64,000 nt of DNA from Candidatus Multivorans sp. (GCA_965224025.1 OZ245033.1:2272001-2336000), one strand, 5' to 3'; positions 1 through 64,000 are shown, counted from the first letter of the stretch. A program made the numbers and translations. Notes: generated by a model not told the origin, from the sequence alone.

Positions 1-907
1 GTGACTGGTTCGCTGCGCGTCGCAGCAGGCCGATCCTGGCGCGAGGGGCCGCCTGCTCGAACTCCCGCCACAGCGAACTCTCGGCGTCGGTCGCTGCGAC
101 CCAGCGGTAGGTCTGCCGGGAGCCGCCGGACGACAGGACCTGGGCCTGCTTCCGGGCGCTGGTCCACCAACTCGACCAGCGGCGCGCGGGAATGATGCCG
201 ACGACGATGGCCCGCACTTCTGCCCCCGTCAGCGGGCGGTCGTAGCTCCTGAGCGTCAACTCGAGCAGCTCGGGCGGCTTCATCGCCGCCAGTTGCTCCG
301 GCTCTTCGAGCTTCCGTCGCAGCACATGCTCCGGGGGCAGCAGGGTGAGCATCTTGCCGGCGGCCCGGAAGCCGACCGCGACTCCCTTCACCTTCTCGAG
401 GTCGACCTTGAAGGTCTGCAGCGGCATGTTCACCTGGGCGACGCGCCCGACTCCCCGGCCCGTCATCTCGACGATGTCGCCGCGCTGGAATGCCAGCAGG
501 TTGCGGAGCCGGTCCACCTTGTCCCAGAGCTTGACCGTCTCCTGCCGTCCCCGGTCCAAGTCCAGTTCGTGGAGCAGCTCGTTCAGGTCCGACTCGCGGT
601 CCCGGTAGAGTTCGTGCAGAGTGTCGAGAACGGTCTCGTAGACTTGGCCGCTCCGCAGATACCTGCTGCCGTCCCCGCGGATCAGGTCCAGGCGTTCCGA
701 CCACAGGCCGCGCTCCCGCAGTTGGTCGTCGAGCAGTTCGAGCAGTGTGCCGACACGCTCGGCTTCGCCGAGTCGAACCAGCCCTCTGGTGATGGCGAGG
801 AAGGTGTCGACCGCGATCTCTTCTTCGACCGCGGCCAGCCACTCCGCCTCGACTGCGTCGATGTCACCGCTGGCGAGGCTGTCTTGAATGCTCTGCGGGA
901 TCCTCAT
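1..907 (-). CDS. 5' part of a probable long-form GreA/GreB-family transcription elongation factor (N-terminal extension); runs off the window edge
   Basis: Not in the ORF track. Read by hand from ATG at 907: MRIPQSIQDSLASGD...LWDKVDRLRNLLAFQRGDIVEMTGRGVGRV...IPARRWSSWWTSARK. The WxxWWxxARK motif is characteristic of the extended GreA of spirochaetes, chlamydiae and planctomycetes. The GreA core itself is outside the window. Confidence 0.6.
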   Translation of the reverse strand, partial: MRIPQSIQDSLASGDIDAVEAEWLAAVEEEIAVDTFLAITRGLVRLGEAERVGTLLELLDDQLRERGLWSERLDLIRGDGSRYLRSGQVYETVLDTLHELYRDRESDLNELLHELDLDRGRQETVKLWDKVDRLRNLLAFQRGDIVEMTGRGVGRVAQVNMPLQTFKVDLEKVKGVAVGFRAAGKMLTLLPPEHVLRRKLEEPEQLAAMKPPELLELTLRSYDRPLTGAEVRAIVVGIIPARRWSSWWTSARKQAQVLSSGGSRQTYRWVAATDAESSLWREFEQAAPRARIGLLRRAANQS

Positions 908-1090
908 GCGGTGGCGGGCGCGCCGGTCTCGCGGTCGCGGCGGTGCAGGGGGCGCGCACGAACTGATGATCGTATCAGCCGGGAAACGGGTTGGTAGCGG
1001 CCTCGGAACGGCGTGAGATTGGCGCCGCTGAACTCCTCGCAGATAGAATGCATGGCGCCAGCCGTGGTCCCGAACAGTACCGATGGAGAC

Positions 1091-1834
1091 ATGAGCGAGG
1101 AGAATCAGGCTGTGGCGCCCGCGGGCGAGGGGGAGTCTTTCGGCTCCTGGCTTCGCAGCCAGCGTGAAGTTCGCCAGATCGAGCTGCAGACGATCACTCA
1201 GTCGAGCAAGATCAACATCCGGTATCTGGAGGCGCTGGAACAGGATCGGTTCGACCTGCTGCCGGCCAGCATCTTCGTCAAGGGCTTCCTCCGCGAGTAC
1301 GCGCGGATCGTCGGCCTCGATCCCGACGAGGTGCTCAACTTCTATCTCGCCGCTTCGGCCCAGGACGACCTCGAGGGCGGGACCCCGAACCTGGCGAAGC
1401 GGTCTCCAACGCGGTTCGGACAGACCGTCGTGATGGTGCTGGTCTTGGTGGCGATCGCCTTGTTCCTCGTGTGGCGTTTCTACCCCGGTCCGGACCGCGA
1501 AGCAGCCGAGGACATGGAGACGATGGCGCCGCCGGTTACCGAGGGGGCGCTTCCGCTGCCACCGCCGGCGCCGCTGCCCGAGCAGGCCCTGCGGGTCACG
1601 CTGGAGTTCCGGGCCACGAGCTGGGTTGACATTTACACCGACGGCGAGCGCACGGTCAGCGAGCTGCGGATTCAGGGCGAGTCCCTGACCGTTGCCGCGG
1701 ACGAGGAAATCCGTCTCAAACTCCGGAACGCCGACGCAGCGACGATCGAACTGAACGGTGAGACGTTCGAGCACGAAGCGGGCGACGACGAGGAGATCGT
1801 GATCGCGGTCCCCGAGGCCGCTGACCCGGCTTGA
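1091..1834 (+). CDS. rodZ: RodZ-like protein (XRE-type HTH, TM helix, DUF4115-like C-terminus)
   Basis: FGSWLRSQRE...KINIRYLEALEQDRFDLLPASIFVKGFLREYARIVGLD, then a single TM segment, then SWVDIYTDG...LNG; GGAG RBS before ATG 1091. Confidence 0.85.
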   Translation: MSEENQAVAPAGEGESFGSWLRSQREVRQIELQTITQSSKINIRYLEALEQDRFDLLPASIFVKGFLREYARIVGLDPDEVLNFYLAASAQDDLEGGTPNLAKRSPTRFGQTVVMVLVLVAIALFLVWRFYPGPDREAAEDMETMAPPVTEGALPLPPPAPLPEQALRVTLEFRATSWVDIYTDGERTVSELRIQGESLTVAADEEIRLKLRNADAATIELNGETFEHEAGDDEEIVIAVPEAADPA

Positions 1835-1888
1835 CGCGGCGTCGCCCTGAACGCTGGACTTCCTGGCTGCGTGGCCGTATTCTGCGGC

Positions 1889-1958
1889 GTGCCATCCGTG
1901 CGCCCGATGACGGACGCACGGACTGGTTCGCGAATTGCGCGGACCGCGCCATTCGGGT
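1889..1958 (+). repeat. ~70-bp double-hairpin dispersed element (family A), copy 1
   Basis: GTGCCATCCGTGCGCCCGATGACGGACGCACGGACTGGTTCGCGAATTGCGCGGACCGCGCCATTCGGGT; matches copies at 11133, 41723, 60517 and 61035. Confidence 0.9.
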
Positions 1959-1968
1959 ACCGGTGCGA

Positions 1969-2045
1969 CGGGGCGTAGCTCAGCCTGGTAGAGCGCACGG
2001 TTCGGGACCGTGAGGCCGGAGGTTCAAATCCTCTCGCCCCGACCA
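1969..2045 (+). tRNA. tRNA-Pro (anticodon CGG)
   Basis: CGGGGCG acceptor stem, D-arm AGCTCAGCCTGGTAGAGC, anticodon arm CACGG-TTCGGGA-CCGTG, T-arm GGTTCAAATCC, encoded CCA end. Confidence 0.97.
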
Positions 2046-2102
2046 TTCCGCCGGCAACACGCGCCGGCAACGGGCGCCTGCTCGTCAAGTAGACTCTCGA
2101 AG

Positions 2103-3551
2103 ATGCACAGCTCGCTGAAGCTGACACGACTGGGAAGTCTCTTGCGGTTGGCGTTTGCCCTTGCTCTGGTCCTGGCGCCACTGGTCCTGCTCGCCGACGA
2201 ACCGGGGTCGGAAGAATCCCCGGAGCCGGAAGAGTCCCGGGCCGCGGCGCCTGAGGACGGGGAAGCGGGGGCGCCTGCCGACGGCGATCTTCCCGCCGAG
2301 GCCGGCGCCCCGGCCGAGGAGTCCGCGCAGGAAGTGATCGTGGCCGCGGTGGACTCCGTGATCCAGGTCGTCATCGCCGAGTTCATGGACGAAGTGACCG
2401 CGGAGGCTGACCGGGTCGGCGCCGAGGCGTTGATCGTCGAGCTCTCCACGCCGGGCGGCGAGATGCAGGCGATGCGAAAGATCTTCACGCGCTTCCTGGA
2501 GGCCTCAACACCGGTCGTTGTCTACGTCTCCCCGAGCGGCTCCCAGGCTGCGTCCGCCGGCTTCTTCATCCTGCTGGGCGCCGACATTGCCGCGATGGCC
2601 CCCGGAACGAACACCGGCGCGGCCCACCCGGTTGCCGGCGGCGGCGAGGACATCCCGGGGGCGATGGGGGAGAAGGTGACTCAGGATGCGGCTGCGACCA
2701 TCCGTTCGCTGGCGGCCCGTCGCGGTCGTGACGAGAAGCTGGCGGAGTCGGCGGTGCTCGAGAGCAAGTCGTTCACGGCGCAGGAGGCGCTCGACGCGGG
2801 TCTCGTCGATCTGGTGGCGCCCAGCCTGCAGTCGCTGCTCGTCGATCTCGACGGCCGCGTGGTCGAGAAGGGCGGGCGGGAGCGGACGCTGGCTACCCGC
2901 GCGGCGACGGTGCGCCGCGTGGAGATGTCGGCCTTCCAGCGTGTGCGGTCGATCATTGCCCACCCGAACATCGCGCTTCTGCTGATGTCGCTGGGGTCGA
3001 TAGGCTTGATCTTCGAGATCACCCATCCTGGCGCGATCTTCCCGGGCGTCGTCGGCGCCGTCTGCCTGATTCTCGGCCTGTGGGCGATGTCCGTCCTGCC
3101 GGTCAACTACGCCGGTCTGGCCCTGCTCTTCGTGGCCGTCGTGCTCTGGGTGCTCGAGGTCAAGGTTCCCAGCTTCGGCATGCTGACGCTCGGCGGTGCG
3201 ATCTCCTTCAGTCTCGGGGCGATGATGCTGTTCCGGGACGCCGACCCCGCATTGCGGGCGAGCTTGAAGTTGATCGTCGCCATCGGCATCACGATCGGGC
3301 TGCTGGCGCTCGGTCTCGCCCGGCTCGCGCTCAAGGCGCGGCGCAACCGCGTGGCGACGGGAAGAGAGGGCCTGCTCGATGAGCTGGGCCTGGTGAGCGC
3401 CGGCATCGAGGCCGGCGTGCCCGGCAAGGTGCGGTTGCACGGCGAGATCTGGAACGCGGAATCCGATGTCGCGGTCGACATCGGCGGCCGGGTCCGGGTC
3501 GTTCAAGTGGACGGCATGACTCTGCGGGTCGAACCGGTCGGCGACTCCTGA
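2103..3551 (+). CDS. nfeD: NfeD family membrane-bound serine protease (ClpP-class N-domain, TM region, OB-fold)
   Basis: STPGG, AASAG, APGTNTGAAHPV and GEIWNA motifs; adjacent to an SPFH gene; start uncertain. Confidence 0.9.
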   Translation: MHSSLKLTRLGSLLRLAFALALVLAPLVLLADEPGSEESPEPEESRAAAPEDGEAGAPADGDLPAEAGAPAEESAQEVIVAAVDSVIQVVIAEFMDEVTAEADRVGAEALIVELSTPGGEMQAMRKIFTRFLEASTPVVVYVSPSGSQAASAGFFILLGADIAAMAPGTNTGAAHPVAGGGEDIPGAMGEKVTQDAAATIRSLAARRGRDEKLAESAVLESKSFTAQEALDAGLVDLVAPSLQSLLVDLDGRVVEKGGRERTLATRAATVRRVEMSAFQRVRSIIAHPNIALLLMSLGSIGLIFEITHPGAIFPGVVGAVCLILGLWAMSVLPVNYAGLALLFVAVVLWVLEVKVPSFGMLTLGGAISFSLGAMMLFRDADPALRASLKLIVAIGITIGLLALGLARLALKARRNRVATGREGLLDELGLVSAGIEAGVPGKVRLHGEIWNAESDVAVDIGGRVRVVQVDGMTLRVEPVGDS

Positions 3552-3583
3552 GCACTTTGAAGAAGAAAGGACCCTGATTCAAT

Positions 3584-4348
3584 ATGGCGAGCCTTCCCTT
3601 TATCGGTTTCCTCCTCGTTGCAGGCCTGTTCCTGCTCACCAGGTGGATCAACATCATGGCCGAGTACGAGCGGGCCGTCGTGTTCCGCCTCGGCCGCATT
3701 CTGGAGAAGCCGAAGGGCCCCGGTCTGGTCCTGGTGCTGTGGCCGATCGACCGCATGGTCAAGGTGTCGTTGCGCACGGTCGTGCTGGACGTTCCGCCGC
3801 AGGACATCATCACTCGGGACAACGTCTCCGTGAAGGTGAACGCCGTCGTCTACTTCCGCGTACTGGAGCCGATCAAGGCGATCGTCGAGGTGGAGAACTT
3901 CCTCTTTGCAACCAGCCAGTTGGCTCAGACGACGCTGCGGTCGATCCTCGGCCAGACCGAACTCGACCAACTGCTGAGCGAGCGCGAGACACTCAACGAC
4001 CAGCTCCAGACGGTGATCGATCAACAGACCGATCCCTGGGGCATCAAGGTCTCCATGGTGGAGGTCAAGCACGTCGACCTGCCGCAGGAAATGCAGCGCG
4101 CGATGGCCAAACAGGCCGAGGCGGAGCGCGAGAAGCGTGCCAAGGTGATCCACGCCAGCGGTGAGCTGCAAGCATCCGAGGCCCTCGCCGAGGCGGCGAA
4201 CGCGATCAGCGTCAACCCGGTCACGCTGCAACTGCGCTATCTGCAGACTCTGGCCGACATCGCCACCGAGCGGAACTCGACGATTATCTTCCCGCTGCCG
4301 CTCGACCTCTTCAAGGCCTTTGCGGGATACAGACCGCCCGAAGAGTGA
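3584..4348 (+). CDS. Slipin/stomatin (SPFH, band 7) family protein
   Basis: [49 protein letters not shown]. Confidence 0.95.
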
Positions 4349-4914
4349 ACGGCGACGCCTACGAGCCCTATGAGATCGCGGTCAGCAACAGCCAGATTGC
4401 CGCCTTCGTAGCTCTTCTGGCGCTGGCCTTGGTGGGAGCGTTCGCCGCCGGAGTGTGGTGGGGCCGATCGAACGATCTCGATCTTGCCGAAACCGAAGCG
4501 GTCGTTACGCTGCCGGACTTGCCGCCTCCGGAGATGGGCGTCGGTGAGACCACCCCTGCCGCCGCTGACGCCGAAAGCGAAGCGGCGCCGGCCGGAGTGG
4601 TGCGGTTCTTCGGCGCCGCCGAGGAGGGAACGCCGCCGGTCGAGAGCAGTCGCCCGGCTTCCGCCGCGGCAACGACCACGGCCGGCCTGGTCGTCCAGGT
4701 CTTCTCGAGTGCCGACGCCAGCCAGGCGGCCTCGGTGGAGCAGAAGCTGCGCGCGGACGGACACCGCGCCTTCCTGTCACCCCAGGCGCTCGACGGCCAG
4801 GTGATGCAGCGGGTGCGGGTAGGCCCGTTCGAGGACCAGGACTCCGCTTCGGAGGCCGCCGAACTGCTGGCCAAACAGTACGGGCTCGAGACCTGGATCA
4901 CGCCGAACAACTGA
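4345..4914 (+). CDS. SPOR domain membrane-anchored protein
   Basis: N-terminal TM segment; C-terminal VVQVFS...RVRVGPF SPOR pattern. Confidence 0.8.
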
Positions 4915-4952
4915 CGGCCGGCCAGGGTACGCCGTCGGGACCGTCGGCGGCA

Positions 4953-6476
4953 TTGGCGGCGCTTGTTTCGTCCATCTGGTTCCAGGTCGGTCTGGCTGCC
5001 CTTGGCGGCGTCTGGTGGGCGTTCTGTTTCGACGAGCGCCCCGGGTTCCTGATTCCTCTGGCGGCCGCCGCGCCGCTGTGTCTGATTGCCGGGGCGCCGC
5101 TCGGGCCCTGGCGCAGGTTGTGGCTCGGCTGGCTTCACGGCGCCGTGGCGTGGCTGATCGCGGTGCCGTGGCTATCGACGATGCTGACCGTCTATGGGGG
5201 CTTGCCCGCCGTAGGGTCGGCTTGCCTCTTGGCCGTGCTTGCTCTCTACCTTGGCGCCTACCATGGCCTGTTCTGCTGGCTGGCCGGGGCGGCGCTGGCG
5301 CGTCGCGACGCTCTCTCGCTGCTTGTGGCGCCGGCGATCTGGGTCAGCCTGGAACTGGTGCGGGGCGCCGGTCCTTCGGGATTCCCGTGGAACCTGCTCG
5401 CGTACGCGTGGGTCGATGTTCCGGGCGCTCTCGACGCGACCCGCTGGATCGGCAGCCTTGGCCTCTCAGGTGTCGTCGTGGTCTCCGGCCTGGGAGTGTT
5501 GAGGCTTGCGGACCGCGGGACCCGCCGTCAGGCGATGACGGTTGTGGCCGGTGTTGCAGTGCTTCTGACGGTCGCGCGCTGGACGAATCTCGACCGGACG
5601 GCGCCGGCCGGACCGGTGCTTGATGTTCGCGTGGTGCAGCCGAACATCGGCATGATGACGGACGATCAGCTTCTTGGCGGTCTGGACTATTCGTCGATTC
5701 ACGCCAACTACCGTCGGCTCTTCGAACTGAGCCACGAGGCCTGCGCGCCAGGTGCGCTCGTCGTCTGGCCCGAGAGTGCCGTCTGGCCGTACGAACTGGA
5801 ACGCGACGCCGGACTCGCCCGCGACGTCGAAGCCCTGGTCGGTCGCGGCTGCTCGCTGCTGTTCAACAGCGCTCGCCGCTTCAACGCAGGCGAGGAGGTG
5901 GGGGCGTTCAACTCGGCCTACCTTGTGACGCCCGGTGACGCCGGGGCCGACCGCCAGACCTACGACAAGATGCACCTGGTTCCGTTCGGCGAGTACGTAC
6001 CCTTCGCGGGCTACTTGCCCGGTGTGCGCCAGTTGGCGCGGAACACGGGGAGCTTCTCGACCGGGGACGAGGTGAAACTGCTCGACATCGGAGGCGCTCG
6101 TCTGGGAATCTCGATCTGCTTCGAGATCGTCTTTCCGAGGCAGGTTGCAGCCCGTGTCCGGCGCGGGGCCTCCGTGCTCGTCACCATGGCGAACGATTCC
6201 TGGTACGGCGCCACCTGGGCGCCTCATCAACACCTGCGACCTTCCCGCTTCCGGGCCGCCGAGAACGGGCGGCCGGTGATCCGGGCCGCGATCACCGGCA
6301 TCTCGGCGCTGATCGATCGCCGCGGCGCAATCCTGGCGATCGCCGACATCGATCAGACGGCCGTGCTGCGAATGCCGGTTACGCCGCTCGGAGGGATGAC
6401 TCCGTTCTCCCGCGCGCCGCTGCTGGCGCCGCTGCTTTGCCTCGCACTGGCCGCTTTTGCCATACTGCGCCGATGA
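4953..6476 (+). CDS. lnt: Apolipoprotein N-acyltransferase
   Basis: GFPWNLL, VQPNI, WPES, YDKMHLVPFGEYVP, ICFE, NDSWYG, RAAENGR. Confidence 0.95.
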   Translation: MAALVSSIWFQVGLAALGGVWWAFCFDERPGFLIPLAAAAPLCLIAGAPLGPWRRLWLGWLHGAVAWLIAVPWLSTMLTVYGGLPAVGSACLLAVLALYLGAYHGLFCWLAGAALARRDALSLLVAPAIWVSLELVRGAGPSGFPWNLLAYAWVDVPGALDATRWIGSLGLSGVVVVSGLGVLRLADRGTRRQAMTVVAGVAVLLTVARWTNLDRTAPAGPVLDVRVVQPNIGMMTDDQLLGGLDYSSIHANYRRLFELSHEACAPGALVVWPESAVWPYELERDAGLARDVEALVGRGCSLLFNSARRFNAGEEVGAFNSAYLVTPGDAGADRQTYDKMHLVPFGEYVPFAGYLPGVRQLARNTGSFSTGDEVKLLDIGGARLGISICFEIVFPRQVAARVRRGASVLVTMANDSWYGATWAPHQHLRPSRFRAAENGRPVIRAAITGISALIDRRGAILAIADIDQTAVLRMPVTPLGGMTPFSRAPLLAPLLCLALAAFAILRR

Positions 6477-7583
6477 TGGCTTCTGACGCGAACCGCTCGC
6501 TGACCGAGCTCAGGTCCCGCCTGGACGGTCTGCGGAGGTATCTTTGACCCGGCCGAGGTCCGGGAACAGCTCGCCGCGTTCGATCATGAGATGGAGCAGC
6601 CGGGGTTCTGGGACGATCGCGGGCGGAGCGCGCCCCTGCTGCGGCGCAGGCGGACGCTGGAACGGCGGCAGACGACCGTCGACCGGCTGAACGCGGACAG
6701 CGACGAAATCGAGGCTTGGCTCGAACTGCTTGCCGAGAGTGCGGAGGCGGTCGAGGGCGAGGAGGAACTCGGCGAGTTCATCGCCCGGGTTGGGCGCGAG
6801 TCCAAGGCGCTCGACCTGGAGTTGAAGCTCTCGGGCGAGGACGACGACCGTAGCGCCCTGCTCGCCATCCACCCCGGTGAGGGCGGCACCGACTCCCAGG
6901 ACTGGGCCGAGATCCTGCTGCGCATGTACCTCCGTTGGGCCGAGCAGAGGGGCTTCGACGTCACGCTGCTCGAACGGCTCGACGGCGACGAGGCGGGTCT
7001 CAAGAGCGCGACGGTCGCCGTGCGCGGGGACTACGCGTTCGGTCGCCTGCGCGGCGAGAGCGGCGTTCACCGGCTGGTCCGGATCTCGCCCTTCGACGCG
7101 GCGAAGAGGCGCCACACTTCCTTCGCCTCGGTCTCCGCTTACCCGGAGGTCGACGACGGCATCGACATCGAGATCGAGGACAAGGACATCCGCATCGACA
7201 CCTTCCGGTCGTCCGGGGCCGGCGGCCAGCACGTGAACGTGACGGACTCGGCGGTGCGCATCACCCACCATCCCTCCGGGATCGTGGTCAGTTGCCAGAA
7301 CGAGCGCAGCCAGATCAAGAACCGGGCGATGGCGATGAAGATTCTCAAGGCACGCCTCTACGACCGGGAGGTCCAGAAGCGTCGCGAGGAGCAGGCCGAG
7401 CGCGAGGGCCAGAAGCTGGAAATCGGCTTCGGCTCCCAGATCCGGAGCTACGTGATGCACCCGTATCGCATGGTCAAGGACCACCGCACGAAACTCGAGG
7501 TCTCCGCCGTGGAGCGCGTCCTAGACGGCGAGATCGACCCGTTCATCGATGCCTGGCTCGGGCAGCAGCTCGAGACCGCCTAG
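6473..7583 (+). CDS. prfB: Peptide chain release factor 2 (programmed +1 frameshift)
   Basis: Short frame from ATG 6473/6476 to CTT-TGA at 6542-6547, continuing in the +1 frame; SPF anticodon-mimic and GGQ motifs. Confidence 0.97.
6533..6548 (+). promoter_or_regulatory. prfB autoregulatory frameshift site (internal SD GGAGG + CTT TGA C)
   Basis: Sequence CGGAGGTATCTTTGAC matches the canonical RF2 shift cassette. Confidence 0.95.
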
Positions 7584-7595
7584 GGCGGGCTGCCG

Positions 7596-9221
7596 GTGAC
7601 CCGACCGGCTGTCGACTACGTTTCGCCGCTGCCGCCGGTGCGATCGGGCATCGCCGACTACAGCGTCGACCTGCTGGAGGAACTCGCTCCTCTGTGCGAC
7701 CTGCGCCTGGTGCGCCTGCCCGGCCAGGAGGTGGCGTCCGAGATCCGGCGCCGCTACGAAGTCGTCGAACCCGCGGTGCTCGATCCGGCGCGGCGCCTTC
7801 CCTTCTACCAACTGGGCAACAACGTGTACCACGAGGGCGTACGCCGGTTCGCCCTTGAAGCGCCGGGGGTCGTGACGGTGCACGACCTGCGGCTCCACCA
7901 CCTCCTGGTCGAGGCCACGCTCGCCAGCGGCGATCTGGACGCCTACGTGGCCGCGCTCGGCGGGGAGCACGGCTGGGAGGGCTCTGCCGTGGCGATACCG
8001 ACCCGTTGGGGCGCCCACGGCCGGGCGCGGCTGTTCGAGATGCCGGCACACGGCTCGCTGCTGCTTCGCCAGCGCGGTCTGCTGGTTCACAGCGACTGGG
8101 GCCGTCGTTTCCTCGAGGACGAGCTGGGTGAGCGGGCGCCCGGTCACTCCCCGCCAGAGATTCGGCGGGTGCCGATGCCGATGCCGGTGCCCGATCCGCC
8201 GAGCCGCGAGGATGCCGCGGCGTGGCGGCGCCGGTTGGGCGTCGCGCCGTCCGCCGTCCTGCTCGGCTCCTTCGGCTTTCAGACGCCGATCAAGCGGACG
8301 GATGTGCTGCTGCGGGCGCTGGCGGAACCCGGCATGGAGGAAGTGCATGCGGTCGTTGCCGGGGAGGTGGCGCCCCAACTCGATCTGGCGACGCTGATGC
8401 GGGACCTGGGAGTCCAGGACCGGGTCATGGTGACCGGTTTCCTCGACGAAGCCTCCTTCCCGATCGCCATTGCCGGTTGCGACCTGTGCCTCAATCTGCG
8501 TTATCCGAGCGCGGGCGAGACCTCCGCTTCGCTGCTCCGCATCCTGGCGCTGGGACGGCCCGCGGTGGTCTCGGACTACGGCCAGTTCAACGAATTGCCG
8601 GGCGACGTGGTGGTCAAGGCGCCGCTCGGGGACGACCCGGCACGGGAGGCGCGGGCGCTCGCCGGTCTTCTGCGCCCGCGCCTGGCCGCGCCCGACCGGC
8701 TGCGGGAGATGGGCGATGCGGCGCGCTCCTTCATCGAGCGCGAGCACCGGCCGTCGTCGTCGGCCTGGGCAGTCGCCGAGGCCCTCGTGGAGTGGTCCGG
8801 CGAACCGGCTGAGGCACCCACCGCGCCTCCGCCGCCGCGTCCTTCGCCTCCCACGTCGTTGACCTGGGGCTGGTTGCCGGGACGGATCGAAGTCGAAGGC
8901 CGTGAACGACCCTGGGCGGACGGTGAGCGGCGCGCGGTGGAGGTCGTGGTCACGAACACCGGCTTCGCCACCTGGCTCTCGGGCCGTCACGTCGACGGGG
9001 GCGTCGTCCTCGAACCCCAGCTCTGGAGCGGCGGCCGCGACCTGTTCAAGGGCAGGCCGTGGATCCCCTTGCCGCATGATCTCGTGCCGGGTGACGCGTG
9101 CCGGATCGGTCTGAGGCTCCGCAAGCCGATTGGACCGGCTCGGCTCCGGCTCGAGCCCCACCTGTTTGGCGGCGGCTCGATGATCCACCGCGGGGCCCAG
9201 GCCTTCGACCGCGACCTGTGA
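7596..9221 (+). CDS. Glycosyltransferase family 4 protein with C-terminal Ig-like extension
   Basis: SPLPPVRSGIADYS, YQLGNN, HD, NLRYPSAGETSASLLR. Confidence 0.85.
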   Translation: MTRPAVDYVSPLPPVRSGIADYSVDLLEELAPLCDLRLVRLPGQEVASEIRRRYEVVEPAVLDPARRLPFYQLGNNVYHEGVRRFALEAPGVVTVHDLRLHHLLVEATLASGDLDAYVAALGGEHGWEGSAVAIPTRWGAHGRARLFEMPAHGSLLLRQRGLLVHSDWGRRFLEDELGERAPGHSPPEIRRVPMPMPVPDPPSREDAAAWRRRLGVAPSAVLLGSFGFQTPIKRTDVLLRALAEPGMEEVHAVVAGEVAPQLDLATLMRDLGVQDRVMVTGFLDEASFPIAIAGCDLCLNLRYPSAGETSASLLRILALGRPAVVSDYGQFNELPGDVVVKAPLGDDPAREARALAGLLRPRLAAPDRLREMGDAARSFIEREHRPSSSAWAVAEALVEWSGEPAEAPTAPPPPRPSPPTSLTWGWLPGRIEVEGRERPWADGERRAVEVVVTNTGFATWLSGRHVDGGVVLEPQLWSGGRDLFKGRPWIPLPHDLVPGDACRIGLRLRKPIGPARLRLEPHLFGGGSMIHRGAQAFDRDL

Positions 9222-11110
9222 GCCGCCGGCGAACTGCGCGGCGGTGGTCCTGGCTGGTTCTGGCCGGGCTGCTGACGGCGCTTCTCTTCTTCGCCACGCT
9301 GACGGATGCGCGCACGGCGGGGGAACGCGAGGTCACCCACCTGATGGCCGCGGCCAGTCTCGCCTGGGACGGCGATCTGTCCTACGGCCGCGAGGACTAC
9401 GACCGCTACGTGCGGGCCTGGGAGCGCGAACCCGAGGCCGTCGCGCTTGCCACCACCGCCGGCAGCGGGAAGATAGGTTTCGGCAGGCCGGTGGTCTATG
9501 CGGTGGTCGCCGCGCCCTTCGTGCGCATCTCGCCGCGGTGGGGACCGGCGGCGCTGAACTGGCTGTTGCTGGCGCTTGCCGCGGCCGCCTCCGCCCTGGT
9601 GCTCGAGCGATCGGTCGGCCCCTGGGCGCCCGCCTGGATAGCGTTGTGCGTCGCCGGTACGACGGCGTTCACTCTGCTGCCGCTGCCCTCGCCGGAGCCG
9701 CTTCGCCTCGCGGCGTCGGCCGTGGCCTGGGCGCTGGTGGTGCAGATCATGCCCGCGGCCCGGCGTTCGGCACGACGCGCGGTACGACGGACGGCCGAAC
9801 GCGCGGCCGGCTCGCGGCGCCCCATCGAGGCGACCGGTCGGACGGTGCTGCGCTGGTCCCTGGTCGGATGCCTGCTGGCGCTGGCCGTGGCGGCTTCGGT
9901 TGACGGGTTCGTCGTGCTGCCGGCTCTGGCGGCGGCGTTCTGGCTGTCGCTGCTGCAGCCGCGCCGGCGGCTCGCGGCGGTTGCACTGTCGGCGGCTTCG
10001 GTACTGACCTTCGCGGCGGTCTTCGGCGCGGCGGCGCTGGCCCGCGGCGGGGCGGGACCGGTCGAGCAGGAGGTGTTCGATCGCGCAACGGGCTTTCCGG
10101 CGGTCGACTTCGAGGCGGAAGAGTGGCGCCGGACGGCCGGGCCGCGCGGCTCTGGACTCCAGCTCGACGCGGGGGACGATCCCCGCGACAGCCTCCGCGC
10201 CGGCGGCGCGGCGCCCGATCGCCCCCAGTTCGACGTGAGGGCCGCCGAAGGCCTCCGTCTTCGAACCCTGCTGTATGCGCTCGTCGGTCGCGCGGTCGGC
10301 TTCCTGCCCTACTGCGCTCCGCTGGTGTGGGCCGCGTTCTGGGGTGCGGCAACCGGCGGCTGGCGGCGCGTGCTCCTGGTCGCGGCGGTGGGGTCGTTCG
10401 CCGCCCGCGCCCTGCTGTTCCCGTTCGACCTGGGCGACGAACGGGCGGCCCTGGGGCCGGGCGGTGTCGGCGCCCTGGCGCCCATGTTCTGGTTTCTGGT
10501 TGCGCGGCTCAGCCTGATGAGGATCCTCGCGGTCGGCGTGTCCGCGGCGCTTGTTTTCTACCCGCTCTGGCTGCGGCCCGGCGCGGCGCTGCGACCGGCG
10601 CCGCCCCCGGCCGGTCTCCTGAAACCCCTCCTGCCCCAGGAGACGACCCAGCGACTCCAGCCGGCGGGGTCGCCGGACCTCTTCGTTGGTGGTTTGTGGT
10701 TGCGCCCGATCGCCGGCAGGATCGCTCCGTTCGGGGAGGAAGGCCTGGTGGTCGGAACAACGGAAGGCGGGTCGGGAGACCCGCGCGAGGACGGCTGGGC
10801 CGAGTTCCTGGTCGCCTGGGAGGATGGCATCGCCGGTGGCCCGGGTGGAGAAGCGCCTCTCCGGCCCGCGAGGCTCGAGGTGGTCCTCGAGGGGAGCACG
10901 CGCCTCGAAGTCGCGGGCGCGGAGGTTGAGGAGCGGCGGACCTTGCCGTCGGGGCGGACCGCGGTCGATCTGCGGCTGGCGGCGCCCGTGGCCCGGCATC
11001 GCCTTTGGTGGTCGAGAGAATCGGTTGCTCTGCACGGGCTGCGGTTGAGTGTGGGCAGTGCCGACGACGCGCCGAACGCGGTTCATCGCCTGGAGCTTCG
11101 CTCGCGGTAG
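9218..11110 (+). CDS. Multi-pass membrane protein (possibly GT-C-like), function unknown
   Basis: GTG start overlaps the upstream stop; many hydrophobic segments; AASLAWDGDL motif. Confidence 0.6.
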   Translation: MSRRRTARRWSWLVLAGLLTALLFFATLTDARTAGEREVTHLMAAASLAWDGDLSYGREDYDRYVRAWEREPEAVALATTAGSGKIGFGRPVVYAVVAAPFVRISPRWGPAALNWLLLALAAAASALVLERSVGPWAPAWIALCVAGTTAFTLLPLPSPEPLRLAASAVAWALVVQIMPAARRSARRAVRRTAERAAGSRRPIEATGRTVLRWSLVGCLLALAVAASVDGFVVLPALAAAFWLSLLQPRRRLAAVALSAASVLTFAAVFGAAALARGGAGPVEQEVFDRATGFPAVDFEAEEWRRTAGPRGSGLQLDAGDDPRDSLRAGGAAPDRPQFDVRAAEGLRLRTLLYALVGRAVGFLPYCAPLVWAAFWGAATGGWRRVLLVAAVGSFAARALLFPFDLGDERAALGPGGVGALAPMFWFLVARLSLMRILAVGVSAALVFYPLWLRPGAALRPAPPPAGLLKPLLPQETTQRLQPAGSPDLFVGGLWLRPIAGRIAPFGEEGLVVGTTEGGSGDPREDGWAEFLVAWEDGIAGGPGGEAPLRPARLEVVLEGSTRLEVAGAEVEERRTLPSGRTAVDLRLAAPVARHRLWWSRESVALHGLRLSVGSADDAPNAVHRLELRSR

Positions 11111-11117
11111 CGCGGCA

Positions 11118-11210
11118 GGGCAGGATGCCCGCGTGCCATCCGTGCGCCCGATGACGGGTGCACGGAGTGGTTCGCGTGTGGCGCGGGTCGCGCCACACGG
11201 GTTCCCAGGG
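11118..11210. repeat. Family A element copy 2 (11133-11202) nested inside a family B REP-like palindrome
   Basis: GGGCAGGATGCCCGC-[GT...70 bp...GT]-TCCCAGGG; the uninterrupted form (reverse complement) is at 43600-43631. Confidence 0.85.
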
Positions 11211-11257
11211 TCAGATCGTTCTACCGCGCCTGGCCAAGCCGAGGAATCCTGGGGATA

Positions 11258-11845
11258 GTGTCGGCGCCCGTGAGCTGGATTCTCGAAATGCGGCGCGTGC
11301 TGGAGCAGTCGAAACGGCTGCCGGCCGCCGGAGGAAGCGGCGCCCGGGTCGCCCTGGTGCTGCCGCTGTACGTCGAAGGGGCCGAACTCTGGACCCTGCT
11401 GCGGGAGGAACCGCACGAGACGCCGCCGCTGAGCTTCGCCGCCACGCCCTTCGAAGGCGACGACCCCTGGCCGACGGTGGCGCGGCTCGTCAGCGCCGGT
11501 CTCGGTGTCGAGCCGTCGCGCGTTCTGCGCCTGGGCGAGCTGGACGAGGTGGGCGCAACAGGTGGTTTCCGGCTTCGTGCATGCGTCGTCGCCGTGCCGT
11601 CTCCCGAGGATGACGGCAGCAATGTCGAGGCGCCGCCCGTACGGCTGCCGCTGTCGGCGCTGAGGCATCCCCGGCTGATCGAGGAGCGGACCTTCGAGAT
11701 CGAGGGTGAGCTCGTGCCGCTCGCCGCGTACCACGTCGGGCGCCACCGACTCTGGGGTCCTCCGCTCGATGTGCTGCTCCGGCTGCTCGAACGGCTTGAC
11801 CAGCCGGAATCCGGCCCCGAAATGCCGGCTGGCAGCGTGAACTGA
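11258..11845 (+). CDS. Degenerate Nudix-fold (CoA pyrophosphatase-like) protein
   Basis: Layout VLPL...LWTLL...SF...LGV...LGELD...LWG resembles NudL/PCD1, but the GX5EX7REUXEEXGU box is eroded. Confidence 0.5.
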   Translation: MSAPVSWILEMRRVLEQSKRLPAAGGSGARVALVLPLYVEGAELWTLLREEPHETPPLSFAATPFEGDDPWPTVARLVSAGLGVEPSRVLRLGELDEVGATGGFRLRACVVAVPSPEDDGSNVEAPPVRLPLSALRHPRLIEERTFEIEGELVPLAAYHVGRHRLWGPPLDVLLRLLERLDQPESGPEMPAGSVN

Positions 11846-11933
11846 TTGGCAGCTCGTGGCGGCTCGCGCGGCGCTACAATCGCGCCGCACCTGATCCACC
11901 GACATCTTCTCCGAGGAGTACCCAAGACCACTC

Positions 11934-12995
11934 ATGGCCGATATCGCGCGAATCGAACAGCTTCTGGGCAGCGAGGCGGAAAGCCTCCTCGGACACGTCT
12001 GCACCGGGATTCCGAAGGAGCTTCTGACGGTGCCGGGGCCGGACGCCGTGGACCGGGCCTTCGGCCCTTCGGACCGCAACAACCGCACTCTCGGCAGCCT
12101 GGAGCGCCTGCTGGGGCACGGGCGCCTCGGCGGCACCGGCTATGTCTCGATCCTGCCCGTGGACCAGGGGATCGAGCATTCGGGAGCGGCGTCGTTCGCG
12201 CCGAATCCGATCTACTTCGACCCGGAGAACATCATCCGGCTTGCGATGGAGGGCGGCTGCAACGGCGTCGCCTCGACCCTGGGGGTGCTGGGCAGCATCG
12301 GCCGGCGCTACGCGCACAGGATCCCGTTCATCGTCAAGATCAACCACAACGAGAGCCTGACCCACCCCCACACCTACCACCAGGTCCTGTTCTCGCAGGT
12401 CGAGCAGGCCTGGGATCTGGGTGCCGTGGCCGTCGGCGCCACGGTGTACTTCGGTGCCGACGTGTGCCGCGAGGAACTCGTGGAAATCGCCGAGTGCTTC
12501 CAGCAGGCCCACGAACTGGGCATGGCCTGCGTCCTCTGGTGCTACCTCCGCAACAATGCCTTCAAGAAGGACGGTGTGGACTACCACGCTTCGGCCGACC
12601 TGACCGGCCAGGCGAACCACCTCGGGGTGACGATCGAAGCCGACGTGGTCAAGCAGAAGCAGGCGACGAACAACGGCGGCTACCCGGCGATCGGTTTCGG
12701 CAAGACCCACGACCTCGTCTACAGCGAACTGGTCTCCGACCACCCCGTGGACCTCGTGCGCTGGCAAGTCGCGAACTGCTACATGGGCCGAATCGGGATG
12801 ATCAACTCGGGCGGCTCTTCGGGCGGCGCCGGCGACTTGGCGGCCGCGGTGCGCACGGCGGTGATCAACCGCCGCGCCGGCGGCCAGGGCCTGATCTCGG
12901 GCCGCAAGGCGTTCCAGCGGCCGATGGCGGAGGGCGTGGAGCTCCTGAACCACATTCAGGACGTCTACCTCTGCGAGGACATCACGATCGCATAG
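11934..12995 (+). CDS. fbaB: Class I fructose-bisphosphate aldolase (DhnA type)
   Basis: [47 protein letters not shown]. Confidence 0.97.
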
Positions 12996-14196
12996 GCCGA
13001 TCGGAATCGCCGCCAATCAACTCCGCAATATCGGCGTGCCGCGCCTCCGCGTCGCGTTCACCGACGTCGATCATCGCCCGGATGTAGTCGGGCTGGAACA
13101 TCAACAGGCTGAGCAGGTCGGGGCTCTTCGTGTCCCGAGTGCCGAGGCCGCGCGTGAGGAACCGGAACGCCTTCGGCAGTTGGGGCTCGAACCGGGTCGC
13201 GAGCCGGCCCAGGTCCTCCGACGGCCGCAGCAGTACCAGGTCGACCAGCCGGAGCGGGCCGCGCTCCTCCGCCGGCAGCTTCGCCAGCAGGCCGTTGATC
13301 AGTTCCAGCCGGTTCGCGTCCTGGTCCAGTTGGTCCAGGAACACGGCGTTCATCAGCACGCCCGCGAACTGGGCCGGCGGCGGGTAGCTGCTGGCCTCCG
13401 CTGTCGGCGCCAGGGGCTGGTGGCGGGTGGAGACGGCGATCAGGCGATCGCAGCCGAGGTGCAGGGCGGGCGACAGAGGCGAAGTCAGGCGGACGCCGCC
13501 GTCGCCGTGCCAGGCGCCGGCGATCCGCACCGCCGGGAAGATCAGCGGCAGAGAAGCCGAAGCGAGCACATGATCCAGGGTCAACAGAGCCTGCTCCGAC
13601 CGCCGCTTGGGCCTCTCCCACGCCTCGATGTCTCGCCCCTGGACCCAAGTGACGGTATGTCCCGTCGACCACTCGACGGTGGTCACCGCGACCGCGTCGA
13701 GCCGGCCCCGGGCGAGGTTGTCGGCGATGCCCGGAAGGACGCGCCCATTCCGCGCTTCGGCGCCGAGGACGCGCTCCAGGTGGCTGCCGAGCGGCGACGT
13801 GTCGACCAGGCCACGGACCCGAGGGCGGTAGCGCAGACCGCCCGAGGCCAGGTTCAGAAGCCAGCGGACCACCATGCCGCCCAGCGACCATCCGTCGTCA
13901 CGGAAGACGTGGTCGGGGGTCAGCTCGAGCCAGGTCCGGCTCAGTTCTTCCGTCGCCTCGGCGGCGCTTCCCGAATGCGAGGCGAGGAACGAGGCGTTGA
14001 TGGCGCCGGCCGAGACGCCGGTCAGGACGTCGAAGTGGAACTCCGGCATCCGCGCCGCCAGATGGCGGACGAGTCCGACCTGGTACGCGGCTCGCGCGCC
14101 GCCTCCGGTCAGGACCAGGCCGATGCGGGGCTTCCGCCCGCTGTGCGGCTCGCCGTTTTCCCCGTGTCGGCGTGCGGGCGGCTCTCCGGCGGACAT
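12982..14196 (-). CDS. Patatin-like phospholipase
   Basis: [17 protein letters not shown] motifs; start set at MSAGEP because the upstream ORF extension runs through repeats. Confidence 0.9.
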
Positions 14197-14233
14197 CGGC
14201 AGTTCCGCACTGTATCGAATGCCCCAGAACCAG

Positions 14234-14315
14234 CGAACCCGGGCGTCCCGCCCACCCCCGGAACCCGGGTGGCGCGATCCGCCCCTGGGAACGCGGGCGT
14301 CTCGCCCGCATCCGG
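14234..14315. repeat. Cluster of REP-like family B palindromes with a partial family A hairpin (14263-14282)
   Basis: GAACCCGGGCGTCCCGCCC; ACCCGGGTGGCGCGATCCGC (reverse complement of the family A 3' hairpin); CCTGGGAACGCGGGCGTCTCGCCCGCATCCGG. Confidence 0.75.
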
Positions 14316-14602
14316 CCGCCGCGCCCGCGGGAACATCGGCCAGACGGACTCTGTTTGCGTTCATGCGGCCGCCGCCCCGGGCCTCTACGCCGGCCGTCTT
14401 CCCGATCGTGAGAACGCGGTAACTCCGCCTCGAAGCGCCGGCCCCAAGCGCCGGAGCCTCGCCCCGCCCGGAAGCAGAGCACGCTCGGTAAGCCCTGTTA
14501 CGGAGCATCCTCCGGGTTACCGTCGGGACAAACCCGGTGCGCCATGAGGAGCAGAGGAACATACCTAACCGATGCCCCTGCCAAGGAGAAGAAGGACTAC
14601 TG

Positions 14603-15610
14603 ATGTCTCTCAACAACGAATGCGGTCCGCCTAATGCAGTTTCAGTCAGCCAAGCCCTGCGGACATCGCTCGCCGAGAACACGCGGAGGGCGTATCGAAG
14701 CGGCTGGCAGCGATTTGCCGACTACTGCGACCAGAGACGTGTGGACCCAATGGCCGCGACACCGGAAGACGTTGCGGAGTTCCTGGTCGCGATGGCGGCG
14801 GGGCATTCATCGCCCCGGACCGGAATGAAGACGCAGAAGCCGGTTGCCTTGGGCACGATCAGGATATGTCTGGCCGCGATCAATCGCAGGTACGGGGAGC
14901 GGAACCTGGAGTCCCCGGCGCGGCACCTGACGGTTACGAGCGTCCTTCGCGGACTCGGGCGGTTGGCCCGCGATCGGCCCCGACAGGTCAAGGCGCTTCG
15001 GGAACATGAGATCGCGGCGATCCTGTCGTGCTGCGATCGGCTTGCAGCGCAGAGGGAGCATCGGGCAATTGGGGCCCGGGACGCGGCGGTCATCGCGGTT
15101 GGCTTCGCGGGAGCGCTACGCCGATCGGAGATCTGTCAACTGGGGATCGAGGACTTCGAGTTCGTGAGCGGCGCCGGTGAAGCGGCGGGGATGCTCCTGC
15201 ACATCCGTCGGTCGAAGACGGACCAGCTCGGCAGGGGCCAGAGCATCGCGATACCGGAGGGAGCGTTCATCCGTCCGGTCGAGCGGCTGCGGCGCTGGCT
15301 GGCGGTGTCCGGAGTCACCAAGGGATCTGCCTTCCAGACGATGTGGCGCGGCGGACGGCCGCGCGGAAGGCCCCTGCACCCTACTGATGTCCCGCGCCTG
15401 GTGAAGCGCTATGTCCGGGAAATCGGCCTGGATCCCGCCGACTACTCCGGCCACTCCTTGAGAGCCGGGTTCGTGACCAGCGCGGCCGTCCACTCCGCTC
15501 GCCTCGACAAGATCATGGAGGTGACGAGACACGCGAACGCGAGCATGGTGCTCCGATACATCCGCCAGGCGGACGCGTTCCGGGATCACGCGGGAGCGGC
15601 GTTCCTGTAA
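14603..15610 (+). CDS. Cre-like tyrosine recombinase/site-specific integrase
   Basis: N-terminal SAM-like NTRRAY..W..F; catalytic residues in LRRSE (R), RSKTDQ (K), SGHSLRAG (HxxR), TRH (H), LRYIR (Y); alternative GTG start at 14537. Confidence 0.92.
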   Translation: MSLNNECGPPNAVSVSQALRTSLAENTRRAYRSGWQRFADYCDQRRVDPMAATPEDVAEFLVAMAAGHSSPRTGMKTQKPVALGTIRICLAAINRRYGERNLESPARHLTVTSVLRGLGRLARDRPRQVKALREHEIAAILSCCDRLAAQREHRAIGARDAAVIAVGFAGALRRSEICQLGIEDFEFVSGAGEAAGMLLHIRRSKTDQLGRGQSIAIPEGAFIRPVERLRRWLAVSGVTKGSAFQTMWRGGRPRGRPLHPTDVPRLVKRYVREIGLDPADYSGHSLRAGFVTSAAVHSARLDKIMEVTRHANASMVLRYIRQADAFRDHAGAAFL

Positions 15611-15681
15611 GCGGTCGCGGTTTCTGCACACCGGCGCCCGTTTCCGGCGCCGGTATGTGACGAGATCGTGACCGACCATGC

Positions 15682-15711
15682 TTGACAACAGGCTTAGGGG
15701 AATGTTACTGT
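15682..15711 (+). promoter_or_regulatory. Putative sigma70 promoter for the secreted-protein cluster
   Basis: TTGACA (15682-15687), 18-nt spacer, TGn-TACTGT extended -10 (15703-15711). Confidence 0.55.
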
Positions 15712-15877
15712 GCCTTCGGGCTAGGAGGACATCGACGGGAAGGCTAGCCCGAAGATGCCCATACGGTAAGGAGTAGGTAACCTGTAGGTAACCCCTCAAT
15801 CTACTCTGAAGAGCCCTCAGGAGATACTCGACCTCCGATACCTGATCATCGCGCTCTTGGCTTAGGGAGGTTGCCCC

Positions 15878-17206
15878 ATGAAACTCAGCCGATGTCTCGC
15901 TCTGACTTGCTGCGTGGTGGCGGCGCCGCCCCTCCTGGCCTCGGAATCAGCCGAATCGGGCATCGTCGCGATCTCCTGCCCGGAGGAGGAGTGCTTCGTG
16001 GCGCCGATTTTCGTCGGTGAAGGCGGATTCGTTGCCAGGCGGGCGGACAGTGACGAGGACGTGACCTTCGTCCTGGAGTGCGGCGACAGATTCGTTGAAG
16101 CTACGGCTGAGCCGGACAGCATGGGGATCGTGCGTCAGGTGTTGACTGCCGACAACGGAATGGCGTGCATGGCAGACGCCGGCGGCGTCCTCGAGATCGG
16201 GAACATCGAGGCCGGGGGTTGGTATTGGATCAACGACGACCGGAGTTCGGCCGTATTCGCTCTGGTGGCAAAGGACGTACTGGAAAATCCCAAGACGACG
16301 CCCCTCGACCCGGGCGGAGTCACTATGATAGCGGACGAGGCCGACGTCGCTACCTGGATCAAGCACGAGGACTCCGGCCGAATAGGCATTCTGGGCCACA
16401 TTCAGCCCACAGAGCGGCGGCCCGGGTGTGTTAGCGGCGGCAAAAAGCCGGTCTGGGAGCACTGCAGGATCGGCCGTTCCGACAGTTGGAGACTCTTCGC
16501 TCTCGTCGGCAACGAGGGCGCCAACGGAAGACTGGACTACGACTCCGCGTCCGGTCTTGGCGACGGTGGAATCGTCCGCCTCAGGCCGGGCGGCGCCGCT
16601 AACAGGACCAGCATGCAGGTCTTTCTCTTCGCCACGAACTATCTGGCGGGTATCGGAGCTTTCGTCGCTCCAATAGAATACGATGAAGAAGGCAATTACC
16701 GCCCAGACGTAATCAAGCCGGCGACGATCACCGGGGATCCGAGATTGGTTAACAACCCAGTCCTTGACGGCGTCTCCTTCGTCGGCGTGAACCCTCTGAC
16801 GCAAGCAGTCGACCTCAGCGTGGACGGCTCCTTCGGCATGTTCGGATCAGATTCTCTGGTCTTGCCGGCGAGTTTTGCCCCGGTCGGGTCGGCTGCGGTG
16901 GCCAGGGCGGTTCACTTTTGGGAGATCGCGATCCCAGGGGTCGACACGTCCGACACGACGCACTGGTGCGCGAACCCGTTGGGCGAGAGTCTTGTTTGGA
17001 AACATCGCCTGTCCGTTACAGGCTATCTTGAGAATGCCTTTCCTTTATTAGATCAGGGCGGAGGTCCGTCGATGGAATTCGCACTGGCGTGTCCCACTGC
17101 TGAGGGAGCGACGGCGGCCGCGTCCGCCGGGAGTTCCCTGGAAGGAGTCGAACTTGTTCCAGCCGGTCCTTTCTCGCTTTCGCTTCAATTCGTTGACCGG
17201 CCATAG
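15878..17206 (+). CDS. Secreted Cys-containing hypothetical protein
   Basis: GGGAGG RBS; signal-peptide-like N-terminus; no family recognised; more A/T-ending codons than the backbone. Confidence 0.7.
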
Positions 17207-17282
17207 TAGCCGGCGTCCTCGGCGGCGGCGGTCCGCGGCGGCCGTCGACGGCGCGCCGGCCGTCAGGGCGCTCAGCGGGGCG

Positions 17283-19910
17283 ATGCTCTTCGCGGCAGTC
17301 GCCTGGACGACGCCGGCGGCCGGCGTCGTCTACGACATCACTTCGGACGGAGCGATGACCGATCGGGCAACCGCGATCGTGTACGGCGAGGTCATGGAGA
17401 GCCGGCCGGGGCCGGGATTCACGACGGACCATTGGTTTCGCGTCGAGGAGGTTCTCAAGGGTACGCTGCCGGGAAGCGTGGTCAGGATTCGGCAGGACGG
17501 CGGTGTGCGGAAGGACGGTCTGGCCAAGGTGATCCTGGGCCTGCCGATGATGCAGGAGGGCGACCGCATGCTCCTCTTTCTGGTTGAAGAGGAAGAGGCG
17601 GACGTGTACCGCACGTTCGAGTACGCCCTCGGCATGTTCTATGAGAGATCCGGGAGCAGGCCGGTGTTCGTTCGCGAGCCGAGTCTCCAGGAGCGCGAGG
17701 TGAGGCTCGCGGCGGATTTCCGGGACTGGGTGAGGGGGAGATCGGATGGCGTGGTCCGCGCTGAGGACTACCGGGTCGAGGAGCGGAACGCGCCCTCTTC
17801 CGTTCCGTCTCCCTTCAGAGTGATTGTGACGCCGCTCGGATGCGAGACCTTGGGCGGCAAGGCGGGCCGGCCGATCCGGTGGTGGGAGTTCGACGAAGGA
17901 GCCTCGTTGCGCGTCTACCTGAATTCGAGGCCGCAGCCGGGAATCGAAGGGGACGGCTCGAGAGAGTTCGCCCGCGGCATGGAGGTATGGAACGGTGCGG
18001 ACGGCTCGACGGTCAAACTGGAATATGCGGGGGTGAACGACGCAGTGGTGTTCGGTGGACGGCGGCCGGACCTGATCTCAGGATTGGTTCACGAAGATCC
18101 CAACGATGCAGTTCCGGAGAGTTTCGACCCCCAGAAAGGCGGGGTTCTGGCGGTTACCCAGACCTGGTTCGGCTGCTCTGGGGAAGTGCCGCTGAGGCCC
18201 GTACCCAACAACGCGGGCGTCGAGGCGTACCCGATTGTCGACTTCGACATGACGACGCAGGACGGCTTTCACCTGTTCCTGGCCAACCAGGAAGATCCGA
18301 ACCTCGCCTACGAGCAGGTGATCGCCCACGAGCTGGGACACGGAATCGGTTTCGCTCATGCGTGCGGAGACGAAGTAGACTGCGACGTCCTCGTAGAGCC
18401 GGCCAGGAACGCGCTCATGCGCGCCGATGCGGGGGGTGGATACGGCCGCGGGGCGGTAATCACCGCCGACGACAGGAACATGGTCAGGTTCCTCTACGGT
18501 GACGGGAAGGCGTTCGAGCCGCCTCCGCCGCCGGGGGTTGTTATCCAGTACACGAACTGCGCGGTTGCGACAAGACCGCTGGTCTTCGCGGGCGGGTACG
18601 AGGCCGGCCTGTGTTACGAGACGTTCGATGGCGCTCAGGGAGGGGCGAGGGGCGGAGTATGGTCGTCCGATGAATCGGGCCTGCTGTGGTTCTTCGAGGA
18701 AGGCAACGTCGAAGTCCTGGTGAAGGTTCTGAACGGGTGTTCCTACAACGACCACTATTGGGTGTTCGTGGCGCCGATGACGAATCTGGCATTCAATCTG
18801 GAGGTGCGTGACAGGGGAGGGAATGTCTGGACGCACCGAAACGGTTTGGGCATCCAGGCACAAGCCAGGAGCGATACGTCGGCCTTCCCGTGCTCCGGAG
18901 CTCCGCCTGATCCGCCTGATCCTGACGCCGGCGGCGTGCCGCCGAGGACCTACAGCGTCGAAGTACCGGGGTTCACCTACGGGGGTCTCGTGTTTAAGGG
19001 GGATTTTGAAACTCAAGAAAGTACTGTATTCGAATACGAGCTCGCGCACAGGTTCCGCATCCTGGGGAAGGGCGTGGTGCAGCATGCTCAGGTCTGCCTG
19101 CTGCGCTTTTTCGATGTTCCCTCGAGTGAGATAGCGGAGGTCGAGATGCGTCTCTACGAAGGAGACCGCAGTCCGGAGAGGAAGCTGGCGTCCGCGAGGG
19201 TCGCGGGCAGAATCGACCTCGACGATCCGAGCGATCTGCCCTTGGAGTTCGACGAGGTCGACGCGGCGAAGTGTTTCGACGTTGGCGGAGAGTTTTCCGG
19301 CCGGGAACTGGACGCGGGTCCCATTTGGGTGTCGGCTCGTTTAAGGACCGGCAAGGCGTTCCTGGCGGTTCAGTTCGAACTTGCTGGCTTGGAGGTGGAC
19401 CGCGCGTCGCGCAGCAGAAAGGAAGAAGGAGAAAGGAAAGAGTACGGGGCCTGGGACGTGGTGGAGCTTGGTCCGATGGCGGCGGCTATCAGGTTGGTTG
19501 TGTCCCATGAGGTAGAATTCCCGGACGATTATCTATTTGCATCCGGCCCTCCCGTGGACTGCGTACCTCAAGAAATGCTGTCGCTCCAGGGCGGGTATGA
19601 GGTCGGCGTATGCCATGAGCAGGGAGAAGGGCGTGAGCATGGAGAAGGTAGCGTCGGTTGGCGCTCCGACGAATCGGGACTCTTCTGGTTCTTCAGTGAG
19701 GAGAACGCGGAAATGCTGGTCAAGGTCCTGAACGGTTGTGACATCAACGGGCACTGGTGGGTCTTCGTCGCGCCGGCGACGGATCTTGGCTTCAATCTGT
19801 ACGTGCTGGACCGGAAGAACCAGATCTGGCATCACGGCAACGTCGAGCGCGGCGTTGGGGAGACGCGAATGGACCTGGGCGCTTTTCGCTGCGACCAGAC
19901 GGGAGGATGA
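17283..19910 (+). CDS. Secreted metzincin zinc metallopeptidase (matrixin-like) with two repeated '[15 protein letters not shown]' modules
   Basis: [11 protein letters not shown] plus ALM Met-turn; pro-domain-like N-terminus; repeated Cys-flanked modules; start uncertain. Confidence 0.8.
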
Positions 19911-21574
19911 CGATGAAGGCTCTTGCTTCGGCGGCGGCGATGTTCTGGATCTGTGCGCCGGGAAGCGGACAGGTGAGAGACTACCAGTACGACAAGGGGT
20001 TTCCTGACGACGCCGACCTCGCGGTGGTGATGGACTGGGGCGAAGTGACTCAGATGGGCGAGCCCCGGGGACGACATGTCATCGCGGCGGAATATGCGCA
20101 GCGCTTTCGCCTCCAGAAGGGAGGCGATCTTTCTTATGTGGAGGTGTGCCTGATCGGCGAAGCGCCCGACGTGGAGTTTCGGATCAGCGTGTACGAGGAT
20201 GCGGGAGGGGAACCGGGAGACCGGAGGGGAGAGCATGAGTTCACGCTCGACGACGTGGCCGTCTTGGAAGAGGGGGAGGTTGGGGAGTGCAGTCGGCTGC
20301 GCGGGTTCGACGAGGAACTGGACGCGGGCGATGTGTGGATCTCGATCGCTCCGCCGGGTCTGCCGCTGGAAGAGCTGAGCGATTTGCCGCGGTGGGGCAT
20401 CTTGGCTGATCCGCTCGGCGAGAGCGCCACCAAAGTCTGGAGGCGTTTGCGCTCTACGGGCAGGCCCAGTCTGTCTTCGTGGAAGTCTCAAAGGTTCGAT
20501 TGGTCTGCTCTGTTCCTTCGCGCGGGTATCCGGGAGGCGGACGACCCGGACGGCGGCGGCGAGGAACCCGAGGACCCGGACGGCGGCGGCGAGGAACCCG
20601 AGGACCCGGACGGCGGCGGCGAGGAACCCGAGGACCCGGACGGCGGCGGCGAGGAACCCGAGGACCCGGACGGCGGCGGCGAGGAACCCGAGGACCCGGA
20701 CGGCGGCGGCGAGGAACCCGAGGACCCGGACGGCGGCGGCGAGGAGGATTGCAGTACGGAAGAGGTTCTCTGTCTTCTGGACGATCGGTACCTCGTGAGG
20801 GCGAGCTGGCATGACTACAGCGACAGCCTTCTCGGACTGTTCCCGCAGTTAGTGCCGGCGAGAGTGGCCGAGCCGAAGACCGATGATTCGGGGCTCTTCT
20901 GGTTCTTCAGTCCGAACAACTGGGAGATCCTGGTAAAGGTCCTGGATGGCTGTGCCTACAATGGTCGCGTGTGGGTGTACGGCGCATCGACGACGGATCA
21001 GGGATACACGATCGACGTAAAGGACACTCTTACGGGCGCTCTGTGGACATACATCCATAACGGGGGGGCGGCGCCGGCAATCACCGATTCGAGTGCGTTT
21101 CCCGGCGGCTGCGATGGCGCCGGGGACGCGGTGGGCGGAACGGGTGCGGCCATAGGGGGAACGGGTGCGGCCATAGGGATCGCGACCGAAAGCGCGGCGG
21201 CGTCTACGGAGGGATGCCGGGACGGCGATTCCTCGATCTGTCTTCTCGACGGTCGATACGAGGTCTCGGTGGACTGGTCCGCGGCCGACGGCCGCTCCGG
21301 GGCTGGAATGGTTGCCGATGTTCGGACCGGCGATTCCGGGTTGATCTGGTTCTTCGGGCCGGACAACTGGGAGATGTTGGTCAAGGTTCTGGACGGGTGC
21401 GAGCTCAACGGACACCACTGGGTGTTTGCGGCGTCGGCGACCGATCTGGGGCTCCATCTGACGGTCAGGGATACGATGACCGGCGCAATGAAGGTGTACC
21501 GGAAAGAAGCCGGCCCCCCCGCGACGGCGGTAGTGGACGTCGGCGCGTTCGCGAACGTGTGCTCCGCACAGTAG
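19907..21574 (+). CDS. Secreted modular protein with acidic tandem-repeat linker and two '[19 protein letters not shown]' modules
   Basis: ATG overlaps the upstream TGA, with GGGAGG RBS; shares its N-terminal domain and C-terminal modules with the upstream protein. Confidence 0.8.
20543..20746 (+). repeat. Perfect 30-bp coding tandem repeat, ~6.8 copies ([10 protein letters not shown])
   Basis: GACCCGGACGGCGGCGGCGAGGAACCCGAG units at 20543, 20573, 20603, 20633, 20663, 20693 and a partial unit at 20723. Confidence 0.97.
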
Positions 21575-21596
21575 CGTCCTGTGTTTCGACGCCCGT

Positions 21597-21681
21597 TCTT
21601 GTTTGGAGACACCGCCTGTCCGTTACAGGCTATCTTCACGATGCCTATCCTGGTTTTCGATCAGGGTGGAGGTCCGTCGAT
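21597..21681 (+). repeat. Diverged ~85-bp direct copy of 16990-17073 (near the 3' end of the first secreted gene)
   Basis: TCTTGTTTGGA.ACA.CGCCTGTCCGTTACAGGCTATCTT...GATCAGGG.GGAGGTCCGTCGAT present at both sites. Confidence 0.9.
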
Positions 21682-21719
21682 AGCGCGTGTGCGCGCTCCT
21701 TGAGCATAGAATCCTCGCC

Positions 21720-22682
21720 ATGGCCGAGCCCGTCCACGCTGCGCGAACGCCGCCGCCCGAAGAGCGGCGCGGTCCGGAACAAGCGCCGCTCGACGCGGCC
21801 GACTTTCCCGGCTGCCGGGCGGTCCAGATAGCGCCCAGGGAGATCGAGGACCACGAGGGCCGCGTGGAGTACTGGGAGGCGCGTACCGGGACGGCGATGG
21901 TGGTTTGCGAGCCGACCAGCACGTATCACGAGCAGCCGGCGCACCGGTTGGCTGCCTTGACGGCTCTGATCGCCGCCTCTCGCGGATCCCCTATCAGCGC
22001 CTACGGTACGTCGGACCTGGTGCGCTTCTACCCTGGCGGCGAGCTGCGGGTGTTGATGCAGGCGGACCAGATCCTCTACCTGCAACCGCCTTCCGCCGAG
22101 GAGCTCGGGCCCAGGGTCGATGTGGACGGCGATGATCTGCCGGACATCGTCCTGGAGGTCGACTACTCGACCGACGTTCGGGTGCGCAAGCTGCCGCTCT
22201 ACGAGGCGTGGGGCTTTCCCGAGGTCTGGGTCGATGTGCCGGACGCGCGCTCGCCGAGTCGTCCGAAGTCCCGACGCCCGGGTCTGACGATCCACGTACT
22301 CGAAGGCGGCCGCTTCGCCCCGGCGGAGAGCAGCCGGGCGTTCCCGGGCTGGACGGCCGAAGAGATCCACGGGGCGTTGAGCGAAGACACGATGTCCGCA
22401 TCGACGGCGGCCGCGCTCCATCGAGTCGGCGCCGCCATGGGCGCCGCCGAAGGCGCCGGCCCGGACGACGATCCCTGGCTGCGGCGCTACCGTGACGAGA
22501 CACGGTACGAGTCGGTCATCGCCGTCCTCGCGGAACGCGGCATCGCGACCACGCGGGCCTTGCCGGCGCGCATTGCGGAACTCGGGGAGATTCCGGTGAC
22601 CGTGTTGGTGCGGGCCGCGCTCCGTTGCGCGAGCGAGACGGAGTTTCTGGAGCTCTGCGCCTCAGAACGCCGCCGACGCTGA
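21720..22682 (+). CDS. Uma2-family (PD-(D/E)XK) endonuclease-like protein
   Basis: HEQ, ADQILY, PDIVLEVD, KLPLYEAWGFPEVW. Confidence 0.85.
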   Translation: MAEPVHAARTPPPEERRGPEQAPLDAADFPGCRAVQIAPREIEDHEGRVEYWEARTGTAMVVCEPTSTYHEQPAHRLAALTALIAASRGSPISAYGTSDLVRFYPGGELRVLMQADQILYLQPPSAEELGPRVDVDGDDLPDIVLEVDYSTDVRVRKLPLYEAWGFPEVWVDVPDARSPSRPKSRRPGLTIHVLEGGRFAPAESSRAFPGWTAEEIHGALSEDTMSASTAAALHRVGAAMGAAEGAGPDDDPWLRRYRDETRYESVIAVLAERGIATTRALPARIAELGEIPVTVLVRAALRCASETEFLELCASERRRR

Positions 22683-22709
22683 TCCGTTGCTCAGCGCAGG
22701 GCGGCGCCG

Positions 22710-23522
22710 ATGATGCCGCCCACCATGGGACCATCAGGGGACGTGATGGACTCGTCGAGCATGGATCCGGGTAGCGGTGCAACGATCCGCGCGGCCTATC
22801 TGGGCCGGGTCGGTTACGAAGCCGGTGTCGAGCTGCAGCACCGGGTGCGGCAGTCCATCCTGGACGCCGACCCCGCCGCCGCGGACACGTTGCTCCTGCT
22901 TGAGCATCCGCCGACCTACACGGTGGGCCGGAACTGCGACCGGGGCGATGTCCTGGCGGCGCCGGATTGGCTCGAGCAGCGCGGAATCGCCGTCGCCCCG
23001 TGCGACCGGGGCGGGCGCGCCACGTACCACGGTCCGGGTCAGCTCGTGGGATACCCGGTCATCGACCTGAGACCGGACCGCCGCAACGTGCGCGCCTACG
23101 TCCGCAACCTCCAGGAAGTGCTGGTCAGGACGCTGGCGGCGTTCGGCGTCAGTGCCCTGGGCGGCGAGGAACGGGAGCGAATCGGCGTCTGGGTCGGGCA
23201 TCGGAAGATCGCCTCGATCGGGATCCACCTCCGGCGCTGGGTCACCACACACGGTTTCGCGCTCAACGTCTCGACTGAACTCGACGACTTCGCCGGCATC
23301 CTCTCCTGCGGCTTCGACGCCGGCGTGATGACCTCGATCGAGGATCTCACCGGCCGCCGCCACAGCCTGGCCGAAGTCGGCGCGTGCTGCGCCGAGGTCT
23401 TCGCGGAGATCTTCGAACGGCGGCTGGTCACGGTGGCGCCGGAGTCGCTGGTTGCGCCGGCTTTAGGGGCTAGGATCGAGGGTGACGCGCGGCCGCGGGA
23501 GGGTCGGCCGCCGGAGTCGTAA
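22710..23522 (+). CDS. lipB: Lipoyl(octanoyl) transferase
   Basis: LLEHPPTYTVG, DRGGRATYHGPGQLVGYP, KIASIG, HGFALNV; start uncertain. Confidence 0.95.
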   Translation: MMPPTMGPSGDVMDSSSMDPGSGATIRAAYLGRVGYEAGVELQHRVRQSILDADPAAADTLLLLEHPPTYTVGRNCDRGDVLAAPDWLEQRGIAVAPCDRGGRATYHGPGQLVGYPVIDLRPDRRNVRAYVRNLQEVLVRTLAAFGVSALGGEERERIGVWVGHRKIASIGIHLRRWVTTHGFALNVSTELDDFAGILSCGFDAGVMTSIEDLTGRRHSLAEVGACCAEVFAEIFERRLVTVAPESLVAPALGARIEGDARPREGRPPES

Positions 23523-23527
23523 CGCGC

Positions 23528-24451
23528 ATGGACGAACTCGTTTCCATCGGCGCCCCGCCGGCCGCGGCCGGCGCCGCCCGGTTGCCCCGGCCCGACTGGC
23601 TGCGGATCCGGCTGTCGACGCCGGAGTCGTATCACCGCGTGCGCCGGCTGGTCGAGGGTCTGAACCTGAACACGGTGTGCGAAGAGGCGCGCTGCCCGAA
23701 CATCTACGAGTGCTGGGGCCAGCACGGTACCGCCACGTTCATGATCCTCGGCGACACCTGCACCCGCCGCTGCGGCTTCTGCGCGGTCCACACGGGCCGA
23801 CCCGCCCCGGGTGTCGACCCGGACGAACCGGCGCGGGTGGGGAAGGCCGCGGCGACCATGGGGCTCCGCCACGTGGTCGTCACCTCCGTCGACCGCGACG
23901 ACCTGCCGGACGGCGGCGCGGGCCACTTCGCGGACACCATCCGGGCGATCCGGGCGCAGGTGCCGGGCGCGGCGGTCGAGGTGCTGACGCCGGACTTCCG
24001 GGGCGTCGCGGACGCCCTCGACATCGTCCTCGAGGCGCGGCCGGAGGTCTTCTCCCACAACATGGAGACGGCGCCCCGGCTCTACCGCCAGGCGCGCCCC
24101 GGCAGCCTTTTCGAGCGCAGCGTCGACCTTCTCCGCGAGGCGGCGGCCCGCCGCGACGGTGGAAGCTATGGCGGCCGGGTGAAGACGGGCCTGATGGTCG
24201 GCCTCGGCGAGACGACGGCGGAACTCGAATCGACGATCACGGACATCCGCGCCGCGGGAACAGAGATCCTCACCATCGGCCAGTACCTGCGGCCGACCCG
24301 GGACCACCTGCCCGTCGACCGCTACGTTCACCCGGACGAGTTCGCCCGTCTGCGCGAGTTCGCCCTGGGTCTGGGTTTCAGCCACTGCGAATCGGGTCCC
24401 CTGGTCCGCAGCAGCTACCACGCCCACGAGCACGTTCGCCCGGCGGGATGA
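23528..24451 (+). CDS. lipA: Lipoyl synthase
   Basis: CEEARCPNIYEC, CTRRCGFC radical-SAM motif, VRSSYHA. Confidence 0.97.
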   Translation: MDELVSIGAPPAAAGAARLPRPDWLRIRLSTPESYHRVRRLVEGLNLNTVCEEARCPNIYECWGQHGTATFMILGDTCTRRCGFCAVHTGRPAPGVDPDEPARVGKAAATMGLRHVVVTSVDRDDLPDGGAGHFADTIRAIRAQVPGAAVEVLTPDFRGVADALDIVLEARPEVFSHNMETAPRLYRQARPGSLFERSVDLLREAAARRDGGSYGGRVKTGLMVGLGETTAELESTITDIRAAGTEILTIGQYLRPTRDHLPVDRYVHPDEFARLREFALGLGFSHCESGPLVRSSYHAHEHVRPAG

Positions 24452-24496
24452 GAGCCCGTGGCCAGCATTCCCAGTCCCGCCCCTTGAAGTGAGACC

Positions 24497-25468
24497 ATGA
24501 CGATCTTCTCGCGTTTCGTCGGTTGCTCCCTGCCGCTGTTGCCGCCTCCCCTCGTGCGTTGGGTGGCGGCGCCCTACGTGGCCGGGGACGAGCCGGACGA
24601 TGCGCTCGCCTGTACCGGCGGCCTGAACCGGAGGGGACTGGCCGGGACCCTGGCGCTCCTCGGCGAGGAGGTCGACAGCCGGGAACTCGCAGTCGAGGGG
24701 ACCGGGCTCTACGTCGATCTCGTGGAGGCGATCAGCGACCAGGGTCTCGACTGCAACGTCTCCGTCAAGCTGACCCTCCTGGGGCTCAAGGTCGATCGCG
24801 AACTCTGCCGCGAGCACCTCGCTCGCCTGGTCGAGCGGGCAGCCGCCCGCGGCAACTTCGTCCGCATCGACATGGAGGACCACACCTGCACGACGGACAC
24901 CCTGGACCTGTACGGCGAGGCGCTTGCCGACTCGCGGTCCCGCGCCGACGCCGGTGGCCCGCGCGGCGCCGGTTCCGGCGGCGACGCGGTCGGAGTCGTG
25001 CTCCAGGCCTACCTCCACCGCACCCTCGCCGACATCGAGGCACTGCCGGAGCGGGCGAACGTTCGCCTCTGCAAGGGGATCTACGTCGAGCCGCGGGCGG
25101 TCGCTCTCACCGGCTACGAACAGGTGCGCCGGAACTTCCTGGCGTCACTCGAGGCCCTGTTCGACCTCGGCGCCTACGTCGGCATCGCCACTCACGACGG
25201 CTATCTCCTGCGCGAGTCGGCGGCGATCGTCGAGCGGCGCGGCCTTGCGGCTGACCGGTACGAGTTCCAGATGCTCCTGGGGGTGACCGAGGAGCGCCGG
25301 GATGAGCTCGCCGCCGCCGGCCATCGGGTGAGGATCTACGTGCCGTACGGCCGCCAGTGGTATGCCTACTCGACGCGCCGTCTGCGCGAGAACCCGCAGA
25401 TCGCCGGCCATGTGGCGCGGGCGCTGTTCCTGCGGCTGCTGCGCGGGAACCTGGATCGCCGGCGCTAG
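24497..25468 (+). CDS. Monofunctional proline dehydrogenase
   Basis: SVKLT, RIDMED, RLCKGIY, IATHD, EFQMLLG, YVPYG, RRLRENP. Confidence 0.93.
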   Translation: MTIFSRFVGCSLPLLPPPLVRWVAAPYVAGDEPDDALACTGGLNRRGLAGTLALLGEEVDSRELAVEGTGLYVDLVEAISDQGLDCNVSVKLTLLGLKVDRELCREHLARLVERAAARGNFVRIDMEDHTCTTDTLDLYGEALADSRSRADAGGPRGAGSGGDAVGVVLQAYLHRTLADIEALPERANVRLCKGIYVEPRAVALTGYEQVRRNFLASLEALFDLGAYVGIATHDGYLLRESAAIVERRGLAADRYEFQMLLGVTEERRDELAAAGHRVRIYVPYGRQWYAYSTRRLRENPQIAGHVARALFLRLLRGNLDRRR

Positions 25469-25486
25469 GAGACTGCGCGGCAGAAA

Positions 25487-25518
25487 CTGGGTGCGCGGGC
25501 CTTCTGGCCCGCATCCGG
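25487..25518. repeat. REP-like family B palindrome
   Basis: CTGGGTGCGCGGGCCTTCTGGCCCGCATCCGG. Confidence 0.8.
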
Positions 25519-25630
25519 CGCAAAGCGCCGGTCTCTGGGAGTTCTGCCGCGCTAGCGCCGTCGCTGGTAACTTCCCTCGGATGGCAAGTCGGCATAACGC
25601 CGCGGCCCGGCGAACCGAGGAGATCTGAAG

Positions 25631-26482
25631 GTGACCACGAGCAGGAAGGACGAAGGGGGCGCAGTGGGTGGCTATACGCGCGTCGCCATGATCGGCGCGG
25701 GCAAGATGGGCCAGACGCTGATCGGCGGCTGGCTCGATGCGGGCGCCGTGGCCGCCGGGTCGATCGTGGCGACGGCGGGCCATGCGGATCGAGTCGCCCG
25801 GGTGGCGCGGAACTTCGGAGTCGAAGGCACCGTCGACAACCGGGCCGCGGTCAAGGGCGCCGACATCGTGATGCTTGCGGTCAAGCCGCAGACCGCCGAC
25901 CTGGTACTGGCCGAGATCGGCGACGCCCTGCGCCCGGAACAGCTCGTCGTCTCGATTCTGGCCTCGGTGACCACGTGCTACATCGAGGACCGCCTGCCGG
26001 GCCTCTTCCCGGTAGTGCGGGCGATGCCGAACACGCCGAGCCGCGTAGGCGCCGGAATGACCGCGATCAGCGCCGGCCGCCATGCGTCCGCCGACCACCT
26101 GGCGGCGTCGGAACGCCTGTTCCTGCCCCTGGGACGCACCGTCGTCGCGGACGAGAAGCACATGGACGCCATCACCGGGCTGTCCGCCTCCGGACCTGCC
26201 TTCCTCTACATCGTGATCGAGGCCCTGGCGGACGGAGGCGTGAAGGTCGGCCTGCCGCGGAAGATGGCGATCGAGCTGGCTGCCCAGACCTGTCTCGGCG
26301 CCGGCAAGATGGTGCTCGACACGGGCCGCCACCCGGCGCTGCTCAAAGACGAAGTGACGACTCCGGCCGGATGCACGGTCGATGGTATTCTGCGTCTCGA
26401 GGAGGGGGGGTTGCGCGTGACCCTGATCAAGGCGATCGTCGAGGCGGCGTCGCGCGCCGCTGAACTGGTGTCCGACGAGTAG
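25631..26482 (+). CDS. proC: Pyrroline-5-carboxylate reductase
   Basis: IGAGKMG, AVKPQ, RAMPNTP, TGLSASGPA, VTTPAGCT. Confidence 0.96.
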   Translation: MTTSRKDEGGAVGGYTRVAMIGAGKMGQTLIGGWLDAGAVAAGSIVATAGHADRVARVARNFGVEGTVDNRAAVKGADIVMLAVKPQTADLVLAEIGDALRPEQLVVSILASVTTCYIEDRLPGLFPVVRAMPNTPSRVGAGMTAISAGRHASADHLAASERLFLPLGRTVVADEKHMDAITGLSASGPAFLYIVIEALADGGVKVGLPRKMAIELAAQTCLGAGKMVLDTGRHPALLKDEVTTPAGCTVDGILRLEEGGLRVTLIKAIVEAASRAAELVSDE

Positions 26483-26500
26483 CCTGTCCTCGGGCATCCG

Positions 26501-28219
26501 ATGCTGCGCTCGCTGCACGTGCAGAACCTGGCCGTGATCGAACGGGCAGAGCTTCAGTTCGGGCCGGGCCTGAACGTAGTCACGGGCGAGACGGGCGCGG
26601 GTAAATCCCTGGTGGTCGATTCGCTGTCCCTGCTTGCCGGGGGCCGCGCGAGTTCGGAGACGATCCGCACGGGCGCGGACACGCTGGTCCTGAGCGGCGT
26701 CTTCGAGCCTTCGGACAGCGACTGGCGGCGGCTGCTCGAAGAGGCCGGCGTGCCGGTGGACGGGGACGAGCTCCTGGTGCGCCGCGAGGTCACCCGGGCC
26801 GGACGCAACCGCGTGTTCGTGAACGACCATCCGGTGACGCTCCGGCTGCTCTCCGCGATCACACGCCGGTTGATCCGCATCTTCGGTCAGCGCGACGAGA
26901 TCGGCATCGTCTCGCCCGACCTGCAGCGGGCCTGGCTCGACCGCTCGGGCGGTGAATCCGTTGCGGCCCTCGTGGCGTCGTGCGCCAGCGCCTACGAGGC
27001 CTGGCGCGAGGCTGCCGACCGACTCGATCGCCTGAGCGGCGACGATCAACTTCGCCTGGAGCGGATCGACCTCCTGAAGTTCCAGACCTCGGAGATCGAC
27101 GCCGCGCGCCTCCGTGCCGGCGAGGACGAGGAACTGCGGGCCGAACGGGAAGTGCTGCGGCATGCCGAGGCGATCGCGGGCGCGTTGCACCAGGCCCTCG
27201 CCCTGCTCAGCGACGACGAACAAGCGGTGGATAGCCGGCTTGCTCAGGCCGGAAACACGCTGCAGGACATCGCGCGCTGGCAACCCGAGGCCGGGGCCTG
27301 GGCCGACGCCCTGGCCGAGGCGGGGACGGTGGTGAACGACCTGACGGCGGACCTGCGTAGCAGCGCGGTCGGCTCCGACTCGGATCCCAGGCGGCTCGAC
27401 CGGATCGAGGAGCGGTTGAGCGTGATCGAGCGCCTGACCCGGAAGTACGGCGGCAGCAGTGCCGACGTCATCGAGCACGGCCGCCGTCTGGCCGAGGAGA
27501 TGCTCGAGTTGGAGACGGCGGACGTTCGCCGCGACGAGGTGGAGCAGCAGGCCGCGGCCTGCCTCGCGGAGTACGCCGCGCGCGCCGAGGCTCTGTCTCT
27601 CACGCGCCGCGAACTCGGCGCCGCGCTGGAGACGGAAGTCATCGGCCACCTGCGGGACTTGGCGGTCGAGCGCGCCGCGTTCGAGGTGGAGATCGGCCGT
27701 GCGCCGCGCCCCGACAGCCCGCTGGAACTGGACGGCGAGCGCGTCGCCTTCGACCGCCGGGGCGTCGACCAGGTGACCTACCGCTTCAGCGCCAACCCGG
27801 GCGAGGCGCTTCGCCCGCTGTCCAGGGTCGCCTCGGGCGGCGAGCTGGCGCGCCTGTTTCTGGCGCTCCAGACCGCCGTGCGCGGCGCCGGCCCCGCGGC
27901 GGGATCGACCCTGGTCTTCGACGAGGTGGACTCAGGGGTCGGCGGCGCCGAGGCGGCGATCGTCGGCCGCAAGCTGCAACGCCTGGCCCGCGGCGGCCAG
28001 ATACTGGCCGTGACCCACCTGCCCCAGGTGGCGAGCCGCGGCGACCGGCACCTCGAGGTCAGGAAGGAAGTGCGAGCCGGGCGGACGCGGGTCGATGTCC
28101 ATCGCCTCGACGACGAACGCCGCGTGGAGGAAGTGGCCCGCATGCTGGCGGGCGAGGAGATCACCGACTCCGCGCGCTCCGCGGCCGAGGAACTGCTGGC
28201 CGGCGCTTCTGTCGACTAG
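26501..28219 (+). CDS. recN: DNA repair protein RecN
   Basis: TGETGAGKS, ASGGE, FDEVDSG, VTHLPQVA, EVARML. Confidence 0.97.
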   Translation: MLRSLHVQNLAVIERAELQFGPGLNVVTGETGAGKSLVVDSLSLLAGGRASSETIRTGADTLVLSGVFEPSDSDWRRLLEEAGVPVDGDELLVRREVTRAGRNRVFVNDHPVTLRLLSAITRRLIRIFGQRDEIGIVSPDLQRAWLDRSGGESVAALVASCASAYEAWREAADRLDRLSGDDQLRLERIDLLKFQTSEIDAARLRAGEDEELRAEREVLRHAEAIAGALHQALALLSDDEQAVDSRLAQAGNTLQDIARWQPEAGAWADALAEAGTVVNDLTADLRSSAVGSDSDPRRLDRIEERLSVIERLTRKYGGSSADVIEHGRRLAEEMLELETADVRRDEVEQQAAACLAEYAARAEALSLTRRELGAALETEVIGHLRDLAVERAAFEVEIGRAPRPDSPLELDGERVAFDRRGVDQVTYRFSANPGEALRPLSRVASGGELARLFLALQTAVRGAGPAAGSTLVFDEVDSGVGGAEAAIVGRKLQRLARGGQILAVTHLPQVASRGDRHLEVRKEVRAGRTRVDVHRLDDERRVEEVARMLAGEEITDSARSAAEELLAGASVD

Positions 28220-28359
28220 GCGGCGTCGGACGCGCCCGCCCGTCCTGGGGCAGTACGGGTCTGCTCCCAGGTGGCGCTCGCGCTTGAGAGGAGATGGGAA
28301 GGGGTTGCGCTCGCTCCGCTTCACTCGCTCCGGTTGGGCGTCGGCTACGTGGGGAGGTT

Positions 28360-28392
28360 CTCTGGGTGCGCGGACCCTCTGGTCCGCATCCG
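28360..28392. repeat. REP-like family B palindrome
   Basis: CTCTGGGTGCGCGGACCCTCTGGTCCGCATCCG. Confidence 0.8.
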
Positions 28393-28491
28393 CCGCAGGC
28401 GGAATCCGGGCGCCGTCCGGCGCGTGTCCGGTTCCTCCCGGCGGCTCACGCTCGTCGGTCTGCGCCGAAGCCTCGTTTAGGCTTCCGCCCC

Positions 28492-29079
28492 ATGCTTGAA
28501 ACTTGGCCTTGGGACGGCGATCTGGAGGTCGTGAAGCGAGCCCTGGCCGACGGTCGGGTACTCGCGGTTCCTACGGAGTCGTCGTACGGTCTGGCAGTGG
28601 ATCCCCGTTCCGCGGAGGGTGTCGATGCGACCTACCGGATCAAGGAGCGTGAGCGCGGCAAGCCGCTGCCCGTTGTGGCCGCCGACCTGGCGCAGGCCCT
28701 CGATCTCGGAATTGAAGCGAACGAGGCGGTACGGATGGCGGAAGCGCACTGGCCGGCGCCGCTCACGGTGGTGGCGCCGCTTGCTCCCGGCGCGTCGTTG
28801 CCCGCGGCGGTGGGCGGGGCGACGCTGGCGGTGCGGGTACCCGCGCACGCGCGACTCCGAGGGCTGCTGGAAGCCCTGGGCCATCCGCTGACGGCGACGA
28901 GCGCGAACCGGAGCGGCAAGCCCGGGATCTGTGATCCGGCGGCCCTCGAACCGATCCTCGGCGATGCGGGTGCCCTTGTCGTCGGCGGCGAGCAGACGCC
29001 CGGAGGGCCGCCATCCACCGTGGTATCTTGGAGTTCCGCCGGCTTGCGGGTGTTGCGCCGCGGGCGCTTCGATCTCTGA
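28492..29079 (+). CDS. tsaC: L-threonylcarbamoyladenylate synthase (Sua5/YrdC)
   Basis: PTESSYGL, IKER..KPL, TATSANRSG, PSTVV. Confidence 0.92.
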   Translation: MLETWPWDGDLEVVKRALADGRVLAVPTESSYGLAVDPRSAEGVDATYRIKERERGKPLPVVAADLAQALDLGIEANEAVRMAEAHWPAPLTVVAPLAPGASLPAAVGGATLAVRVPAHARLRGLLEALGHPLTATSANRSGKPGICDPAALEPILGDAGALVVGGEQTPGGPPSTVVSWSSAGLRVLRRGRFDL

Positions 29080-30962
29080 CACCGGTTGCCGGCTCTGGTT
29101 GCCGACTTCCGAAGCGAATCCTGACCGTGACCCGTTCCGTTGTTCTCGTTCTCGGTCTTCTGGCCGTCCCGGTTGGGGCGCAGGAACCGGTGACCGCGGC
29201 GTCCCGCGCCGAGTCCGCTCCACCGGTCGATCTGAACGGCGACGAGATCGGCGTCGACGAGGTCTCCCGAGGGCAGATCGGCTACGGCCTGTCCGTGTTC
29301 GCCGGCAGCGAGCCTTCGCGTTTCGGAGTCGAGGTCGTCGGCGTGATCCGGGAGATGGACCCGGGCACGAGTTACATCGTGGCCCGCCTGAGCGGCAACG
29401 GGCTCGAGGAGTCGGGCGTCGTGGCCGGAATGAGCGGCAGCCCCGTCTACCTCGACGACCGCCTCGCCGGGGCGGTCGCATACTCCTGGGCGTTCACCAG
29501 CGAAACGCTGGCGCTGATCACGCCGATCGCCGCGATGCGGAAGTTGAGCGCGCTCGAAGGGGGCGAAGCCGCGGGCGAGTCGCGGGGACTGGCTGCTCCG
29601 GGTGCGCCACGGCCGTTCGAGCAGGCGGTGCGGCAGATGCTCGAACCGCCCGACGACGTTGCCGCGGCGGTTCGGGAAACCGTCGCCGAACAGCTCGGCT
29701 CGCTTGTCGCGCCGGCGGACTGGGGTGGTCGCGGGGGCGCGCAGGTCGTCACCCTGGGTTTCGGTGAATCGGTGCGCCGGATGCTCGCCGCCGCCCCGGC
29801 GGGACGCGCCGACAGCGCCGAGATGCCGGACCTCGGCGCCGGCAGCGCGGTCGCGGGCGTATTGATCGACGGCGACCTGAAGGTCGCGGTCGGCGGTACC
29901 GTGACCCGGGTCGAGGACGGCGAGGTGCTGGCCATGGGACACCCGTACCTCGGTGTGGGCCCGCTGCGCGTGCCGATGGCGACGGTGGAGGTGATCGGCG
30001 TGGTGCCGCGGCGGAGCAGCTCGATGCGGCTCAGCAACATCGGCTCGGTGGTCGGCGCATTCGACCAGGATCGCTTCGCGGGACTGAGAGGGCGGGTCGG
30101 CGCCGACGCGCGGACGATCCCGATGACGATTCAGGTCGAGGCCCCGAACGGCGAGGTCCGCCGCTTTGATCTCCGGTTGGCGGATCTGCCCCGGATGCTG
30201 CCTTCGCTGGTCGGCATTCCGACCATGCAGGCGCTCGATTCCGCTTCGTACGGCGGCGGCGAGAGCGGTCTGGACATGACCGGCGCCCTGCGCCTGCGCG
30301 GGCACGAGGACGTGCCGCTGCAGCAGGTCTTCGACGGCTCGGGGCCCGGCACGAGCGCCGCCTTCTACCTCATCGCCCTGGTCGGGGCGCTGGTCAACTC
30401 GGACTACGAAGGCGTCGAGATCGAGGGCATCGATCTCACCCTGACCCAGACCCACGGCGTGCGGACGGTCGAGATCGAGCGCGCCCAGGCCTCTTCGAGG
30501 AGGGTTCACGCGGGCGAGACGGTGGACGTCGTGTTCGACCTTCGGCGGCATCGCGGCGACCGGTACCAGGAGACCCTCCGGGTGACGATTCCCGAGGACC
30601 GCCGGCCGGGCCGCTACTATCTCTTCGTCGGTGACGGCGTGAACATCGACGCGGCGCGGCTGCAACTCGAGCCCAGCAAGGCGTCGTCCCTGACTGACCA
30701 GCTCGACATGCTGCGTTCGTTCCAGCCGAAGAGCCGGCTCGCCGCGCTCGGCGTCGTGCCTGCCCGTGGGCTCATCGTCGAGGGACGGCCGATGCCCCAG
30801 CTTCCGGCCTCGATACGGTCGATCTGGCAGGCGTCGCCCCTGCAGGGAGAGCCCCGGGCCCTGAACCTGGCGATCGTGAACGAGCAGGGACGCGATCTCG
30901 GAGTTCCGCTCGACGGACTGTTCCGGCTCGACCTCGAGATCCTGCCCGGTATCGCGCCTTGA
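29028..30962 (+). CDS. SpoIVB peptidase S55 domain protein (secreted)
   Basis: GMSGSPVY..LAGAVAY, GTVT..LAMGHP; true start probably downstream (~29127). Confidence 0.85.
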   Translation: MEFRRLAGVAPRALRSLTPVAGSGCRLPKRILTVTRSVVLVLGLLAVPVGAQEPVTAASRAESAPPVDLNGDEIGVDEVSRGQIGYGLSVFAGSEPSRFGVEVVGVIREMDPGTSYIVARLSGNGLEESGVVAGMSGSPVYLDDRLAGAVAYSWAFTSETLALITPIAAMRKLSALEGGEAAGESRGLAAPGAPRPFEQAVRQMLEPPDDVAAAVRETVAEQLGSLVAPADWGGRGGAQVVTLGFGESVRRMLAAAPAGRADSAEMPDLGAGSAVAGVLIDGDLKVAVGGTVTRVEDGEVLAMGHPYLGVGPLRVPMATVEVIGVVPRRSSSMRLSNIGSVVGAFDQDRFAGLRGRVGADARTIPMTIQVEAPNGEVRRFDLRLADLPRMLPSLVGIPTMQALDSASYGGGESGLDMTGALRLRGHEDVPLQQVFDGSGPGTSAAFYLIALVGALVNSDYEGVEIEGIDLTLTQTHGVRTVEIERAQASSRRVHAGETVDVVFDLRRHRGDRYQETLRVTIPEDRRPGRYYLFVGDGVNIDAARLQLEPSKASSLTDQLDMLRSFQPKSRLAALGVVPARGLIVEGRPMPQLPASIRSIWQASPLQGEPRALNLAIVNEQGRDLGVPLDGLFRLDLEILPGIAP

Positions 30963-33268
30963 GGGCCCGTACCTTGGGGGACCGCGCCCGGGCCGTAGCG
31001 GGAATCGCGGCGGGGACCTGGTTGCTGCTGGCCGGCGCCGGCGTCGCCCGCGCCTCGGAAGTCCAGATCTGGCGCGCCGACAGCCAGGCCGTGTTTCTGG
31101 CGGGCGAACTCGTGGACGTGAGCGTCGATCGGCTGGGGGTTCTCCGTCTGGCGCAGCGGGCCGAGAAGTTCGCCACCGTCGCTGAGCCGTTCCTGTTCTC
31201 CTTCGTTGGGGCGGAGGGGCGCTTCGCGGCGGGTACCGGCAACTCGGGAAAGGTCCTGGAGGTCCAGATCGACGGGGATGCCGGCTCGATCACGGAACTC
31301 TTCGCCACCCAGGAACCCGAGGTGTTCGCGGTCTGGGTGGACGGCGACGGCGCCGTCTACGCCGGCTCGTCGCCGGACGGCAAGGTCTACCGGAAGCGGC
31401 CGGAGGGCGAGGTCGAAGAGCTGTTCGACCCGGATGCGCAGTACATCTGGGCGCTGCTGGGCGCCGGAGACGGCGGCCTGCTGGTGGCGACCGGTCCGGA
31501 GGGGAAGCTGCACCGGGTGGACCTCGCCAGCGGTGAATCGAAGTTGCTCTACGACAGCACGGACACCCACATCCGTTCGCTCGCGCTGCGTCCGGACGGC
31601 ACGGTGCTGGCCGGTACCGCGGGCGAGGGTCTGCTGCTCGAGATCGACGCGGAGGGCGAAGCCCGCACCCTCTACGACGCCGCCGGACCCGAGGTGCTGG
31701 CGATCACGCCGGGCGAGGACGGCGCCTTCTACGCCTCCGCGCTGGCTTCCGAGGCCAGTTTCGTCAACCTGAGCAGCACGCGAAGCTCCTCGAGCGGAAG
31801 TTCGTCGGCAAGCAGCTCCACGGGAAGCGGCGCCTCCGCCGGGAGCAACTCCTCGAATTCGAATGGCCAGCAGAGCAAGGTCACGGTCCAGACCGGCGCG
31901 ATCTCCGCGGGAAGCCGTGCCGCCTCCTTCAAGGGTCCGCGCTCCGAGGTGCTGCGCATCGACGCGACCGGCGCCGTCGAGTCGATCTGGAAGTTCGAGA
32001 TGGAGACGGTCTACGCCCTGAGCTACCAGCAGGGCCGGCTCTGGGTCGCCACCGGCCAGGAGGGCAAGCTGTTCAGCTTCCAGAACGACCAGATGGTGCT
32101 CGAGAAGGACCTCGATCAGAGCCAGATCGTCGGTCTGGGTCAGGGCAATGCGGGCCCGGTCTTCGCCAGCGTCAATGCGGCGGCCGTCTACGGCTTCGTC
32201 GGCGGCGCCGGCGGCGGGCTGGCAAGCCAGGGGACGGTGACCGCCAAGCCGCTCGACGCGTCGTCCGTCGCGAGCTTCGGTTCGATCCGCTGGCGCGGGC
32301 GCGCCGGAGACGGCGCCCTCGTGGCGCTCTCCGCGCGCAGCGGGATGAGTTCGGACCCGGACGAGACGTGGTCGGACTGGACCGAGGCTTCCGCGGCGCG
32401 GGAGGCGCCGCTCAAAGACCTGCCGCCGGGCCGCTACCTCCAATGGCGGGCCGAACTCCGCGGCAGCGGCGACCTTACGCCCGAGGTCGTGGCGGTCGAG
32501 GTCACCTACCGGCAGCACAACCGCAAGCCCGAGATCAAGAAGCTGGAAGTGCTCCCGGCGGGGACGATCCTGGTGCCGACGAACTTCAATCCGTCGAACC
32601 AGGCCTACGAGCCGGCGCACCCGAACCGCGACCGCATCTTCACCGTCGTCGGCGACCCGGCGCAGACCAAGCAGGGCGCAACGAAGAGCCTGTGGAAGCT
32701 GGGATACCGGACGCTGCGCTGGGAAGCCGAGGACCCCAACAAGGACCGTCTCCGCTACCGGCTCTCCTTCGCCCGCGAGGCGGAACTCGCGGCCGGCGAC
32801 GAAGACGCGGACGACTCGGATGCTCTGTGGCTGGAGATGGCGGATGACCTCAAGGCCGCCTTTTTCAGCTTCGACGCGACCGTGCTGCCGGACGGGCTCT
32901 ACCGTTTCCGGGTCAGCGCCACCGACAAACTCGACAACACCCCCGGCGACGCCCTCGAGGCAGACCGGGTATCGGCCGCGGTGATGGTCGACCACAGCCC
33001 GGCGCGCCTGGTCGAGGCCTCGCGCGACGGCGGCCGCGTGACCGCGGTGGTCGAGGACGCCTGGAGCCCGCTGCGCGAGGCGGTGGTCAGCGTCGACGCG
33101 GGCGAGTGGCGCGCCGCCAGGGTCGAGGACGGTCTGCTCGACAGTCAGCGGGAGACGCTGTCGATCGATGCCGCCGGGGGCGCCCGGTTGTTGCTGCTCC
33201 GGCTGACCGACGCCGCCCACAACGTGACCACGATTGACCTGTCCGATCAGCTCGGGAGCGAAGAATGA
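30959..33268 (+). CDS. Secreted beta-propeller repeat protein with Ser-rich linker
   Basis: Repeated AGT/ATG..G.L/V blades; signal-peptide-like N-terminus; overlaps the S55 gene stop. Confidence 0.75.
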   Translation: MRARTLGDRARAVAGIAAGTWLLLAGAGVARASEVQIWRADSQAVFLAGELVDVSVDRLGVLRLAQRAEKFATVAEPFLFSFVGAEGRFAAGTGNSGKVLEVQIDGDAGSITELFATQEPEVFAVWVDGDGAVYAGSSPDGKVYRKRPEGEVEELFDPDAQYIWALLGAGDGGLLVATGPEGKLHRVDLASGESKLLYDSTDTHIRSLALRPDGTVLAGTAGEGLLLEIDAEGEARTLYDAAGPEVLAITPGEDGAFYASALASEASFVNLSSTRSSSSGSSSASSSTGSGASAGSNSSNSNGQQSKVTVQTGAISAGSRAASFKGPRSEVLRIDATGAVESIWKFEMETVYALSYQQGRLWVATGQEGKLFSFQNDQMVLEKDLDQSQIVGLGQGNAGPVFASVNAAAVYGFVGGAGGGLASQGTVTAKPLDASSVASFGSIRWRGRAGDGALVALSARSGMSSDPDETWSDWTEASAAREAPLKDLPPGRYLQWRAELRGSGDLTPEVVAVEVTYRQHNRKPEIKKLEVLPAGTILVPTNFNPSNQAYEPAHPNRDRIFTVVGDPAQTKQGATKSLWKLGYRTLRWEAEDPNKDRLRYRLSFAREAELAAGDEDADDSDALWLEMADDLKAAFFSFDATVLPDGLYRFRVSATDKLDNTPGDALEADRVSAAVMVDHSPARLVEASRDGGRVTAVVEDAWSPLREAVVSVDAGEWRAARVEDGLLDSQRETLSIDAAGGARLLLLRLTDAAHNVTTIDLSDQLGSEE

Positions 33269-33747
33269 GCCCGCGAGTTGGCGTCTTCCCCGGCTCCTTC
33301 GACCCGGTGCACAACGGCCACCTCGATCTGATCGAGCGCGCCCGCCGGCTCTTCGACGTGCTCTACATCGCGGTGCTCTTCAACGAGCAGAAGCAAGCGC
33401 TGTTCTCGGTCGAGGAACGCATCGACCTGCTGCACACCCTGCTCGGAGAATCCGACGACTGCCGGGTCGAGAGCTTCAGCGGCCTGCTCGTCGACTACGC
33501 GCGGGAACGGAAAGCCACCGCCGTCGTCCGCGGCCTCCGCTCCGGCGCCGACTTCGACTACGAACTGCCGATGACGCTGATGAACCGCCGCCTCGCCCCC
33601 GGCATCGACACGATCTTCCTGCTGCCGGCGCCGGAGTGGATCTTCCTCTCCAGCCGGCTGACCAAGGAGGTCGGCAGCCTGGAGGGCGACCTGACGGGCG
33701 TCGTGCCGCCCTTGGTCATTGAGGCGTTGCGCCGGAAGCTGGGGTAG
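33265..33747 (+). CDS. coaD: Phosphopantetheine adenylyltransferase
   Basis: FPGSFDPVHNGH, VRGLRS..DFDYE, LSS. Confidence 0.97.
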   Translation: MSPRVGVFPGSFDPVHNGHLDLIERARRLFDVLYIAVLFNEQKQALFSVEERIDLLHTLLGESDDCRVESFSGLLVDYARERKATAVVRGLRSGADFDYELPMTLMNRRLAPGIDTIFLLPAPEWIFLSSRLTKEVGSLEGDLTGVVPPLVIEALRRKLG

Positions 33748-33781
33748 TTCGGGACGCGGCGATCGCGTCCACGGTCGAGTC

Positions 33782-34320
33782 CTACTCGGGGCCGACTTCC
33801 CCGCTCGAGATCATGGTCGTTCCGGTCAAGGGGTCGTAGACCGCGATCACGTAGGTGTGCTCTCGCCGACGGAGCCGCAGGTCGGTCTGGTAGTAGAAGA
33901 ACTGGCCCGGCTCGGGCTTCTCGGGAGCGGCTATCGGGATCTTCTCGCTTGACATGTCCGCGCGGCTACCGTTCAGGCCCATCACCAGGATCCGGACCTC
34001 CAGCTCGTTCTGCCACAGGCCGGCTATGGGAAGAAGTGCCACTTCATCTAGCGGAATCGCCACCTCGATGGGCACTGAGATCTTGCCTCGGCCGGCGCGG
34101 ACCGGTTCCGAGAAGCGAACGTCGAGTGGCTGGGCATCGGACGGCTCGCCTAACAGAAGGGCGGCCTCGACTGTCATGGCGATCTCGCGGTCCCGCGACG
34201 TGTCCACGTAGCCTTCGCGCGTTCGGACGTTGAGGTCGGTGCGGTCAATGATGTTGATCTCCACTCCGTGAAACTCGTCGTCCTCCCGCCGAGTGGGCTC
34301 GAAGCCCAGCCAGTAGAGGC
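33782..34320 (-). pseudogene. 5'-truncated remnant of a VWA-related (acidobacterial-type) secreted protein C-terminus
   Basis: LYWLGFEPTRREDDEFHGVEI...VRTREGY is typical of the C-terminal part of these proteins; an in-frame TGA lies just upstream and no N-terminal domain is present. Confidence 0.55.
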
Positions 34321-34632
34321 TGAATGTCCAGTAACGGACAAGTCGCCTGTCAGGTCACGCTTTGTCAACGACTTTGGAACAGCCCTGAGCGAGAACGCAG
34401 AGGGCCTGGAGCGTCCTCGCGACTGGCACTAGACTCCTTGAACGAGCGTGGTCTTTACAGTTGAGGCAAGTTTCAGCCAGAGCCATGATCGATACGTCGG
34501 CTCGCGTAGCCCGCAAGGACATGCTCGTCGGTCTGAGGCGAAGCCTCGCTAGGGAAATGCTGCCGGTCCGGCGGCGCGAAAGGGCTTGACCGCTAGTGGG
34601 CGGACGTCGACTTGGGTGCGCAAGCGCCCACC

Positions 34633-35691
<1,059 letters not shown>

Positions 35692-35698
35692 CTCTCTG

Positions 35699-37621
35699 CT
35701 AGGTCTCCGCCATTTGCCGGCCAGGAGCAGCGCTCTCTCCGGCCGCGGTAGATGTCTCCGCGCCGCTGAGGGAGTAGATTCGATGGAGGATTTCGTCCCG
35801 CGTGAAAGGCTTGCCCTCGACCTTGGAGAAGGTCTCGATGTCCTTCAGGTAGCGGGCCCGCAGGAGCAGGGCCAACTGGCCGAGGTTCATTTCCGGCACC
35901 AGAACCCGCTCGAAGCGGTCGAGGATGTCGCCCAGATTGCGGGGAAAGGGGTTGATGTGCCGGAGGTGGGCGCGACTGACCGTGAGGCCGTCCGCCCGCG
36001 CCTGGTTCACCGCTCCGGTGATCGCGCCCAGGGTGCTGCCCCAACCGAGGATCAGGAGTTTGCCGCTCTCGGGTCCGTTGACCTCGATGTCGGAAATGTC
36101 GCCCGCGATCCGCGCGACCTTCTCGGCTCGCAGCCGCACCATGTGGTCGTGGTTGTCCGGCTCGTAGTTGACGTTGCCGGTGACGTCCTCCTTCTCGAGA
36201 CCGCCGATCCGGTGCTCGAGGCCGGGAGTGCCCGGAATCGCCCAGGGCCGGGCGAGGGTCTGCTGGTCGCGCATGTAGGGCAGGAAGCCCTCGGCGTCCT
36301 GGTGGAAGCCGACCCGGAGGTCGGGGAGTTCCTCGACCAGGGGGATCCGCCAGGGTTCGGCGCCGTTGGCGATGTAGCCGTCGGACAAGAGGATGACGGG
36401 CGTCATGTAGGTCGTCGCCATGCGGACCGCCTCGAGCGCGGTGTCGAAGCAGTCGGCGGGCGAAGCGGCCGCGATCACCGGTACGGGCGATTCGTTGTTG
36501 CGCCCGAACATGACCTGCAGCAAATCCGCCTGCTCGGTCTTCGTCGGCAGGCCGGTCGACGGCCCGCCCCGCTGGATGTCGCAGATGACCAGGGGCAGCT
36601 CGACCATCACCGCCAGGTTGATCCCCTCGGCCTTCAGCGCGATCCCGGGGCCACTCGAACAACTGACGCCGAGGCTGCCGCCGAAGGAAGCGCCGATCGC
36701 GGCGCAGACGGCGGCGATCTCGTCCTCGGCCTGGTAGGTCACAACACCGAAGTGCTTGTAGGTCGCCAACTCGTGGAGCACGTCGCTGGCGGGAGTGATC
36801 GGGTAGGCGCCGAGGAACAGGGGCAGGCCGCTGCGGCGGCTCGCCGCCACCAGGCCGATGGCCAGCGCCGAGTTGCCGTGGATGCTGCGGTAAATGCCGG
36901 GATCGAGCTGGGCGGGCTCCACGTCGTACCGCACCTGGAAGGCGTCGGTGATGTCGCAGAAGTTCCAGCCCGCCTTCATCACCTTGACGTTCGCCTCGGC
37001 GATCTCGGGGCGTCTCTTGAACTTGACCCGCAGCCAGTCGATCGTCGACTCGAGGGGCCGGCTGAACAGCCAGTAGACCATCCCCAGGGCCAGGAAGTTC
37101 TTGCACCGGTCCTTGGAGCGGACGTCGAGCGGGCTGTCCTCCAGCGCGCGCCGGGTCATCGTCGTCAGGCCGACCGGGTAGAGCCGGAAGGCGTTCAGGC
37201 TGTCGTCCTCGAGCGGATTCGACTCGTAGCCGGCCCGCTTCAGGTTGCGCGGAGTGAACTCGTCGGTGTTGACGATGATCACGCCGTTGTCGCGCAGGTC
37301 GCGCAGGTTGGCCTTGAGCGCCGCCGGGTTCATGGCGATCAGGACGTCCGGGGCGTCGCCCGGGGTGTGGATGTCGTGATCGGCGATCCGGACCTGGAAA
37401 CCGGAAACGCCCGCCAGCGTGCCTGCCGGCGCGCGGATCTCGGCCGGGAAGTCGGGCAGGGTCGACAGGTCGTTGCCGATCAGCGCCGACGTGTTCGTGA
37501 ACTGCGTGCCGGTGAGCTGCATGCCGTCGCCGGAATCGCCGGCGAAGCGGATGACGACGTCGGAGATTGTTGCTTCGGAGGCTCTGCCGGCGGCCGTCTG
37601 CCCTGCGATCGGGAGGGTCAT
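35699..37621 (-). CDS. korA: 2-oxoacid:acceptor oxidoreductase alpha subunit
   Basis: AGDSGDGMQLTG, YPITPAS, QAEDEIAA, QRGGPSTGLPTK, EMNLGQL. Confidence 0.95.
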   Translation of the reverse strand: MTLPIAGQTAAGRASEATISDVVIRFAGDSGDGMQLTGTQFTNTSALIGNDLSTLPDFPAEIRAPAGTLAGVSGFQVRIADHDIHTPGDAPDVLIAMNPAALKANLRDLRDNGVIIVNTDEFTPRNLKRAGYESNPLEDDSLNAFRLYPVGLTTMTRRALEDSPLDVRSKDRCKNFLALGMVYWLFSRPLESTIDWLRVKFKRRPEIAEANVKVMKAGWNFCDITDAFQVRYDVEPAQLDPGIYRSIHGNSALAIGLVAASRRSGLPLFLGAYPITPASDVLHELATYKHFGVVTYQAEDEIAAVCAAIGASFGGSLGVSCSSGPGIALKAEGINLAVMVELPLVICDIQRGGPSTGLPTKTEQADLLQVMFGRNNESPVPVIAAASPADCFDTALEAVRMATTYMTPVILLSDGYIANGAEPWRIPLVEELPDLRVGFHQDAEGFLPYMRDQQTLARPWAIPGTPGLEHRIGGLEKEDVTGNVNYEPDNHDHMVRLRAEKVARIAGDISDIEVNGPESGKLLILGWGSTLGAITGAVNQARADGLTVSRAHLRHINPFPRNLGDILDRFERVLVPEMNLGQLALLLRARYLKDIETFSKVEGKPFTRDEILHRIYSLSGAETSTAAGESAAPGRQMAET

Positions 37622-37769
37622 GTTCGTCTCTTGCGATGTGGACGCGAGGCGTTCTTGGACGCAGGCCGAGGCCACTGGCACGCCCGCGGGCGGTCCGAAA
37701 ATCCGTCCGCCGGAAGTGAGGACGTAGATAGTACCATGACGCTGCCCCGCGCGTTGGCGAGAACTTCCA

Positions 37770-39830
37770 GTGCCTAGTCGCGAGAACAAACCGAGCCAAA
37801 GGAGGCCATGGCGTCGAGCCGGCTGGCTGTTGGGGCTGCTTCTCGCTCTGGGACTCTCGAGCGCCACCCTCTCGCTCAACGCGCCGCTGGCTCTGGACCT
37901 GTTGGCCGGGACCGTCGCCAGCGTGGCCGGACTCGTCATCGTGTGGGTGGCCGTGGTTTGGTTGCAGCGCCGGTTGCTGTGGCGGGTCGGACGCCGCTTG
38001 GCCTTCAGCTACATGCTGCTCGGTCTGCTGCCCTTCCTGCTCAGCCTGGTGCTGGTGATCGTCACCGCCTACCTGCTGTCCGGGTTCTTTCTGGGTCACC
38101 TGTACCGGGACGCGGCGATCAGCCTCCACGAGGAACTCGAGGCGGTGTCCGAGTTCCTCATCCAGCCGCTCGAAATGGGGCTCCTCGACCCGTCCGGTCT
38201 GCCCACGACGGTGGGTGGCGCCGCGCTGGCGTACTACCAGGACGGCCTTCGCGTGGCCGGAGACCGGCGGGCGCCGGCGCCCTTTCCGGCGTGGCTGGAG
38301 ACGGACGACGAGTTCGAGGGTCAGCGGCGGCGGAGCAGGGTTCCGCAGTTGGTCGTGCTGTCGGACGGTGCGGCGACCCTGGCCGCGGCTTTTGGCCGCG
38401 GGACATCCGGCGTGGTGGCCTTCTACGACCCCGAGGCCGGGCGCCTGCTGGAACGGGAGTTGAGCGGCCGAAGCGATGTCTGGACCCGGCTCCGGCGTCA
38501 GGGCGAGACGGACGGCGCGGAGACGACGCTCCAGATCCTCGACACCCAGTTCGTGCTGCAGCCGCTGGCGCGGACGCGCGGCAGCGCCGAACGCGAGGCG
38601 TTCTTCGAGTCTCTCGGCGCCAGTTCGCCGCTCAGCATCGTCGGCGTCGAAATGGCCGGGCCGCTGCACGCCTTCGCCAGCGGCGAACCGGTCTCGCCGC
38701 CGGTGTCGGCGTCGCTCGCCGCTACCGAGCGGATCGTTATTCGACACCTTTTCTCGTCATCGGGCCAGGTCGACAGTCTCGGCTGGATCGTGTTCGGTGT
38801 CGCCGCCTTCCTGCTCTTCGACGTCTTCATCGCGGCGACTGTCATGGCCGCGTTCATGATCCTGGGGCTGAGCCGCGCAGTGAACCGGTTGAGCGCGGCG
38901 ACCGGGGCGGTGCAGGCGGGCGACTTCTCGGCCCGCATCCCGGTGCGTCGCCGGGATCAGGTCGGCGCCCTGCAGACCTCCTTCAACGAGATGGCGCGGA
39001 GCCTCGAGGGCCTGGTGGCCGAGCTCGCCGCGAAGCACGCCCTGGAGCAGGAACTCGAGATCGCCCGGGAGGTCCAGAAGAGCCTGATTCCGGGCCGCAG
39101 CGTGCAGTCGGAGGGTGTGGAGTTCGCGACCTTCTTCGAGCCGTCCGCCGCGATAGGCGGCGACTACTTCGACATCGTGCGGCTGCCCGGAGAGGACGGC
39201 GGCGAGAGCGATCGGCTGGCGGTGGTGATCGCGGACGTTGCAGGTCACGGGCTTTCCGCGGGTCTGCGCATGGCGATGCTCAAGGCGGGGCTTCTGACCC
39301 TGGTCGAGGAGGGCAAGCCGCCGCGGGAGATCCTGTCATCGCTCGATCGGCTCGTGCGGTCGGGAGGCGACCGCACCTTCGTGACCGCGAGCCTGTCCCT
39401 GGTCGATCTGAAGGAGGGCGTCGTCGACATCACGAACGCGGGCCATCCGCCGGCGTACCTGCTGCGGCGGAACGAAGTCGAGGAGATCCTGCTGCCGGGG
39501 ACCCCGCTCGGCGCGCTCGGCGAGGACTACGGCTTCCGGCGTATCGAGCTGCAGCCGGGTGATGTCCTCGCTTGGCTTTCCGACGGCTTCATCGAGGCCG
39601 TGGGCCGCGACGGTGAGCCGTTCGGCTACGACCGGACCAGGACCTCGCTCTTGGGACCCGCGGCCAACGCCAAGGAGGTGTGCGACCGCATCCTCGAGAA
39701 GATGAGGCGCCATACCGACGGCGTCGGCGCCGAGGACGATCTGACTCTGGTCGTCATGCGTTACCAACCGGAAACAGCCGCGGCAGAGAATCCGGCCGGT
39801 CCGGAGCTCATGACCGCGGCCGGCGCCTGA
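37770..39830 (+). CDS. Membrane HAMP + PP2C/SpoIIE (RsbU-like) serine phosphatase
   Basis: HAMP segment, GGDYFD, ADVAGHG, NAGH, SDG, DDLT. Confidence 0.92.
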   Translation: MPSRENKPSQRRPWRRAGWLLGLLLALGLSSATLSLNAPLALDLLAGTVASVAGLVIVWVAVVWLQRRLLWRVGRRLAFSYMLLGLLPFLLSLVLVIVTAYLLSGFFLGHLYRDAAISLHEELEAVSEFLIQPLEMGLLDPSGLPTTVGGAALAYYQDGLRVAGDRRAPAPFPAWLETDDEFEGQRRRSRVPQLVVLSDGAATLAAAFGRGTSGVVAFYDPEAGRLLERELSGRSDVWTRLRRQGETDGAETTLQILDTQFVLQPLARTRGSAEREAFFESLGASSPLSIVGVEMAGPLHAFASGEPVSPPVSASLAATERIVIRHLFSSSGQVDSLGWIVFGVAAFLLFDVFIAATVMAAFMILGLSRAVNRLSAATGAVQAGDFSARIPVRRRDQVGALQTSFNEMARSLEGLVAELAAKHALEQELEIAREVQKSLIPGRSVQSEGVEFATFFEPSAAIGGDYFDIVRLPGEDGGESDRLAVVIADVAGHGLSAGLRMAMLKAGLLTLVEEGKPPREILSSLDRLVRSGGDRTFVTASLSLVDLKEGVVDITNAGHPPAYLLRRNEVEEILLPGTPLGALGEDYGFRRIELQPGDVLAWLSDGFIEAVGRDGEPFGYDRTRTSLLGPAANAKEVCDRILEKMRRHTDGVGAEDDLTLVVMRYQPETAAAENPAGPELMTAAGA

Positions 39831-39842
39831 CGGAGGCCGCGC

Positions 39843-40532
39843 GTGAACGTCGCCTCGCGGGCCGCTGCGGCGGCCGTGGTACTGGTCTTGTGCGCCTCGG
39901 CGGTCGGGGCGGAGTTGGCCGTTCTGACCAACGGTTACCGGTACAAGGTGACGGCGTGGGAGCTCCTCGAGGGGCGGGGTACGAACGCCGAGCGCATCCG
40001 GCTGACCTTGGAGGGCGGCGGTTCCGTCACCCTGCCGCTGATGCGGATCGAGCGCATCGTGGACGACGAGATCGTCGAGGCGCCGCCTCCCGAGCCGCCG
40101 CCGGAGAACGGCTTCTCGCTCGACTACAGGCCCGGACAGACGGCGCCGGCCGTTCCCTACGGCGAGCTGTTCCTCGAGATCGGCCGCGAGCATGAACTGA
40201 ACCCCGATCTGCTGGCGGCGATGGCGCGCGCGGAGTCCGCCTACGACCCCGGCGCCATGTCGTCGAAGGGCGCGCGCGGTCTGCTGCAACTCATGCCGGC
40301 GACCGCCGAGCGCTTCGGCGTTTCGGCGGGCGAGCTCTACGACCCCGCCCGCAACGTGCTCGCCGCGGCCCGCTACCTGACCTGGCTGCGCCGCCGGTTC
40401 GAGGACGACCTGCCGCGCGTGCTGGCCGGGTACAACGCCGGCGAGGGCGCCGTCGACGCCCACGACGGGGTGCCTCCTTACCGGGAGACCGTGACCTTTG
40501 TCGGCCGGATCTACGGCTTCCTGGGCCTGTAG
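39843..40532 (+). CDS. Lytic transglycosylase (SLT domain)
   Basis: AES, SSKGARGLLQLMP, YNAGEG, PPYRET. Confidence 0.93.
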   Translation: MNVASRAAAAAVVLVLCASAVGAELAVLTNGYRYKVTAWELLEGRGTNAERIRLTLEGGGSVTLPLMRIERIVDDEIVEAPPPEPPPENGFSLDYRPGQTAPAVPYGELFLEIGREHELNPDLLAAMARAESAYDPGAMSSKGARGLLQLMPATAERFGVSAGELYDPARNVLAAARYLTWLRRRFEDDLPRVLAGYNAGEGAVDAHDGVPPYRETVTFVGRIYGFLGL

Positions 40533-40538
40533 GGCCCG

Positions 40539-40656
40539 TCAGCGGGCGCGCGGGTGATATTGCAAAGCGCGCGGGCGATCCCTTCGAGGTTGTCCGTTTC
40601 ACCTTGCGCGCGGGTGATATGGGAGAGTGCGGCGATTCGGTCGAGGTCTTCCCGTT

Positions 40657-40678
<22 letters not shown>
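40539..40678 (-). repeat. Mini-array of copies of the xerD 3' end (27-bp repeat x2 plus a variant copy, 31- and 33-bp spacers)
   Basis: CCGTTTCACCTTGCGCGCGGGTGATAT at 40594-40620 and 40652-40678; variant TCAGCGGGCGCGCGGGTGATAT at 40539-40560. Confidence 0.9.
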
Positions 40679-41583
<905 letters not shown>

Positions 41584-41706
41584 GTCGTATAGCCGGAAAT
41601 CTATCAGTGCGTGCCGACACTGGTTGCGCCGGCGTCCCCGCCGGCATGGGGCCGCAGCATTGCCTGGTCGCTTGTTGTAGAGAATGTCGCTAGCGCGACA
41701 CCGTTT

Positions 41707-41807
41707 CTCTGGGTGCGCGGACGTGCCATCCGTGCGCCCGATGACGGGCGCACGGACTGGTTTACGGGTGGCGCGGATCGCGCCACCCGGGATCTGGTCC
41801 GCATCCG
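41707..41807. repeat. Family A element copy 3 (41723-41792) nested in the loop of a family B palindrome
   Basis: CTCTGGGTGCGCGGAC-[70 bp]-TCTGGTCCGCATCCG; compare the uninterrupted 28360-28392. Confidence 0.88.
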
Positions 41808-41858
41808 AGCGATGCCGCGAAGCGGCGAGCCCGAGTCGCGTCGCGCTACGATTCCCCG

Positions 41859-43520
41859 ATGACAAGACGAACTCTCGCACTCGCGCTTTCTCTTCTGGCG
41901 TTCGCCATCGCCGCCTGCGTCCAGCCAGCCCCTGATATCGCAACCCAACTCGACACCTGGCTTGCCGACCTCGCCGACGACGCCATGGAGGGCCGCGGCC
42001 CCGGCAGTGCCGGTGACGTCGCCGCGCGCCTGTACATCGCCGGCGCCATGGCGGACATGGGCATCGAACCGGCGGCTGGCGATGGCGGCTGGGAGCAGCC
42101 GTTCGACATCGTCGGCATCAACGCCACCGTGCCCGAGACCTGGACCTTCCACGCGAGCGGCGGCGACAGCGTCGAGTTCGCGTTCTGGGACGAGTTCATC
42201 GCCCACAGCGGCGTCCAGTCGGAGCAGGCGACGATCGAGGACGCCGAGGTGGTGTTCGTCGGCTACGGCATCCAGGCGCCGGAGTACGGCTGGGACGACT
42301 ACGGCGACGCGGATCTCGCCGGCAAGGTCCTCGTCATGCTGAACAACGATCCGGACCGGGATCCGGACCTGTTCGAGGGCGACCGCCGCCTCTACTACGG
42401 CCGCTGGACCTACAAGTACGAGAGCGCGGCGGCCCAGGGCGCGGCCGGCGCGATCATCATCCACACCACGCCGTCGGCCGGCTATCCCTTCCAGGTGGTT
42501 CAGACATCCTGGACGGGGCCCCAGTTCGAGCTGCCCGCCGAGGGCGAACCGCGCACGCAGATCAACGCCTGGCTGACGGAAGAGGCGTCCCGCCGGCTCT
42601 TCGCGCTGGCCGGCGTCGACTACGACGCGACTCTGGAGTCGGCCAGGAGCGCCGACTTCGAACCCGTGCCGCTTGGACTCTCGACGAGTCTGGCGCTCGA
42701 GAACATCGTGACCAGCGAGCAAACGGCCAATGTCCTCGGCGCCCTGCCCGGCAGCGACCCGGACTTGGCCGACGAGTGGGTCGTCTTCACGGCCCACCAC
42801 GATCACCTGGGCGTCTCGCCAGACGAGAGCCTGGAAGACCGCATCTACAACGGCGCCCTCGACAACGCGGCCGGCGTTGCCCAGGTGCTGGCGATCGCCA
42901 GCGAGCTGGCCGCTCAGGAACCCGGTCCGAGCCGCTCCGTCCTGCTCGCCTTCGTCGGCGCGGAGGAGCAGGGCCTTCTCGGCTCCGAGTACTACGCCGG
43001 CCACCCCACGGTGCCGCCCGGCAAGATGGCCGCGAACATCAACTACGACGGCGGCAACCAGTGGGGCCGCACCCGCGACGTGACCTACATCGGCTACGGC
43101 AAGTCGAGCCTCGACGCCGTGGTCGAAGCGGCCGCGGCCGACCAGGGCCGCACCGTGCTGCCCGACCAGTTTCCGGACCGCGGCTACTTCTACCGTTCGG
43201 ACCAGTTGAACTTCGCCCGCATCGGCGTGCCGGCGATCTACCTCGACAACGGCACCGACTTCATCGACCGGCCGGAGGGTTGGGGCCACGAGCAGTTGGA
43301 TGCCTGGACGGACAACATCTACCACCAGGTGTCCGACGAGTACCAGCCGATGAACGAGGAAGGCGAGGGCTGGAACCTCGACGGCATGGTCGAAGACGTC
43401 GAACTCGGCCTCGCCTGCGCCCGCGCCATTGCCGAGAACCCCGAACTCCCGGCCTGGAACCCCGGCGACGAGTTCGAGGCCGCGCGGCTGGCGGCGCTCG
43501 CCGCCGTGGCGGGCGAGTAG
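41859..43520 (+). CDS. M28 family peptidase with PA domain (probable lipoprotein)
   Basis: Lipobox-like IAAC, EGRGPG, AHHDHLG, NGALDNA, AEEQGLLGS, RSDQ, YHQ. Confidence 0.92.
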   Translation: MTRRTLALALSLLAFAIAACVQPAPDIATQLDTWLADLADDAMEGRGPGSAGDVAARLYIAGAMADMGIEPAAGDGGWEQPFDIVGINATVPETWTFHASGGDSVEFAFWDEFIAHSGVQSEQATIEDAEVVFVGYGIQAPEYGWDDYGDADLAGKVLVMLNNDPDRDPDLFEGDRRLYYGRWTYKYESAAAQGAAGAIIIHTTPSAGYPFQVVQTSWTGPQFELPAEGEPRTQINAWLTEEASRRLFALAGVDYDATLESARSADFEPVPLGLSTSLALENIVTSEQTANVLGALPGSDPDLADEWVVFTAHHDHLGVSPDESLEDRIYNGALDNAAGVAQVLAIASELAAQEPGPSRSVLLAFVGAEEQGLLGSEYYAGHPTVPPGKMAANINYDGGNQWGRTRDVTYIGYGKSSLDAVVEAAAADQGRTVLPDQFPDRGYFYRSDQLNFARIGVPAIYLDNGTDFIDRPEGWGHEQLDAWTDNIYHQVSDEYQPMNEEGEGWNLDGMVEDVELGLACARAIAENPELPAWNPGDEFEAARLAALAAVAGE

Positions 43521-43599
43521 CGCTTCGTGCGAACTGGCGGCATCGGTTGCACCCTCCCCTCCGGACCCGGCCCAGGCTGGACGGCGCTGCCCATCAGGC

Positions 43600-43631
43600 C
43601 CTGGGAACGCGGGCATCCTGCCCGCATCCGG
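43600..43631. repeat. REP-like family B palindrome
   Basis: CCTGGGAACGCGGGCATCCTGCCCGCATCCGG. Confidence 0.8.
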
Positions 43632-43667
43632 CGGGCTACCGGCTGACCAATAGAGGAGAACCATCAG

Positions 43668-43907
43668 ATGACCGAAGCCCAGATTGCCGCTCGCGAGCCG
43701 GCGAAGATCGAACTCGAAGCCGGCACCTACTACTGGTGCCGGTGCGGCCAGTCGCAGAACCAACCGTTCTGCGACGGCTCGCACCGTGGCACGGAGTTCG
43801 AGCCGATCCGTCTCACCTTGGAGGAGGACCGCCGGGTTGCGCTCTGTCAGTGCAAGCGCAGCGGCAAGATTCCGCACTGCGACGGCAGTCACCGCTTCCT
43901 GGACTGA
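43668..43907 (+). CDS. CDGSH iron-sulfur domain protein (two domains)
   Basis: WCRCGQS..PFCDGSH and CQCKRS..PHCDGSH; AGAGGAG RBS. Confidence 0.95.
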
Positions 43908-43922
43908 GGGAGGCGGTCGCCG

Positions 43923-44654
43923 TCAGCGGCATATCGCCGCGGGATCCGTCGGCAGGCGTGGGCCGCCGACCTGCAGCCTCTCCATCGCCGCGTACTTGGC
44001 GTTCACGTACTCCGTGAGCAGGTCCAGGACGCCGGCAGGCGCGTTCGCTGCAACCAGCGGCAGTTTCGGATTGTCGAGGAAGTTCTGGAGAAAGCCGGTC
44101 TGCGTGAGGCGGACCTCGGACAGGTTGCCGGTATGAGCGTCGCGTTCGACCCGACTGACCAGATACTCGCGCCCGCGGAGGAAGAAGTACTCCTCGTTTC
44201 TCAACAGGCCGCTCCTTGCGGTCGCCGAGCGCCATCCGGATTCGAGCAGCCGTCTCCGGCCTGAACCGGAGTAGATGAAGACCAACGCTCCGCCCGACTG
44301 CCAGATTTTGGAGAAGGCGGAATTGTAGTCGTAGCCGTTCTCGGTGATGCGCGCGTCATCGCAGGCGCGCCGGTAGAGCGCTTCCTGGTCGCCCGCCAGC
44401 AGCTCGAGGCGAGCCACCAGGGCCTGGCGTTCCTCTTCCGGGAACAGCATCAACACGGTCGCTTCGCCGCCTCCAGGAACGGCCATGGGTGTAGCCCACA
44501 CAGTCACCTGCGTTTGCTTGACCGTCCCCCGGTATTCGCCGGCCAGTCCTCGGTAGGCGTCCGGCGCCGTTGGCTGCGCGCTGACGACAACGGCCGCCGG
44601 CCAGAGCAGCGCGAGCAACAAGGCTCCATGTAGATGACAGGTGTTTCTCGTCAT
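43923..44654 (-). CDS. Secreted hypothetical protein
   Basis: Signal-peptide-like LLLALLWPAAVVVSA; no family recognised. Confidence 0.6.
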   Translation of the reverse strand: MTRNTCHLHGALLLALLWPAAVVVSAQPTAPDAYRGLAGEYRGTVKQTQVTVWATPMAVPGGGEATVLMLFPEEERQALVARLELLAGDQEALYRRACDDARITENGYDYNSAFSKIWQSGGALVFIYSGSGRRRLLESGWRSATARSGLLRNEEYFFLRGREYLVSRVERDAHTGNLSEVRLTQTGFLQNFLDNPKLPLVAANAPAGVLDLLTEYVNAKYAAMERLQVGGPRLPTDPAAICR

Positions 44655-44717
44655 GCGTATCGAGGGCCGCAGGCGGTTGAACCCCGAAGCACGAACCGCG
44701 ACCGACAATCTCCAGCG

Positions 44718-45320
44718 TCAACCGAGGGCTTCGGGATTCCGGAACTTCACATGGTCCACCAGGCGGTCGAAGAACCGGTCGAAGTCCCCCGGGTCCGACC
44801 GCACCACGGGCCCTTCCGTGAAGTCGACCTCGGCGAGCACGTGGCCTTCGAACGTTCCGGTGGCCCAAGCCGGCGGCGCTCGATGGGACAGTTGGTCCAA
44901 CCGCGATTTCAGTAGACCGAGCCACGTCGAGTCGTGTTTCTTCGACCAAGAGTCCTGACTGCGGTCGAAGACCATGATGTACCCGATGACGATCTCGGGT
45001 GAGTGCAACTGGGCGTTGGCCACTTCGCCCATGAGGTCGTCAATCCGATTCGGGACGGTGCCCGGGATGTTCTTGAGCAGTGACTTGAGGGAGAGCCCCA
45101 GCCGGGCCTTTCCGGCGTGCTCCCAAGCGACATCCCACTGCTTCACCCGGCCGAAGCCCTGGACCGCTACTTCCGCGCCGACGCCAGAAACGCCGCGTTT
45201 CTCGAGCTCCTGAACGCAGAAGTCCGCGAGGCCGGAGAGCCTGGCCGGGGAAGTCGTCTTCTGTTCGACAACGGCGACGCGATAGAGATGCTCTATGGCC
45301 TCTTGAACGGTAACCGCCAA
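44718..45320 (-). CDS. Probable type II restriction endonuclease (PaeR7I/XhoI-like PD-(D/E)XK fold)
   Basis: KQWDV...LSLKS...NRIDDLMGE resembles the K.WD...K S...NR.EE.G pattern of the XhoI-like family; directly downstream of an MTase. Confidence 0.65.
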   Translation of the reverse strand: MAVTVQEAIEHLYRVAVVEQKTTSPARLSGLADFCVQELEKRGVSGVGAEVAVQGFGRVKQWDVAWEHAGKARLGLSLKSLLKNIPGTVPNRIDDLMGEVANAQLHSPEIVIGYIMVFDRSQDSWSKKHDSTWLGLLKSRLDQLSHRAPPAWATGTFEGHVLAEVDFTEGPVVRSDPGDFDRFFDRLVDHVKFRNPEALG

Positions 45321-45352
45321 CGCCTAGTCCTTAGGTCGGATCGCCTTCGAAC

Positions 45353-46372
45353 TCAGCGAACTGCCGACACACTGGAATCTGGAGTGTGCGGCACGACTTC
45401 GACCTGTTTGAACATGTCGGCTGCCTGAGTCGACATTCGCGCCACGGAAGCCTTGAAGTACTCCGGCTCCACCTCGACGCCGACACTGTTTCGGCCCCAC
45501 ATGGCCGCAGCCGACTGAGTCGTGGCGGTGCCCATGAAGGGGTCGAACACGGTGTCGCCCGCGAAACTGAACATCCGGATCAGCCGCTCGGCGATCTCGA
45601 GGGGGTACGGGGCGGGATGGTGCCGGGTGGAGGCTCCCCCGAGTCCTTCCCAGACTTGGCGGAACCACTTGTGGTGAAGGTCGGCCGGAATCAGGCTCAG
45701 CAGTTTGGCCGCGGATGTGGGCCGGCGGTAGCCGCCCGGCTTCCGCTGCATGAGGACGAACTCGATGTCGTTCTTGATTACGGCGTTCGGTTCATAGGGC
45801 TTGCCCAGGAACGCGCCCTTGCCGCCCTGTACTTCGTAGGCGGCGTTGGCGATCTTGTGCCAGATGATCGGGGCCAGATTGTCGAAGCCCACGCTGCGGC
45901 AGCGCTCCTGGATCGAAGCGTGCAGCGGCACGACCGTGTGGCGCCCGTGCCGGCGCCGCGAAAGGCAGACATCGCCGACCACACAGACCAGCCGTCCGCC
46001 GGGAACGAGAGCGTCGTAGCAGCGGCGCCAGACCTTGTCGAGCTGATCCAGGAAGTCCTCGTAGTCCGCGACCCACCCCAACTGGCCGTCGGAAGTCGGG
46101 TACTCCTTCAGGGTCCAGTAGGGCGGCGATGTGACCACGAGGTGGATCGACTCCGGCGCCAGCGGCGGCACGGTGCGGGAGTCGCCCAGGAACAGCTCGT
46201 GGCGGGTGGGCACCTCCGCGAGCAGCGCCTCGATGCGGGCCGTGGCGCTCGGATCCCTGGCTAGTTTGGGTAAATCGCGGCGCGGATTCTCCAAGGATCT
46301 CCAGCGCTGCGGCACCAGATCAAGGAGCGGGTCGGGCGGGTTCCGAGTCGCGTGGGCAGATACGGAACTCAT
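45353..46372 (-). CDS. Beta-class N4-cytosine/N6-adenine DNA methyltransferase
   Basis: Motif IV TSPPY precedes motif I DPFMGTATT; HPAPYP. Confidence 0.93.
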   Translation of the reverse strand: MSSVSAHATRNPPDPLLDLVPQRWRSLENPRRDLPKLARDPSATARIEALLAEVPTRHELFLGDSRTVPPLAPESIHLVVTSPPYWTLKEYPTSDGQLGWVADYEDFLDQLDKVWRRCYDALVPGGRLVCVVGDVCLSRRRHGRHTVVPLHASIQERCRSVGFDNLAPIIWHKIANAAYEVQGGKGAFLGKPYEPNAVIKNDIEFVLMQRKPGGYRRPTSAAKLLSLIPADLHHKWFRQVWEGLGGASTRHHPAPYPLEIAERLIRMFSFAGDTVFDPFMGTATTQSAAAMWGRNSVGVEVEPEYFKASVARMSTQAADMFKQVEVVPHTPDSSVSAVR

Positions 46373-46451
46373 GCCGGCCAGAGTACCACTTGGGCAGGTC
46401 CTCGTTCCGCCCGTCACCCGCCTCAGACGGTTGCGTAGACGCGCTGCCAGT

Positions 46452-46877
46452 TCAGGTCGAGGATCGCCCGAACGGCCGACTCGGAGTAGCCGCGATCGTC
46501 GCATCGTGCCCGCACCACACCAGTCCCGACACAAGCTTCGGCAGGAAACGGGTCGATTTAGGCGGAAGCAGATCGCCGTCCTCGGTGGCGAGCGCGAACT
46601 GCTTCGGCGTCATAGGCGGCAGGAAGACGCCGGCGGTGATCTCAGAGCGCTCGAGCAGCGCGACGATACCGTCCGGGTCGGCTTCGTAGGTGATGCTTCC
46701 GTCGGTGGCGGACGTAGGCGGTACGCCGGCGGTCTTCAGCAGGTGGTGGTGAATCAAGGCCGCCGGGAGGGCGGTCTTCCGGCCGGGCATGTCGGCGGGC
46801 GCGGCCGCCGCGTCGAGGGTCCAGAGTTCAGGCACCGCGTCGCCCTGAGACAAGACGGCGAGGGCGGGCTGCGGCGA
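46452..46877 (-). pseudogene. Displaced, diverged duplicate of the 3' ~380 bp of the DUF1015 gene
   Basis: PELWTLD...MPGRK...HHLL..AGVP..SATDGSI.YEADP...GVFLPPMTP.QF.LATEDGDLLPPKSTRFLPKLVSGLVWCGHDA aligns with 55369-55747; no N-terminus. Confidence 0.9.
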
Positions 46878-46879
46878 AA

Positions 46880-47121
46880 CTGAATCGACGTCGTTGCGTG
46901 GGAGGACGCCGCCGCGTCCAGCGCGGCGCTGCGCTCAGGGTCGAAGGCATGCCGTACGAGCCACCGAACAGCCTGGACGCACACTGCGTTGCCGAAGCCC
47001 TGCCTCGCCTTGACGGTCGTTGGCTTCGATCGGGAAGCAGTCAGCCGCTTGGAGGCGCGCGAACGCGGCCGATTCCAGCAAAGAACTCCGCGAAGCGGCC
47101 CGCCGTCGACGGGTCGCTCAT
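46880..47121 (-). pseudogene. Internally deleted C5-cytosine methyltransferase relic
   Basis: MSDPSTAGRFAEFFAGIG (motif I), frameshift, LQAADCFPIEAND (motif II-like), then joined directly to RQGFGNAVCVQAVRWL (motif X). Confidence 0.75.
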
Positions 47122-47295
47122 CCGGTCCTGTTCGCCGAGACGGCTCTCGGATAGACCGGCGGCGAACTGGCGGCAATGCAGGACGCTGCAGTCGGCTCGA
47201 CTCCACCACGGCGATGCGGACGCAGGCGGAGGCGATGCAGTAGCCTTGATGCTTCCCACAGAGAGTCTGCGGCTGGGCCCAAGGCCGGGGAGAGC

Positions 47296-47745
47296 GTGCC
47301 GGACACCTTCGACAGCGCGACGCGTTCGCGAATCATGGCGAGAGTCCAGAGTCGGAACACCGGGCCGGAGTTGATCCTTCGCCGTGCGCTCCACGCCCGC
47401 GGACTGCGGTACAAACTCCACGATTCCGCGCTTCCGGGCCGACCGGACCTCGTCTTCCCCCGCTTCGGAGCGGTCTGCTTCGTACACGGCTGCTTCTGGC
47501 ATCGCCATGAGGGCTGTCGTCGCACCACGACACCGGCGACCAACAGGAGCTCCTGGGAGCGGAAGTTCGCGGCTAATGTCCGGCGCGACCGGAACAACCG
47601 AACCGCGCTGCTTGCGGCCGGCTGGCGCGTCGGGGTCATCTGGGAGTGCGTCTTGCGCCCCAAGAAGCGCTCGGAGGAGGTGGCAGCGAGCGTTGAGCTA
47701 TGGCTGAAGGGACAGCGCAAGGACTTCATTGCCGGTCGTCAGTAG
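47296..47745 (+). CDS. vsr: Very short patch repair endonuclease
   Basis: D.F..RSRIMARVQSRNTGPE, LPGRPDLVF, FVHGCFWHRH, N..RD, GWRV..IWEC. Confidence 0.96.
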   Translation: MPDTFDSATRSRIMARVQSRNTGPELILRRALHARGLRYKLHDSALPGRPDLVFPRFGAVCFVHGCFWHRHEGCRRTTTPATNRSSWERKFAANVRRDRNNRTALLAAGWRVGVIWECVLRPKKRSEEVAASVELWLKGQRKDFIAGRQ

Positions 47746-47869
47746 GCTGGCGGGTCATGGTCGTCTGCGGGCGCGTAGCGAAGGCCGGGGACGCGGTTGT
47801 GGAGCAGATTGCGCCGCACCTCGGCCCGGACGACGGGGAGTCTCGTGGACCGTGCTTCTGCGAGATCGG

Positions 47870-49507
47870 TCAGCTAGCCCGTTGCCCGATGCTCTTGGAG
47901 CGCCGGAGCCACTCCGACTGGTTGAGGGGAAGGCGTGACATTCTCTCGGCAATCGTCTGCGCTATCGACTGGGCGAACTCCGGCTTGAGTTCTCCCACCC
48001 AACGGTACTTTCCGTCGCCGCACTCTCCGTCGCCGGATTCCTGGAAGATGAATTCCCTCTCGGGCCCATCGCGGTTTGCGAGCACGCATTGCTCCACGGG
48101 GTCCGGTGTGAAGTACTTCATAAGCCATTCCGACGGATTCGCGGATATCGTCATGCGCCGAAGTTGGTCCGCTCCGACCGGCACGACGACCTGCAGGGTC
48201 CTGCTCTTGGGTTCAGAAAGGGGGACAAACAGGAAGGATGAATCCTGAGTCAAACGGATGCTGTCGCACCTCGGTGTAACACATAGGAGCATCCTGTCGT
48301 CGTTTCCGATCCGGCGGACGACCGTTCCCATTGACAATTGTCGCGAAGTGGGGTCGAGCACCTGGCGAAAACTCATCGTAGATGCGAAGAGACGGTCGAG
48401 CTCGCGGACGTCGCCGTCGCCTCCGGCTAGTCCATGAGAGATAAGGTCCCACTTCTTCTTCCCCTTCTTCGTCCGTAGGCATGCTGGCGGTTTCTCCTCA
48501 AGTCCATGGGTCAGCATTTCCCGGACCTCGGGTACGGTAGCCTTGTGGTTTTGGTCGAATACCACCTGATCATCGGCGAATCGGTCCGTCAACCAATGCT
48601 TAATCGCTTCGATTCCGGCGGGACGTCTTTTGCTGATCGTGTCGTCCATGATTCCGTGGAGCTCGCTGGCGATCTGTTCCACCATGTGCTGTTCTGAATC
48701 CGAGGGTTGCCGAAGAAGGGCGCGGTGCGCCAGAAAGGCGGGATCAAGTTCGCGGCCGAAGCGGTTCAACACCCGATACACGTTCTCCCTGACGGCGGTG
48801 AGTGCGGTCAGGACCAGGCCGGGCAGGAGTCCCTGGGCCATTTCGGCGATATCGGCGATAAGCCGATCGGCCAGCTCTTGTTCGTTTACGACCGTGTTCG
48901 AGCCGTCGGCCGGGGAACCAGGCTTCCCGTACACGACGATCCGGCACGCCCCGAACTCGATGGGATTGCGGTCGTCGGTTGTGCGTACCTCTCCATGAGG
49001 TAGGTCGAGGCCGTCGAGGCAGGCTGCGATCCGTGTGCGGATGTCCTGCTGGTCGGGCTCGCCGGTGTAGAAGGCGATCAGGCGAAGTCGCCCCGGCTGG
49101 TCTGTCTGCAGGATGCGTTCCAGCAGCGGCAGGGCATTCGCGCCGCTCTCTCGGCTCAGTCGCCAGTCCAAAATGAGGATGTCAGCACGAGCGACGGCTT
49201 TGGCAAGCGCCTCAACATCGCCTTGGCCTTGCTGGGGCGCTACTACGCCGCAGACCATTCCTTGGCGGGCAAACGACCATGTGATCGGCTCAACGTTCAG
49301 GGGCCGAGACGGATGATCCTGCGGGTCGGCCGTTGTCGGCCGGCTTGAAGAATGCTGGTCGGGTGGGGCCAGGTTGCCGTGGACCAGTGGACCAGTTGGG
49401 GCGGAGAGTTCGTCGTCAACGACCACCGCCGTCAGCAGGAAACGCCGGACGATCTGGCGGCAGTGCTCGCCAAGTCCGTTCGTCTCCCCGGAACTACGGG
49501 GCGCCAT
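47870..49507 (-). CDS. Large receiver (REC)-domain protein with uncharacterised C-terminal region
   Basis: TAVVVDDE acidic pocket, ADILILDW phospho-Asp, FYTG; C-terminal GT.V...LCVTPRCD; start overlaps the kinase stop. Confidence 0.8.
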   Translation of the reverse strand: MAPRSSGETNGLGEHCRQIVRRFLLTAVVVDDELSAPTGPLVHGNLAPPDQHSSSRPTTADPQDHPSRPLNVEPITWSFARQGMVCGVVAPQQGQGDVEALAKAVARADILILDWRLSRESGANALPLLERILQTDQPGRLRLIAFYTGEPDQQDIRTRIAACLDGLDLPHGEVRTTDDRNPIEFGACRIVVYGKPGSPADGSNTVVNEQELADRLIADIAEMAQGLLPGLVLTALTAVRENVYRVLNRFGRELDPAFLAHRALLRQPSDSEQHMVEQIASELHGIMDDTISKRRPAGIEAIKHWLTDRFADDQVVFDQNHKATVPEVREMLTHGLEEKPPACLRTKKGKKKWDLISHGLAGGDGDVRELDRLFASTMSFRQVLDPTSRQLSMGTVVRRIGNDDRMLLCVTPRCDSIRLTQDSSFLFVPLSEPKSRTLQVVVPVGADQLRRMTISANPSEWLMKYFTPDPVEQCVLANRDGPEREFIFQESGDGECGDGKYRWVGELKPEFAQSIAQTIAERMSRLPLNQSEWLRRSKSIGQRAS

Positions 49508-51223
49508 CGGTGTCGTCCTTCCGTTCCTTGATCGGTGCGATCGCGAACGTCGTGCTCCACTCGGGCCCGCGCTCCTCGAGCGTCAGGTCATAACCAACTT
49601 CACGCAGCGTTGCGCGCGCGATGTGCAAACCCATCCCGCGTCCCTCCGGCTTCCTAGTGAACCCGATGTCGAAGATGTCGTCCCGGTCCCGGGCGTGGAT
49701 CCCGGGTCCGGTGTCTGAGACGCGGAAGGTCTTCCCGGACGCGTCGAGCCGGATTCGGCGCTCGAGGCGCTCGTTTAGGCCCGAGAGCCAGTAGATCGCA
49801 TTGTCCACGAGATTTATGAACACGGGATAAAAGGAAGAGGGATAGCCCCGCACTGCGGCGCTCTTGAAGGAGTCGGATTGGGCCAGTTCTATGTTGTGCC
49901 TGGCCAGTCGCTGACCGAAGAGGTTGATCAGGAACTCGTGGATCTCCCACCCGCGAATGTCCACGGTCTTGCGGTAGAGCCTCCTTTGGAGCGGCGTGAA
50001 GAGCGTCAGATACGCGTCGAGGTGATCGAAGCTGCCGCGAATCCTTTGGTATAGCGACATCAGTTCGCGATTCGCATCGGCCCAGGCCTTAAGGCCGCGC
50101 AGTCCCGATCGGACCGAACGGATAGCGGCGCCGAACTCGTGGCTTATTATTTCGATCGCCATGCCGAGCTGAGCGAGCTGAAGGTCGGCGGCCGTCTGTT
50201 CTTGGAGCGTGACGTTGCTCTGTTCCACTGCCGCAAGTTGATCGAGAAGGGAGGAATCGCTCCTCAAGTCGATGGCTTCCAGCTGCGAGCGAACGGAGTC
50301 GAGAGTTCTCTTTGCGTTCTCCAGGGCCTCGCTGATCGGAGCTTCCAGGTCGGAACGTGCGGCAATCAGCCGCTGGTCGTCCAGACCGGCTAGGTCGCGT
50401 CGGCCGAAATCGGCCATTCCGGCGCGAATGGCATCCTCGACGTCTCGCACGCACCGGGCCGCTAGGTCGCGCACATCCTCCGAGATGCTCTTGGCTCTCG
50501 CGTTGACGTCGTGGCGACTGGCCTCCGTCTCTCTTCTAGCCAGCCGAACGACTTCATTGAGAACCGATTCCATGCGTTCTCTGGCACCAACGTCAACGCC
50601 CGCCTTCGTCACCTCCTTCGTGACGACGCTCTCAATCGAGTCCCGGATGTCCCGTATGCCGTCGGAGAGGGCCTGGAACGCTTCCTGATAGTCGCCCCAC
50701 TCCCGCTGCAAGGCCCGACTCAATCCGATGCGCGGCTTGGAAACCCGGTACATGGCCTCCAGCTTCCCGAGATCTCTCCTGGCGTTCCGTTCTATCGCGA
50801 AGATCCGTCTGGCCGCCCTGCCGCGATCTGCATCGAGGCTCGCCTCCCTGACGCGCTCCTCGGTCGCCAAGCCCAGTTCCATGACGCTGTCAAGGGGCCT
50901 GTCCGTCTCCATTCGCTGGAAGAAAGCGGTCAGGTCGTTCTTGAATTGGGCGCGTTTGGCCGTGGCCTTCGTGGCACGGGCACGCCTGTGTCGTTCGGTC
51001 TCGTCCAACTCTCGCTTGCGGGTGTTGAACCGGTCGCCGTACACTCCCTCCTCTCGGAAGAAGTCGGCGGCCACCTGAACTAGGAAGCTCTTCAGAATAC
51101 TCCTCAACTCACGATAGGCCCTGTTCTCGCGAAAGCCCTCTCGCCCGGCTTTCTCGCGAAGACGTCCGTTGTTGGCGGAGTCGACTTCGACCACTCCGAA
51201 CATCTGCCGGTACGAAAAATAGT

Positions 51224-52721
51224 GGCTCTTTTGAATTGCGAGTGGGTCAAGCGGTGTGCGGGTTGAGCGTGTGGAAGTCGAGTTTGCCGGCGATGAGGAA
51301 GAAGGCGATGCGTATGGTGTCGAATCGCTTGTAGCCTCTGGCCTTGCGTTTGGCGGACTGGAAGAGTCCGTTGAGGGCTTCGAGGAAGCCGTTGGTCTGC
51401 CGGGTTCGCGCCCAGGCAGCGATCGCTTGCAGGTGCTTTCGGATGGTGCGGGCGACGGCCTTCATGGGTTCGACCTTGGAGCGGTTCACGTTGGTGCACC
51501 ACTGATGGAGCATTCGCAGCACGACGTTGATCTGCTTGCGGTTGAGAATTTCGCGGAGTTGCTCCCGATAGAGCCAGGCGCGTGCGGTGCGTCGGCTGGC
51601 GACCCTCTTGACGAAGCGGTCGAGGTCGGCCCGTTGGGCCGGCGTCAGGGAGTCGCGGTTCTTGAGCAGCGTCCAGCGCAGGCCCTTCAGCGACGGATCG
51701 AGGCGCTGTTCGAGGCGCCGGGTCTCGTCCACCGCCTTCGAGGCCAGGGCCATGACGTGGAACTTGTCGAGGGTCACCTCGGCGTTGGGGAGATTCTCGG
51801 CGACGCCCTTGAGGAAGGCGGCCGACATGTCGATGGACGCCCGGCTGATCGCGGCGGGATCGCCGCCGCGCCTTTGCAGATCGTCGGCGAACTCCTCGAT
51901 CGTGCCGGACTTGCGTCCCTCGGCGAGGAACACCACGCGCCGGCGCTCGCTGTCGGCGACCGCGGTCACGTAGTCGTGCCCCTTGGCGCGGGAAGTCTCG
52001 TCAATGGCCACGTGGCGCAGTTCGGAGAGGTCGTCCCGGTCGACCGCCAGCTCGACGTAGCGCTTGCAGATCGCGTGCACCCGATGCCACGACACCCCGG
52101 TCAACCGGGCCACCGCAGCGAAGGTCATGTCTCGGCACATGGCCAGAATCAAGGCTTCGAACAGCAGCGTGAAGCCGGACAATCTGCCCGACCAGGGCGG
52201 AGTCACCAACGCCACCCGCTGGTCGGGGAGTCGCACACGGGGCACTCGCGCCTCGAGCAGGCACTCGTGCTGGAAGAAGTTGAGGTGCCGATAGCGCTTG
52301 ATCTGCGTGTCGTGCACCGGATGAGAACCGCCGTCCCCCTCGTGGGCGAATCGGCTGCCCTTCCTGAAGTCGATCCGTATCGTCAACCGACGCTCCCTCT
52401 CACAGAAGTCCACGCCGTCAACGAACCACGGCGCCGACACGCCCAGCGCTCTCGCGAACAATTCCCTCTGCATCTCTCGTCCTCCTTCAGTCGGAACAGG
52501 AGAGACGAGTCTTGCTCATTCCGATCGCCCGCGACTACCGCCGCCACCCGAAATCGCCGCGAACGCCCTCCCCACCGGACAGCTTGCGCCCTCGCCGCTA
52601 CCGGTCTTCCGCAGATTCCACAGCCCGACGGCGGCGGCTACGGCGGCGGAGGCCGCTATCCCAAGACCCCCTCAGCATCTGCACTCGCCCGCGCCCTACC
52701 CACTCGCAACTCGAAAGAGGC
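51224..52721 (-). mobile_element. ISL3-family insertion sequence (1498 bp) with 8-bp TSD AAAATAGT
   Basis: 24-bp imperfect IRs GGCTCTTTTGAATTGCGAGTGGGT / ACCCACTCGCAACTCGAAAGAGGC; TSD at 51216-51223 and 52722-52729. Confidence 0.95.
51247..52473 (-). CDS. ISL3 family transposase
   Basis: RHLNFFQHEC, IDETS, SIDMS, DKFHV, TNGFLEALN..KRKARGY. Confidence 0.96.
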   Translation of the reverse strand: MQRELFARALGVSAPWFVDGVDFCERERRLTIRIDFRKGSRFAHEGDGGSHPVHDTQIKRYRHLNFFQHECLLEARVPRVRLPDQRVALVTPPWSGRLSGFTLLFEALILAMCRDMTFAAVARLTGVSWHRVHAICKRYVELAVDRDDLSELRHVAIDETSRAKGHDYVTAVADSERRRVVFLAEGRKSGTIEEFADDLQRRGGDPAAISRASIDMSAAFLKGVAENLPNAEVTLDKFHVMALASKAVDETRRLEQRLDPSLKGLRWTLLKNRDSLTPAQRADLDRFVKRVASRRTARAWLYREQLREILNRKQINVVLRMLHQWCTNVNRSKVEPMKAVARTIRKHLQAIAAWARTRQTNGFLEALNGLFQSAKRKARGYKRFDTIRIAFFLIAGKLDFHTLNPHTA

Positions 52722-53980
52722 AAAATAGTAGTAGGAGGCGCTCTTGGTCCGCCGCAGCTCGATCTCCAACCAATCGTAGTCCGTGTTTCCGTACGGCTGA
52801 ATGCGTACGCCGTCCCGATAGATGTAGAGGCCCCCGATGCGTTTCGTCTTCTCCAACATGCGACCATGCTCCGCCGGAGGAAGAGTGGAATGCCTGGCTA
52901 CACCCTCGATTGCGGCAAACGTGATATCGAACGGGCCGCACGCCGTGGGATGCCCTTGTCCTTCGCTCCAGTTGATTACATGGTCGGTCTTGGTTTCGCC
53001 GTAGACGGATACGCTGCCCTTGAACTGGCCATACCGGTCGAATCTCCCCGCGATTTGGTGATCTGCGTTGTCGTAATCGTAGGGAGTGAAGAATTCGTGT
53101 TCGCCGATCAGGTCTTCGCATGTGCCGTCCACTCGGTGATCCCGAAAGGCGGTGCGGATGACGGGTTCCGCGCGGGCCACAAACGACGGAATGGTAAACC
53201 CCAGCAGCGCCTTGTGCAGCGGTGCCGCTGAACCGGAAGTCAGATCCCCCGCCAGGTCGTAGGCCAGGTTGTCAGATGTAGGCATAAGGTAGAAGTGTGT
53301 ACCGTGACCTCCGTCGAGGAGCGTAGGCTCGTCCATGTTTTCGGCTGTCTCGAGAGGATCCACCGCAAACGCTCCAAGATCGCCCTCTATCCGCGCCCAC
53401 TCCTCTGCGTCCATGTGTTTCTGAAGTCGGGCGTTCCTGCCGAGGAATGACTCCACCATGCCGGCTACGTCCTCGGCGTCGGGCAGGCTGCCTCCGGGGA
53501 AGGTGCGAAGGGGAATCCGGATGTCCTGAAGATTCAGTCCAGGACATTGGAAGACCCGCCAGTTCAGAAAGGCGGCCGTCAGGTCGGACAAGACGCCATC
53601 GCGAAGAGCCCGCGTGAGCACCAGCACTTGAGGGGCGATCGTGGCGATGGCCAGGCGACCTATTCCCTTCTCCCCCAAGATGGGCCTTGCGCCTCGCTGC
53701 GGCTTGCTGCGTCGACGCTCCGCGCGTTTCCGCTGGATGCTGGTCTCCGTCGCTATGGTGAGCCATCGGTCTATGAACTCGTCGGTCTGCATGCCGAAGC
53801 CGTCGTCGCGCAGCACGAACAGCCTGTCGCGACGGTAGTAGTCAACTTCCACGCGCCCGGCGTCCGCATCGTGCGCGTTCTTGAACAACTCGCTGATCGC
53901 GGTGGGGATGCCGGCGATCTGCTGCCTCCCCAGCATGTCCAGCGTCCTGGCCCGGGCCTTGAAGCTAACCTCCGCCGACA

Positions 53981-55090
53981 TCAGGTCACGCGTGCCTCGG
54001 CCAGGTGTCTGGTGACGTGCTGTCCCACGAGGTTCGTCAACAGCGAGGGTACCGCGTTCCCAATCTGCCGAGCCATCGAGTTCAGGCTGCCGCAGAGGTG
54101 AAAATCCATCGGAAATGTCTGAAGACACGCGGCTTCCCTGACGCTGATCGCGCGATCCTGCTCGGGGTGTCCGAAGCGGCCGTTGGAGTAGCTGATGCAA
54201 CGCGTCGTGAGCCCGGAAGCGGGCCGGTCCCACGACATGCGACCGTAGACGTCGGTGGCGCCGGCAATCTTCTTGTGGCATTCAAGACGAAGGGCCTTCG
54301 GCCAATCCCGGTGCCCGCCGCCCTCGGGGGTCGCCCGGATGCGCTCCAGATTGAGCTCGAACAGCCGGGCGGCGCGGTGGTCAGAGATTGCCGGGTGGGT
54401 CTCGCCGGCCTCAATCCGGGGCAGGTCGCCTATCCAGTCGCGCACGGTGGCGAATTCGGGGTTGGCCTTGCCCGGCCCGTGCGTCTCGGGAGGGAGATCC
54501 ACGGGTCCGTGGCGACTGGCGAGGAGCAGGAATCTACGGCGACCCTGCGGCACTCCATACTGCTTCAGGGGCACTGAAGTGCACGTCGGCTTGGGATAGC
54601 CGGCCTCCTCCAATCCCTGAAGGAACTCGCTGAGCGGTTCAGATTCGGGGCACACATTCTGAATCCCCGGGACGTTCTCCACGAAGACGATGTCGGGCTC
54701 GCACCTTCGGATGAAGCGCAGGAGTTCGAGAAGCAACGGCACCCGTTCGTCCTCGTTGGGCTTGGGACGGCTGGTGTTCTGCTTGGTGAACGGCTGGCAG
54801 GGCGCGCATCCGCAGAATAGAATGCGATGCGGTCGGTGCTTGACCACCAGCTCGTGGGCGGAGTCTTCATCCACATGCCGAATGTCTCCGCGTTCGAAGA
54901 CGGCCGCCGGGAGATTCCGCCGGAAGGTTCGCTCGGCGTCGGTGTCACAATCGAGGCCGAACACGATGTCCATTCCGGCGTCCTGGAAGCCGCGGCTGGC
55001 CCCGCCGCAACCGGAGAAGAAGTCGAACACCTTCACTCGCGGGCAGGGCGCGGCTGCGCCGTTCGTGTTGGGATCGCCGAGGGGATTCAT
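53981..55090 (-). CDS. dcm: DNA (cytosine-5)-methyltransferase
   Basis: FSGCGG, PCQPF, ENVPG, PQ.RRR, REAACLQTFP, IGNAVP; TGA overlaps the kinase ATG (TGATG). Confidence 0.95.
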   Translation of the reverse strand: MNPLGDPNTNGAAAPCPRVKVFDFFSGCGGASRGFQDAGMDIVFGLDCDTDAERTFRRNLPAAVFERGDIRHVDEDSAHELVVKHRPHRILFCGCAPCQPFTKQNTSRPKPNEDERVPLLLELLRFIRRCEPDIVFVENVPGIQNVCPESEPLSEFLQGLEEAGYPKPTCTSVPLKQYGVPQGRRRFLLLASRHGPVDLPPETHGPGKANPEFATVRDWIGDLPRIEAGETHPAISDHRAARLFELNLERIRATPEGGGHRDWPKALRLECHKKIAGATDVYGRMSWDRPASGLTTRCISYSNGRFGHPEQDRAISVREAACLQTFPMDFHLCGSLNSMARQIGNAVPSLLTNLVGQHVTRHLAEARVT

Positions 55091-55351
55091 GGACGACGCG
55101 GCTGCCGCGACAGAGGTTCCAAGGCGGCGGAAGCCTAACAAACCGCGGCAGAAGCCGTCTTCAGGCGAAAGGCCCCTCGTGAGGTTGTGAGGTCGTTCCG
55201 GTGGGACCTCGCACCATCTGTAAGACGTTCTGCATCTTCATCGCCAGGCTGATGTCGCCGGCGATTCTCGGGCGGCCGCTCATGCCGCCTGTCCGGTTTC
55301 AGGACGGCCTCACACGATCCCCCCCAACGGTCATCGCAGGAGTGGAAACGG

Positions 55352-56608
55352 CTAACCCGCCACCACCTTCGCGTCATGCCCGCACCAAACCAATCCCGAC
55401 ACGAGCTTCGGCAGGAACCGGGTCGACTTCGGCGGCAGCAGGTCTCCGTCCTCGGTGGCGAGCACGAACTGTGTCGGTGTCATCGGGGGCAGGAAGACGC
55501 CGACGGTGGCCTCGGAGTTCTCCAGCAGGGCGACGATGTCATGCGGGTCGGCCTCGTAGGCGATGCTGCCGTCGGTGGCGGATACGATCGGCACGCCGGC
55601 GGTCGTCAGCAGGTGGTGGTGGAGCAGGGAGGCCGGCAGGTCGGCCTTGCGGCCCGGCATGTCGTCCGGGGCGGCCGCGGGGTCGAGGGTCCAGAGTTCG
55701 GGCGATGCGTCACCTTGGAACCAGACGGCGAGAGCCGGCTGCGGCGCGGCGGCGACGCGGGCCGCGATCTCGGCGCCGCCGGTTGCTTCCAGGGGTTCGC
55801 GGTGCGCCGGCAGCGCGGACATCGCGTCGCGGTTCAGCGGCACGCGGATGCCCCGGTGGACGGGGTCGATCCGGAGGTTCGCGGAGGCGAGGCTGGTGAG
55901 GACGACCATCTTGCAGGCCGCCGCGGTGCCGCTCTTTGCGCCCTCCTCGGCGGCGTAGGTCTGGGCCACCTGGGTGCGGTGGTGGCCGTCGGCGATCGCG
56001 GCGCGGGCGCCTTCGAGCGCCGCGCCGTAGGCGGCGATGCGCTCGGGGTCGGTGATCCGGAAGAGCGTGTGGACATCGCCGGTCCAGGGGTCCGCGTGGC
56101 TGACCAGGGCGGCGCCGGCGCCTCCGTTGCAGTCTTCGATCAGCAGGCGTTCGAAGGCGCCGTCGTCTTCGGCGAGGTAGAACACCGGCTCGATGTCGAT
56201 CTGCGTGAGCCGCAGCAGGGCCAGACGCTCGGCGATCGACTTCGCCACCGTTTGCTCGTGCGGCCAGAGGTCGCCTTCGCGTCCCGGCTCGACGCCGACG
56301 AGGGCGCACAGGCCGAGGCGGCTTGCACCGTCGGGTTGGGTGATCGCGTACGGGTAGAGTGAGGGAGTCTCGTCGCGCTCGACGACTCCGTTCTCCAGCC
56401 ACTCCCGGTGGAGCGCGGCCGAGTGCTCGTGCGGCGTCTCGCCGTCACGCGCCACGGGCTTCGTCACCCGGGAGAACTGGTGCGGCGACTGGGCGTGCAG
56501 GCGGTCGCGCAGGGCCTCGTCGATCTGATCGAACGGCGGCGCAGCCTGAGGTGCGGCATCGAGCCTGGCGGAGTTGTAGCGGTAGCCCTGAAAGGCGTAG
56601 AGCTTCAT
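55352..56608 (-). CDS. DUF1015 family protein
   Basis: APPFDQI, PHEQT, IADGHHR, PPKSTRFLPK..SGL. Confidence 0.88.
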   Translation of the reverse strand: MKLYAFQGYRYNSARLDAAPQAAPPFDQIDEALRDRLHAQSPHQFSRVTKPVARDGETPHEHSAALHREWLENGVVERDETPSLYPYAITQPDGASRLGLCALVGVEPGREGDLWPHEQTVAKSIAERLALLRLTQIDIEPVFYLAEDDGAFERLLIEDCNGGAGAALVSHADPWTGDVHTLFRITDPERIAAYGAALEGARAAIADGHHRTQVAQTYAAEEGAKSGTAAACKMVVLTSLASANLRIDPVHRGIRVPLNRDAMSALPAHREPLEATGGAEIAARVAAAPQPALAVWFQGDASPELWTLDPAAAPDDMPGRKADLPASLLHHHLLTTAGVPIVSATDGSIAYEADPHDIVALLENSEATVGVFLPPMTPTQFVLATEDGDLLPPKSTRFLPKLVSGLVWCGHDAKVVAG

Positions 56609-56647
56609 TGCGGTTCCTCGTCGGTGTTGGAGTCGGCCCCCCATTCT

Positions 56648-56702
56648 GGAGGATTACTGCGGGGTTACCGCGGGGTTGCAGCGGGGTTGCGGCGGGGTTG
56701 GA
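56648..56702. repeat. 11-bp phased tandem repeat (GCGGGGTTRxx x4 plus one degenerate unit) upstream of the DUF1015 gene
   Basis: GCGGGGTTACC GCGGGGTTGCA GCGGGGTTGCG GCGGGGTTGGA at 56659-56702. Confidence 0.85.
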
Positions 56703-56716
56703 GTGGAAACGGCGGT

Positions 56717-59389
<2,673 letters not shown>

Positions 59390-59416
59390 TACTCCTGTTT
59401 CTCCAAGGGGGCGTGC

Positions 59417-60424
59417 TCAGCGCTCTCCGTCGCCGGTCCCGGAGGTGTCGCCGGAGGTCTCGAAGTGGGAGGTCTCACGGAGCCGTTCGAACAACGCCTT
59501 CTCCTCCGCGGTGAGCCGCTTGGGGACGACGACCTGAACTTCGGCCAGCAGATCGCCGTCCGGGCCCTTGGGATCGGGCAGCCCGCGGCCGCGCAGGCGC
59601 ATCTTCCGGCCGGTCGACGAGCCCGGCGGAAGCTGTGCCTCCGCGTGCCCGCCGAGGGTCGGAATCCGCACCTTGCCGCCCAGCGCGGCGGTCCACGGCG
59701 CCACCGGCACGTCGCAGAGAAGGTCGCGCCCGCGGCGGCGAAAGACGGGGTGAGGCAGAGCTTCGACCTTGAGAAGCAGATCGCCGTCGGGCGCGCCCAT
59801 GCCCTTGCCGCCCTGGCCGCTGAGCCGGATCGACTGGCCGGGAAGAACGCCCTTCGGAATCTGCACCTGGAGGTTCCGCGTACGGCTGGTTGAACGGTCG
59901 AGAAACTCGATCGTCCGTGAACCGCCCTCGGCCAGGTTCTCGAGGCTGAGCGGCAACGCGACCTCGTGGTTCCGGCCGCGGCGGGGCCGGGTCCAGCTCC
60001 CGGGCCGACCGCCGCCGGGGAAGCCCCGCGGGCCGGCGCCTCCGAACAGCATGTCGAAGAAGGAACTGAAGCCGGAGGCGCCGCCGACGCCGCGGGCGCT
60101 GCCGAAGTCGAAACGCTCGTCGCCGCCGAAGTTGCCTCCGTCGCCTCCGAAGTTGAAACGGAAGCCTTCCCAGCCGGGCGGCGGAGCGCCCCCGGTCTGC
60201 ACCCGTTGCCAGGCGGCGCCGTACTGGTCGTACTTGCTCCGCTTGTCCTGGTCCTTGAGCACCTCGTAGGCCTCGCCGATGTCCTTGAAGCGGGCCTCGG
60301 CGCCGGCGTCCTTGTTCACGTCCGGGTGGAACTGGCGAGCGAGCTTGCGGTAGGCCCGCTGGATCTCCGCCGCGGGGGCGTCCTTCGCTACCCCCAGCGT
60401 CTTGTAGTAGTCCTTGTATTCCAC
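59417..60424 (-). CDS. cbpA: DnaJ-class co-chaperone CbpA (J domain, G/F region, no Zn finger)
   Basis: KDYY..LGV, HPD motif, AYEVL, GDL, AALGG. Confidence 0.9.
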   Translation of the reverse strand: MEYKDYYKTLGVAKDAPAAEIQRAYRKLARQFHPDVNKDAGAEARFKDIGEAYEVLKDQDKRSKYDQYGAAWQRVQTGGAPPPGWEGFRFNFGGDGGNFGGDERFDFGSARGVGGASGFSSFFDMLFGGAGPRGFPGGGRPGSWTRPRRGRNHEVALPLSLENLAEGGSRTIEFLDRSTSRTRNLQVQIPKGVLPGQSIRLSGQGGKGMGAPDGDLLLKVEALPHPVFRRRGRDLLCDVPVAPWTAALGGKVRIPTLGGHAEAQLPPGSSTGRKMRLRGRGLPDPKGPDGDLLAEVQVVVPKRLTAEEKALFERLRETSHFETSGDTSGTGDGER

Positions 60425-60456
60425 CGGTTCTCCCCGTCCTCAGGGACTTGCGTGGG

Positions 60457-60509
60457 TCTGAGCACCAACGACCCAAGTTGGACACATAGTTTAGTCCATC
60501 ACACTCAAC
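60457..60509 (-). promoter_or_regulatory. Two HAIR-like (HspR) operators upstream of cbpA-clpB
   Basis: Minus strand GTTGAGT-N7-ACTAAAC (60509-60489) and CTTGGGT-N7-GCTCAGA (60477-60457) versus the consensus CTTGAGT-N7-ACTCAAG. Confidence 0.6.
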
Positions 60510-60516
60510 CTTGGGA

Positions 60517-60586
60517 AGCCGGGTGGCGCGATCCGCGCCACCGGTGAACGAGTCCATGCGCCCGTCATCGGGCACATGGATGGCGC
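60517..60586 (-). repeat. Family A element copy 4
   Basis: Reverse complement GCGCCATCCATGTGCCCGATGACGGGCGCATGGACTCGTTCACCGGTGGCGCGGATCGCGCCACCCGGCT. Confidence 0.88.
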
Positions 60587-60627
60587 CCTCAGCGGGGGGT
60601 TCCGGCTGGTGGACTGCAGATTCACGA

Positions 60628-60651
60628 AGGGCGCGACTCGCGTCGCGCCCT
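60628..60651 (-). terminator. GC-rich hairpin downstream of the ferredoxin gene (possible terminator)
   Basis: AGGGCGCGAC-TCGC-GTCGCGCCCT; only a weak U-tract. Confidence 0.35.
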
Positions 60652-60679
60652 GGATTTCGCTCAAGCTGTCGCTAGCCCG

Positions 60680-60937
60680 TCACGGCGGGTCGAAGCCGAA
60701 CATCGTGTAGTTCAGCGCGATGTACTTGTCCTGACCCTCGGGCACCTCCTCGAGGGGCAGGATCGCCTGCACCGGACAGGCGTCGACGCACAGGCCGCAG
60801 TCGATGCACTCCTCCGGGTGGATGTAGAGCATGTCCCAGTCTTCCTCGTCCTTGCCGTAGATGCAGTCGACAGGGCAGACATCGACGCACGACGTGTCCT
60901 TTACGCCGATGCAGGGTTCGAAGATGATGTGGGTCAT
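60680..60937 (-). CDS. 7Fe/2x[4Fe-4S] ferredoxin
   Basis: C..KD.SCVDVCPVDC and CIDCGLCVDACP. Confidence 0.95.
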   Translation of the reverse strand: MTHIIFEPCIGVKDTSCVDVCPVDCIYGKDEEDWDMLYIHPEECIDCGLCVDACPVQAILPLEEVPEGQDKYIALNYTMFGFDPP

Positions 60938-60975
60938 CGGACTCTTCCTCGGGCCGGCCAGTGAGTGCCGGACTC

Positions 60976-62223
60976 TCAAGTTTCCGGCGGATTCGGCGTG
61001 CGCGAGACAGTACCAGAGTCGCCGTCAGGCGAGAACCCGGCTGGCGCCGCCCGCGCCAGCCGTGAACCAGTGTGTGCGCCGGTCATCGGGCGCACGGATG
61101 GACCCCGGGTGGCGGTGGTGAAGCGGCTCGGCCGCATCGCGACGGGGACCGGGACGACGGGGTTCTCGGGCCGGCCGAGGACCAGCGGCGCGACCATCCT
61201 GGCGGTGAGCGGGGCCAGCAGGATGCCGTTGCGGAAGTGTCCGGCGGCGATGTGCAGACGGTCGCTCAACCGGCCGACCAGGGGCCACCCGTCGGGCGTT
61301 CCCGGACGAAGCCCGGCCCAGTGCTCGACCGGTTCGCGGCCGCGTAGCGCCGGCAGCAGGTCGGCGGCCTCACGGGCCAGTCCGCTGCCGACATCGTCGG
61401 TCAGGCTGAGGTCGAAGCCCGTGTGCTCGACCGAAGCTCCGATCAGGAGGCGGTTGCCGGCACGGCGGACGGCATAGAAGGACGGGGTTCGGATGGCGCC
61501 GGTGAAGGGCCAGTCGATCCGGTCGAAGGCGATCATCTGGCCCTTGACGGGACGAATGGGCAGGGTCGGAAGACCGCGGATCGCCGGTGTCCAGGCGCCG
61601 CCGCAGATCACGACGGCGCCCGCGGCGCAGGCGAAACCGGCGCCCGCGACAGAGACGCCGCCGGGTTTCTCCGTCACGCTCTCGACCGTGGCCCGGTGGA
61701 GGGTGACGCCCTGCCGCCTCAGGGCTGCCGCGGCCGCGGCGGCGGCAAGCCGGTTGTCGACGCGGTGTTCGCCCGGCAGCAGCAGCGCCGCCTCGATCCC
61801 GGGACGCAGGTCCGGCGCCAACTGGAGCAGTTCGGCACGGTCGAGCTCCGCGGTGGGTTCGCCGAGATCGGTGGCCCGTGCCCGGATCCCGCCCAGCGCC
61901 TTGCGGCCTGTTTCGTCGAGGACCGGCAGGATGGCGCCCGTGTTGTCGTAGTCGATCGAGGTCCCGCTCTCGTGTTCGAGGGCCGGCGCCAGCTCGGTCC
62001 AGAGATCGCGCGACGCAAGTGCCATCTTCGCGAAGGCCACGTCGGCGCTGCTCTCCGCGATCGGCGCGATCATTCCGGCCGCGGTGGGCGAGGCGGCGCC
62101 CGCGCGGCGGTCGTCGGCGACCTCGACCCGGGCGCCGGCGCGGACCAGCTCGCGCGCGATCAGCAGGCCGATCAGGCCGCCGCCAACGACCAGGACGTCG
62201 GGCCGCGGCCCACTGGCAGGCAT
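60976..62223 (-). CDS. thiO: Glycine oxidase ThiO-like FAD-dependent oxidoreductase
   Basis: GGGLIG, AS..AAGMI, PVKGQM, WAGLRP, GHFRNGILLAP. Confidence 0.8.
   Translation of the reverse strand: MPASGPRPDVLVVGGGLIGLLIARELVRAGARVEVADDRRAGAASPTAAGMIAPIAESSADVAFAKMALASRDLWTELAPALEHESGTSIDYDNTGAILPVLDETGRKALGGIRARATDLGEPTAELDRAELLQLAPDLRPGIEAALLLPGEHRVDNRLAAAAAAAALRRQGVTLHRATVESVTEKPGGVSVAGAGFACAAGAVVICGGAWTPAIRGLPTLPIRPVKGQMIAFDRIDWPFTGAIRTPSFYAVRRAGNRLLIGASVEHTGFDLSLTDDVGSGLAREAADLLPALRGREPVEHWAGLRPGTPDGWPLVGRLSDRLHIAAGHFRNGILLAPLTARMVAPLVLGRPENPVVPVPVAMRPSRFTTATRGPSVRPMTGAHTGSRLARAAPAGFSPDGDSGTVSRTPNPPET
61035..61104 (-). repeat. Family A element copy 5, inside the 3' end of the thiO ORF
   Basis: Reverse complement GGTCCATCCGTGCGCCCGATGACCGGCGCACACACTGGTTCACGGCTGGCGCGGGCGGCGCCAGCCGGGT. 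Confidence 0.85.
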
Positions 62224-64000
62224 CAGTTGTCCGCCAGGGCGTCGGCCTGCAGGCGCGCCCGCGGCGCGACTCTCGGCCCGGCGTCGGACACGAGACGCCC
62301 GCGCTCCGCGACGGCAAGGGTCTCGAAGACGGCCCGGGCGCGTGCCCGGTACTCGTCCCTGCCCTCGTCGCCAAGCATCTGCAGCGCGAGGCCGACCGTG
62401 TACTCCACCGTCTCGCGGCCCAGTCCGCTACGGCCGGGAGCGTCGATCGTGCGCAGGCTGCGGATGGCGTCCGCGGCGTCGCCGCCCGCGAGGAGCAGAG
62501 TGGCGAGATTGAACTCGAGCAGCCAGCGGGGGATGTCGCCTATTCGCTCCAGTTCCTGGAGCAGCCGGGCGGCCGCGGCGGACGGCAGCAGGTCGGGGTC
62601 GAAGACATCGAGCCCCGTCAACCCCCACTCCGGCTCGGCGGTCAGGACGATGACGGTGTCCCGATCCTGGATCTCGAGTTCAACCACGCCGCCGGGTTCC
62701 AGGTTTTCGAGAGCCGCGGTCAACTGAAGGGTCGAGAAAGCGGCCGTGCCGTCGATGGCGATGACTTCCATCCCGGGCCGGAGCCCCGCCTCGTCCGCGG
62801 GGCCGTCGGGTTCGACCGTGGCCACGATGGGCACGCCCGCGTTCAGTGAGTCGATCAGAACGGCGCCGAAGCGCGGCGTCTGGCGGCCGAGGTCTGGATC
62901 GAGGGCGCCGGCGAGACGGAGCAGCGGTCCGTCCTCCAGGCGTCCGCCATCAATCCGCACGGTCCGCACGTCGGGCCGCGCCGGGCCGGGGGCGGCCGGC
63001 CACCACCACAGGTCGACCGCATCGGCGATCAGGTCGTCGTTCAGGACGGCGGCGAAGTAGAGCGCCGCCGGCAGCCTGGCCTGGACCTGCTCCTGGACCC
63101 TGTTCCAGTCCAGTTCCCGGCGAGCGGTTTCCCGGTCGCGCAGAGTCTCCGCATCGATTCCCAGCTCTGCTAGTGCCGCGACACCTTCGGTGGCGCGTCC
63201 GAGGACGCTGTAGGCGCCGGCGCCGCGGAACGACTCGAGCGCCGATTCCATGGCCCGAACGCCGGCCGGATCGTCGCCCAGCACGCCGAGGTAGACGAGC
63301 GCGGGGCGGAGTTCGACCTCGATGGCGACGCGGCGCCGGTCTTCGGCGACCACGGATGTCTCGAAGTAGCCCAGGGCGCCGTGGGTCACCGAGAGGTCGT
63401 AAGCGCCGGGAGGCAGGCGCACCTGAGGCGGCGACTTCGACCAGTCGGGGCGCAGGATCCGGCCGTTGCCGACGACGGTCGCGCCTTCGGCCAGGCCGGT
63501 CAGACTGATGACCGCTTCCTCGCGATCGAGAACGATCGGCGGCAGGTCGTAGTCGCGCAGGTCAGGCAGTTGCAGACTGGTCTCGACGCTCCGGAAGCCG
63601 GCCTTCTCGACTTCGATCCGGTAGCGGCCGGGAGACAGGTCCTCGATCCAGAGTTCCTCCGAGAAGTCCTCGGGCGGATGCTCCGAGGCCGGGCCCTCCG
63701 GCCGGAACCAGGGTTCCGCCTGGCCGGCCGTTCGGCCGCGCTCGATGCCGTCGACCAGCACGGTGGCGCCGGTCGGCGCGGTGCGCAAACGGACGACCGC
63801 GCTGTCGCGCTCCAGCTCGACCTCGACTTCGAGGTCTAGCGCGCCCACGATCGTGAAGGCGGCGGTGGTGGGCAGGAAGCCCGGGCGGGACACGGCGGCC
63901 AAGTAGTCGCCGACCAGCAGGGGACTGGGCTCGGGAGGCTCGAACGGTTCGGGCGCTGGCTCTGCCTCGGCATCCGGGTCGGAGGCCGTGGAGTCGCCGT
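62223..64000 (-). CDS. PEGA- and PDZ-domain protein (5' end outside the window)
   Basis: T.P.GATVLVDG...GRYRIEVEKAGF (PEGA); GPADEAGLRPGMEVIAIDG (PDZ); the frame stays open to the window edge. Confidence 0.8.
   Translation of the reverse strand, partial: GDSTASDPDAEAEPAPEPFEPPEPSPLLVGDYLAAVSRPGFLPTTAAFTIVGALDLEVEVELERDSAVVRLRTAPTGATVLVDGIERGRTAGQAEPWFRPEGPASEHPPEDFSEELWIEDLSPGRYRIEVEKAGFRSVETSLQLPDLRDYDLPPIVLDREEAVISLTGLAEGATVVGNGRILRPDWSKSPPQVRLPPGAYDLSVTHGALGYFETSVVAEDRRRVAIEVELRPALVYLGVLGDDPAGVRAMESALESFRGAGAYSVLGRATEGVAALAELGIDAETLRDRETARRELDWNRVQEQVQARLPAALYFAAVLNDDLIADAVDLWWWPAAPGPARPDVRTVRIDGGRLEDGPLLRLAGALDPDLGRQTPRFGAVLIDSLNAGVPIVATVEPDGPADEAGLRPGMEVIAIDGTAAFSTLQLTAALENLEPGGVVELEIQDRDTVIVLTAEPEWGLTGLDVFDPDLLPSAAAARLLQELERIGDIPRWLLEFNLATLLLAGGDAADAIRSLRTIDAPGRSGLGRETVEYTVGLALQMLGDEGRDEYRARARAVFETLAVAERGRLVSDAGPRVAPRARLQADALADN

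Follow-up and report, generated by a model that had tools for sequence, protein, structure and literature searches.

Repetitive extragenic palindromes (REPs) and their BIME mosaics, together with RAYT transposases, form systems known as REPtrons (Nunvar et al. 2010, PMC2817692; Di Nocera et al. 2013, PMC3733652). In the related REPINs, it is a REP doublet rather than the single REP that replicates (Bertels and Rainey 2011, PMC3116915; PMC3337134). Elements of the IS200/IS605 family are inserted on the 3' side of a tetra- or pentanucleotide specific to each element and are excised with precision (PMC5027513), and their gene-less derivatives have been termed PATEs (PMC7290912). Rickettsia palindromic elements and other intragenic REPs have also been described (PMC3733652). 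The two-hairpin family that we report here is probably a variant of one of these known kinds, the REP-type repeat; it was found only in the genus Candidatus Multivorans, in 39 of 41 genomes of the genus.

The unit is 68 nt long (69 nt in a third of the copies) and is made of two different GC-rich hairpins of 25 to 26 nt each, placed head-to-tail, with 2 nt between the left boundary and the start of hairpin 1 and about 2 to 7 nt between the end of hairpin 2 and the right boundary. A GGTTC tag lies 3' of each hairpin, equivalent to GAACC 5' of each hairpin on the other strand. Like the REPs and BIMEs of the cited accounts, these are short GC-rich imperfect palindromes, of a length within the 20 to 40 nt expected of REPs, present in more than 100 mostly intergenic copies, with a conserved short tag beside each hairpin and some intragenic copies in frame. 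They differ from REPs, as far as those accounts go, in the tag itself (GGTTC/GAACC, the hairpin feet lacking both GTAG and CGTC) and from REPs and BIMEs in that two unlike hairpins are always joined head-to-tail in one unit. The doublet is indeed the unit, as only about eight hairpin-1-only and about three hairpin-2-only remnants remain. REPINs, as outlined in the papers cited, are likewise nonautonomous doublets that are long-lived in one lineage and are presumed to depend on a single-copy RAYT passed on by vertical descent; whereas a REPIN holds one REP twice, inverted, in one long hairpin, the two unlike hairpins of our unit stand in direct order and fold separately.

In the window, the whole 64,000-nucleotide stretch of DNA that we analyzed, five full copies and one partial copy can be read directly, all at the positions given by the original prediction (our full-copy coordinates take in the 5' pentamer). 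Copy 1 (1889 to 1961, plus strand) is a GTGCC pentamer followed by a 68-nt unit and ends 8 nt upstream of a tRNA gene (1969 to 2042, plus strand; Rfam RF00005, 66.7 bits), which is context lying outside the element. Copy 2 (11133 to 11205, plus strand) is nested in the hairpin of REP-A, a second repeat family with 129 tagged copies in this genome, and the composite insertion that holds it (about 121 nt, 11112 to 11232) follows a stop codon. The partial copy (14260 to 14282, minus strand) is reduced to part of its hairpin-2 half, namely the GGAAC tag with the 5' arm and loop of that hairpin, and is truncated against a REP-A unit (14283 to 14317, plus strand) that consists of CCCTGGGAAC, GCGGGCG-TCT-CGCCCGC, and ATCCGGCC. 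Copy 3 (41723 to 41795, plus strand) is consensus-like and lies inside another palindromic repeat, CTGGGTGCGCGGAC ... TGGTCCGCATCCG; repeats of this latter type flank other RAYT clades in relatives. Copies 4 (60514 to 60586) and 5 (61032 to 61104), both on the minus strand, lie on opposite sides of one small ferredoxin-like ORF, copy 4 being downstream of it, and the hairpin-1 foot of copy 5 is degraded.

The two-hairpin fold that had been claimed is adopted by all five full copies when folded as single-stranded DNA (minimum free energies of -25 to -37 kcal/mol, z scores of -4.0 to -9.3), and none of 200 shuffles was as stable. With up to three mismatches allowed, the 26-nt hairpin-1 string has five matches in the window, compared with 0.00 expected from 100 shuffles. 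The four compensatory changes named beforehand are directly visible, three of them in hairpin 2 (AA/TT in copy 1, GTG/CAC in copy 2, and GCT/AGC in copy 5) and one in hairpin 1 (CCA/TGG in copy 4). The ATGA loop, said to be invariant, is so among the five window copies, but CTGA, ACGA, AGGA, GTGA, AAGA, and ATGG loops occur elsewhere.

The extrapolation from the window to many copies per genome held: nhmmer located 165 loci, 148 of them full length, and a covariance-model search of this genome returned at least 150 scored matches. The proposed stem covariation also extends across the family. In a set of 45 copies picked for maximal difference, two-sided changes were seen in 15 of the 22 stem pairs, against a shuffle mean of 6.7, and 0 of 500 shuffles reached 15; two-sided cells numbered 64, against 13.7 in shuffles, and 90% of stem cells were paired, compared with 26 to 49% when the partners were slid. 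Read on the strand with the target 5' of the unit, stem mismatches are more often A:C (52) than G:T (24), an asymmetry that points to the other strand being the folded one. This fits poorly with a simple IS608-like top-strand picture and counts against the involvement of a RAYT.

The genomic surroundings of the copies indicate that the element acts at the DNA level, since it occurs in both orientations relative to co-directional neighbor genes (30 same, 37 opposite) and in convergent, tandem, and divergent gaps alike, with convergent gaps slightly overrepresented (39 of the 134 copies between genes, compared with 20% of all gaps). Ten of the 148 full copies are confidently intragenic; all are in frame and of the 69-nt form. 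Their hosts include gyrA, uvrD, and ychF, Pfam domains are present in 9 of the 10 host ORFs, and every host ORF stays open across its copy, while no 68-nt copies in frame-shifted genes were found in this genome. Rickettsia palindromic elements, in the account cited above, are similar in-frame inserts of 20 to 30 residues in housekeeping genes, including those for DNA repair and replication. The present genome, however, is acidobacterial and of a different phylum, the sequences are unrelated, and the in-gene copies here are a length-selected 69-nt subset, as the commoner 68-nt form would shift the frame. The earlier suggestion of a small structured RNA is at odds with the random gene orientation, with the in-frame intragenic copies, and with the Rfam search, in which only the tRNA passes in the window; over the copies there, no RNA family reaches its gathering score, the best subthreshold hit, over copy 3, having 20.5 bits against 58. 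We conclude that the two-hairpin repeat is mobile DNA rather than a gene for an RNA.

Its mobility can be followed at orthologous sites. Empty sites, which the original prediction had proposed looking for, are present in relatives, and the length difference between filled and empty sites is exactly 68 or 69 nt. Of 28 relatives, 18 have a filled copy-1 site and 10 an empty one (a difference of 68 nt), with one pentamer retained where the site is empty. The gyrA site differs by 69 nt, between GGTTC repeats, and empty gyrA and copy-4 sites likewise keep one GTKCC-like pentamer. The copy-4 site is empty in at least 7 of 18 relatives and, in three relatives, holds one, two, and three head-to-tail copies with a period of exactly 68 nt. 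The composite with copy 2 is absent from all 12 relatives that have both flanks, and an intact copy 5 was found in none of the 13 relatives with both of its flanks, 5 of which retain a 32- to 41-nt remnant with the hairpin-1 loop region. As these site comparisons show, the two-hairpin unit enters and leaves sites as an exact unit, has a single short GTKCC/GTTCN pentamer in common with its flank, and can stack in tandem, the favored cut position inside the pentamer differing from site to site. Precise loss could instead reflect replication slippage between 5-nt repeats across a hairpin.

Among the 148 full copies, the commonest left pentamers are GTGCC (62), GTTCC (29), and CTGCC (16), and the commonest right ones are GTTCC (62), GTTCT (22), and GTTCG (22); at the third base, 104 of the left pentamers have G and 42 have T, whereas 135 of the right ones have T. 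The two sides differ systematically and are identical in only nine copies, which argues against a target duplication. The asymmetric ends, each with its own subterminal hairpin and without terminal inverted repeats, recall the IS200/IS605 elements of the cited descriptions. The unit may also share with them the choice of a short specific site that is not duplicated on insertion, as well as precise excision, although slippage could mimic the latter. Measured against the same descriptions, the unit differs in that 68 nt would leave only the two end hairpins and a 9-nt linker, that the target resembles the element's own 3' end, and that no parent insertion sequence with these ends and no TnpA or TnpB match in this genome were found. 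IS200/IS605 elements, moreover, are usually strand biased, but no bias in orientation relative to replication was detected here (74 co-oriented and 90 opposite on the GC-skew replichores; P = 0.24), in what was a weak test given a lopsided skew curve and very unequal replichores.

That no cognate enzyme is encoded in the window, as noted before, applies to the whole genome, which is 100% complete and has neither a PF01797 (Y1) nor a PF07282 match, and so no match to TnpA or TnpB. PF01797 matches are present in 25 of 41 genus relatives; these Y1 genes are RAYT-like, none lies between a left-hand hairpin 1 and a right-hand hairpin 2, and no full-length parent insertion sequence sharing the unit's ends was found. 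A search for the hairpins beside a RAYT gene, another proposed check, was successful in that copies adjoin RAYT genes in sister genomes. The candidate clade comprises three loci in three sister genomes, with identities of 99 to 100% and 76% among themselves and 48 to 54% to all others, and scores 79.8 bits with NCBIfam REP_Tyr_transpos (cutoff, 80) and 33.7 bits with Pfam Y1_Tnp. It is the only RAYT clade flanked by inverted REP-A arrays, and a strong two-hairpin copy lies within about 300 nt at 3 of its 3 loci, compared with 1 of 26 other RAYT loci scanned. At one locus, copies flank the gene on both sides and at two loci on one side, nested in the inverted REP-A arrays. REP/BIME systems, as reported, likewise have a Y1 transposase gene in single copy between inverted arrays of repeats, seen here in related genomes, and show mosaic and nested arrangements with other repeats; set against those reports, the arrays directly flanking the RAYT are REP-A, a different repeat, with the two-hairpin element only nested in them, and the host genome lacks any RAYT.

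We infer the link between the unit and this RAYT from adjacency, and the copies beside the gene may be there only through a preference for the REP-A tag. In the present genome, the flanks of the candidate locus are rearranged and the gene is gone (best tblastn E value, 0.44). Copy numbers do not follow the distribution of Y1 genes, as there are 165 loci in this genome and at least 82 scored copies in each of at least three relatives without a PF01797 match. The absence of the copy-2 composite from all 12 informative relatives, even though this genome is without a RAYT, also counts against the RAYT.

The close association with REP-A raises the question of whether the unit is moved in its own right. 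Judging from the junctions, which read GCGTKCC-unit-CAGG, it nests exactly in the matching GTTCC tag of REP-A, in keeping with movement by the RAYT. It could instead be a passenger of REP-A or palindromic-ended composites, or be spread by homologous recombination, gene conversion, or slippage, in which case solo copies would be decayed composites. At least 39 of the 148 copies lie directly downstream of a REP-A hairpin, and composites of about 165 nt recur; identical 80-nt copies number 3 in this genome and 13 in the sister genome whose RAYT has copies on both sides, a contrast that favors the RAYT, although all 13 are composites of REP-A and unit. Recombination between lineages could yield the patchy presence and absence across the genus. 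Up to 94 of the 148 copies, however, have unique flanks right up to the pentamer (a count made with a regular expression that underestimates nested copies), the tRNA-side, ferredoxin-side, and gyrA copies are solo at sites differing by exactly 68 or 69 nt, and the tandem arrays have an undisturbed 68-nt period, their units not being separated by REP-A. We regard spread by these routes alone as unlikely.

Other sources of movement or conservation fare worse against these data. It is scarcely probable that the unit is a classical MITE of a DDE transposase making a 5-bp target duplication: although similar pentamers (GTKCC ... GTTCN) bracket each unit, with one left at empty sites, and insertion sequences (ISL3, IS110) abound in this genome, there are no terminal inverted repeats, the two ends being different hairpins, and the systematically unlike pentamers argue against duplications. 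A fixed pentamer target would also be unusual for a DDE element, and no insertion sequence with such ends was seen. Crossover inside a pentamer core by another recombinase, for example a tyrosine recombinase acting on folded single-stranded DNA or the bridge-RNA-guided IS110 type allowed for in the original prediction, would explain why empty-site pentamers match the left or the right filled-site pentamer by turns. Yet the 32 IS110-family transposase matches in this genome do not adjoin copies (the nearest element is within 1 kb in only 2 of the 32 cases, at a median distance of several kilobases), IS110 enzymes mobilize the element that encodes them whereas none of their genes has the hairpins at its borders, and no candidate recombinase is linked to copies at any locus inspected, making this very unlikely. 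Retention for a host function, as a structured signal at the RNA or DNA level such as a terminator, an mRNA stabilizer, or a protein-binding site, with mobility being secondary, would account for stable hairpins with compensatory changes, for the convergent-gap excess, and for the mismatch asymmetry, which shows that one strand matters. It would also suit copy 1, which is retained at its site throughout the genus and in which, over 19 aligned orthologous copies, 88% of the stem cells are paired, with one in situ switch from C-G to U-A via U-G; however, two-sided pairs among these orthologues (4) do not exceed the shuffles (4.2). Random orientation to genes, the lack of a T-run 3' of the hairpins, copies in divergent gaps and in frame within genes, and copy-1 and copy-4 sites that are empty in close relatives without replacement render a host function highly improbable.

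The leading idea of the original prediction, a nonautonomous, structure-constrained element served by an HUH/Y1 enzyme, is supported as far as sequence analysis reaches by the exact 68- or 69-nt presence and absence, the 165 copies, and the RAYT genes with adjoining copies in sister genomes. On balance, we think it probable that the family is a REP-type head-to-tail hairpin doublet that was moved as single-stranded DNA by a RAYT and is now orphaned in this genome. In this model, the folded single-stranded unit would be cut out and pasted by a RAYT-type Y1 HUH transposase in the peel-and-paste manner of IS200/IS605, its left end inserting 3' of a short specific target without target duplication and its excision being precise. 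As the enzyme, we consider the RAYT clade retained by the three sister genomes the best candidate; its gene would have been lost here through rearrangement at its locus. With that gene lost, the roughly 165 copies are probably orphans, which would now change only by mutation, deletion, and recombination.

A bolder possibility, which we put forward tentatively and consider rather doubtful, is that the unit is a minimal peel-and-paste transposon, its 68 nt holding just one hairpin for each end, that parasitizes the RAYT of REP-A. It would insert at the REP-A cleavage tag, including in the arrays that flank the RAYT gene itself, and would thereby borrow a RAYT maintained for REP-A; with its own target copied at its 3' end, tandem pile-up would become possible. 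If this were true, the family would represent a parasite nested in a REP-RAYT system, and the boundaries of the unit would provide the first sequence-level readout of RAYT cut and join sites in vivo.

The two-hairpin repeat is real and was correctly interpreted in the original prediction, and it represents no new kind of element. All five of the predicted full copies and the partial one could be read directly in the window, at 1889-1961, 11133-11205 and 41723-41795 on the forward strand and at 60514-60586 and 61032-61104 on the reverse strand (copies 1 to 5), with the partial copy at 14260-14282 on the reverse strand. The hairpin 1 string gives five matches in the window at up to three mismatches, where none would be expected by chance. 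Each window copy folds as two separate single-stranded DNA hairpins (minimum free energy, -25.1 to -37.3 kcal/mol; z, -4.0 to -9.3), a fold that 0 of 200 shuffles equaled. The compensatory stem variants described earlier are directly readable in these sequences. The ATGA loop, which had been called invariant, is constant within the window only, as other loops are present elsewhere in the genome.

The host genome (5.14 Mb, 67.6% GC, three contigs) bears out the extrapolation to many copies. An nhmmer profile made from close copies returned 166 matches, or 165 loci once an antisense duplicate was removed, with 164 on the chromosome and 1 on the smaller contig C2; 148 of these loci are full length, with 144 distinct sequences, and a covariance model of the unit, R1, gave at least 150 scored matches. 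The window is dense in copies, with one per 13 kb versus a genome average of one per 31 kb. Since a genome census with plain motifs found few lone-hairpin remnants (about eight of hairpin 1 and about three of hairpin 2), the doublet is the unit. A blastn search of a plasmid collection with copy 3 yielded no match. The structured RNA that had been offered as an option likewise found no counterpart, as Rfam searched over the window returned no family for the unit at the gathering threshold or at an E value of ≤1.

The two hairpins were shown to be under structural constraint. In an alignment of 45 copies (the 5 window copies, 39 chosen to be maximally different, and 1 near consensus), standard pairs fill 90.1% of 989 stem cells, a value that falls to 26 to 49% when the partners are slid. 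The predicted covariation held: 15 of 22 pairs are changed on both sides (shuffle mean, 6.7; 0 of 500 shuffles reach 15), as are 64 cells versus 13.7 in shuffles, counts in which part of the stem variants are inherited subfamily markers, such as the hairpin 2 form GTGTGG/CCACAC common to 13 copies, and hence not independent events. Covariation in situ at the orthologous copy 1 site is modest, with a score above all shuffles and a count of both-side-changed pairs that is not above them. On the strand as originally written, A:C mismatches outnumber G:T (52 versus 24; P = 0.002), counted in stems with no more than two non-Watson-Crick pairs and over copies that are not independent. Should the folded strand tolerate wobble pairs, this would be a lead, and only a lead, to the complement (GGAAC plus hairpin 2′, TGAAC-CAGT plus hairpin 1′) being the strand that folds.

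Comparison of orthologous loci in relatives, which had been proposed as a check for empty sites, showed that the element is mobile DNA with an exact unit, as filled and empty sites differ by precisely 68 or 69 nt. Copy 1, which adjoins a tRNA gene, has an orthologous copy in 18 of the 28 relatives with both flanks and is absent in the other 10. The 19 orthologous copies have features peculiar to this locus in common (a C·A mismatch, for instance, in 16 of the 17 distinct sequences), which points to one old insertion. The empty sites, retaining a single GTGCC, GTACC, or GTTC, are scattered over close and distant relatives, a pattern implying that exactly 68 nt were lost several times independently. 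Both flanks of the copy 4 site are present in 18 relatives. Three of these hold one, two, and three units head to tail, with an exact 68-nt repeat period, a fourth retains a remnant of 20 nt, and the site is empty in at least seven. Copy 5 is intact in this genome only, with remnants of 32 to 41 nt in five relatives, and copy 2 forms part of a composite of about 121 nt (window 11112-11232) that is absent in all 12 relatives with both flanks. A copy within gyrA is also present in 3 of 28 relatives; in the rest, what is missing is precisely the 69-nt unit or a longer stretch. The 3′ part of gyrA around this insert (chromosome C1, 1119028-1119946) itself varies in length among members of the genus, measuring 50, 71, or 74 nt without the element, and in one sister genome a partial duplicate of the element's hairpin 2 arm adds 18 nt there.

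Each unit consists of a body of 63 to 64 nt and one pentamer and has no terminal inverted repeats. Over 148 copies, the 5′ flank reads G (117), T (134), G/T (104/42), C (128), C (146), and the 3′ end reads G (143), T (139), T (135), C (126), followed by a variable base (C, 79; G, 32; T, 28; A, 9). Just 9 of 148 copies have the same pentamer on the left and on the right; in the others the two differ systematically, and they therefore do not represent a target duplication; the pentamer was thus shown to be a short conserved target-like sequence without duplication. Since the target is copied at the end of the unit, units would be expected to stack in tandem, as they were seen to do. Copy 4 favors the left pentamer as the target and, together with the conservation steps, is compatible with a cut after GTKC; the gyrA site favors the base after the right GTTC.

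Our own GC3-based open reading frame (ORF) predictions span 83% of the genome. By these, 67 intergenic copies fall in tandem gaps, 39 in convergent gaps, and 28 in divergent gaps, and between codirectional genes, 30 have the orientation of the genes and 37 the opposite one. A tally of 31 copies inside predicted ORFs is inflated by overlong ORFs, and we therefore claim only the 10 confirmed cases, in which a full copy (10 of 148) sits within an open frame and coding signal continues in that frame to either side. Their hosts are a prolyl oligopeptidase, an Amidase_3 protein, UvrD/PcrA, GyrA, an FG-GAP/ASPIC protein, an alpha/beta hydrolase, a PD-(D/E)XK nuclease, a hydantoinase/oxoprolinase, YchF, and one protein without a Pfam domain. 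These in-frame copies parallel Rickettsia palindromic elements. Length selection on copies inside genes was shown: all 10 measure 69 nt, though 68 nt is the commonest length (85 versus 47), and a frame-agnostic test found no 68-nt copies inside frame-shifted genes. Eight of the 10 are antisense to the host gene, in two frames.

Within the genus, R1 detected the repeat in 39 of 41 genomes; outside it, neither the 15 genomes from 12 other genera of the same taxonomic family nor the 16 from the order's other families gave a match. Exact-pattern matches, among those listed, came from Candidatus Multivorans, Thermoanaerobaculia, and Acidobacteria metagenome-assembled genomes. The predicted lack of a cognate enzyme in the window extends to the whole genome (completeness, 100%), which has no Y1_Tnp match, nor a PF07282 match for a TnpB/IS605 partner. 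Among the genus relatives, 25 of 41 have one to three Y1_Tnp matches each, with no clear relation between Y1 gene presence and copy number.

A survey of 29 loci with 30 genes for REP-associated Y1 HUH transposases (RAYTs), scanned with R1 and with one RAYT protein, singled out one clade in three genomes (99 to 100% and 76% identity among themselves, 48 to 54% to all others; 79.8 bits on NCBIfam REP_Tyr_transpos, cutoff 80, and 33.7 bits on Pfam Y1_Tnp). Its RAYT at locus L115 (1914-2558, minus strand) has 214 amino acids. This clade is flanked by inverted arrays of a second, shorter repeat, REP-A, of about 33 nt (GGGAAC, the 7-bp hairpin GCGGGCA-TCC-TGCCCGC, and ATCCGG), which has 129 tagged copies in our genome, one at window 14283-14317; the placement of these arrays around a RAYT clade of sister genomes identifies REP-A as the classical REPtron partner. 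In the proposed search for the hairpins beside a RAYT gene, a copy of the two-hairpin element turned up near the gene in all three loci of the clade (and in only 1 of 26 other RAYT loci), but it is nested in REP-A, sitting exactly at the GTTCC tag in all three, and in one genome copies lie to either side of the gene. That sister genome has 13 identical 80-nt copies, all REP-A-unit composites. Native REP-A tails read GTTCC, whereas nested units carry GTGCC on the left, which fits either a cut after GT or a founder mutation. In our genome, the locus of this clade (C1, 632020-633290) is inverted and rearranged and the gene is absent, consistent with recombination between inverted repeat arrays; the only trace left there is a remnant of hybrid repeat sequence, about 30 nt long. 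Cumulative GC-skew extremes at 4.99 and 3.47 Mb give C1 very unequal replichores, which suggests large rearrangements.

In a mechanism of the IS200/IS605 type, the unit would be cut and joined as a single strand by a RAYT-type Y1 enzyme. For that family, excision is described as precise, and the left end as inserting 3′ of a tetra- or pentanucleotide specific to the element (PMC5027513). Of the HUH/Y1 mobilization originally predicted, the mobile unit is borne out; its exact length and its nesting at a REP tag were shown as well, and the role of the enzyme is what we infer from adjacency. Against it, the enzyme is linked by adjacency alone, copy number does not track Y1 genes, copies show no replication-strand bias (74 versus 90), and the wobble asymmetry favors the other strand. 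Exact loss of the unit could instead reflect slippage across the hairpin between the 5-nt repeats. The IS110-type recombinase suggested as an alternative mobilizer or host was rejected, with only 2 of 32 IS110 matches within 1 kb of a copy; these 32 matches, on C1, fall into two main groups. An ISL3 element (window 51213-52729; transposase of 408 amino acids, DDE_Tnp_ISL3 at 212.9 bits) is an ordinary DDE insertion sequence unrelated to the unit, and five more 100% identical copies elsewhere in the genome indicate its recent activity.

The element works like REP/REPIN sequences and like a gene-less IS200/IS605 derivative. Having neither GTAG nor CGTC, the tags described for REPs (PMC3733652), it is not a REP by tag; its hairpins stand in direct order, in contrast to the inverted order of REPINs, and it therefore lacks REPIN architecture as well; and unlike IS200/IS605 derivatives, it has no full-length insertion sequence parent. 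Head-to-tail REP dimers are described as rare in the survey of Di Nocera et al. 2013 (PMC3733652). We found no mention of Candidatus Multivorans in the papers searched, and the REP papers among them, general in scope, yielded no description of this family.

Other repeats host the unit. One of about 85 nt, with palindromic ends GCGCGGCAGAAC ... GTTCTGCCGCGC (window 11112-11232 and C1, 4285991-4286075), carries REP-A and a CCGGCGC/GCGCCGG hairpin, often starts directly after a stop codon, and forms composites of about 165 nt with a nested unit. A third palindromic repeat (CACTGGGTGCGCGGACC..GGTCCGC; window 41700-41815 and the sister-genome RAYT loci L055 and L058) hosts copy 3 and flanks other RAYT clades in sister genomes, and several REP-RAYT pairs are suggested to coexist in the genus. 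Positions 2-3815 of contig C2 (76.7 kb) are 94% identical to window 57189-61019, including the copy 4 region, which reflects either duplication of the segment onto a plasmid-like contig or a variant in the assembly.

Most of what is understood about how RAYT enzymes copy REP-type repeats has been deduced from the distribution of the repeats. This family offers a clean natural system for RAYT-type mobility, with an exact 68-nt unit, a short conserved target, stacks of one, two, and three copies at one site, and nesting at a REP tag beside a RAYT gene, so that cut-and-join sites become directly testable; sister genomes with and without the enzyme are available for comparison. In gyrA, uvrD, ychF, and other genes, the unit also adds inserts of 23 residues, and it gives rise to long spurious ORFs, an annotation hazard in these uncultured Acidobacteriota. 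Its inverted copies mark the rearrangement that removed the RAYT locus, and its presence and absence states could serve as strain markers.
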